30,821 nt of DNA from a virus (lineage: Duplodnaviria > Caudoviricetes), in the IMG/VR virus record IMGVR_UViG_3300042399_001275, positions 1 to 30,821 of that record; one strand, written 5' to 3'. The position numbers were made by a program, and so were the translations under genes. How positions within the stretch are numbered: position 1 is the first letter of the stretch; every line of letters starts with the position of its first letter. Below, piece by piece: positions 1 to 30,821 of this stretch. The notes below the pieces were generated by a model. It searched no databases. It saw only the letters and a list, made by a program, of their open reading frames with translations, and was not told the origin of the DNA.

Positions 1-1027
1 ACGTGCCGGGAGGGATCAGGGTCTTGATATCGACCTGCCCCTCGGTGAACGTGAGGCCACCGGCATGGAGGCGCACCGGGGACACCAGCGAGCCATCAGG
101 GATCACCAGCGGCGGGTCGACGATCTTCTCGGCCCCGCGCAGGATCGTGTCCGACATGCGGTTGACCATGCGGATATCCGGCATGGCGGTCATGGCCGGG
201 CTGCGCCCATAGATTTCGCCACGGGCCTTGTACCAGCGCGGCACGAAGTAGGGGAACTCCTCGTAGGAGCCGTACTCCAGGATACGGTTCTCGTGGCCGG
301 TCAAAATCCAGCACGAGTAGTAGGCCGCGCCCTTGAGCTTCTGGCGCTCGGGCAGTTCCGCGGCCAGTGGGTCGGTGGCCGGGATTACCGCGTGCAGGAA
401 GCGATCCTTGGTACCGAGCTTGTCGTCGGACAGGTTCTCGTACTCGCGACCAAGCTTGTCAGCCTTGAAGCGCTGGAGCGCGGCGCGCTTCGTCTGGTGG
501 CGCTGACGGATCATGCTGTCGATGTTCTCGTCCTCGCCCTCGTCGATGACGCAGTCGTCGAGGTGATAGACGCGGCAGCGCAGCTTCTTGTTGACGACGT
601 CTTCGAACATGACCGCCGTGCCGAACGCACCGATATCGAGGTAGACCTGGTGAAGCTGGGAATAGATATCGGCGCTCGGGGAGGTGAGCGCGTTCATGAT
701 CTTCTTCTGGCATGTCTCCAGATACGCTCGCACGGTGGACGAAAGCTGAAGCTCGGGCTCGCCCTCGACGCCCAGGCGCACCCACTCGGAGGCCGGGTTG
801 TTCAGGAGCGTGTGCAGAAAGGACGCGAACATTTCCAGCGACCGCGGGGCGGTGCTGTCCAAAATCCAGCGCATACGGTCCTGGCCAGGCGTGACCTGCT
901 CCATGAACGACGCGGAGTTGGGCAGACAGTAGCGGGCGATCGACTGCCACAGGCTTTCCCACGACCCCCGTTCGCCGCGCTTGGTCTTCTCCCGCTCTAC
1001 GATCGCGTCGGCCAGCTTGTTTTTCAT
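1..1027 (-). CDS. Portal protein / head-tail connector (T7 gp8-like), truncated by the window edge
   Basis: Not in the ORF track because it has no stop in the window. Read by hand from ATG 1027: MKNKLADAIVEREKTKRGERGSWESLWQSIARYCLP...DSTAPRSLEMFASFLH...PYFVPRWYKARGEIYGRSP. The W..IARY.LP, DST and RW....GE.YGRSP motifs are typical of podovirus portals. Confidence 0.9.
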   Translation of the reverse strand, partial: MKNKLADAIVEREKTKRGERGSWESLWQSIARYCLPNSASFMEQVTPGQDRMRWILDSTAPRSLEMFASFLHTLLNNPASEWVRLGVEGEPELQLSSTVRAYLETCQKKIMNALTSPSADIYSQLHQVYLDIGAFGTAVMFEDVVNKKLRCRVYHLDDCVIDEGEDENIDSMIRQRHQTKRAALQRFKADKLGREYENLSDDKLGTKDRFLHAVIPATDPLAAELPERQKLKGAAYYSCWILTGHENRILEYGSYEEFPYFVPRWYKARGEIYGRSPAMTAMPDIRMVNRMSDTILRGAEKIVDPPLVIPDGSLVSPVRLHAGGLTFTEGQVDIKTLIPPGT

Positions 1028-1033
1028 GCTGCT

Positions 1034-3406
1034 TTATACCACGGCGCTGACCCACAGGCGAGTGGGCTGCGCCGGGACACCAATGGTGTCTCCCTGCGGG
1101 TTGCTGTCGTCTGTAATCATTACTGACTGGTCGAATTGCGGGTCGGTGTATAGCCCGATCTCAATGGTGTCGCTCGTGGCCAGGGGTGAGGGCAGCGTCC
1201 ACGTAACCTCAGTCGCGGAAGTGATGACGACCGACGAGGGCGTGACAGACGCGCCGTTCACCCGCACGAGCGTCCCCGTCAGCCCGGTGTTCTGATAGGC
1301 AGGCGCGTCGAAATACGGGTCGTTTTCGTCGTAGACCAACCCTTGCAGGGTGGTGCCGCCGTCGAGCGTGAAGGTTCCGACAATGGTTGTCCCGCCATTG
1401 ACGCCCGCGATGCTCGTAAGCTCAGGACCGCGTGCGCCATGCGTGACGCCGCCCAGGCCCTCGCGATAGGCGATGTTCTGCGCCAGCCTCCGCATCGTGT
1501 GCGGGTTGTTCGGCGGCTCCAGGTGATAGCCGTCGCGGCGCTGCATGTCATGGTCGGTGTAGCCGATGAATACCCGGCCGGTGCCATCGACATTGTTGTT
1601 ATCGTAGGTGTCGAGGATATCCCACGTCGCCTGGTAGATCGGGTGCGCGCGCTCCGTGGTGGGGCTTCCCGCTGACACCCACGATACCGGGCACAGGTAG
1701 AAATACAGCGCGTTGCCGTCCGTCGCGAGGCTGCGTATTTGCTCGATATAGTCGATCAGCCCATCATGGAACGTGGTGTAGCTCGCGCCTTGGTTCATAT
1801 CGGTCTGGCCGATATTCATCACAGCGCGCGTCCAGTCGTAGCCGGGGCTGGCCGCCTGGTCCAACTCCGCGCGAAGACGCAGCCAGCTGTCGCCGCTCGG
1901 CGCAAGATGCGTTGCAATGCCAGTACCACCGACCGCCTCGTTGACGATCAGGGTAGGCGCTCCGCCATGCAGATCACGGAGCAGCGGGCCAAGCGTCAGG
2001 CTTCCGTTGCCACCACCGGGGCCGCCCTTGCCCGAGGCCATCTGGTGAGTGGTTGGCTCGCCCGTGCCGACCGGCACGAACTGGCTAGAAGACGTTGTCT
2101 GCGCGAGATAAAAATAACCGTAGTCTGCATAGGAAAAGCGGCGATCCCGCAGCGCGTCGCCCGACGCGGGAAGCGAGCCCTCAAACTCCACCGGAGGATA
2201 GGCCGTTCCTCCGCTGATCTCAGTGACCTGATTACGCATCAGGCTTTGGCCCAGGAAGGCCGTGATGTTGTCGGATACGCCAATGATATTGGTCGTGTCG
2301 ACCACGGCATCGACATCGCGCTCGCCGCTCTTGCGGACCTCAAGATACCAAGAGCCGTTGGGGATATCCGTTATGTCAATATCCGCGGACCAGACAAGGC
2401 CGCTAGAGGTGGTAATGGCAACCGGCGTCTCCCAGCCCGTAGCGGGCGTGCGGGTCACGATATCAAGAAGCCGTGCTGTAACAGACGCATCCGCGCCATA
2501 CGCCACACGCCCGGTTACAGTCAAAGCCTCAAGCGAACCTTCCCGGTATATCTTGTTGCGGAGGTTCTGCGCCAGGCTGTCGACCGTCAAAGACCGTTGG
2601 GGGGTATTAAACACGGCTTGGTCCGCGAGGCGCAAGGTTTCAATATACTCGGGGGTCGGAACGCCAACGCCGATGTGTATTTTTGCGATGTAGCCGGACA
2701 GGAACAGAGAGCTTACCCGCCCAAATATGGGCGCGGCTCCCGCGGCCAAGGCTTCAGTCGGGCCGTTCCCATTTGTAAACGCTCCGGTGGCCTTGTATTC
2801 ATAATCCTGGTTGCTTCCAAACAACACGGTGCCAAGCCGGTAGTCCACCGCGATGCAAAAAGCCGTGGGAAGGGCGGTCGGGACGGTAACAACAGAACTG
2901 TCTACCGTGCGCGCGGTGTCCGCAGCAACTCGGCGCATACTTACACGCAACGCCCCGCTACCCCGGATCGACGCCTGGTAGAGCGCACCCGTTCCGTTGC
3001 TGGACGAGACACTTACAAGGCCCGCCTGTCCGTCAGTGAGAGTGGCGAACTGGCCGACCGCGTATATCCAGATACCTTCGTACCCGGAAAATGCAGACAG
3101 CGCGCTGGCCAGTGTCGTGGTATCGCCGCTCACGAACAACATGGCCGGAAGCCCGTTTACCGCCGTAGCGTCCACGCTAGGCCGTACCGCGGTGTTAGCT
3201 TGCCCGGCGCTTATGGCCGGATACGCGGCCTGCTGGTTTATGAGCGTAGCGATACCGCCGGTGCCGGTTGTGTAGTGCCCTGCGTCCAGAACATCATACG
3301 ATGCGACGATAATGGGGCTGCGGATGTCACTTTCTTCAGCCCCCGCCGGGCTGTTGGTTGCGGGCCCCATGGGCGGGTTCATCGGGGGCTGGTTTACATT
3401 CGACAC
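1034..3406 (-). CDS. Virion fibre/spike with a LamG-like beta-sandwich and an SGNH/SASA-type (sialate O-acetylesterase-like) esterase domain
   Basis: 790 aa. Pro-rich N-terminus and a beta-rich lectin-like region ending FLSGYIAKIHIG. Esterase blocks FLGQSLM, AVGGTGI, NIGQTD and DGYH resemble the GQSN / GG / QGExD / DxxH blocks. Confidence 0.7.
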   Translation of the reverse strand: MSNVNQPPMNPPMGPATNSPAGAEESDIRSPIIVASYDVLDAGHYTTGTGGIATLINQQAAYPAISAGQANTAVRPSVDATAVNGLPAMLFVSGDTTTLASALSAFSGYEGIWIYAVGQFATLTDGQAGLVSVSSSNGTGALYQASIRGSGALRVSMRRVAADTARTVDSSVVTVPTALPTAFCIAVDYRLGTVLFGSNQDYEYKATGAFTNGNGPTEALAAGAAPIFGRVSSLFLSGYIAKIHIGVGVPTPEYIETLRLADQAVFNTPQRSLTVDSLAQNLRNKIYREGSLEALTVTGRVAYGADASVTARLLDIVTRTPATGWETPVAITTSSGLVWSADIDITDIPNGSWYLEVRKSGERDVDAVVDTTNIIGVSDNITAFLGQSLMRNQVTEISGGTAYPPVEFEGSLPASGDALRDRRFSYADYGYFYLAQTTSSSQFVPVGTGEPTTHQMASGKGGPGGGNGSLTLGPLLRDLHGGAPTLIVNEAVGGTGIATHLAPSGDSWLRLRAELDQAASPGYDWTRAVMNIGQTDMNQGASYTTFHDGLIDYIEQIRSLATDGNALYFYLCPVSWVSAGSPTTERAHPIYQATWDILDTYDNNNVDGTGRVFIGYTDHDMQRRDGYHLEPPNNPHTMRRLAQNIAYREGLGGVTHGARGPELTSIAGVNGGTTIVGTFTLDGGTTLQGLVYDENDPYFDAPAYQNTGLTGTLVRVNGASVTPSSVVITSATEVTWTLPSPLATSDTIEIGLYTDPQFDQSVMITDDSNPQGDTIGVPAQPTRLWVSAVV

Positions 3407-3419
3407 CGCTTTTTACGTC

Positions 3420-3755
3420 CTACCAGCTAATAGACGCGATGCCCGAGCCCGCCGAGTGAGTTAGGATGCCACAGCGTACTTCCCATACACCTGCGATCTG
3501 AGCGGTTTGCATACCGCCGGGCGACGACGCGCCCGAATTGTAGATCGTAATAGTGTTGCCCGTTGTCCCGTCCGACTTGACCCTGCGTGCCTGCACAACC
3601 CACGTCACCGACAAGGTTGTGCTGTCATCCGACAGAGACGCGGTAAAGACATTCGCGGACCTGCGGCTGTCGATACGCACCCACTCGGTATACTCGGCAG
3701 AAGCGTTAACCGCGGCCTCAATCGTGCGGACGCTGCCGCTTAATACATACGCCAT
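3420..3755 (-). CDS. Small beta-rich virion protein, possible spike base/adaptor for the downstream fibre
   Basis: 111 aa, rich in S/T/V/G. Its start overlaps the upstream stop (TAATG). Function inferred from context only. Confidence 0.6.
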   Translation of the reverse strand: MAYVLSGSVRTIEAAVNASAEYTEWVRIDSRRSANVFTASLSDDSTTLSVTWVVQARRVKSDGTTGNTITIYNSGASSPGGMQTAQIAGVWEVRCGILTHSAGSGIASISW

Positions 3756-4027
3756 TACGCGCCTCCCAAGAGGGTCTTGCGCGTCTTCAGGCCCGAGAAC
3801 TCGGAGCCGCTATCCGCTGCGGTGAGAAGGGACGAGGCCGCGCCCTGGCGGTTGGCCTGCTCGGCCATGCTCTTGTTCTTGGCCTCCTGCGCAGCCTTCT
3901 CCTCCTGGGCGCGCACGTCGGCGGCGCTCGGCCCGGTATTGAAATACTGCGCCTGTTGCTTCTGACCGCCTCCAAAGAGGCGAGCGATGGGCGCGAAGAT
4001 CGCGCCAATGTCGTAACGGACCTGCAT
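3755..4027 (-). CDS. Small virion protein of the type usually found just upstream of podovirus portals
   Basis: 90 aa, Ala/Gln/Glu-rich helix, C-terminal RQGAASSLLT...KTLLGG pattern. Confidence 0.65.
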   Translation of the reverse strand: MQVRYDIGAIFAPIARLFGGGQKQQAQYFNTGPSAADVRAQEEKAAQEAKNKSMAEQANRQGAASSLLTAADSGSEFSGLKTRKTLLGGA

Positions 4028-4049
4028 AGGCTGGAGCCTAGCACATTAG

Positions 4050-4268
4050 CTAATCGAACTCAACCACGTCCTTGCGGGCGTACTTCTTGCCGTGCAGCGC
4101 CCACCAACGCGCCCGGCCACGCTCCCCGCGGTCGTCGAGGGGGAGGAAGTTCTGCGACAGGGGGTTGTCACTGTCGTCCCTGCCGCTCGATCCCACCCCG
4201 CGCTGCGTCGAGGAGTGGTACTTGATGCGCCGCGGGCGGACGGTTTCGCTAGGCTTCTCGTCAGCCAT
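4050..4268 (-). CDS. Hypothetical protein
   Basis: 72 aa, GC3-rich codons, fits the minus-strand operon packing. Confidence 0.6.
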   Translation of the reverse strand: MADEKPSETVRPRRIKYHSSTQRGVGSSGRDDSDNPLSQNFLPLDDRGERGRARWWALHGKKYARKDVVEFD

Positions 4269-4413
4269 TGGCGCTCGGCCACCAGGTTTCCGGCGAGCCG
4301 CACTCCGGGCAGCAATCGGGGATGGGCGATCGAGGGTTGGGCTGTAGCAGCTTCACCGGACCCTTCCACCCGCAGTCGTCACAGGTTGCGTCTTCATCCT
4401 TTGGCGATTGCAT
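4261..4413 (-). CDS. Small zinc-ribbon protein
   Basis: Read by hand: MQSPKDEDATCDDCGWKG...DCCPECGSPETWWPSANG (50 aa), with CxxC...CPxC. AAGGAG lies upstream and the ORF fills an operon gap. Confidence 0.65.
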   Translation of the reverse strand: MQSPKDEDATCDDCGWKGPVKLLQPNPRSPIPDCCPECGSPETWWPSANG

Positions 4414-4915
4414 CCATCTGCTCCTTGAGTTTCAGCTTACGCAACGAGAACGCCCAACGCAAGGCGCGCTCGTATCCGGGGTTGTTCCGGCACGCCTTGA
4501 TGTGGTCGCGGAACGCTGCCCGTTCGGCAGGCTCCAGGGTGCGCCACCGCCCCGCGTTCACGTCGGCTAGTAGCGCGAAGGCTTCAGCCTGCTCATGTCC
4601 CCAGTCTCGACTGGCAGGATAGACGCGATCGTGAACGGCATGCCCAATCTCATGAACAAGTTGCGCCACTCCTGCTGTCGCGGGGCAGAAAAGGAATGCG
4701 GTATCTGCCGCAGTATCGGAGACGAAAGCTGGTCTTCCGGAATGAACAGGTCCAGTTGGACGGGTGTAGCCCCACTCTCGGACGAGGGTGTCGACGTAGT
4801 CTTCCCGGAAATGGTCATCCACGATCCTTACGTTCTTCAGCCCACGCCACAGGTAATTGCCCCATACGCAATGCGCAACCAGTAGTTCTGCACCCGACGC
4901 TGTACGAAACTTCAG
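4394..4915 (-). CDS. Putative zinc metallopeptidase (HExxH), possible CTG start
   Basis: LVHEIGHAVH followed by EQAEAFA (gluzincin/ImmA-IrrE-like layout). The track start is 4948, but GGAGG lies 8 nt before an in-frame CTG at 4915 that overlaps the upstream TGA. Confidence 0.6.
   Translation of the reverse strand: MKFRTASGAELLVAHCVWGNYLWRGLKNVRIVDDHFREDYVDTLVREWGYTRPTGPVHSGRPAFVSDTAADTAFLFCPATAGVAQLVHEIGHAVHDRVYPASRDWGHEQAEAFALLADVNAGRWRTLEPAERAAFRDHIKACRNNPGYERALRWAFSLRKLKLKEQMDAIAKG
4567..4818 (-). CDS. Candidate overprinted +1-frame ORF containing QLDLF (sliding-clamp-binding motif)
   Basis: 83 aa nested in the HExxH gene. AAGGA lies 6 nt before the ATG, and the ORF coincides with A/T-ending codons in the host frame. 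Confidence 0.35.
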   Translation of the reverse strand: MTISGKTTSTPSSESGATPVQLDLFIPEDQLSSPILRQIPHSFSAPRQQEWRNLFMRLGMPFTIASILPVETGDMSRLKPSRY

Positions 4916-5040
4916 GACGGCGTCCTCCCGTAGTACAAGATATACCAAGTGAGATATGCACGGGCTCTAGCGGCCTGAAGTTCAACCACCGTGAGAGGCA
5001 CGCACTCATCAGCCTCGCGGCCCAACCAAAAGTAATACAT
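4912..5040 (-). CDS. Small hypothetical protein (42 aa)
   Basis: MYYFWLGREADECVPLTVVELQAARARAYLTWYILYYGRTPS. TAATG coupling to the upstream gene, with AAGGAGG upstream. Confidence 0.5.
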   Translation of the reverse strand: MYYFWLGREADECVPLTVVELQAARARAYLTWYILYYGRTPS

Positions 5041-5420
5041 TACAATACCTCCTTACGGCCATGAGTAAGCGTTACCAGATTACCCGCCCGGTCTTCATGC
5101 CACCGATTTACCCAAGGACCGCGAAACGAGATCGCCCACGCCGGGCCGCCCAGGGCTTCTACTTTATGGAAGTGTTCTCGCTTCGTGATCTTGGTCTGCC
5201 CTGCTTTGAACAGTCGAGGTTGGCCGCCCCTTATGTGCTCACGTACCTGGCCTTTCAACCATATCGTATAGGCGTTGAAAGCGTGGGTGTGGTAGCGCTC
5301 GGGGTTGTGGCGGCTGAACCGTAGCAACGCGATCGAAAATAAAGGCTTGATCTCGATCAGGAAATACGCAGTCGTACCGGAGTTGACCCCGCCGTCCGGG
5401 GCCTTCTGAAACATCTTCAT
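5040..5420 (-). CDS. Cupin-like phage protein
   Basis: 126 aa. YHTHAF...WLKGQVREH...HFHKV matches the cupin HxH...E...H pattern. GGAGG RBS. Confidence 0.7.
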   Translation of the reverse strand: MKMFQKAPDGGVNSGTTAYFLIEIKPLFSIALLRFSRHNPERYHTHAFNAYTIWLKGQVREHIRGGQPRLFKAGQTKITKREHFHKVEALGGPAWAISFRGPWVNRWHEDRAGNLVTLTHGRKEVL

Positions 5421-5429
5421 CCCATCCTC

Positions 5430-6881
5430 CTACAACACCGCCGTCTGTTGAAGATAGTCTTGCCCCTGCTCGGGGGCGAACTTGCGAAGACCCATCGCGA
5501 GGGTCCTCAGTGCATCCGCACTGTGAGACGTCCAATCGTGCTTGGGCTTCTGGCGGAATACCTGCTGCCGTTCATCATACTCTCGGTGGTACAGAGCCAC
5601 GCGGTCAAGGCCATCCTGCGTTGAGCTTGCGTCAAAGAGGCAGCGCGGCAGAAGTGTTCGTACCGCTGCAATGCCGTCCTCCACGTTGGCGCGCGGAACA
5701 GTGACGCCACGAACTCCAAGGGCACGGAGGACAGAGGCGCGGGACTTGCCCGAACCAAGCTCGGTGACTTCGACGTCGTGCGGCCAGTAGTGTCGTCCAT
5801 AGCGATACCCCTTCTTCTCCAGTATATCGGCGTAGTGGTCTAGCGCGGCTCCAGCAGCTTCGTAATAGTCAATGACACGTACTTCGTTAGCCACGCATTG
5901 CACAAACCAGATTGCGGTGCAATCGTCGAAACCCAAGTCCCATCCAGTGTGGACTGGCAGGAGAGGATTGTAGGGCACAGCCCGAATACGGTCACGGTCT
6001 TTAAGCTCGGCCAGTTGCTTGGCGTAGATGGCTCCCTTGACGGCGGCGTCCCAGCTACATTCGTACTCCTGCTCGTAGGCGTCGTCATCGTTCATGTCCA
6101 TCTTGGCCAGGCGTAGCTCCTCGGGATTGAGGACGCCGGTCTGACTGGCCTTCCAAAGTTCCGCGGCCCAGTCACTACGATACACCAACTCGTCGCCCGC
6201 CGCACTGTCGATCTCGCCGCCACCCATCTTCGCGCCCAAGCCCTGCGCCCACAACTCCGCGCGGCGGTGCATGTGGTGGGCGTGGTTGCGCCCGAACGGG
6301 GTCGTCATAAAGATCGCCCACTGGTTCGGGTCGAGGCGATTGTCGAAGCCGTTACGGTTTACGTCCGACAGCATTGGGCGGACCTGCTGCGTCCACACGT
6401 GCGGCGGTATCTGCGCCCACTCGTCGAACACTACACCGTCCAGGTACATGCCTCTCAAACGCTGCTTGGGTGTATCTGTTCCGTAGAGGGCAATCTGAGC
6501 ACGCCCACCAAGGCGGGTTGGCAATTCCACCGTGAGCTTGCTCTCCATCTTTTCCGCCGTAGGGATACGATCGGCGAAGTCCTTCAAGTATGTCCAGGCA
6601 ATGTTGCGGGCCATATCGTAGGTCGGGGCCAGGTAGGCATACCGCCCGTTGGGGAACGGACACTCGATCGCTTTCTCGCCCAGGGCGTTCACGGCCAGGA
6701 CGGACTTCCCGAAGCGGCGATGCACCACCCACGAGTTAAAGCGCTTCATGCGCTCGTACATCTGGCCCTGCAAGGGGCGCGGGATGAAGCGCGTAAGCTC
6801 CCTCACGTCCTCGGGCAGGTCTACGATGCGGTTGTTCTGCGTCGCCTTGACGATCGCGGCGACCTTGGCAATGAGGCTCAA
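5430..6881 (-). CDS. terL: Terminase large subunit
   Basis: Walker A HRRFGKS, LRG, Walker B VVFDEW, coupling motif TTP, YEQEYEC, RNase H-like GWDLG and C-terminal HSADA. Confidence 0.95.
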   Translation of the reverse strand: MSLIAKVAAIVKATQNNRIVDLPEDVRELTRFIPRPLQGQMYERMKRFNSWVVHRRFGKSVLAVNALGEKAIECPFPNGRYAYLAPTYDMARNIAWTYLKDFADRIPTAEKMESKLTVELPTRLGGRAQIALYGTDTPKQRLRGMYLDGVVFDEWAQIPPHVWTQQVRPMLSDVNRNGFDNRLDPNQWAIFMTTPFGRNHAHHMHRRAELWAQGLGAKMGGGEIDSAAGDELVYRSDWAAELWKASQTGVLNPEELRLAKMDMNDDDAYEQEYECSWDAAVKGAIYAKQLAELKDRDRIRAVPYNPLLPVHTGWDLGFDDCTAIWFVQCVANEVRVIDYYEAAGAALDHYADILEKKGYRYGRHYWPHDVEVTELGSGKSRASVLRALGVRGVTVPRANVEDGIAAVRTLLPRCLFDASSTQDGLDRVALYHREYDERQQVFRQKPKHDWTSHSADALRTLAMGLRKFAPEQGQDYLQQTAVL

Positions 6882-7333
6882 GCGTTCAGCACCTTCTCAT
6901 ATTTCTTCTTGGCCCCCATTGGCTGATCCGTTCTGCGCTCCGGTTTTGATGCGCTATTCCAGTCGCCCCCTCGTGTCGTGGCCACCAATTTCCACCCCGC
7001 CGCCTCCACAGACACCCCCGGCTCCTCGTCCAGAATAAACGTCTGAATAGACTTGTAGCCCATTGCCTTGCACGCACGCGCGGCGGCGGCGTACAGGATA
7101 GAGCAGGCGTTCTTTGTCCCGTCTGTGACCAGGCGCGTGACCTCGGCCACTTCGTATTGCTCTGTGTTACGCGCGACTGGCCTCCCAATGATAGCCGCGC
7201 CATGAACTCCTCCCCATTCGTTGCGCACCCCCAGGCTAAAGCGATGCCCCGTCACAGGCTTGTGGTGGCGATGGTCGGTTGCGACAATCTCATTAGCTTG
7301 TTTCAAGGTAAGCGGGAATACTTCAAGGGTCAC
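6878..7333 (-). CDS. XF1762-family protein (Mom-like/GNAT-fold, putative DNA modification)
   Basis: ANEIVATDHRHHKP..GHRFSLG, GRPVAR, EVTRLVTDGTKNACSILY, EPGVSVEAAGW. Overlaps the terL start (ATGA). Confidence 0.8.
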   Translation of the reverse strand: MTLEVFPLTLKQANEIVATDHRHHKPVTGHRFSLGVRNEWGGVHGAAIIGRPVARNTEQYEVAEVTRLVTDGTKNACSILYAAAARACKAMGYKSIQTFILDEEPGVSVEAAGWKLVATTRGGDWNSASKPERRTDQPMGAKKKYEKVLNA

Positions 7334-7593
7334 ACCAACTCCCTCATTTCAACGATGTACGCTTTCGGGATGCACACGTCGCTACCCGCGGTGCCGTCTT
7401 CCTCGCAGATCGAGCCCACGAGGACAACGCACTTGTCATCCTCCTTGGCCAGGAAGCCGACCGACTGGATGATGGCCGGACCGGAGTTCTGTATCTCCTC
7501 CCAACTGATCCACCCGCCCGTGTCCTGGCTGGAGGCGTCTTCCCAGCGGATGCGGACAAGACGGGTGGGCATCGTGAAGGGTGCGTGGGCCAT
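7330..7593 (-). CDS. Conserved small phage hypothetical protein
   Basis: V.I.WEDA....GW...SVGFL...IP...I pattern, common in phage packaging regions. ATGA coupling. Confidence 0.7.
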   Translation of the reverse strand: MAHAPFTMPTRLVRIRWEDASSQDTGGWISWEEIQNSGPAIIQSVGFLAKEDDKCVVLVGSICEEDGTAGSDVCIPKAYIVEMRELV

Positions 7594-7607
7594 GGTCTAT
7601 TGTAGCA

Positions 7608-8177
7608 TCAAAACTGGCTGGCTTCCAAGTCGGCCTTGAGCCAGCCCCAGTTCCGGCCCGCGCGGATGCCGTAGACCAGGCTGATCGAGATATTGAACTT
7701 CTCGGCCACGGCTCGAGCGGTCCAGCTGCCATGGTCCGTGAGAATGGTTCGCACGTCCGCCTCACTGATTTTCACCAAGCCGTGCTTCTCACCCCGCACC
7801 GGGCTGGGCTGGCCGCGCATCTTGGCCGCGCCGTTCTTGCGGCGGCGCTTCACGTCGCAGTCCTTCATGTTCTCCTGGTGCGTAGCGCAGAACAGGTGGT
7901 CGAGGTCGATGCACTTTGGGTTGTCGCAGGAGTGGCAGATGCTCATGCCCAGCGGGATCGGGCCGTGTTCCACCTCCCACATGGCGCGGTGGGCGTAGAC
8001 AAGGCGCTCGCCGTCCCACACACGACCGTAGCCGTTCTCGTTCTTTGCGCCTTTCCATTCTCGGCACCCCGTGTCCCACAGGACTTCGGAGCGATCGAGC
8101 AGCTTTTGTCGCATAACCGCGACGGGATATGAAATTGCCATCCATTCAATATAATTCGTATAACTCGTTCTGTCCAT
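7608..8177 (-). CDS. HNH endonuclease with C-terminal HTH
   Basis: GC.EW.G....GYG, YAHR, ICHSCDNPKC...HL...THQENMKD, and C-terminal ARAVAEKFNISISLVYGI. Confidence 0.9.
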   Translation of the reverse strand: MDRTSYTNYIEWMAISYPVAVMRQKLLDRSEVLWDTGCREWKGAKNENGYGRVWDGERLVYAHRAMWEVEHGPIPLGMSICHSCDNPKCIDLDHLFCATHQENMKDCDVKRRRKNGAAKMRGQPSPVRGEKHGLVKISEADVRTILTDHGSWTARAVAEKFNISISLVYGIRAGRNWGWLKADLEASQF

Positions 8178-8290
8178 AGTTCATCCTAAATTTTAAAAAA
8201 TAACCCAATATTTCCAACCGTGATGGGGCAGGGGCCGGGGACCCATCCTGGCGGCGGGGGTAGGGGGGTCGCGATCGCCAGATTTCGGGG

Positions 8291-8358
8291 GGTATGTTAT
8301 AACATTCCAACCCAGGGGCGAGTGAGCGCTCACTACCTATCGCCAACCGGCTAGGGGG
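8291..8358. promoter_or_regulatory. Left palindrome cluster of the early island
   Basis: Perfect palindromes ATGTTATAACAT (8294-8305) and AGTGAGCGCTCACT (8321-8334), plus CGGCTAGGGGG (8348-8358). Counterparts occur at 11513-11625. Confidence 0.55.
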
Positions 8359-8459
8359 TTAGATATGCCGTAATGCCTATTACGCGATGTTCTTGCCCAT
8401 GCGGCGTTATAAGGGCCAATGGGATCAATGACTTAGGCCAGCTGGCCTGGACCGCAGGC

Positions 8460-8487
8460 AAAGAAAAAGCCCGCGCAAGGCGGGCTT
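8460..8487 (-). terminator. Rho-independent terminator
   Basis: AAGCCCGC/GCGGGCTT stem followed by a U-tract on the minus strand, downstream of the island genes. Confidence 0.8.
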
Positions 8488-8510
8488 AGGCTCGATCGAG
8501 GGGGATTAGG

Positions 8511-8699
8511 CTAGTGGGCTCGGGGAAATGGCGTGTCACCGTGCGGCCAGTAGTCTTTAGCGCCCATCATGTATCCCACCGTGACGGCGATACACGTTAA
8601 CAATTCTGCGAACGGGCTTGTGTCCGGCGAGGGATCATACCGCTCAAGGGGCTTTGTGTCAGTCGATAGCATTTGCATATCCTTTCCTTGGTCAATCAA
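8511..8699 (-). CDS. Hypothetical protein
   Basis: Up to 62 aa. GGAAAGGA precedes the internal ATG (MQMLSTD). Ends just before a terminator. Confidence 0.5.
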   Translation of the reverse strand: MIDQGKDMQMLSTDTKPLERYDPSPDTSPFAELLTCIAVTVGYMMGAKDYWPHGDTPFPRAH

Positions 8700-8707
8700 G
8701 CGCTTAA

Positions 8708-8851
8708 CTATTGCTCACCCTGCCAGGGACAGGGGCGCGGGTCGCGCATTTCACGGCGGACGCAAAACGAAAAGACAAAGCGCCCAAGCCACACAAAGCG
8801 CAATCCCCCTACTCGACGGGTATAGAAGTTAAAAACCGGCTCATGCGTCAT
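8708..8851 (-). CDS. Small hypothetical protein (47 aa)
   Basis: Read by hand: MTHEPVFNFYTRRVGGLRFVWLGRFVFSFCVRREMRDPRPCPWQGEQ. GGAG RBS. Confidence 0.55.
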   Translation of the reverse strand: MTHEPVFNFYTRRVGGLRFVWLGRFVFSFCVRREMRDPRPCPWQGEQ

Positions 8852-8909
8852 TTCAATTGCTCCCGTTGCGATAGCTGGACACTATCGCCGACTTATCCAC
8901 ATGGCAAGC

Positions 8910-8939
8910 AAAAAGAAAAGCCCGGAATAAACCGGGCTT
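8910..8939 (-). terminator. Rho-independent terminator
   Basis: AAGCCCGG/CCGGGCTT stem plus TTCTTTTT on the minus strand. Similar in sequence to the 8460 terminator. Confidence 0.8.
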
Positions 8940-8957
8940 CCCTTCACATGATCCAGC

Positions 8958-9161
8958 CTATCGCCTGGCATTACGGGCTGCTATATACCCTGAGTTATAC
9001 GCTTGGTCCGCTTGTCGCCTATATCCCGCAGGTTCTAGCGCTCGCATCTTCCTGTAGTGCTGGTCTTCAAATTTGGCGCGCGCTTCATCGCCATCGTTGC
9101 GAGCTTTCGCAGCCCTGCGGCCACAATCTTCATATACCTCTAACCCGTTCATAATTACCAT
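8958..9161 (-). CDS. Hypothetical protein
   Basis: 67 aa, G-rich RBS, followed by a terminator. Confidence 0.6.
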   Translation of the reverse strand: MVIMNGLEVYEDCGRRAAKARNDGDEARAKFEDQHYRKMRALEPAGYRRQADQAYNSGYIAARNARR

Positions 9162-9176
9162 AACCCTATCCCCCTC

Positions 9177-9269
9177 TCACATAATCCAGCCTAGCAGCAT
9201 GATGGCCAGGGCTATTGCTCCCAAGGTCGCGAGTGTTTCGCGGCCTTCGATCACATGGCGCGGCTTCAT
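9177..9269 (-). CDS. Small membrane peptide (30 aa)
   Basis: MKPRHVIEGRETLATLGAIALAIMLLGWIM. ATGA overlap with the upstream stop, GAGG RBS. Confidence 0.5.
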   Translation of the reverse strand: MKPRHVIEGRETLATLGAIALAIMLLGWIM

Positions 9270-9544
9270 TCATCCTCACCATAAGCTGACAGGATACGCC
9301 CCCCGCTATCGGCGCAATACAGGCTGGTATCTTCCCATTGGATATCCGCGCCAATAACACGCCATCCTGTAAAGTCATGGTCGCGTATCGCTTCAAGTAT
9401 CAGACGCCTATTCTCGCGTGCGGCCTTGAATGACAGCGCTTCACCATCACTCATGACAAAGTAAACGGGATATCCCCCCGGCCACGCCCACGGCCCTTGG
9501 CGCATGTCGCGCCTGAAGTCTGATATACTGTAGCCCATCGTCAT
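9266..9544 (-). CDS. Conserved phage early-region hypothetical protein (AWPGGYP motif)
   Basis: 92 aa with AWPGGYP.YF...DGEAL. GGAGA RBS, ATGA coupling. Confidence 0.75.
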   Translation of the reverse strand: MTMGYSISDFRRDMRQGPWAWPGGYPVYFVMSDGEALSFKAARENRRLILEAIRDHDFTGWRVIGADIQWEDTSLYCADSGGRILSAYGEDE

Positions 9545-9789
9545 TCTCCCAAATCCCGCAGTGCGGCGCGCACGCGAGCCGTAGTGTATTTGAAGCCATC
9601 CGGCGTCTTTTCCTCACCATAGACGGCCAGGAAACGATGGGCAGCTATGGCGACCCATCGCGCGGCATTTTTCGCCTTGGCACCGGCTATGCAATCCATG
9701 GCGAAACGATAAATAGGTTCGTCGTTGCCAATCCATAGAGCGACGTTCCAATGCCCTTTTGAGGGGTGGCCATTGTACTCCTTGCTCAT
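9541..9789 (-). CDS. Conserved phage hypothetical protein (YNG...WNVALWI.NDE motif, DUF7249-like)
   Basis: 82 aa. Motif recognised from memory, family label not verified. Confidence 0.75.
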   Translation of the reverse strand: MSKEYNGHPSKGHWNVALWIGNDEPIYRFAMDCIAGAKAKNAARWVAIAAHRFLAVYGEEKTPDGFKYTTARVRAALRDLGE

Positions 9790-9792
9790 GAC

Positions 9793-10083
9793 CTATCCCT
9801 TCTGATAGTTGACGAACATGACGGTGGCGCAACGATACGGCCGAAATTCCAGCGTGTCGCCATGATCGTATCGCTTGCCCCTCACACCAGTCAGACCAAC
9901 CGCAGCCTTTGCCCTGCGCATTAGCTCGCGATTGGCGACCTTGTTAGCCTTAGCATAGTTGGTCCCGCCATCGTACCCGTAGTGGGTCAATTCAGGCATG
10001 GCGACAGTAGCGCGGCGGACCCAACAATAGTTAGGCTCGCCCCCGAATGTATCCGTATATTCCACATCATACTTGTGGGACAT
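9793..10083 (-). CDS. Conserved phage hypothetical protein (TDTFGGE.NY.WV motif)
   Basis: 96 aa, GGAGG RBS. Confidence 0.75.
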   Translation of the reverse strand: MSHKYDVEYTDTFGGEPNYCWVRRATVAMPELTHYGYDGGTNYAKANKVANRELMRRAKAAVGLTGVRGKRYDHGDTLEFRPYRCATVMFVNYQKG

Positions 10084-10086
10084 AGC

Positions 10087-10257
10087 CTATTCCTCCCTTT
10101 CTTCGATATCGGCGCGCGGTGCCAGGATGCCCGGCCTCCGCTGGTTTGCATCCTGCATTGCGATTGCCACGTCTACAGGCAATGCGCCTTGTGGCGAGTA
10201 GCGCGCGAGGAAACGCGCCAGGGGGGCCGCATCGTTGTCATCGTTAAAGCGTGCCAT
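10087..10257 (-). CDS. Small hypothetical protein (56 aa)
   Basis: Read by hand: MARFNDDNDAAPLARFLARYSPQG...EERE. GGAGG RBS; fills the gap exactly. Confidence 0.55.
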   Translation of the reverse strand: MARFNDDNDAAPLARFLARYSPQGALPVDVAIAMQDANQRRPGILAPRADIEEREE

Positions 10258-10259
10258 GC

Positions 10260-11372
10260 TCAATCCTCCAAACCAAAATCGGAGCGCTTGGGCGCGATCA
10301 TGAACGAACGATATTCCGCTTCGATATTGGCACGCGCGTCATATGGGTCATTCCCGTACCGCGCGTCCCACGATTTACCAGCTTGCGCGGCTTCGCGCTG
10401 GATATCTTGCGCGCTTCCCAGCTTGCGCACAAAACGAATGGAACCGGATACGAATTTGTCGGCTTGTTGCCCTGTGATAGGTGTTTCCGGCTTCACTAGG
10501 TAGCAGTCACCCTTTGCCCATTGGTACCAATTCTCAATATTGGTAAAATGGTATCCGGACTGGCATATACGCGGCTCTACATACGCAGTCGGAACCACCC
10601 CGCTCAATTCATCCTGCGTGTATTGGTGGCTTGTCCGCTGCGTACCTTTGCCATCGGAATAGGCAAACTTAATATAGGTATCGAGCGGCAATCCCAACGC
10701 AGCGGCAATGGACTGAACGCTAGGCCCGGACCGCAAGCAAGCCGCAGTCGCGAGGATATAATCGCTATCCCGGTTCACCGCGTGTGCGACAAGCCGGTCA
10801 AAAGCCCGTACCGCTTCATTGTATTTCCGTTCTTTACGTTCCCTCACGCGCTTCGCCTTGACCTTGACGGGGTCTAGCGCGTCCAATGCCGTTTGCGTTT
10901 CGTTGCCCCTTCGATACCCACGATAGATATCCGGCGCGGAATATACCGGCCGGGGAATCTTGCTAACCGCCATGCCAATGGCGCGCGCAATGGCGACTGC
11001 CTCTGCATAGTGATTGTGTGAAGCGCAAGAAACGGCAACCGCTTGCCAGTCCGGGGCTTTAGCCTCAGGCACCACGTCCCAAGGCAGGACAATCGCCACG
11101 CTGTCAACGGCCGGATTGATAGCGCGCTGGACCATGGTCGCGACGCAATCGCTTGGCCTGCCCCAAGGGCCATAACGCCGGCCGCGCAGCTGGCCAATCA
11201 CAATGGCGCGGCGCTTCCCTTTGCCAATAGGCCAAGCCACTGGCTCATGCCTGCGATGATCGAAAATGCACTCTGCGGTGTATGACAGAACACCGTGCCT
11301 TGCCTCTTTGGGCGCTTCTTTGTGTCCGCGCCAAGCGGCCAAGGCCGCATAAACAAAAGTGCTTTCCTGCAT
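10260..11372 (-). CDS. Hypothetical protein, first gene of the island, with a C-terminal C..GYHF domain
   Basis: Start moved from 11477 to ATG 11372 (GAGGAG RBS), giving 370 aa. C-terminal ICQSGYHF...DKFVSGSIRFVRKL resembles a widespread phage domain. Confidence 0.7.
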   Translation of the reverse strand: MQESTFVYAALAAWRGHKEAPKEARHGVLSYTAECIFDHRRHEPVAWPIGKGKRRAIVIGQLRGRRYGPWGRPSDCVATMVQRAINPAVDSVAIVLPWDVVPEAKAPDWQAVAVSCASHNHYAEAVAIARAIGMAVSKIPRPVYSAPDIYRGYRRGNETQTALDALDPVKVKAKRVRERKERKYNEAVRAFDRLVAHAVNRDSDYILATAACLRSGPSVQSIAAALGLPLDTYIKFAYSDGKGTQRTSHQYTQDELSGVVPTAYVEPRICQSGYHFTNIENWYQWAKGDCYLVKPETPITGQQADKFVSGSIRFVRKLGSAQDIQREAAQAGKSWDARYGNDPYDARANIEAEYRSFMIAPKRSDFGLED

Positions 11373-11512
11373 AGTAATCTCCTCAAACGTGCTACAATAG
11401 ACGGCTAACCCGTCAGCAAACCGGGGGCTATTGCCTGGCCGGTCCACATTCATCCCATAGCCAGGATACACATGCAAACGGAAAAACGCGCCATCCTGAA
11501 AAATAATGCCGG

Positions 11513-11625
11513 GCGATAGCTGGACGCGGCTAGGGGGCCAATCGACCGGGCTTGCCCTAGAAATGAGCGCGCGCTCACATTAGCGCCGATAACGTGAGCC
11601 CCCACTCATTTGGTATGTTATAACA
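11513..11625. promoter_or_regulatory. Right palindrome/repeat cluster of the early island
   Basis: GCGATAGCTGGAC (11513-11525, also at 8868-8880), CGGCTAGGGGG (11527-11537), palindrome TGAGCGCGCGCTCA (11564-11577) and GGTATGTTATAACA (11612-11625, identical to 8291-8304). Confidence 0.55.
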
Positions 11626-11760
11626 CTACTCTGTTGACACAAATACCAATACATATTTGTGGCACGCCAGGCCACTTTTTAATCCTATATCGCCAAGTGC
11701 TTTTTCGATCGCGCGCCTGAAATCAGGCTGGCAGGATTTCGAATTTCCCCGCAGGAAAAG

Positions 11761-12204
11761 TCAGAACTGTTCTTCCATCTGGTCCGTAATCTGGTCCAGG
11801 GGCGTTCCGACGCTCTCGCCTTCCTCCACGACCTTAAACTCGCTGACCGGCGTCCCGCGGGCTCCTGTGCCCTTCTTGTACGACTTCGTGACCGATCGAT
11901 AGTTCCGGGGCGCTAGCTCGGGCATCCCACCGTCATGCCCCAGGGGATGCTGGCTGCTCTCCTCCATGTCGAGGCCCGCAGCTACCAGGGTCTTCTCGGC
12001 AACGAATATCTCGGCCATGGCCTTCACGGCGACCGCAACCGCCGCCATGTCCTTCATGGGCCTTAGACCCTCGTAGCACTCCACCGTGGTACGCTCCAGG
12101 AGCCTGCGCATGGCCCTGAGGCTGGAGAACGCCTTGCGGTGCCTCCCCATCCTGAGATCATCCCTCAACGTCTCCAGATCGGGCTTGCTGGTGATATCTG
12201 TCAT
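11761..12204 (-). CDS. Hypothetical protein, candidate terminase small subunit
   Basis: 147 aa, helical then beta-rich C-terminus, GC3-rich codons like the late genes. The terS call is positional inference only. Confidence 0.55.
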   Translation of the reverse strand: MTDITSKPDLETLRDDLRMGRHRKAFSSLRAMRRLLERTTVECYEGLRPMKDMAAVAVAVKAMAEIFVAEKTLVAAGLDMEESSQHPLGHDGGMPELAPRNYRSVTKSYKKGTGARGTPVSEFKVVEEGESVGTPLDQITDQMEEQF

Positions 12205-12351
12205 CGAACCACCCTACACCACCCGCCCCGCATCTGCAATCTACGGGGCACAAACCATCGTTAGGCCACGGGTGGCGTTCTTGAGCGCGAACCCCCGCAA
12301 ACCGACCGCAGGTTATTTTCAAACATCTTCATCATCTACCTTATCTCCTAC

Positions 12352-12557
12352 TCTCCCCCTTACAGGGGAGAGAGAGATAGATAAGGGATGATAACGCATA
12401 TACCATAGACGCTGCTAACCCGTTGAAAACTAATACATTTACTGCGTCTTCAACAATGCGTCATCAAGCTTTTTTCCGACCATTCTCCAAAAATCGTTGT
12501 TGACGCACCCCCATAACGACGCAAACAAACCCTTATAAACCAGTTAATATTTGCGTC
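12352..12557. other. AT-rich non-coding region with repeated TGCGTC/GACGCA boxes, candidate replication origin or operator array
   Basis: Hairpin CTCTCCCC...GGGGAGAG near 12352-12373. TGCGTC at 12443, 12457 and 12552; GACGCA at 12502 and 12518. Confidence 0.4.
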
Positions 12558-12558
12558 A

Positions 12559-12587
12559 TTGACAGCGCGGCAATGAGCTTTTACACT
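12559..12587 (+). promoter_or_regulatory. Sigma70-type promoter
   Basis: TTGACA-17 nt-TACACT upstream of the 12604 ORF. Confidence 0.7.
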
Positions 12588-12603
12588 GGCTCATCCGCAC
12601 CAC

Positions 12604-13020
12604 ATGAAAGGACCACCCGTGGCCGACGATCTTGAGCTTATCCGCCTGCGCCAATTCCGCGACGATGTCCTGCGAGCCGTGAAGAAGCTCGGTCACCTGG
12701 AGCGCCCGCGCAAGTCGCGTTCGCCCTCCCCCGCCGCGGAGCGCCTCGATTGGTACGGCTACTGCTACGACGCCCTCGTGGCGCAGCGCAAGCGCTACCC
12801 AGGGGCCTGCCAGATGACGGTCGACGCGATCGTGAAGGGTGGGGACTGGAGCGGCAAGACTGCTCAACAGAAGGCCCGCCTGGCGCGCTGGCTGCGCATG
12901 GTTACCGGTCGCAATGGGGAAGGGCTGGACCCTTCTCACCCGATGGCCCCCGCCTACGTGGGGACACACCCTCTAAGGTTTGCGTGGAGCCCTGACCTCA
13001 CTCCCCCTCCGGAGGAATAA
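12604..13020 (+). CDS. Hypothetical protein (start possibly GTG 12619)
   Basis: 138 aa, GC3-rich, with its own promoter and AAAGGA before the GTG. Convergent with, and overlapping, the primase 3' end. Confidence 0.7.
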   Translation: MKGPPVADDLELIRLRQFRDDVLRAVKKLGHLERPRKSRSPSPAAERLDWYGYCYDALVAQRKRYPGACQMTVDAIVKGGDWSGKTAQQKARLARWLRMVTGRNGEGLDPSHPMAPAYVGTHPLRFAWSPDLTPPPEE

Positions 13021-14956
13021 CACCTCCCCGGAAGCCTGTAACCGCCTTGGTCCCGATCGCACGCGGGGCCAGAGGGTGCGCGGTGTTAAGCGCGCCCCGA
13101 TTGAACACGGAACGCAGCCACGCCGCCGCGCCCCGCACGCCCTCCGTCTCCATCCACTTTGCCAACTCCGGCACCAGCACTTCCGGCCCACTCGCCACCA
13201 GATACTTCTCCGCAATCTGGCCGCGGTTCATTTCTACCGCGATCGTCTCGGTGATCTGACGCTTGCGTATCGCCTCGTCCTTGGGCGCGGTCATCGTTTC
13301 CGGCTCGGCTGCGTCCTCGGCCACGCCCTCCAGCACCAGGCTCGTCTCAGGCTCGTCTCCCTCCTCGACTGGGAACCCCGTGGGGACCTGCTTCATGAGC
13401 CCCCGCCACACCATGCCCTCCATGCCATCCTTCTGGCGCACCAGTTTCAGGCGGCAGGACAGTGGGCGCACCTTCTCGACCAGAAGGCCAGTGTCGAGGG
13501 CGTTCCACATGGCGATCGCGCCCCTCCAATCCCGGCTGCCCTTCGGGGTGTGGTGCACCAGCATGACACAGCACTGAAAATGCAGGCGCAGCGAGTTACA
13601 TGTATCTGCGATTTCGCCCATGTCCTTCGTTGCGTTCTCCTCCTGGCCGGGGGTCGCCCGCGCCAAGGTGTCAACGATGACCAGCACCGGGCCTTTGCCG
13701 CCCCATTTCTCCTCCTTTGCGGCGGCTACACCCCCCAGCAGGCTCTCAAGCTGGGCGGCGTCGGCCAGGTCGATACCGTCCCATACCGCCAGGTTATCGG
13801 ACACCATTGTATTGTGGTGCTTCTCCCAGGCCCTCACGCGCGGGTCGATCGTACCTTCTCCGCTGATATACACCACCGGGCCTTCCGCCCGCACGTCGCG
13901 CTCCAACCACGTCTTCTTGCCGCTGGCCAGTGTGCAGGCGAGGTCCAGCGCCACGAACGACTTGTATGCCCCACCGGGGCCGTACACGCCCGCCAGGCTG
14001 TTCTTCGCGAATACCCCCCTCACCAGCCACGGGGGCTTCGGGCGGCTGCGCCTTTCCGACCAGTAGGTAAGCTTTCGTTTACCTCGGCCATGCGGCGCTT
14101 GCTCCCGCGCTTCTCCAAGGTCGAAACCTTCAGCGGCGCGGTTGCGGGTGCCTTCGTCGATTGCGTCGATGCCGGGTTGCCTTTGGCCGTTCTTGTACGC
14201 CGACCGAACGGTAGCATTGAACTCCTCCTCGTTTTCCTCACACAGGGGCGGGTTTCCCGTCACACTGGGGTGATCCTCCAGCACCTCAAATATCTTTGAA
14301 AGGGAAAGCCCCAAGTCTTTCAAAGTGCAGGCCGTCTTGAAAACGTTTATGTTGCGCTGCCCCTCGTCCGGGGACGGCAGGTTGCGCACGAAGGACAGCG
14401 CCCTCTCGACGTTGGCGGGCTGGTCCAGCTCGACGCGCGGCGTTTCTCGGTCTTCACTGACTTCCCTTTTGCCTTGGGCAAGGGCTTGGAGGAGGCCGGG
14501 GGGCGCGACCAGACAATCAGTTGTAGCGCAGGGCGGTTCATCCCCGTAAGCGTAGACGAAGCCAAGCCCACCCTCTCCAGTCCCTCCTCTGGTATCAAGA
14601 CCTTCACCGAGCAAACGCTGAACGGATGAGGGGGCTTGCCCGAATAGAAAGATATGACGCCCTCCCGTGGGGGTAGATTGCTGCGGGTATTCCCACGCTT
14701 CGAAGTCATGTTCTGCCTCCAGTTTTGCCAGTGAAGTTTCGCCGTCCTTGCCGTTTTTCACGTCCACGTCGATCACGAAGCAGCCCGCCAGACCCGGCAC
14801 CGCAGCTACGCGAGCGTCCGTCCAATCCCACGCACGAATGATGGCCTCGTCCGTGGTAGCCTTCTTCTGCCACTCCTTGATGGCCGGGTGGCCGGTTGAA
14901 CTACAGGGGAACACGGGCCACCCTGCCGCGGCCCAGGCCAATGCACGATCGAGCAT
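12998..14956 (-). CDS. Bifunctional primase-polymerase fused to a RecA-like (AAA_25) helicase
   Basis: N-terminal GWPVFP, VIDVDVKNG and TPTGGRH (Prim-Pol); EGQRN primase C-terminal motif; Walker A GPGGAYKS; VYISGEG; Walker B VIVDTL; LVHHTPK. Confidence 0.92.
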   Translation of the reverse strand: MLDRALAWAAAGWPVFPCSSTGHPAIKEWQKKATTDEAIIRAWDWTDARVAAVPGLAGCFVIDVDVKNGKDGETSLAKLEAEHDFEAWEYPQQSTPTGGRHIFLFGQAPSSVQRLLGEGLDTRGGTGEGGLGFVYAYGDEPPCATTDCLVAPPGLLQALAQGKREVSEDRETPRVELDQPANVERALSFVRNLPSPDEGQRNINVFKTACTLKDLGLSLSKIFEVLEDHPSVTGNPPLCEENEEEFNATVRSAYKNGQRQPGIDAIDEGTRNRAAEGFDLGEAREQAPHGRGKRKLTYWSERRSRPKPPWLVRGVFAKNSLAGVYGPGGAYKSFVALDLACTLASGKKTWLERDVRAEGPVVYISGEGTIDPRVRAWEKHHNTMVSDNLAVWDGIDLADAAQLESLLGGVAAAKEEKWGGKGPVLVIVDTLARATPGQEENATKDMGEIADTCNSLRLHFQCCVMLVHHTPKGSRDWRGAIAMWNALDTGLLVEKVRPLSCRLKLVRQKDGMEGMVWRGLMKQVPTGFPVEEGDEPETSLVLEGVAEDAAEPETMTAPKDEAIRKRQITETIAVEMNRGQIAEKYLVASGPEVLVPELAKWMETEGVRGAAAWLRSVFNRGALNTAHPLAPRAIGTKAVTGFRGGVIPPEGE

Positions 14957-14959
14957 TAC

Positions 14960-15322
14960 TTATTGGTTTCCTTTGGTTCGTCTGCGGTTGTATTCGCGCT
15001 GCCAGGCAAGGCGACGCTCTCGTTCTTCTGCGGTTTCGATAGAACGACGGAAACGGGTTGCAGCAATCTGGCGTTTATACCAAAGCCGGTCGCGAGGCAT
15101 CGTACGTGTTCCGCCGCGGCTCGTCGAAGCTCCACGTCGTTTGGCCGCAGCACAGTCCAGAACTTCTCCGAGCAGAACACGATCGCCCTTCTCCCTTCCG
15201 AACTTCGGCACTACTTTCAGAAAACCGCTTTGTATCCAACGGTTTACGGTGTTGGGGTACACCTTGGCCACCTTCGCAGCCTGCTTGACGGTCAACACCC
15301 GGCGTCGGTCTAGCGTATCCAT
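14960..15322 (-). CDS. Helix-turn-helix DNA-binding protein (excisionase/MerR-like HTH)
   Basis: LTVKQAAKVAKVYPNTVNRWIQSGFL, with a basic C-terminus. Confidence 0.8.
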   Translation of the reverse strand: MDTLDRRRVLTVKQAAKVAKVYPNTVNRWIQSGFLKVVPKFGREKGDRVLLGEVLDCAAAKRRGASTSRGGTRTMPRDRLWYKRQIAATRFRRSIETAEERERRLAWQREYNRRRTKGNQ

Positions 15323-15399
15323 GATACCCGAAAAGTTGCCTGTTGCGCCAGTGGTCTATATCACGGTACAATATTTCCGTCGAATTTGAAGGAGGGATC

Positions 15400-15897
15400 A
15401 TGGAACAACGTAAGCACACGAACCCGGACGGCTCTGTCGTCACGATCTATGTTGGCGAGCGCGCCACGATTGGCGACGAGGCCAGGATTGGCGAGTGGGC
15501 CATTATTGGCGAGTGGGCCATTATTGGCGAGGGGGCCAGGATTGGCGAGGGGGCCAGGATTGGCGAGGAGGCCAGGATTGGCGAGTGGGCCAGGATTGGC
15601 GAGTGGGCCAGGATTGGCGAGTGGGCCAGGATTGGCGAGTGGGCCAGGATTGGCGAGGGGGCCATTATTGGCGACGAGGCCATTATTGGCGACGGGGCCA
15701 TTATTGGCGAGGGGGCCAGACGCCATGCGGTACGTTCGGACGGACATGTGTTTACTGTAGGCACCTTGGATGGTGTTCCTACGGTGTGGGCGGGCTGTCG
15801 TGTGTTCAATGAGCAGGAGGCCCGCACACACTGGGGCGACCCGGGGCATCCGCATCGCGCCGAGACGCTGGCCATCCTCGATTTCCTGTTTCGCTAG
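15400..15897 (+). CDS. Hexapeptide-repeat (left-handed beta-helix) protein
   Basis: Start moved to ATG 15400 (GGAGG RBS). 15 x IG[ED]xAx repeats, then C-terminal RSDG..F...AGCR.F...EA..HW. Confidence 0.85.
   Translation: MEQRKHTNPDGSVVTIYVGERATIGDEARIGEWAIIGEWAIIGEGARIGEGARIGEEARIGEWARIGEWARIGEWARIGEWARIGEGAIIGDEAIIGDGAIIGEGARRHAVRSDGHVFTVGTLDGVPTVWAGCRVFNEQEARTHWGDPGHPHRAETLAILDFLFR
15451..15720 (+). repeat. Coding tandem repeat, 15 x 18 bp
   Basis: Consensus ATTGGCGAG(TGG/GGG/GAG)GCC(AGG/ATT), with four identical consecutive units. Confidence 0.95.
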
Positions 15898-15908
15898 AAA
15901 GGACTACA

Positions 15909-16088
15909 ATGGCTTCAGCATTTCGCCTTGAACTGGTCGTCACGCGCCGCACGGTGCCTGACGCGAGCTTCGATGACGCCCTGGACAAGCTGCGCGACGT
16001 CAAGGCGTTTGCCGAGAACTGCGGCTACGTTCAGCATTTCGCGATCGCAATTTCCGAAGACGCCGACGAAAAAGAAAAGACCAATTGA
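15909..16088 (+). CDS. Small hypothetical protein (59 aa)
   Basis: Read by hand: MASAFRLELVVTRRTVPDASFDDALDKLRDVKAFAENCGYVQHFAIAISEDADEKEKTN. AAAGGA RBS; stop overlaps the helicase TTG. Confidence 0.7.
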   Translation: MASAFRLELVVTRRTVPDASFDDALDKLRDVKAFAENCGYVQHFAIAISEDADEKEKTN

Positions 16089-17704
16089 AACTCACGCTCA
16101 ACGACGACGTCTACCTGTGGGGCGGGCGCGAAGCTGAAGTCGAGACACTGGCCAAGGATGCTGGTCTAACCCTCTCGACCACGGCTTCGCGCTCGCGCGG
16201 GCACAACGTCTACTTTACACCCGAGCCTCACGCGGTTCTGCATCTGTGGAACCACGCGGACGAGAAGGCCAAGGCGGCGCTGCAGCCGCTTCGTACCGAG
16301 TGGGAGCGTTCCAACCTGAACGAGGCCCCACCGGGCTTCAGCGTCCCGGTGCCAGAGTTCTGCGAACTTATGCCATTTCAGATTGCAGGCGTGCATTATG
16401 CAAAAGACCGAGCTAACTGCCTTATTGGGGACGCACCGGGTCTTGGTAAGACGATCCAAGCCATCGCCCTGGCTAATCTGCGAGGATGCAAAAGGGTCCT
16501 TGTGGTTTGTCCAGCAAACGTCCGCCCCCAGTGGGCACGCCAGATTAAAATTTGGTCTACGCTGCCGCGCGTCGTCGTCTATCCGGTGTTCAAGTCTTCA
16601 GATGGGGTACACCCGACCGCGAACTACGTCATCACGAGCTTCGAAGTAGCCCGTGACGGACTATGGGACACGCTACGCTCCTACAACTGGGACCTGTTGG
16701 TGATCGATGAAGGACATTATCTCAAGACCCCTGACGCCGCGAGAACACGCGCGCTTTTTGGTGCTAGCAAGCAGAGTAAATGCCGCTATGCTGGAACTGG
16801 CGGCATTTCTGAACGAGCCGAGCAGATCGTTGCCCTCACTGGAACTCCTCTGCCCAACCGACCCCGCGAATGCTATACGCTGGCAAATGCACTGGACCCC
16901 TCGTCAGTAGACTGGATGAACTTCAACTCGTTCAAGGACCGCTTCAATCCCGGTGGCCGGGACATGGACAGTGGGGCGACGTGGGAGTACACCGCACGCC
17001 TGCCCGAGTTGAACGCCCGCCTGCGCTGTAACTTCATGGTGCGCAGGCTGAAGGAGGACGTGCTGAAGGACCTTCCGGCCAAACGGTACGAAATCGTCCC
17101 GGTGGAGTTGACGGGTAAGATTGCGATGGCCCTGCACGCCGAGAAGATGCTGGACTTCGACGAAGAAGAAATGCTGCGCCGATCAGGAGGCAAAATTGAC
17201 GGAGCAATCTCTACAGTGCGTCGCCAGATGGGAGAAGCAATGGCGTCTGCCGTTCTTGAACACCTGCTTACGCTTCTCGACGGCGGGGTCGAAAAGCTCG
17301 TCGTATTCGCGCATCACCACTCTGTCCTGGAAGTCCTCCAAAAAGGTATGGCGCGACATGGTTGTCTTAGAGTGGATGGTGGGACCTCCGCAAGAGGGAA
17401 GAACCAAGCGGTCGAGAAGTTTAAGTTTGACCCTCGGCTGAAGGTGTTTCTCGGCCAGATGCAGTCGATCGCCACAGGCACGGACGGTTTGCAGGACGTT
17501 GCGACTCACTGCGTACTGGCCGAGGCGTCATGGGTGCACGGCGACAATGAGCAGGCAGTCGATCGACTGCATCGCATGGGGCAGAAAGGTTCGGTCCTGG
17601 CGCAGCTTATGGTCGCACCGGGCTCGATCTCGGAGCGCATCCTGGGGCGTAGCATTTCCAAGGGGCGCACAGTGCAGAAGGTTTTGGATGGAGCGCCAGT
17701 CTAA
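16085..17704 (+). CDS. SNF2-family helicase
   Basis: LMPFQ, DAPGLGKT, LVVCP, DEGH, LTGTP.PNRP, MVRRLK, VVFAHH, QAVDRLHRMGQ. Confidence 0.95.
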   Translation: MKLTLNDDVYLWGGREAEVETLAKDAGLTLSTTASRSRGHNVYFTPEPHAVLHLWNHADEKAKAALQPLRTEWERSNLNEAPPGFSVPVPEFCELMPFQIAGVHYAKDRANCLIGDAPGLGKTIQAIALANLRGCKRVLVVCPANVRPQWARQIKIWSTLPRVVVYPVFKSSDGVHPTANYVITSFEVARDGLWDTLRSYNWDLLVIDEGHYLKTPDAARTRALFGASKQSKCRYAGTGGISERAEQIVALTGTPLPNRPRECYTLANALDPSSVDWMNFNSFKDRFNPGGRDMDSGATWEYTARLPELNARLRCNFMVRRLKEDVLKDLPAKRYEIVPVELTGKIAMALHAEKMLDFDEEEMLRRSGGKIDGAISTVRRQMGEAMASAVLEHLLTLLDGGVEKLVVFAHHHSVLEVLQKGMARHGCLRVDGGTSARGKNQAVEKFKFDPRLKVFLGQMQSIATGTDGLQDVATHCVLAEASWVHGDNEQAVDRLHRMGQKGSVLAQLMVAPGSISERILGRSISKGRTVQKVLDGAPV

Positions 17705-17892
17705 TGTGGTTTCTAGTCGTAGCTGTCCTCACGGGTAACGGGGCGATGCTGAACCCGTACCGCACGGACGTATTCATGGAACGCGGCTTCACTAAGGAAG
17801 CCAACTGCACCTTGGCCGCAGAGCGCTATCGGGCGCTGGAGAAACTTAACCAGGTGGTTAAGGTCGACGCCCGTTGCGAGTTCCAGCCGTAG
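17704..17892 (+). CDS. Small hypothetical protein with a hydrophobic N-terminus
   Basis: 62 aa, TAATG coupling, two Cys. Confidence 0.65.
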   Translation: MWFLVVAVLTGNGAMLNPYRTDVFMERGFTKEANCTLAAERYRALEKLNQVVKVDARCEFQP

Positions 17893-17922
17893 TTGACAGC
17901 CTACCCGTAAATGCCCGATAAT
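17893..17922 (+). promoter_or_regulatory. Sigma70-type promoter
   Basis: TTGACA-18 nt-GATAAT. Confidence 0.65.
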
Positions 17923-17958
17923 ATACGGGCTCCCGAATTTCTTGCAGCAAGGATCAAC

Positions 17959-18543
17959 ATGACCGACGTGCCATTTGTAATCTCCGCTTTGTTTTCCAAG
18001 ACGGTGCAGACCGCGCCCTACGAGAGCGAGAAGGCCGAGATTTCGGCGCAATGCAAGGTCGAGGACGGCGCTGACGCCCAGGCCACGATCGAGGGCACCA
18101 TGAGCATGGTGCGCAGGCAGGTCATGATCGCGCTGGGCAAGGAAGCCGGTGCGCTGACTGCCGTGGCCTCCGACCCGCAGAAGCGTGGTCCGGGCCGCCC
18201 GCGCAAGGACCCCCCGGTGGAGCAGGTTGCGGAGAAGACGGTCGAGAAGGCCGCCCCGCAGCCGGTGCCGCAGGAGGAGAAGGTCGAGGCTCCGGAAGCC
18301 CCGGTCGAGGACGACGACTTCGGTGATCCGAAGGACAAGCCGATCGAGGCCATCAGCGACAAGCAGCTTCAGGAAGCCTGCGCCGCGGCCTCCAAGAAGC
18401 CCGGTATGGACGCCTCCAAGGTCAAGAAGTTGTTCGGGACCAAGTACGGCACCACCCTGGTTGCCAAGATCAAGCCCGAGGAGCGCAAGGACTTCCTGGC
18501 CGACCTCGCCGCCCTCGTCGAAGCCAACAAGCCGAAGGAATAG
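17959..18543 (+). CDS. Hypothetical protein with an AT-hook-like motif
   Basis: Start moved to ATG 17959 (AAGGA). KRGPGRPRK, acidic Pro-rich linker, helical C-terminus. Confidence 0.8.
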   Translation: MTDVPFVISALFSKTVQTAPYESEKAEISAQCKVEDGADAQATIEGTMSMVRRQVMIALGKEAGALTAVASDPQKRGPGRPRKDPPVEQVAEKTVEKAAPQPVPQEEKVEAPEAPVEDDDFGDPKDKPIEAISDKQLQEACAAASKKPGMDASKVKKLFGTKYGTTLVAKIKPEERKDFLADLAALVEANKPKE

Positions 18544-18545
18544 CA

Positions 18546-19310
18546 ATGCCGACCCTGGCCGAGACGAACAAGAACCCGCTCAATCTCCGCCCTTTGCCGG
18601 GCGGGGAGAAGTGGCAGGGCCAGACCGGGATCAGCACGAACCCGGTCACGGGCAAGTTCTGCGTGTTCAAGGACAACGAACACGGCGTCCGCGCCGCGGT
18701 CATCAACATGCGTTCCTACGTCAAGTTCTCAGGGGTCAAGACCCTGAAGGATGTGATCTACCGTTGGGCACCCCCTCCTCCCGGCGGCGAGATCATTGGG
18801 CAGGCCGGTTCGGCGGTCGGCGGGGTGGACATGAACCACACCGCGGCTTACCTCCAGTCTGTGTGCCGCCAGACCGGCCTGCCCGCCGACTTCGACGTCA
18901 CCGCGCTGGTGTCGTCCAATAGCTCGCCGTACTTCAAGGGCAAGATCGTCTCGATCGTCCGGGCCATGAACGTGGTCGAGGCGGGCAAGTCCACGATCAC
19001 GCTCCTGGAGGCGCAGGCGGGCGTCAACATGGCTCTGGGCGTGCCGGAAGGCTACACTCGGCAGGACGACGGCAACATCATCCGTGAGGACATGAAGCAG
19101 TCGGAAACCCTGAAGATCAACACGCAGGGCCAGGTGGCCAACGTCGCGGCCACGGGTACGGCGGCGGTGACGGCCTTCTCCGCGATTAGCGATTGGAGGA
19201 TCGCCGCGATCGTGGCCGGGGTTATCCTGATCGCTGGCGCAGCCACGGCCATCTACTTCTGGCGTCTGCGAAAGGACCGCAAGATGATGCACGAGAACGG
19301 CATTGCCTAG
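18546..19310 (+). CDS. Lysozyme-like protein (putative endolysin) with a C-terminal transmembrane segment
   Basis: NPLNLR, F..F....HGVRA, T....I.RWAP and NHT.AY...V motifs. C-terminal IAAIVAGVILIAGAATAIYFWR. Lies upstream of the spanins. Confidence 0.7.
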   Translation: MPTLAETNKNPLNLRPLPGGEKWQGQTGISTNPVTGKFCVFKDNEHGVRAAVINMRSYVKFSGVKTLKDVIYRWAPPPPGGEIIGQAGSAVGGVDMNHTAAYLQSVCRQTGLPADFDVTALVSSNSSPYFKGKIVSIVRAMNVVEAGKSTITLLEAQAGVNMALGVPEGYTRQDDGNIIREDMKQSETLKINTQGQVANVAATGTAAVTAFSAISDWRIAAIVAGVILIAGAATAIYFWRLRKDRKMMHENGIA

Positions 19311-19467
19311 CAAGCGCGAGGTGATCCCCGACGCAAGCCGGGCTGACTTCTCTTTCGTGGTTCCGGGCATGGATGGCCTGGAACTGAAGATGCCCTACGC
19401 CAAATGGGAGGAGTTCCATGCGGCGCTGGGCAACGAACTGGCCAAGCGCATGAGGCTGGAAGAATGA
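19303..19467 (+). CDS. Small hypothetical protein (54 aa)
   Basis: Read by hand from TTG: PSKREVIPDASRADFSFVVPGMDGLELKMPYAKWEEFHAALGNELAKRMRLEE. ATGA coupling to the next gene. Confidence 0.5.
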   Translation: MPSKREVIPDASRADFSFVVPGMDGLELKMPYAKWEEFHAALGNELAKRMRLEE

Positions 19468-19805
19468 AGTGGTGGGTCCTCGCCGCCGCGGTCATCCTGT
19501 GGGCGTCTGTTTTCATGGTCGCCCCGGCCCATGCGCACGATCAGTACAAGGACTGGAAAGCATGGGACGGAGGCTCGTGCTGCTCCGAGCGGGTTGAACA
19601 CCCGAACGGCCATGTGACGGGTGACTGCCGCCCGGTGCGTGCAACACAGGACATGGACGGCAACTGGATCGCCTACGAACGAGGGAAAGAATACCGTATC
19701 CCGCCACAGGCCATCCGCCCCATCCAGTCCCCGGACGGGCGCAGCCACCTGTGTGAAATGCACGGCCATATCTTCTGTTTCGTTCCTGGAGAGGTGCGCT
19801 CGTGA
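19464..19805 (+). CDS. Secreted Cys-rich protein
   Basis: Start at ATG 19464. Signal peptide ending AHA, then SCCS...DCRPV...SPDGRSHLC...IFCFVP. Confidence 0.75.
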   Translation: MKWWVLAAAVILWASVFMVAPAHAHDQYKDWKAWDGGSCCSERVEHPNGHVTGDCRPVRATQDMDGNWIAYERGKEYRIPPQAIRPIQSPDGRSHLCEMHGHIFCFVPGEVRS

Positions 19806-20050
19806 CCTGGTTCCTGACCCTGTGGCCGAAGATAAAGTTGTGGGCGATCGGCGCGGGTATTGCGCTGGTGTTCGTCGGCATACTAATATGGAGGGTGTTC
19901 GACGCTGGGCGTAACGAGGAGAAGATCAAGCAGGTTGAAGCCGTGTTGACCAACGTGCGCCGCGCCGCAGAGGCCCGCGCACAGGAGAGAGGGAAGCCTA
20001 CCAATGCTGAAGATGACGAATTTAACCGTGATCGCTGGGGTCCTCGCTAG
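19802..20050 (+). CDS. Putative i-spanin (Rz-like)
   Basis: N-terminal TM (WAIGAGIALVFVGILIW) and a helical periplasmic part, overlapped at the 3' end by a lipoprotein ORF. Confidence 0.7.
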   Translation: MTWFLTLWPKIKLWAIGAGIALVFVGILIWRVFDAGRNEEKIKQVEAVLTNVRRAAEARAQERGKPTNAEDDEFNRDRWGPR

Positions 20051-20183
20051 CTGCACCCCCGTCCCGATCGATACCTTCTGCACCAGTTACATTCCGGTCA
20101 GTTACTCGGCGTCACGTGACACGCCCGAGACGGTGCGCCAGGTCCAGGAGAACAACGCGGTGTGGAAGAAGCTATGCAAGTAG
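20004..20183 (+). CDS. Putative o-spanin (Rz1-like lipoprotein)
   Basis: Read by hand: MLKMTNLTVIAGVLASCTPVPIDTFC...ENNAVWKKLCK (59 aa). Lipobox LASC; +1 overlap with the i-spanin. Confidence 0.75.
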   Translation: MLKMTNLTVIAGVLASCTPVPIDTFCTSYIPVSYSASRDTPETVRQVQENNAVWKKLCK

Positions 20184-21340
20184 AGCTTCCCGCCCACTCC
20201 AAACTCGGCGCGTCCAGCACGCACCGCTGGTTCCATTGCCCTGGCAGCGTGAAGTTGATCGAGGCCATGGGCGACACGGCCAAGAAGTCCAGTTCCTACG
20301 CCGACGATGGCACGCTGGCGCACGACATTGCGGCACGCTGCCTGAAGTCGGGGGAGGATGCCAAGGTCTACATTGGGGAAGCGGACTTCGCTACGGAGGC
20401 GGTGTTCAAGGAGGAAGACGCTGTCGCGGTACAGGTCTATCTCGACGCGGTGCGCAAGGAGATCGACGAGTTGGGCCTGCGCGGCAAGAAGATGGGTTCG
20501 CGCGTGCTGGTGGAGGAGCGCTTCCACCTGGCCGAAGTGCATCCCGACTTCTTTGGGACCACGGACTGCACTCTGATCGGCAAGACACAGGCCCAGGTGT
20601 GGGACTACAAGCACGGTGCCGGTATTATGGTATCGGCGGAGAAGAACACCCAGTTGATGCAGTACGCCGTGGGAGCATTGTATGGAACAGATGCGTGGGG
20701 GGATGACAACTTCCCCGTCGAGATCAACATCTGTCAGCCGCGAGTATACGGGGTGGAGCCTGTTAGATCGTGGTGGACAAGCGTGGGCGCACTCAAGGCA
20801 TGGCTGCGTGACGATTGGCTTGCCGCCGCAAGAAGGACAGAACAGCCGTCTCCATTTCTACAGCCTGGTCCTTGGTGCAACTCCTCCTTCTGCCCCAAGC
20901 GACTGACCTGCCCTGCCATCAAGGAAATGCGGGCGCGTGTCCTGACCTACACACCGGAGATCATCAAGGCCATGGAAGACTGGGAACTGGGCCTCGCGGC
21001 CACCGAGACGAACATCGTGAAGGGCTTGGCCAAGGTCTTCGACGAGGAGATTTTCACCCGCCTGCGTGCGGGCAAGCAGATCAGCGGTTGGAAGATGGTG
21101 GCGAAGAAAGCTGATCGTGTGTTCAAGGACGACGCCCCGGTGGCCGACACGTTCGGTGAAGCGGCGTACGAGAAGAAGCTGAAGACACCCCCGGCCATCG
21201 AGAAACTGGAGGGCGGCAAGGACTTCGTGAAGAAGTACGCTTACAAGCCCGACACCGGCATGACCGTAGCCCCGGATACCGACGCCAGGGCGGGCCAAGC
21301 GGTGCGCAACCGTGACGCTGTTTTTGAAGGGAAGTTGTGA
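20174..21340 (+). CDS. DUF2800 / Cas4-like PD-(D/E)XK exonuclease
   Basis: HSKLGASS..RW..CPGS, GTLAH, FGTTD, DYKHG, QL..YA.GA, and Cys cluster WC...CP....CP. Start at 20162 or 20174. Confidence 0.9.
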   Translation: MQVELPAHSKLGASSTHRWFHCPGSVKLIEAMGDTAKKSSSYADDGTLAHDIAARCLKSGEDAKVYIGEADFATEAVFKEEDAVAVQVYLDAVRKEIDELGLRGKKMGSRVLVEERFHLAEVHPDFFGTTDCTLIGKTQAQVWDYKHGAGIMVSAEKNTQLMQYAVGALYGTDAWGDDNFPVEINICQPRVYGVEPVRSWWTSVGALKAWLRDDWLAAARRTEQPSPFLQPGPWCNSSFCPKRLTCPAIKEMRARVLTYTPEIIKAMEDWELGLAATETNIVKGLAKVFDEEIFTRLRAGKQISGWKMVAKKADRVFKDDAPVADTFGEAAYEKKLKTPPAIEKLEGGKDFVKKYAYKPDTGMTVAPDTDARAGQAVRNRDAVFEGKL

Positions 21341-21489
21341 TGGACATGCAAAAGCTAATTCACGCTGTGGATGAAGCCGCGTATCTTCTGTCAAGGGACC
21401 CATACCCCTGTTCACAAGACGCGGCGCGAAACCTGCGTGCCGCCCTGGCCGAAATGCTGCAGCAAGAAGTCCGCAAGCACGGTACTTGA
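21340..21489 (+). CDS. Small hypothetical protein (49 aa)
   Basis: Read by hand: MDMQKLIHAVDEAAYLLSRDPYPCSQDAARNLRAALAEMLQQEVRKHGT. TGATG coupling. Confidence 0.55.
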   Translation: MDMQKLIHAVDEAAYLLSRDPYPCSQDAARNLRAALAEMLQQEVRKHGT

Positions 21490-21515
21490 CCATTGTAAGT
21501 GTAGCGTGGCATAAT
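21486..21515 (+). promoter_or_regulatory. Sigma70-type promoter for the SSB gene
   Basis: TTGACC-18 nt-CATAAT. Confidence 0.6.
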
Positions 21516-21556
21516 AGTTGGGTTGAACGTTAACTACTTTGAAAGGCGAATTGTAA

Positions 21557-22210
21557 ATGGCTAAGATTACTCCCTCCCTCGTCGTGATCGGTCCCGCCAA
21601 GCTGGTGCTGTACCATCCGATCCTCACCAAGACCAAGTTCGATGCTCGTACCCGCAAGTCCGTCGTGGACGATAAGAACGGCAGCTACAACGCTACCTTC
21701 CTGATCCCGCAGTCGGACACGGATACAGTCGAGGCGGTCAAGGCGGCCTATGTCAAGGCGGCGAAGGAAACCAACTCCAGCGTCGAGTTCAAGGACTGGA
21801 GCAAGAAGTTCACCCTCGGTGAGAAGGTGATCGAGAAGGCGATGAAGAAGAACCCCGACAAGTCCGCCGATCGCATGGCGTACATGAAGGGCATGTGGGT
21901 GCTGGAGGCCAAGTCCAAGTTCGCCCCCGACCTGTCGAAGGCGGTCGGCGGCAAGGCGGTCGAGGTGCCCGCGGAGACGGCGGACCGGGAGTTCTACTCG
22001 GGATGCCTGGTGAATGCCGAACTCAACCTGGTCGGTAGCCAGATCGAGAGCGGCGAGAACACGAACCGCTACCTGACGGCCTACGTCAACTTCATCGTGA
22101 AGGTTGGCGAGGGCGAGCGCCTCGGCCGCAAGAGCCGCGACGACGTGTTCAAGGGTGTGCTGGGTGGCTCCTCTGCCCAGGACCCGACGTCGGGTGACGA
22201 AGACTTCTAG
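21557..22210 (+). CDS. Single-stranded DNA-binding protein (DUF2815 / T7 gp2.5-like)
   Basis: Y.ATFLIP, EFYSGC, GEGERLG and acidic tail GDEDF. Sits between DUF2800 and the polymerase. Confidence 0.88.
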   Translation: MAKITPSLVVIGPAKLVLYHPILTKTKFDARTRKSVVDDKNGSYNATFLIPQSDTDTVEAVKAAYVKAAKETNSSVEFKDWSKKFTLGEKVIEKAMKKNPDKSADRMAYMKGMWVLEAKSKFAPDLSKAVGGKAVEVPAETADREFYSGCLVNAELNLVGSQIESGENTNRYLTAYVNFIVKVGEGERLGRKSRDDVFKGVLGGSSAQDPTSGDEDF

Positions 22211-22266
22211 CCGTGCGAACAGACGGCGGGTCGTAAACACCGCACTGACACGGCAGGCTACCGTGA

Positions 22267-22293
22267 GCCCGGTGAAAGTCCGGGCACTTTTTT
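22267..22293 (+). terminator. Rho-independent terminator (last hairpin of a structured spacer)
   Basis: GCCCGG-TGAAAGT-CCGGGC followed by ACTTTTTT. Confidence 0.65.
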
Positions 22294-22309
22294 AAATTGA
22301 GGACGGCCA

Positions 22310-22693
22310 TTGCATATAACGATCGAAGAATGGAGGCAGGTAGTCGGGCACGCTGGCTACCAAGTTAGTAGTCTAGGCCGAGTTCGTAGCGTCCCCCGCG
22401 TTGTCCGCGGGCGTAGGTATAAAGGCCAGATGCTAAAACCTGGCGTGGCCAGTAGCGGCTATCCCACTGTAGCCATTGGTCGGAACAACACTAAGACGGT
22501 TCATTCGTTGGTGGCCGCCGCGTTCATTGGGCTCTGCCCAACGGGGCAAGAGGTTCGCCATAAGGATGGGGATAGAAGGAACCCGCGTCTTACTAACCTG
22601 GAGTATGGAACCCGTACTGAAAACATACGTGACGCTATGCGACATGGAACATGGGATCATAAGGACCATTATGCACGTCACCATAGATTTTGA
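22310..22693 (+). CDS. NUMOD4-HNH homing endonuclease
   Basis: EEWRQVVG...YQVSSLGRVRS (NUMOD4) and VHSLVAAAFIG...VRHKDG...N....NLEYGT..EN (HNH). More AT-rich than its neighbours. Confidence 0.92.
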   Translation: MHITIEEWRQVVGHAGYQVSSLGRVRSVPRVVRGRRYKGQMLKPGVASSGYPTVAIGRNNTKTVHSLVAAAFIGLCPTGQEVRHKDGDRRNPRLTNLEYGTRTENIRDAMRHGTWDHKDHYARHHRF

Positions 22694-24677
22694 GAGCTAC
22701 AGCGAGGCCGACCTCAAGAAGACGGGGGCCTACAAGTATTCGGAGCATCTCAGCACTGAAGTCTTGTGCTTGGCATACGCCTTCAATGACGAGGAGCCGA
22801 TCCTGTGGCACCCCGGTCCCGGCGCTACACACCCCGCGGGACTTCTTCAGGCTATCAGAGCGGGTGCGGTGGTCGACGCCCACAACGTCGGCTTTGAGCG
22901 CGCTATATGGGAGAACGTCTGCGTTAAGCGCATGGGCTGGCCCGAGATCGAGGCCCACCAGTACGACTGCACGATGGCTCGTGCGGCCAGTAGGGCGCTG
23001 CCTCTTGGGCTGGAGCAATGCGCCGCGGCCCTCGGGCTGGACGTGCGCAAGGACAAGCGCGGCAAGCAGCTAATCAACCTCCTGTGCAAGCCGCAGAAGC
23101 CCAAGAAGAAAGACCCGCGCACCCGCATCCAGGACCCGGAACTACTGGCCGAACTGTACGACTACTGCAAGCAGGACGTGCGTGTCGAGCAGCGTATTCG
23201 CAGGGAGTTGGGCGCGCTGCCCGCCCCCGAGCGGGGGGTGTTCCTGCTGAATGAGAAGATGAACTCGCGCGGCATTACGATCGACGTAGAGAGCGTGCAC
23301 AACGCCATCGCGATCGTGAAGGAAGTCGAGAAGGAACTGACCGCGGAGCTTGTCGAAATCACGGGCGGCAGGATAGAGACGGCCAACCAGGTGGCCGAGA
23401 TACTGGACTTCGTTCAATGGAAAGTGGATGGAGGATTGGATGACCTCACGGCAGACACCGTCGCAGCGGCGATCCCTCGCGCGGAAGCAGGCTCCGTCGA
23501 GCGGCGTGTACTTGAGATCAGAGCGTCGCTTGCGAAGGCCAGTACGAAGAAACTGGCTGGACTACTTGCTGCTGTATGTGCGGATGGCCGTGTTCGTGGC
23601 CTCTCGCAGTATCATGGCGCTTTCACGGGCCGTAATGCGGGGCGTCTCGTCCAGCCGCTCAACCTACCGCGACCTAAGCTAGACGCCGACCCGGAGAGCC
23701 TGATCGAGGCCATCGCCACCCGCGATCCCGACTGGCTGCGTATGATGTACGGCGACCCCATGCAGTGCGTGGCCGACGCCCTGCGTCCCATGTTCATGGC
23801 GGGGGAGGGCCAGAACCTCTGCTCCGTCGACCTGGCGTCGATCGAAAGCGTGGGTATCGCGGCCATCGCAGGAGAGGAGAGCAAGCTTGAGGTATTCAGA
23901 CGAGGAGACGATCCATACTGCGTGTTTGCTAGCGCTGCTCTTGGTCGAACGATCACGAAGGCAAACGACCCGAAGGCGCGTCAGGACGTGGGTAAGGTGG
24001 GGGAGCTTGCTTTTGGTTTTGGCGGGGGTGTTGGGGCTTGGCGCAATTTTGACGACAGCGACAGGTTTGATGACGATGAAGTAAACGGCTTCAAGAACGC
24101 ATGGCGGCGCAAGCATCCCAACATCGCCCGCCCGCCGTGGGATCAGGAAGTGAAGGACGGTGAGGCCGGTGTGGGCCTGTGGTATGGCCTACAGGACGCA
24201 GCGCACGAGGCCGTGCTGCGCCCCGGCAAGCAGTGTGAGGCGTTCGGGGTGAAGTACCAGGTGCGGGGGAGGTGGCTCGTATGCACCCTGCCCTCCTCGC
24301 GCAACATCGTCTACTACGATCCTCTGCTCAAGGAGAAGATCAACCCCCACACGGATAGGTCCGAAGTGGTGCTGACTTACATGAGCCAGAAGTCTGGCCA
24401 CTGGCAGCGCATCGATACGTGGGGCGGGAAGCTGGCGCAGGGCGTGACGCAGGCGACGTGCCGCGATATCCTTGTGCATGGCCAGCGTCGGTGCGACCCT
24501 GAAATGCCCGTGCTGATGACTGTGTACGACGAGATCGTGACGGAGGTCGACGAGGAATTAGGTGTTGATCTCCCGGTCGAGCGCCTGATAGAATTTATGG
24601 TAGGCGATCTTCCAGCCTGGTGCGCCCATTGGCCCGTCAAGGCGGAAGGCTGGTGCGGCAAGAGGTACAGGAAATAA
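22671..24677 (+). CDS. polA: Family A DNA polymerase with a 3'-5' exonuclease domain
   Basis: Start moved to ATG 22671 (AAGGA). Exo motifs TIDFES, AHNVGFE and YCKQDV; TGR; motif A DLASIE; motif B RQ..GK..ELA.G.GGG; motif C YDEI. Confidence 0.93.
   Translation: MHVTIDFESYSEADLKKTGAYKYSEHLSTEVLCLAYAFNDEEPILWHPGPGATHPAGLLQAIRAGAVVDAHNVGFERAIWENVCVKRMGWPEIEAHQYDCTMARAASRALPLGLEQCAAALGLDVRKDKRGKQLINLLCKPQKPKKKDPRTRIQDPELLAELYDYCKQDVRVEQRIRRELGALPAPERGVFLLNEKMNSRGITIDVESVHNAIAIVKEVEKELTAELVEITGGRIETANQVAEILDFVQWKVDGGLDDLTADTVAAAIPRAEAGSVERRVLEIRASLAKASTKKLAGLLAAVCADGRVRGLSQYHGAFTGRNAGRLVQPLNLPRPKLDADPESLIEAIATRDPDWLRMMYGDPMQCVADALRPMFMAGEGQNLCSVDLASIESVGIAAIAGEESKLEVFRRGDDPYCVFASAALGRTITKANDPKARQDVGKVGELAFGFGGGVGAWRNFDDSDRFDDDEVNGFKNAWRRKHPNIARPPWDQEVKDGEAGVGLWYGLQDAAHEAVLRPGKQCEAFGVKYQVRGRWLVCTLPSSRNIVYYDPLLKEKINPHTDRSEVVLTYMSQKSGHWQRIDTWGGKLAQGVTQATCRDILVHGQRRCDPEMPVLMTVYDEIVTEVDEELGVDLPVERLIEFMVGDLPAWCAHWPVKAEGWCGKRYRK
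23887..24084 (+). CDS. Candidate overprinted +1-frame membrane protein inside polA
   Basis: GGAG 7 nt before TTG. 65 aa with hydrophobic ACLLALLLV and WGSLLLVLAGVLGLGAILTTA, matching a T-ending codon patch. Confidence 0.35.
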   Translation: MRYSDEETIHTACLLALLLVERSRRQTTRRRVRTWVRWGSLLLVLAGVLGLGAILTTATGLMTMK

Positions 24678-24988
24678 TGGGAAAACTAAGTCGCGACAAG
24701 GGGAAGGTGGGTGAGCGCGAAGTGGCCGCGCTCCTCCGCGAGTATGGCTTCGAAGGCAAGAGGGGGGTGCAGTATCAGGGCGGCAAGGACAGCGCCGACG
24801 TCACCGGCTTGCCGGGCTTTCATATCGAGGTCAAGCGCACGGAGAAGCTGAACCTTGAGGCGGCCATGGCCCAGGCGCGGGCGGACTGCGGGGGCAACAC
24901 CCCAATGGTGCTTCACCGCAAGAGCAAGAAAGATTGGGTCGTCATCATGGATGCCAGTGATTTCCTGAAGATGGTGAGGGGGTTTTAA
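24677..24988 (+). CDS. Holliday junction resolvase-like PD-(D/E)XK nuclease
   Basis: MGKLSRDKGKVGEREVA...ADV...IEVKR. TAATG coupling with polA. Confidence 0.85.
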   Translation: MGKLSRDKGKVGEREVAALLREYGFEGKRGVQYQGGKDSADVTGLPGFHIEVKRTEKLNLEAAMAQARADCGGNTPMVLHRKSKKDWVVIMDASDFLKMVRGF

Positions 24989-25179
24989 TGGCGAAGCTGG
25001 ATGGGGTTAGCAAGGAACTGTATCCGGGTGAAGCGGAGGGCGTGTTTCGCGACATGGAGCGTCGCCGCAGGGCCGCCGAGCGAACTAACTTCCGTATATC
25101 CAACGAGCGGTTCGTCGAGCGCAGGGTGGCCTCGGGCTACAAGATCGTCTACAAGAACGTCGGAGGTTTCCGTGGATAG
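24988..25179 (+). CDS. Hypothetical protein
   Basis: 63 aa, TAATG coupling, GAGG RBS. Confidence 0.6.
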   Translation: MAKLDGVSKELYPGEAEGVFRDMERRRRAAERTNFRISNERFVERRVASGYKIVYKNVGGFRG

Positions 25180-25321
25180 CTGGATCATCATAGGGCTGGC
25201 CCTCCTGTTCTGGCCGGTCATCGCCGCGTCGATCATCCTGACGGGGGTACTCGTCTGGTTCATGTGGCTGATCGCCCTCTCGACCATCAAGGGAATATGG
25301 GGTGACTTCTTTGGCCGTTAA
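25172..25321 (+). CDS. Small membrane protein (49 aa)
   Basis: GGAGG before GTG 25172. Long hydrophobic run WIIIGLALLFWPVIAASIILTGVLVWFMWLIAL. Confidence 0.65.
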   Translation: MDSWIIIGLALLFWPVIAASIILTGVLVWFMWLIALSTIKGIWGDFFGR

Positions 25322-26705
25322 GCGATACCTGTTCTCGTGCATGCAGAATGATACTCCTCTGCACCGCCCGACGTGGAACAACCTGCTGGCCTTGGCCAAG
25401 CACTACAACGCACAGATCGTTCTGTCGCGCTTCGTCTACGACATGGCGGCGCACAACGAGAGCGGCAAGCCACGTATGAAGTCTGCCCGCGAGGAGCGAT
25501 CGTGGGCGCGGGATGCCATGCCATATGTCCTCGACGAGCGCATGGTCGTGGCCAAGGGTCTGGAGTGGTGCGGCGAGTTGCAAATCCTGCCCACCGCGCG
25601 CCGCCCGATCAGCGGCTTCGAAAGCTACACCGGGCGCAACTCGTGCATCATCCCGCACCCCAAGGTGGCGCTGGAGAGTGTGGCGTCGGGCAAGCACGAA
25701 AGCACCAAGCTGATCTACACGACGGGCTGCGTCACTCGGAAGAACTATATCCAGAAGAAGGCGGGCCAGGTGGCGCAGTTCCACCACGCCTACGGCGCGC
25801 TCCTCGTCGAGGTGTCCGACCACGGGTGGTTCTGCCGCCAGGTCACGGCCACCGAGAACGGCACCATGTACGATCTGGACCTGCGGGTGAAGGACGGCAA
25901 GGTGACGACAGGCCACCGGGTCGAGGCGATCGTGTGGGGCGACGCCCACGTCCGCAAGGCCGACCCGGTCGTGGCCAAGTTGGCGTGGGCCAAGGGTGGT
26001 ATCCTGGATACCCTGCGCCCCAAGCGGCAGGTATTCCATGACCTGCTCGACTTCCATTCCCGGAACCACCACGAAATCGGCAACGGCAGGATGCGCTTCC
26101 GGCGCTACGTTGGCGACCCGGAGGATGACTGCGTCGGTGCGGAACTGGACGAGGTGGCTGTAGCACTGGCCAAGCGTAGCCGCTCCTGGTGCGAGAGCAT
26201 TGTTGTGGCCAGTAACCACGACGGCGCGCTGCTGCGTTGGCTGGACAGCGCGGACTACCGTAGCGACCCGCGCAACGCGCTCACGTTCCTCGATCTCCAG
26301 TCCGCGGTCTACCGGGCGGAGGCGGAAAAGGACCGTAGGTTTTCCGTGTTCGAACATGCTATGATGAAGCGCGGCATCAAGGGCGTGAACTTCCTGCGGG
26401 AGGACGACAGTTATGTCATTTGTAAGGACGCTAATGGTGGGATTGAGCTTGGTATGCACGGCCATCTTGGCGTCAATGGCGGGCGTGGTTCTATGCTTGG
26501 TTTCGCCCGAATGGGCCGCAAGTCATTTATCGGGCATGGCCACCGCGCTGGCATCGTTGATGGCGTTTGGATGGTTGGTACTTCTAGCCTCCTCGATCTT
26601 GGGTACAACTCGGGACCGGGGGCCTGGAGCCACACGTTCGGAGTAGCTTACCCGAACGGCAAGAGAGCAATGGCGACTATTTACGGAGGAGAGTGGCGTG
26701 GGTAG
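25302..26705 (+). CDS. T5 A1-like protein (metallophosphoesterase-fold nuclease)
   Basis: QNDT..H, ILPTA, YTTG.VT..NYIQKKAGQ.A.FHH.YGALLVEV, GD.H, HDLLDF..RNHH, SNHD, MHGH and GHGH. Matches the A1 family as recalled. Confidence 0.8.
   Translation: MTSLAVKRYLFSCMQNDTPLHRPTWNNLLALAKHYNAQIVLSRFVYDMAAHNESGKPRMKSAREERSWARDAMPYVLDERMVVAKGLEWCGELQILPTARRPISGFESYTGRNSCIIPHPKVALESVASGKHESTKLIYTTGCVTRKNYIQKKAGQVAQFHHAYGALLVEVSDHGWFCRQVTATENGTMYDLDLRVKDGKVTTGHRVEAIVWGDAHVRKADPVVAKLAWAKGGILDTLRPKRQVFHDLLDFHSRNHHEIGNGRMRFRRYVGDPEDDCVGAELDEVAVALAKRSRSWCESIVVASNHDGALLRWLDSADYRSDPRNALTFLDLQSAVYRAEAEKDRRFSVFEHAMMKRGIKGVNFLREDDSYVICKDANGGIELGMHGHLGVNGGRGSMLGFARMGRKSFIGHGHRAGIVDGVWMVGTSSLLDLGYNSGPGAWSHTFGVAYPNGKRAMATIYGGEWRG
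26413..26646 (+). CDS. Candidate overprinted +1-frame two-TM (holin-like) protein inside the A1-like gene
   Basis: GGAGG 9 nt before ATG. 77 aa with two hydrophobic segments and a charged C-tail; host-frame codons switch to T-ending over this span. Confidence 0.5.
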   Translation: MSFVRTLMVGLSLVCTAILASMAGVVLCLVSPEWAASHLSGMATALASLMAFGWLVLLASSILGTTRDRGPGATRSE

Positions 26706-27117
26706 ATGCAACGATTGTGGAGCGAAGGGCGGGCACTACAAGTGGTGTGGGGTGAAGCACAAGGAGGGCGACCCAATTGAGCCACTGGGCAGGAAGCCTG
26801 TGTGGCAGCAGCCTTCACGGGCTGGGAGCTACAACGTGATCTCGTCCCCGGCGCACTACGCCCGGTTCGCGATCCAGCCGATCGACTTCATCGAGGCCAA
26901 TGGCCTGGACTTCCTTCAGGCCAGTGTTCTGAAATACCTCGTGCGCTTCCCGTTCAAGAACGGCGTGGAAGACCTGCACAAGGCGCGTGACATGCTGAAC
27001 CGCCTGGTCGCGCGGGAAGAAGCGAAGCTAGTGCGGGACACGGGGCAGGAGGTTGGCGGTCAGCCAGCCGCCGAACACCCCGAAGGCCGCGCCGATCGCG
27101 GAGGCGGTGCCCAGTAG
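26698..27117 (+). CDS. DUF3310-family protein (T7 gp1.7-like nucleotide kinase family)
   Basis: SPAHY...IQPIDFI....LDF....VLKYL.R...KNGVEDL.KA, with an N-terminal CxxC...H...C. Confidence 0.85.
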   Translation: MGRCNDCGAKGGHYKWCGVKHKEGDPIEPLGRKPVWQQPSRAGSYNVISSPAHYARFAIQPIDFIEANGLDFLQASVLKYLVRFPFKNGVEDLHKARDMLNRLVAREEAKLVRDTGQEVGGQPAAEHPEGRADRGGGAQ

Positions 27118-27270
27118 CTTGGACCTGCTATGCTCCAGGGAAGACACACGCTTGGTAATATCCTTGTGGCTTTCCTGGAGCATACTCTTTATCTCGTGTA
27201 TGCTGTGTTCCAGCCCGTCTACTTTTCCCTCTACTCTCCCCAGCGCTCGGTCTAATTCGTGGCCCTGCAT
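27028..27270 (-). CDS. Small coiled-coil protein with a C-terminal TM segment
   Basis: LGRVEGKVDGL...RVSSLE, then LLGTASAIGAAFGVFGGWL. TAATG coupling to the tail fibre gene. Confidence 0.7.
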   Translation of the reverse strand: MQGHELDRALGRVEGKVDGLEHSIHEIKSMLQESHKDITKRVSSLEHSRSKLLGTASAIGAAFGVFGGWLTANLLPRVPH

Positions 27271-28502
27271 TAGAGCTTTACCATCACCCGCCAGAACGCG
27301 CTGGGAGGCATTGACGAGCCTGCATCGGTTGTGAAAGCGTGGCCGTGCGGCGAATTGCTGACGTTGATGCCAGCAGAGCTGGCGCTGAAGGTGCCTCCGT
27401 TTTCATTTCCGGTTGTGCCCGTGTGCGTATGGGTTTCCGCCCCCACCGTCACGCCCACCGTCCTTGAAGTCAGCCCGCTTCCGGCCCCAGCCACGCCGAT
27501 AACCCGACCCAGCGCCTTGGGCAGCGCAATCGTCTTGTTGGCCGCAAAGTCCGCCGCCGCAGACGCGCCGCGCCCGGTCGATACCGCTGCTTGCGCGTCC
27601 GCGAAATTCGTCCAGAGTAGAGTGAACAAGGCCGACGTATCGGCGTTGGCCCGCGTGGTTCCGCCGCTGGATGCGTTGCCGATCGTGCCGTCGTCGAGCA
27701 GGACCCAGCCGGTGTCGGCGGTTGCTTTCCACGTCCACTTGAGGTCGCCGGTACTCCACGGGCCATCCGCCCACGCAGGCTGCCCGCTTACGACAGTGAG
27801 GACCTGCCCCGCCGTGCCAATGGCCACCCGTTCTACAGCGGAAGCGCCGCGCCGCAGGATATCGCCTGCGGTGGTAAGCAGGTTTCCGAATACCTGGGCC
27901 AAGGTCCGGTTGCGCCACACTGACCCGCTGGCGTTATACTCCAGGAGGTCGAGGTCTTGCGCCGTGGAGATCAGGACCGGAAGGTCGGTGCCGCCTTCGA
28001 ATACGTCTACGTTGATCCAGCCGTCCTCGTCGTCATTGCCAACGAGAACCTTGCCCGACACCGGCATGGGGAAGGTGATATCCCCGCTTTCCGGGTCATA
28101 CGTGGCCGGGAGCTTGGGCGTCTGGCGGGCGCGACGGCGGACCTGCTGTATCTGCATGGTCGAGCGGTCGAGCCCTTCCTCGTTGACCTCCGCGGGGAAG
28201 CCGTCATTGGCCTGGTAGTCGATCTCTTGGGTGTATGGCACCTCGCGCTGGATCACGAGCGTCGAGCCGGAAGCGTAGGTCGAGATGGTGGTGAGCGAGC
28301 CGGTGGCCCCCGCCCCGCCCGTCACGGTGTAGTTCGTCGTCAGGGTCAAGACAGTCTCGACCGCCGTGGTGTTGTTCACCAGGATGACCTGAAGGTCCGT
28401 GTCGTCGAAGAACACGAACGGTACGGAGAATACCGTGGTCGACCCGTTGGTAGAATACCCCACCCGAGAGGCGTCGGAGGGAACAGTATAACGTACCTTC
28501 AT
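27270..28502 (-). CDS. Tail fibre protein
   Basis: T7 gp17-like N-terminus (GSTTVFSVPF.F....DL.V...Y.V.G...LDR.TM..QQ) and a collar-like C-terminus (TGDLK...GWVLLD...LF..LW...LP...GR...H.H). Confidence 0.85.
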   Translation of the reverse strand: MKVRYTVPSDASRVGYSTNGSTTVFSVPFVFFDDTDLQVILVNNTTAVETVLTLTTNYTVTGGAGATGSLTTISTYASGSTLVIQREVPYTQEIDYQANDGFPAEVNEEGLDRSTMQIQQVRRRARQTPKLPATYDPESGDITFPMPVSGKVLVGNDDEDGWINVDVFEGGTDLPVLISTAQDLDLLEYNASGSVWRNRTLAQVFGNLLTTAGDILRRGASAVERVAIGTAGQVLTVVSGQPAWADGPWSTGDLKWTWKATADTGWVLLDDGTIGNASSGGTTRANADTSALFTLLWTNFADAQAAVSTGRGASAAADFAANKTIALPKALGRVIGVAGAGSGLTSRTVGVTVGAETHTHTGTTGNENGGTFSASSAGINVSNSPHGHAFTTDAGSSMPPSAFWRVMVKL

Positions 28503-28519
28503 GGTCGGAGTATATCCTA

Positions 28520-30821
28520 TTAGCGGGGGTTCTGTCGAGGTGACAGGCCGTACTGGTCGACGATGCCCTCCTCCACGCGGTCAAATAGCCCCCGTGTCGC
28601 AAGGAAGTTGTTGTAGATAATGACCTTACGGACGGAGTGGACGTCCGCCCCGGTCACAGTACCGTCCGCCAGGCCCCGCAGGGCGCGGGCGGTGTTGTCA
28701 ATCGTGGCCGCGGTAGGGCCGCCGAGTTGGCCCACGAGGCTACGTCCCTGGAAGCGCTCTGCCTCCTGGCCGGTGAGGAGGCGCTGCGCGTTGATGCCAG
28801 TGGCCTTGCCCAGGATGCTGTCCAGGTTCATCATGTGTGCAAGAACACCGGAGCGGTCGATGCCCTCCCGGACCCACATGCGGGTGTCGCGCTCCTTGAC
28901 CTCGCCGTCTGCTACAATATCGCGCAGGGCCACACCCATCATCCCCAGCCCGACCATGGCCAGCATGGAGGACAGGGCGTTGGCGTCGCGCTGCTGGAGC
29001 CCGGCCACCAGGACGCGGGTGTGGGAGGCGAAACCATAACCCAGGAACTGGGTGATGAGGGAGCCCACCGGACCCTGCGTCCATAGGGGGCGATCGGTCG
29101 CACCTGGCGTCAGGACGTTGCCGTCGATGTAGCGCAGCAAGGCCCGCTCAAAAGCGTTGCGCGCCTCCACGTTCTTCCACTGGTCGGCGTTGGAGAAGAA
29201 CGCGCCGCGGGTATTCTCGCCCCACAACTCACGCTCCTTGGCGATCAGCTCTACCTCGTAGTCTCCAATGCCCCATGCCCGCATCTGTGCAGCCTGTACC
29301 TCGGTGAGGGGCTTGCCATCCGCCATGGCCGCGACCCGGCGCAGGAGGGTATCCGCGCCCATGTAGGAAGCATGGCTCTTGATAAAGGTATTCCACGGCG
29401 ACACGCCGAACAACACCAGCGACTTGTGGGCGACCAGGCCCGAGATCATTTCGGCCTTCGACTGGTTGGTGTATTGGTCCCCGATATCCGCCAGGGTTCC
29501 CGCGCGCCCGCCCATGAGCATGTCGTTGATCGTACCTGCGCGCTGCCCTTCAGCCTTGGCCATTTTCAGGGACTTGAAGCCGTCTGTGAAGTGCCCAGCC
29601 AGCCCGCCGAACGTCCGCATGATGCCCTCGGACATAACCAAACGCCCCAGGTCTGGAAGCTGGGAGATCAGGGACGAACCCATGAGCAGGGGAATGTTGG
29701 AGTTCTTGATGACCTTGGCCGCGGTGCGAGCGCCCGCGTAGCGCGGGTCCATCGTGCCGCCAGGCTCGGTGCCGCGGATGCGATGCACCAGCGCCTCGAT
29801 CGTGCTGCGATCACGCTCGTACATGGCCTCGATCTGGAGGTTCTTCTTTTTCAGCGCGGCGATCTCGCGGGGCTTGGGAGCCTGGCCTTCGCTCATCTTG
29901 GCGTCGAATTTCTCCGCAAGCGCGGTCAACATGTCATCCCGCTCACGCTTCAACTGCTCCAGGATGACTGCGATGCCTTCGTCCCCGCCCATGATCTTCT
30001 GGTAGGCGACGTCGGCGGCCATGGTGCGGATGTAGCGCGCCATGACGTTGACCACGTTGCGGTCGACGAAGTCGCTCATGCCGTAGCGCCCGTCCGCCGT
30101 GCGCCAGTTGTCGGGAATATCGAAGGTGCGCTCCTTGGCGGACCCGCGACCCTCCGGCACGGTTATCTTACCGGGCAGGCGACCGTCAGGCTGGCCCAGG
30201 ATTTTGCTGGTGACGCTGTCGGCCATTTCATCCAGGAAATCTTCCGCGATCGGCTTGTCCGACTGACGACGGAAGTAGTCCTTGACCAACTCCCTCCACC
30301 CCACAGGGTTGGCTTTGATGCGCTCGTGGTGGTAGACGCGCTGAAGATGGCTCTTGCCCGCCATCTTCTTGGCCACGGCTTCGGAGTTCTTGAACACACC
30401 GACCGCCCACTCGGCAGCCAGGTCCGCGAAGTGCTTGTCGATCAGACGTTGAGCCTTGGCGGCGTCCGTAATGATCTTGTGCGGGCCGATGTCGCCCTCG
30501 GTCATGGCCGTGCCGATCGCGTCGTAGAACTGCCCGCGCGTTAGCTCGGGGGCTTCCCCCGCCTTGACCGCCTGCTTATAGTCCGCCCACGCCGTATCGA
30601 CGTTGCGAACCATCTGCGCCATCATGGGTTCGGCCAGTATCTTGACCTCGGTTTCGAAGTCGTCGCCGTGGCGAGCGCCCTTGAAGTGGTCGTCGAGGAG
30701 TAGGCCGGTATAGGCGAAGCGGTTGATGACGCGGCGCGAGGTTTCGAATATGGACGTCGACATGTAGAGCGACGGCATGGCGAGGCCAATCTTGGCCAGA
30801 TAGGCGGTGATCTCCGCGACC
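28520..30821 (-). CDS. Large internal virion (ejection) protein, 5'-truncated by the window
   Basis: Frame open to the window edge (>760 aa), alpha-helical, directly upstream of the tail fibre as in T7-like gene order. Confidence 0.75.
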   Translation of the reverse strand, partial: VAEITAYLAKIGLAMPSLYMSTSIFETSRRVINRFAYTGLLLDDHFKGARHGDDFETEVKILAEPMMAQMVRNVDTAWADYKQAVKAGEAPELTRGQFYDAIGTAMTEGDIGPHKIITDAAKAQRLIDKHFADLAAEWAVGVFKNSEAVAKKMAGKSHLQRVYHHERIKANPVGWRELVKDYFRRQSDKPIAEDFLDEMADSVTSKILGQPDGRLPGKITVPEGRGSAKERTFDIPDNWRTADGRYGMSDFVDRNVVNVMARYIRTMAADVAYQKIMGGDEGIAVILEQLKRERDDMLTALAEKFDAKMSEGQAPKPREIAALKKKNLQIEAMYERDRSTIEALVHRIRGTEPGGTMDPRYAGARTAAKVIKNSNIPLLMGSSLISQLPDLGRLVMSEGIMRTFGGLAGHFTDGFKSLKMAKAEGQRAGTINDMLMGGRAGTLADIGDQYTNQSKAEMISGLVAHKSLVLFGVSPWNTFIKSHASYMGADTLLRRVAAMADGKPLTEVQAAQMRAWGIGDYEVELIAKERELWGENTRGAFFSNADQWKNVEARNAFERALLRYIDGNVLTPGATDRPLWTQGPVGSLITQFLGYGFASHTRVLVAGLQQRDANALSSMLAMVGLGMMGVALRDIVADGEVKERDTRMWVREGIDRSGVLAHMMNLDSILGKATGINAQRLLTGQEAERFQGRSLVGQLGGPTAATIDNTARALRGLADGTVTGADVHSVRKVIIYNNFLATRGLFDRVEEGIVDQYGLSPRQNPR

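Follow-up and report, generated by a model that had tools for sequence, protein, structure and literature searches.

Conserved patches of A/T-ending codons in the core genes of this phage are likely the trace left by about ten small genes overprinted on them, which would be read in the +1 frame by internal initiation on the mRNAs of the genes that contain them (hereafter host genes); sequence comparison puts the probability of this reading at roughly 0.8. An initial sequence-only reading had proposed about ten such genes in terL, primase, helicase, exonuclease, polA, and A1, and close relatives support this for the predicted products, with g184 and an HTH gene also carrying overprinted +1 candidates beyond those six host genes. 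ORFs of 65-120 aa were found at all 14 of the +1 starts it listed, and the o-spanin was found as well, in the window, i.e., the whole 30,821-nt stretch analysed. Around ten of them appear genuine, another two rank as moderate candidates, and two are doubtful (7203 in the Mom-like gene and 6088 in terL); if translated, they would make about 3 kb of the 31-kb fragment dual-coding. The features are as follows, each ORF being named below by its start.

4567..4818, minus strand: nested +1 ORF of 83 aa in g184, carrying QLDLF; strong candidate
4744..4758, minus strand: QLDLF β-clamp-binding consensus in the +1 frame, within the invariant QLDLFIPE
5507..5800, minus strand: nested +1 ORF of 97 aa in terL; good candidate
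5840..6088, minus strand: +1 ORF of 82 aa in terL; doubtful
6886..7203, minus strand: +1 ORF of 105 aa in the Mom-like gene; probably chance
14020..14217, minus strand: +1 ORF of 65 aa in primase; moderate
14347..14709, minus strand: nested +1 ORF of 120 aa in the Prim-Pol domain of primase; strong
14956..15180, minus strand: nested +1 ORF of 74 aa in the HTH gene (15322-14960); strong
16398..16649, plus strand: nested +1 ORF of 83 aa in helicase; moderate
16707..16910, plus strand: nested +1 ORF of 67 aa in helicase; good
17196..17441, plus strand: nested +1 ORF of 81 aa in helicase; good
20004..20183, plus strand: o-spanin (phrog_1275, Rz-like spanin), a known type of +1 overlap with the i-spanin (19802-20050)
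20682..20906, plus strand: nested +1 ORF in exonuclease, with clade start ATG 20703 (67 aa); good
23440..23682, plus strand: nested +1 ORF of 80 aa in DNA polymerase A, one hydrophobic segment; strong
23887..24084, plus strand: nested +1 ORF of 65 aa in DNA polymerase A, predicted two-helix membrane protein; strong
26413..26646, plus strand: nested +1 ORF of 77 aa in the A1-like gene, predicted membrane protein; strong

The fragment comes from an uncultured lake phage. A megablast search against cultured phages returned no match, and the best protein matches were 34% for the helicase and 52% for A1.

The patches themselves, as described from the sequence alone, proved real. Measured as the variance of the A/T-ending codon fraction (A/T3) in 40-codon windows against synonymous shuffles inside each gene, patchiness exceeded the shuffles in 8 of 21 genes (p<=0.005), namely primase, terL, helicase, exonuclease, polA, A1, g184 (a 184-codon gene), and HNH1, and was not significant in the other 13, including the internal virion protein, portal, SSB, lysin, tail, and g790. 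Patches are still present in places where about half of the codons have changed synonymously among relatives; in the polA patch at 23887, A/T3 stays at 0.48-0.63 in 9/9 relatives although 43-54% of its codons differ synonymously, versus 0.15-0.23 in polA outside this patch. In averages across the relatives, 11 of 13 ORFs show an increase of A/T3 past their start (p=0.01), and A/T3 falls past the +1 stop in 10 of 12, from 0.36 to 0.20 (p=0.002); the patch borders are less sharp on the 5′ than on the 3′ side. Some patches contain no nested ORF: terL codons 103-149 and a polA 3′ patch lying across a promoter-like site were both dropped as nested genes.

The wobble position of a host codon is position 2 of the overlapping +1 codon and thus sets the amino-acid class of the +1 residue. 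In GC3-rich genes the +1 frame holds 3.2% stops and is rich in Arg, Ser, Pro, and Thr, so that open frames arise easily, while A/T wobble bases are required for Leu, Ile, Val, Met, Glu, and Lys; inside the ORFs, Leu increases from 3.3 to 11.1% and Glu from 0.6 to 4.0%, and Arg decreases from 19 to 10%. By itself, openness of the +1 frame says little, because background codons leave each span open 4-77% of the time. With an SD of -5 kcal/mol or stronger, at least 55 codons, and at least 70% of the length inside an HMM-defined patch as criteria, 11 SD-led +1 ORFs were counted, against 2.8±1.3 in patch-preserving shuffles of eight chosen genes (maximum 7 in 400) and 3.4±1.4 in shuffles of all 24 genes (maximum 7 in 150); the +2 frame yielded 0 by the same criteria. 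Shuffled controls did not give as many such ORFs, and the excess repeats in 8/8 relatives (p<=0.013 each), which are not mutually independent.

For each gene, 6-11 distinct close relatives were compared, with L049 as the outgroup. Stop-creating +1 variants among relatives numbered 26 versus 47.6 expected (p=5e-4, distinct variants uncorrected for relatedness) and stop-creating +2 variants 88 versus 59, while no single ORF showed significant stop avoidance by itself. Within patches, 18 +1 stops were found against 29.1 expected (p=0.0015), compared with 24 against 23.7 in control low-GC3 genes; +2 stops were also fewer (57 versus 71.7, p=0.0065), mostly from g120 and g184. The remaining +1 stops of relatives lie mostly near ORF ends. 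Of the 12 candidates that could be scored, 10 kept their start within ±1 codon in at least 80% of the divergent relatives, versus 19 of 139 starts outside; since non-first starts inside ORFs were often kept too (37/83), part of this retention reflects general patch conservation. Lost starts are compensated by adjoining SD-led starts in helicase, polA (twice), exonuclease, and g184, and a conserved start with SD failed for 7203 and was weak for 6088 and 16398. The expected reduction of synonymous variation was clear in only 3 of 13 ORFs, and several ORFs vary more than the rest of their gene. Pooled invariant A/T four-fold sites amounted to 35/166 in ORFs versus 13/255 outside; a position-1 test for purifying selection on the +1 frame (ratio 0.66 inside versus 0.83 outside) was not significant, and a combined TTR+AGR test was null (p=0.69).

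The g184 gene, which has an HExxH-like stretch, contains a +1 ORF that is open in 10/10 distinct sequences with its ATG at codon 0, 7, or 9, and whose four-fold sites are 50% invariant versus 5% elsewhere in the gene. Homologues of its product (P0001-P0003) are likewise 83 aa long with the motif present. QLDLF, given as the strongest clamp-binding consensus in PMC11139829, is kept in 12/12 clade sequences as well as in P0002 and P0003 and is absent from the outgroup, and the protein is otherwise variable outside the motif. The sole change in the QLDLFIPE stretch is a His>Tyr replacement in the host protein that is silent in the +1 frame, and a six-frame scan of the window found one exact QL[SD]LF, namely this site. 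An 8-bp palindrome lies within the same invariant stretch. No RNA run was listed among the sequencing runs containing this DNA, and variants from four DNA runs, given for 40 of 73 variant rows, were uninformative for the motif. Modelling of the 4818 protein with the E. coli clamp, standing in for that of the phage's host, gave a score of 0.74 versus 0.00 for the best control, with the peptide in the canonical pocket; the runs agreed in at least 47% of contacts with a partner pLDDT of at least 47, and the mark for such models is reached by 51 of 78 solved pairs and 2 of 108 mismatched pairs. This score may reflect memory of solved clamp-QLDLF complexes. The 4818 protein is thus predicted, on the model, to bind the host DNA sliding clamp: it would be a largely unstructured peptide with QLDLF docked in the β-clamp pocket, where it would either compete with the replication proteins of the host or recruit the clamp.

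In terL, the 5800 ORF shares both its start and its stop across 9 of 11 sequences, is truncated at codon 67 in L047, and is broken in the outgroup. The 6088 ORF has a weak SD (-3.2) and no A/T3 rise at its start, and four relatives stop earlier, at codons 69-72. The 7203 ORF had been placed in an A/T patch, which is incorrect, as A/T3 is 0.29 in the ORF versus 0.45 elsewhere in the Mom-like gene; lying outside any patch, and with its ATG missing and the frame closed upstream in one of two relatives (the phage of L022), it was rejected as a nested gene.

The primase ORF at 14217 retains ATG and SD (-8.4 to -12.3) in 7/7 sequences, with the SD sitting in a Glu run of the host protein and A/T3 of just 0.26-0.40. 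The ORF at 14709 exists as proposed, with ATG and an SD of -9.3 in 7/7; its full length does not hold in the clade, the frame ending at codon 92-94 in 6/6 relatives (92-94 aa). Seven distant primases (28-32% identity) have SD-led +1 ORFs at the homologous position, and from these sequences an earlier or a repeated origin of the primase ORF is possible. The ORF nested in the HTH gene has GTG and an SD of about -8 in 7/7, with 0.40 versus 1.08 four-fold changes per site, and its TAA overlaps the primase ATG in a TAATG junction.

For the first helicase ORF, the TTG at 16383 had been taken as the start, and the ATG at 16398 is likelier: it is kept, with zero stops, in 7/7 sequences, the SD being weak, and 83% of four-fold sites are invariant versus 15%. 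The 16707 ORF is open with ATG in 7/7, pairs strongly solely with an extended anti-SD (-14.0), and keeps A/T3 at 0.51-0.58 even with 55-64% synonymous difference. The 17196 ORF starts with TTG in the window, and four relatives have an ATG one codon 3′ with an SD of about -10, which in two of the four immediately follows a stop; the ORF is broken in the phage of L059.

The exonuclease ORF is present at 20682, but its conserved start is the ATG at 20703 (codon +6/+7), which has an SD of -9.5 in 6 of 8 relatives; the stop is identical in all, and the start is lost in the phage of L025. Another exonuclease +1 ORF, at 20358, was rejected despite its SD of -8, as it has no patch and meets stops in relatives. 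In polA, the 23440 ORF has an ATG, GTG, or TTG start with an SD of -6 to -12.5 in 9/9 and 0 stops in the patch versus 2.9 expected (p=0.005), and its maximal KD19 of 1.4-2.9 exceeds the null p99 of 1.35. The 23887 ORF starts with TTG, or ATG at +1, with an SD of about -9 in 10/10; two hydrophobic segments are found in 9/9 relatives, which are 37-45% identical to the window's copy, and one in the window. The A1 ORF at 26413 has an identical ATG and stop and no internal stop in 12/12 sequences, a T3:A3 ratio of 29:4, and two to three hydrophobic segments in 12/12. The 23887 and 26413 proteins keep their hydrophobic pattern despite divergence to about 40% identity, and, with segments called from hydropathy windows, these two and the 23440 protein are predicted small membrane proteins of holin-, exclusion-, or toxin-like character.

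Pfam and PHROG searches with the 14 nested ORFs gave no match at E<=0.001, only noise at E 0.01-0.03, and no spanin family. Homologue searches recovered clade members alone for 4818 (three) and 26413 (one), none for 16398, and no free-standing homologue, though distant ones of the 4818 protein may exist; the ESM Atlas yielded nothing usable for 16398 and, for g184, just unnamed clusters. A GTDB prophage and host search gave a single 47% helicase match, and local profiles run against distant loci matched solely in frames over homologous-sized host regions.

Could the patches serve the host gene itself? Conserved rare-codon clusters or RNA/DNA cis-elements, acting through slowed translation for folding, mRNA structure, or binding sites, would make the +1 ORFs by-products of a stop-poor frame. 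Position-conserved rare-codon clusters are described as widespread within domains (PMC5438181), distant phages also have patches at the corresponding place in primase, GAG-GAG codons yield SD-like motifs at no cost, +2 stops are low in patches too, and some patches lack a nested ORF. However, this explanation is unlikely: it gives no reason to expect surplus SD-led ORFs in the +1 and not the +2 frame at fixed patch composition, compensatory start shifts, the A/T3 fall at the +1 stop, a T-over-A bias that keeps hydrophobicity, or the clamp consensus, and the main patches scanned held no promoter-like site or repeat array. 

Coding +1 frames might instead be entered by SD-stimulated programmed +1 frameshifting, giving alternative host C-termini, a route that appears very improbable. 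Internal SDs are able to stimulate frameshifting, products joined by frameshifting, 10B among them, are entered in T7 records, and the +1 frame is frequently open 5′ of the starts; yet start codons are kept or replaced 5-9 nt past the SD, and a +1 stop just before the start in several relatives (helicase 17196, polA 23887, and g184) leaves no room for upstream entry. Least credible is the alternative named in the sequence-only reading, recombination patches from lower-GC relatives; on this view the patches would be slowly ameliorating imports, and the near-invariant helicase block a recent sweep. The phages do have mosaic genomes, with primase at 55-63% identity where helicase is at 87-97%, and the 16398 block is near-identical among relatives, with conservation extending about 27 codons beyond the +1 stop; together with the weak SD, this makes a recombination sweep possible for that ORF. 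The alternative nevertheless fails three tests: the patches survive synonymous turnover, as at polA 23887, which counts against low-GC imports; GC1 and GC2 are both higher inside patches (0.68 versus 0.63 and 0.50 versus 0.43); and Leu TTR codons are 2/81 inside versus 21/90 in patchily distributed low-GC3 genes. Moreover, +1 stops in the low-GC3 genes g790 and cdo are as frequent as expected. For most patches, recombination is largely refuted.

Under the preferred reading of small overprinted genes, ribosomes would initiate at internal SD-start pairs and not arrive by frameshift, as the +1 stop directly preceding the start in several relatives suggests. The genes were probably born de novo in the clade, because terL and g184 of L049, the one outgroup, have neither patch nor open +1 frame. 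Among 19 distant phage loci with GC3>=0.70, 17 include a gene with patches and 11 an A/T-rich +1 ORF led by an SD, judged against a weak null. A bolder generalisation, to which somewhat less than an even chance is given, is that GC-rich podoviruses routinely hold a second +1 layer in replication and packaging genes, a nursery of de novo host-takeover and membrane proteins including an overprinted β-clamp-binding inhibitor, which is missed by gene callers and can be found by A/T3 patches alone. If the ORFs are translated, roughly ten proteins escape standard annotation. The clade provides a natural series in which de novo gene birth is dated by presence and absence, and with A/T3 patches GC-rich phages can be screened for hidden genes simply by composition; a peptide predicted to bind the clamp and a number of new small membrane proteins are candidates open to direct testing.

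A survey of annotated virus genomes reports that 74% of those counted have three or fewer overlaps, with dsDNA viruses forming a long tail (PMC7017920), and literature listings and the opening parts of abstracts contained no account of about ten nested +1 genes in one tailed phage. Embedded o-spanins such as lambda Rz1 in Rz are +1 overlaps described as overlooked by gene callers (PMC6139136); the window has an o-spanin of the same type at 20004, whereas the other nested ORFs are located away from the lysis cassette, within enzymes that have no evident link to them. The single-gene lysis (Sgl) proteins of ssRNA phages are presented as de novo, fast-evolving, often transmembrane, and +1-embedded, with 21 of 33 active ones within rep (PMC7693330), but the present phage is a tailed one with dsDNA, which encodes an endolysin and spanins of its own and has several membrane-type ORFs, for which a lytic role is only a candidate. 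Mu C/Mor is reported as a phage protein that engages the host clamp through a QL[SD]LF-type motif (PMC12867686); MuC is a folded transcription activator with its own gene, while the motif here sits in an overprinted 83-aa ORF. The closest likeness is to T7, another podovirus-type dsDNA phage, in which five SD-led genes of 40-112 aa (4.1, 4.2, 18.7, 19.2, and 19.3 in NC_001604), all in +1, are nested in replication, packaging, and lysis genes: 4.1 and 4.2 in primase/helicase, 19.2 and 19.3 in terL, and 18.7 as the o-spanin. A blastp comparison with these T7 nested proteins found no similarity (best E=0.075). In contrast to the five annotated in the 40 kb of T7, about 10-12 candidates occur in the 31-kb fragment, also in polA, exonuclease, the SNF2-type helicase, and A1, and they appear as A/T3 patches on a GC3-rich background. 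The phenomenon is of a known kind, that of the T7 nested +1 genes, and what is new is its density and the clamp motif.

The window, a linear IMG/VR record of 30.8 kb (GC 60.5%, estimated 49% complete), is present in sequencing runs from lake-water metagenomes and carries podovirus-type genes: portal, terL, Prim-Pol primase, SNF2-type helicase, endolysin, spanins, exonuclease, SSB, polA, an A1-like gene and an internal virion protein. Searches against cultured phages found no close relative. Scanning of viral and metagenome contigs yielded a clade at about 55-100% protein identity plus an outgroup (L049), giving 7-12 distinct sequences per tested gene, window included (only 3 for the Mom-like gene). 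The primase (12998-14956, - strand) is 95-100% identical in two relatives and 55-63% identical in five others that show 87-100% identity in helicase and terL, which points to module exchange. Lower GC3 and scattered +1 stops mark the patchily distributed genes for a 790-aa protein (1034-3406) and for cysteine dioxygenase-like (5040-5420), Mom-like (6878-7333) and HNH (22310-22693) proteins, which are probably recent acquisitions.

The sequence-only reading had proposed that patches of A/T-ending codons in core genes mark small genes overprinted in the +1 frame. Every ORF it listed is present, and in 8 of 21 genes the patchiness of A/T at codon position 3 (A/T3) is significant. Some ten ORFs, named by start coordinate, are likely overprinted +1 genes (confidence about 0.8) whose translation and function we infer: 4818 (in g184), 5800 (terL), 14709 (primase), 15180 (HTH gene), 16707 and 17196 (helicase), 20703 (exonuclease), 23440 and 23887 (polA) and 26413 (A1-like). 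Confidence is moderate for 14217 (primase) and 16398 (helicase), while 6088 (terL) and 7203 (Mom-like) are doubtful.

Patches were delimited from composition alone with an HMM, and the synonymous shuffles kept in-patch and out-of-patch codons apart. In-patch +1 ORFs were scored if they had 55 codons or more and were led by a Shine-Dalgarno (SD) sequence. Eleven were observed, against 2.8±1.3 in shuffles of eight chosen genes and 3.4±1.4 in shuffles of all 24; the equivalent +2 count was 0. The shuffle control proposed with the original claim favors it, and the surplus corresponds to some 7-8 real ORFs under the SD/patch criterion, plus any with weak SDs. A blind rerun on relatives gave an excess in 8 of 8 (4-11 observed, p ≤ 0.013), which share ancestry and so are not independent. 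An open +1 frame alone is weak evidence, because background codons would leave each of these spans open in 4-77% of cases. After the start, A/T3 climbs in 11 of 13 ORFs, and beyond the +1 stop it returns to background in 10 of 12, a partly circular test in that candidates had been chosen for overlap with patches.

Relatives' stops within the ORF spans mostly lie close to the 3′ end or directly precede a start that takes over, with mid-span breaks in the outgroup, in helicase 17196 of L059 and in terL 5800 of L047. Taking 13 ORFs together, 26 variants create a +1 stop against 47.6 expected (+2 frame, 88 against 59), with none of the 13 significant alone. Inside the window's patches, +1 stops are depleted (18 against 29.1 expected) and +2 stops are also low (57 against 71.7); control low-GC3 regions have no +1-stop deficit (24 against 23.7). 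For 10 of 12 scoreable candidates the start lies no more than one codon away in 80% or more of the divergent relatives, versus 19 of 139 outside starts; non-first starts inside the ORFs are often retained as well (37/83). The most telling conservation pattern is compensatory start replacement. Helicase 17196 exchanges its TTG for an ATG one codon downstream in four relatives, polA 23440 starts with ATG, GTG or TTG behind an unchanged SD, polA 23887 in L025's phage has a new stop followed immediately by a gained ATG, and the exonuclease and g184 ORFs have starts moved to ATGs 6-9 codons downstream, each with its own SD.

The patches could alternatively be segments imported from low-GC relatives. 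Against import, patches outlast synonymous change at 40-60% of codons; in polA 23887, for example, A/T3 is 0.48-0.63 versus 0.15-0.23 elsewhere in the gene. The A1 gene of L025's phage lacks A/T3 contrast (0.34 vs 0.32). GC1 and GC2 are higher within patches, TTR makes up just 2 of 81 Leu codons, and +1 amino-acid composition inside the ORFs shifts towards that of real proteins. Room is left for an explanation by rare codons (PMC5438181): the expected reduction in synonymous variation holds in 16398, 15180 and 4818 and fails in the other ORFs, the position-1 test for selection on the +1 frame is not significant, and TTR and AGR codons tested together give a null result. These results fit fast-evolving young overprinted genes selected for composition. 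One patch has a non-coding explanation, a promoter-like site:

24549-24641: A/T3 patch in the 3′ part of polA, carrying +1 stops and overlapping a sigma-70-like site (24565-24594)

Within 14956-15443 (- strand), three frames are largely open over the HTH gene; +2 stops in its patch number 1 against 6.4 expected, and a third ORF spans 15443-15075. Nearby lies:

15343-15897, + strand: hexapeptide-repeat (left-handed beta-helix) gene with 18-nt repeats, adjoining the divergent promoter region

Within the 4818 ORF, QLDLFIPE is unchanged across all 12 of 12 clade sequences; read in the host frame, the stretch has A/T at seven wobble positions in a row, and its sole substitution changes the host amino acid but not the +1 one. 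In the outgroup the host segment differs and a stop falls at this place. The invariance could have a DNA-level cause in an 8-bp palindrome that the stretch contains. QLDLF, the only exact consensus match in the window's six frames, is given as the highest-affinity beta-clamp consensus in PMC11139829, and phage Mu C uses motifs of this type (PMC12867686). A complex model of the 4818 protein with the E. coli clamp, standing in for the host's, scored 0.74 versus 0.00 for the best control and placed residues 19-25 in the canonical pocket, with at least 47% of contacts agreeing between runs and partner pLDDT of at least 47; among reference pairs, 51 of 78 solved ones and 2 of 108 mismatched ones attain the mark. 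This pass may reflect recall, since like complexes are already solved.

In every relative the polA 23887 and A1 26413 products retain two or three hydrophobic segments, exceeding the 99th percentile of the null, in copies as divergent as 37-53% identity. They resemble the Sgl proteins embedded in genes of ssRNA phages (PMC7693330). Pfam and PHROG searches returned no family matches for the nested ORFs.

The phenomenon extends beyond the window, as in this gene:

L044 16356-17336; L050 15699-16724; L047 7212-8195; L049 9415-10377 (outside the window): probable scaffolding gene, by inferred identity

Its N-terminal Gly-rich linker is strongly A/T3-rich and crossed by a +1 ORF in all four; this ORF is open, 60-76 aa, Glu/Leu/Ala/Gln-rich and heptad-like in three relatives, and hydrophobic in the outgroup. 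Patchy genes are frequent in distant GC-rich phages (automatic gene calls, weaker null, each locus taken by itself). Of nine distant primase loci examined, seven yielded a gene (L027, L028, L030, L065, L071, L076 and L093; about four lineages, primase identity only 28-32%). Each of the seven has an A/T3 patch and an SD-led +1 ORF at the Prim-Pol position of 14709; in L076 and L093 this ORF ends in a hydrophobic segment.

The window's nested ORFs have no homology to those of T7. Gene callers routinely overlook embedded spanins (PMC6139136). Nested +1 genes are of an already known kind, because five +1 overlaps are annotated in T7, within its primase/helicase, spanin and terL genes.

Follow-up and report, generated by a model that had tools for sequence, protein, structure and literature searches.

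A probable membrane-protein gene overprinted on the A1-like gene of lake podovirus-like phages

The A1-like gene of this phage raises the question of whether a single piece of DNA specifies two proteins, an enzyme in the main frame and a small hydrophobic protein in the +1 frame near its 3' end, and, if so, whether the second of these belongs to the lysis machinery. The window (the whole stretch of DNA analysed, 30,821 nucleotides) has relatives with genomes of 40.9-46.6 kb and is itself a 30.8-kb piece of such a genome. Its best metagenome matches are lake samples, and we describe the clade as lake podovirus-like phages of roughly 41-47 kb.

The host gene (25302..26705, plus strand) encodes a T5 A1-like protein of 467 residues which matches phrog_1745 over its full length (E 6e-164), and 1132 phage records match it, labelled "A1-like" or "DNA transfer protein". 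The protein is predicted to be a calcineurin-like metallophosphoesterase. Its AF2 model has a pLDDT of 86, the top Foldseek matches of this model are phosphoesterases, Vps29, nuclease MPE and PolD (best E 0.006, none at E<=0.001), and the motifs GDxH, SNH, HG and HxH are invariant; a PDB sequence search with the protein gave chance matches only. A calcineurin-like fold has been described for T5 A1 and its orthologues (PMC7824862), which the host protein resembles both in family and in its fold matches. T5 A1 has been reported to be membrane-associated (10.1101/866236) and to drive the degradation of host DNA in vivo (10.64898/2026.04.02.716235), and by analogy with this degradation the protein encoded here may also be a nuclease. 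Just upstream of it, at 25001-25321 on the same strand, an ORF with strongly hydrophobic last 45 residues is found in the close group of the window only.

The nested ORF (26413..26646, plus strand) encodes 77 residues with two predicted membrane helices, in exactly the sequence first quoted for it. It overlies host codons 371-448, including the invariant His386, His412 and His414, which from the known motifs of the family we take to be metal ligands. This ORF has its own start codon and ribosome-binding site in the alternative frame: the Shine-Dalgarno sequence GGAGG (26399..26403) lies 9 nt 5' of the ATG, precisely as the earlier note had placed it. It is the strongest such site among the off-frame ATGs of the gene in eight of the ten ORF-bearing sequences, being weaker in L008 and L009, and it is absent at this position from the outgroup L028. 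A TAAGGA followed by a second in-frame ATG (Met8; 26423..26436) could provide a dual start; this ATG occurs in four of the five lineages described below and its Shine-Dalgarno sequence in only two. Weak mRNA folding at the nested start is uninformative because L028 has the same. Read-through into the downstream DUF3310 gene, which is in the same frame, was rejected since stops intervene in most relatives.

A search for related loci found 19, of which 18 were aligned (the partial L017 was excluded). Twelve are close (83-100% identity) and represent five lineages, namely the window group, L008, L009, L011 and L012, the last four having 76-79% DNA identity to the window; two of the twelve do not differ from the window at all. 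It had been suggested that the conservation of the frame be examined across A1 homologues, and in all 12 close loci, hence in all five lineages, the ATG and the TAG stand in the same columns with no intervening stop. The six distant aligned loci have no ATG there and five of them contain stops. The start requires a TAT codon in the host gene and the stop (TAG, 26644..26646) a rare GTA or ATA codon followed by G; upstream in the gene none of the 12 shared Tyr columns is TAT in all five lineages and none of the 35 Val/Ile columns is xTA in all five. Among the differences listed for metagenome contigs, few fall within 26413-26614 and none affects the start or the stop. When drift was simulated from an ORF-bearing ancestor, no more than 2 of 4,000 runs ended with start, frame and stop kept in every one of the five lineages, a result obtained with a star tree which overstates the case somewhat because the real tree is not a star. 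Within the window group the nested products share 90-97% identity, and with those of the other lineages they share 42-53%, yet all are hydrophobic; between lineages the A1 protein is 83-90% and the endolysin 73-80% identical.

The hydrophobic character of the nested frame originates in the third positions of the host codons, where T becomes the middle base of hydrophobic nested codons while A1 is left nearly unchanged. In predicted transmembrane segment 1, 60 of the 125 middle bases across the five lineages are T. The counts given in the earlier note proved exact, with 29 of 63 host codons from 26412 ending in T and 2 in A, against 2 of 37 ending in T at 25710-25820, although 38 of 370 upstream codons is the fairer baseline. 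The highest count per 63-codon window in 15 other genes of the window is 22, and, once amino acids are controlled for, 8.7 T-ending codons are expected and none of 20,000 shuffles reaches 29. That the skew is specific to T was only half right: the excess of T stands, but a low number of A-ending codons is nothing unusual for this gene, which has 16 in 370 upstream (z -0.3 in the window lineage). Their depletion is only mild (5 where 19.5 would be expected in the transmembrane spans; z -0.3 to -2.0 across lineages). Host codon usage is therefore distorted over the overlap, and the step is at the nested ATG, with T3 (T-ending codon) z values of 0.0-1.7 in codons 341-370 and 2.1-9.8 in codons 371-400. 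A weaker additional T3 bump was observed at codons 271-340 (25950-26320) in L008, L009, L011 and L012, of which three have a long open +1 frame there; the frame is broken in the window, and no conserved ORF was found in these codons.

The strength of this signal was evaluated against a null in which the A1 protein is fixed and the codons are redrawn from the upstream usage of each gene (20,000 draws). Mean hydropathy of residues 1-70 is 1.22, compared with 0.29±0.21 in the synonymous shuffles, and none of the 20,000 reaches the observed value, which is also the case in L008, L009 and L012. In L011 the P value is 6.5e-4, the T3 excess alone not being significant in that lineage (17 vs 12.5, P 0.10). 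A start, an open frame and a stop occur jointly in 0.1-0.9% of draws per lineage. Across 744 windows in 21 host genes of six genomes, a mean z of 5 is reached only by polymerase and A1 windows. When alternative ORFs with a common start and stop were screened for blindly, three emerged (in A1, helicase and terminase) where 300 controls gave 0.91 (P 0.05); shared start and stop alone are thus only marginal at the genome-wide level. Nevertheless, for none of the 273 chance-conserved control ORFs does every genome show a transmembrane segment, and mean hydropathy among them peaks at 0.20, compared with 1.09 for the A1-nested ORF. The combination of conserved start and stop with hydropathy is decisive against chance, and against chance only, because the T skew is removed by design from the control, which thus leaves room for another cause of the skew.

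Such another cause is conceivable, and the synonymous sites bear on it. Six close strains form 15 pairs, which are not independent, and in 14 of these the overlap shows only 0-3 synonymous differences in 58 sites, compared with 14-22% upstream; it ranks third lowest of 179 windows in synonymous difference. Between lineages the divergence is equal or higher in the overlap (0.41-0.63 vs 0.27-0.49 upstream); host synonymous constraint is thus seen among close strains and absent between lineages. The A1 protein is nearly invariant over the overlap (8 of 78 columns vary). The strains are mosaics; comparison of the window with L010 places a breakpoint close to codon 434 (6/347 upstream and 6/22 in the tail). 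A T-rich patch acquired at a conserved motif by recombination from a T3-rich donor, or a DNA or RNA element, could be proposed in place of a gene, the hydrophobic frame being a by-product and the low diversity of close strains a recent sweep. The mosaicism would fit such an origin, as would the T3 bump of codons 271-340 with its lack of a conserved ORF, the weak folding shared with L028, and the fact that Gly-rich host sequence yields Ala, Val and Gly in the +1 frame by default. Against it, about half of the synonymous sites differ between lineages and yet start, stop, frame and hydropathy persist, and the T3 step is located at the ATG. Conserved RNA structure was rejected, the covariation term being +2.36 (not covarying), and an Rfam search of the region gave no match. 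Among the remaining frames, +2 and two of those on the reverse strand are interrupted; the one reverse frame that stays open does so in L028 as well. We consider it improbable that there is no gene here; the sequence comparisons make a real overprinted gene likely, probably translated from the A1 message by means of its own Shine-Dalgarno sequence.

The nested ORF is younger than its host gene, as judged from the sequences of related A1 genes. The outgroup L028 has 77-78% A1 identity (83-86% over the overlap) and the same neighbouring genes, and at the nested locus it has TAC-ATC in place of the ATG, three stops and a T3 count of 5/63. It is placed, with weak branch support (83/58), as sister to the ORF clade and is the single close outgroup, a search for further ones having found none. 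Of 110 distinct A1 sequences, 73 have enough upstream codons, comprising eight clade members with z values of 4.9-6.8 and 65 others (L028 included) with a mean of -0.46 and a maximum of 2.8. The signal of a nested membrane ORF is absent from these 65 more distant genes, among which the A1 of T5 itself is not represented, and their +1 frame is open in 17 of 65 compared with 13.5 expected. The simplest reading of these sequences is that the nested ORF was gained, by overprinting, when this clade originated. In three distant A1 genes (L109, L115 and L137) the +1 frame of this region is open and mildly hydrophobic, with z of about 2 (2.3 for L109 and 2.1 for L115), and these are possibly independent cases or chance.

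Two hydrophobic segments had been described in the nested protein, and both hydropathy and AF2 predict two helices. Predicted segment 1 (residues 7-30; 26431..26502) has a 19-residue Kyte-Doolittle maximum (KD19) of 2.43 over residues 12-30 and corresponds to an AF2 helix at 2-30; predicted segment 2 (residues 41-63, extending to about 70 in other lineages; 26533..26601) has a KD19 of 2.09 over residues 45-63 and corresponds to an AF2 helix at 32-68. The AF2 model, built with 10 sequences, has a pLDDT of 69 and a pTM of 0.35, and a third short hydrophobic segment is possible in the L009 and L012 proteins. The charged tail that had also been described is weak: there are some basic residues at the end, but the net charge of the whole protein is only +1 in the window. 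Basic residues are found at position 5 and at 67-75, and in three of the five lineages Lys or Arg occurs in the predicted outer loop. In the other four lineages the hydrophobic stretch continues to about residue 70, leaving a tail of about seven residues with only 2-3 Arg. Host codons force the basic residue Lys/Arg5 and six of the invariant nested residues, C15, C28, W34, G53, W54 and G72. Family searches gave no Pfam holin at E<=1 for any of 10 members, a PHROG holin for one of 10 at E 0.13 only, a best Atlas score of 0.86 (below 0.9), no viral fold match with Foldseek, and no exclusion family, Imm included, at E<=1. Homologues outside the clade were not found, with none among four candidates in the protein search and all 10 viral loci belonging to the same clade. 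The protein search returned no existing record of the nested protein, and gene callers can consequently miss a whole layer of this kind.

The idea that this protein is a holin was prompted by the lysis cassette (18546-20183), which is surrounded by replication genes and separate from the structural arm. It was correctly noted that the cassette has no obvious holin, as no holin-like gene stands beside the endolysin in six genomes. The endolysin (18546..19310, plus strand) is of the Enc34/M4Lys type (PDB 7Q47, E 2e-5 over residues 8-84; phrog_873) and ends in a membrane anchor and a basic tail, with a C-terminal KD19 of 2.1-2.5 in six genomes and a weak first helix of two. Relatives of this endolysin with 56-77% identity occur on contigs of 30-44 kb. 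It is followed on the same strand by a predicted i-spanin (19802-20050) with an N-terminal transmembrane segment and a predicted o-spanin (20004-20183) matching the Rz-like spanins of phrog_1275 (E 1.7e-6). The slot directly upstream of the endolysin is occupied by a soluble 210-residue protein, not a holin, in five of six genomes, the G002 record ending there. A signal-peptide-like ORF (19404-19805) comes and goes between strains, and at the ends of G003 the cassette is present in two versions. The possibility that the endolysin tail represents a stand-alone holin family was rejected, only two matches being obtained among 16 candidates, both of them close fragments. Sigma-70-like promoters were found on the plus strand before the lysis block (17893-17922), the SSB gene (21486-21515) and the resolvase-A1 block (24565-24594), and eight such promoters were found compared with 2.8 expected. 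A promoter-like sequence (TCGCCA-17-AATAAT) occurs four times without change on the minus strand at 15502-15710, close to where the two arms diverge; the copies form two pairs 18 nt apart.

The nested ORF is the only ORF of 40-200 residues with two hydrophobic segments in all six genomes, the polymerase-nested ORF described below having them in five. Class II holins have two helices (PMC9636201), but the assignment of the nested protein to this class is so far not supported. It has no holin family match and is situated 6.2 kb downstream of the cassette, past a terminator-like site at 22267, and for these two reasons we do not file it as a class II holin. Moreover, since L028 has no nested ORF, lysis timing probably predates it, and the ORF would have joined the control of lysis later, if at all. 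An older candidate for the holin role is an 80-residue protein with a coiled coil and a C-terminal hydrophobic segment (27028..27270, minus strand), which stands alone after a tail gene in five of five related genomes and in L028. The L028 copy matches XhlA at E 0.009 and the holins of phrog_689 at E 0.064, both too weak to pass the significance threshold. In a distant phage whose endolysin belongs to the type found here (43%; L252:3370-5342), a coiled-coil/transmembrane gene, the endolysin, a small gene and two spanin-like genes stand in a row; the pre-endolysin gene there is similar in architecture to 27028-27270, with no detectable homology between the two. The polymerase-nested ORF (23887-24084) is an equal holin candidate.

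Overprinted membrane genes are textbook cases in tiny phages and as nested spanins. The lipoprotein Rz1 of lambda, a dsDNA phage, is encoded by an envelope gene nested in that of its partner Rz, whereas the ORF at 26413-26646 has no lipobox and is inside an unrelated enzyme. T4 Imm is a small two-helix inner-membrane exclusion protein that blocks DNA entry at the inner membrane; the nested protein differs in having no match to the Imm family at E<=1. The closest parallel in origin is gene E of phiX174 within D, in which T at host third positions gives T at second positions and with it a hydrophobic membrane segment (PMC8227390), and by analogy the nested ORF may have been born by the same mechanism, the two sharing a same-strand overlap and a T3 shift that makes a membrane segment hydrophobic. 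They differ in that phiX174 is a small ssDNA phage whose E inhibits wall synthesis, while the present phage is a dsDNA phage of roughly 41-47 kb with endolysin and spanins, in which the T was gained locally (10% to 46%) in a GC-rich host gene and two helices are predicted. The pinholin S21 of phage 21, like class II holins, is similar to the nested protein in size, in its two predicted helices and short basic end and in being accompanied by a membrane-tethered endolysin. Here, by contrast, there is no sequence or fold match, the gene is outside the cassette and within another gene, the tail is barely charged, the dual start has its Shine-Dalgarno sequence in only two of five lineages, and the endolysin is C-terminally anchored and not of the SAR type. 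The cassettes of Enc34 and of the Chi-like phage BSPM4 also contain a 7Q47-type endolysin with a membrane domain at its C-terminus, and two spanin-like genes behind it (PMC8943055); they have a putative holin directly upstream, and the cassette of the present phage sits among replication genes. According to the reports on these phages, Enc34-type endolysins have been proposed, as a speculation, to be timed by pinholins (PMC8943055), and M4Lys lyses without a holin when overexpressed (PMC7143992). A literature search turned up no earlier description of one gene lying within an A1 gene, most subscription papers and supplements being outside its scope.

A real gene with a pinholin-type role, as timer or tuner of lysis, is the single most likely function, tentative as this choice is. 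The 77-residue product would be translated from the A1 message by its own Shine-Dalgarno sequence and would accumulate in the inner membrane as a two-helix protein with both ends inside, where it might oligomerise and collapse the proton motive force. This collapse could release or activate the membrane-anchored Enc34-type endolysin, or tune that step. Provided that the gene is real, we hold such a course of events to be possible, with slightly more confidence than the role overall. Nearly as probable as the pinholin-type role is that of an accessory effector facing the host, most likely in superinfection exclusion, where it would keep DNA from entering at the inner membrane as T4 Imm does, or as a membrane counter-defence, with lysis left to the self-anchored endolysin and the help of 27028-27270. 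Such a role would agree with the clade-specific gain of the ORF, with a protein near-invariant within a lineage and far more divergent between lineages than A1 or the endolysin, and with a second, hypervariable two-segment ORF nested in the polymerase. In addition, T5 has been reported to produce a toxic two-transmembrane pre-early protein, Gp013, from the same pre-early set as A1 (10.64898/2026.04.02.716235). On the other side, no exclusion family was matched, and the ORF is present in every ORF-clade genome examined (6/6), unlike many accessory genes.

An unlikely reading is that the nested protein tethers A1 to the membrane or regulates it, the two being produced together from one message. 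The reported membrane association of T5 A1 (10.1101/866236) and its part in host DNA degradation would fit such a partner, and the overlap guarantees co-inheritance, but A1 is almost invariant over the region in which the nested protein diverges to 42-53%, there is almost no soluble surface for binding, and 65 more distant A1 genes, that of L028 among them, do without the ORF. Equivalent ORFs in the polymerase also suggest that its position reflects opportunity and not partnership. Still less likely is a joint action of the A1-nested and polymerase-nested proteins as pore former and inhibitor, or a function of the former as antiholin for another membrane lysis factor. Both proteins have 62-77 residues and two hydrophobic segments and are encoded on the same strand in the same clade, and the putative holin of BSPM4 is reported not to lyse alone and might restrain M4Lys (PMC7143992). 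However, the two ORFs evolve very differently among close strains, and the first segment of the polymerase-nested copy in the window is weak.

This second ORF (23887..24084, plus strand) is likewise in the +1 frame, here of the DNA polymerase gene, and encodes 65 residues from a TTG start with AGGAG 7 nt upstream. It is found in nine of nine clade sequences with z values of 2.7-7.9 (40 of 51 sequences passed the filter), compared with -1.8 to 3.2 in 31 distant polymerases. All nine have the same stop, except that in G004 the start is an ATG two codons later and the end is two codons earlier. Among close strains it is hypervariable, with synonymous differences of 0.54-0.60 vs 0.23-0.27. Elsewhere in the polymerase gene (23428-23682, plus strand) several lineages show elevated T3 and a hydrophobic run in a +1 frame whose start is not common to all. 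Further nested +1 frames are suggested by the sequences of the SNF2 helicase and large terminase genes. In the helicase gene (16383-16649, plus strand) an 88-residue ORF, with its ATG at 16398 and a weak Shine-Dalgarno sequence, has a shared start and stop in six of six genomes; synonymous differences are suppressed in it even between distant lineages (0.07-0.12 vs 0.34-0.50), and it may be a gene or a cis element. Another ORF of 67-70 residues (16707-16910, plus strand) starts in the DEGH motif of the same enzyme and is constrained in four genomes and divergent in two. The terminase ORF (5507-5800, minus strand) encodes 97 residues that are not hydrophobic, its ATG has a purine-rich Shine-Dalgarno sequence in six of six genomes, and one pair shows 5/97 synonymous differences there against 116/353. 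That the genes of the core enzymes, namely A1, DNA polymerase, SNF2 helicase and large terminase, carry several real nested genes in their +1 frames we judge about as likely as not. It is rather doubtful that such a second gene layer includes, in the A1- and polymerase-nested membrane proteins, a newly born lysis clock replacing the cassette holin; if this were true, a holin system would have been born de novo within the active-site coding sequence of a dsDNA phage.

The sequence evidence speaks well for the A1-nested ORF being a gene, and the further nested frames offer the lead with the greatest promise. A nested membrane gene has apparently been born recently within the codons of the conserved catalytic motifs of an enzyme in a GC-rich dsDNA phage, and an outgroup that has no such ORF dates its gain, which makes this a testable case of de novo gene birth. 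If the nested protein does time lysis, it would answer how Enc34-type endolysins are controlled in phages whose cassette has no holin.
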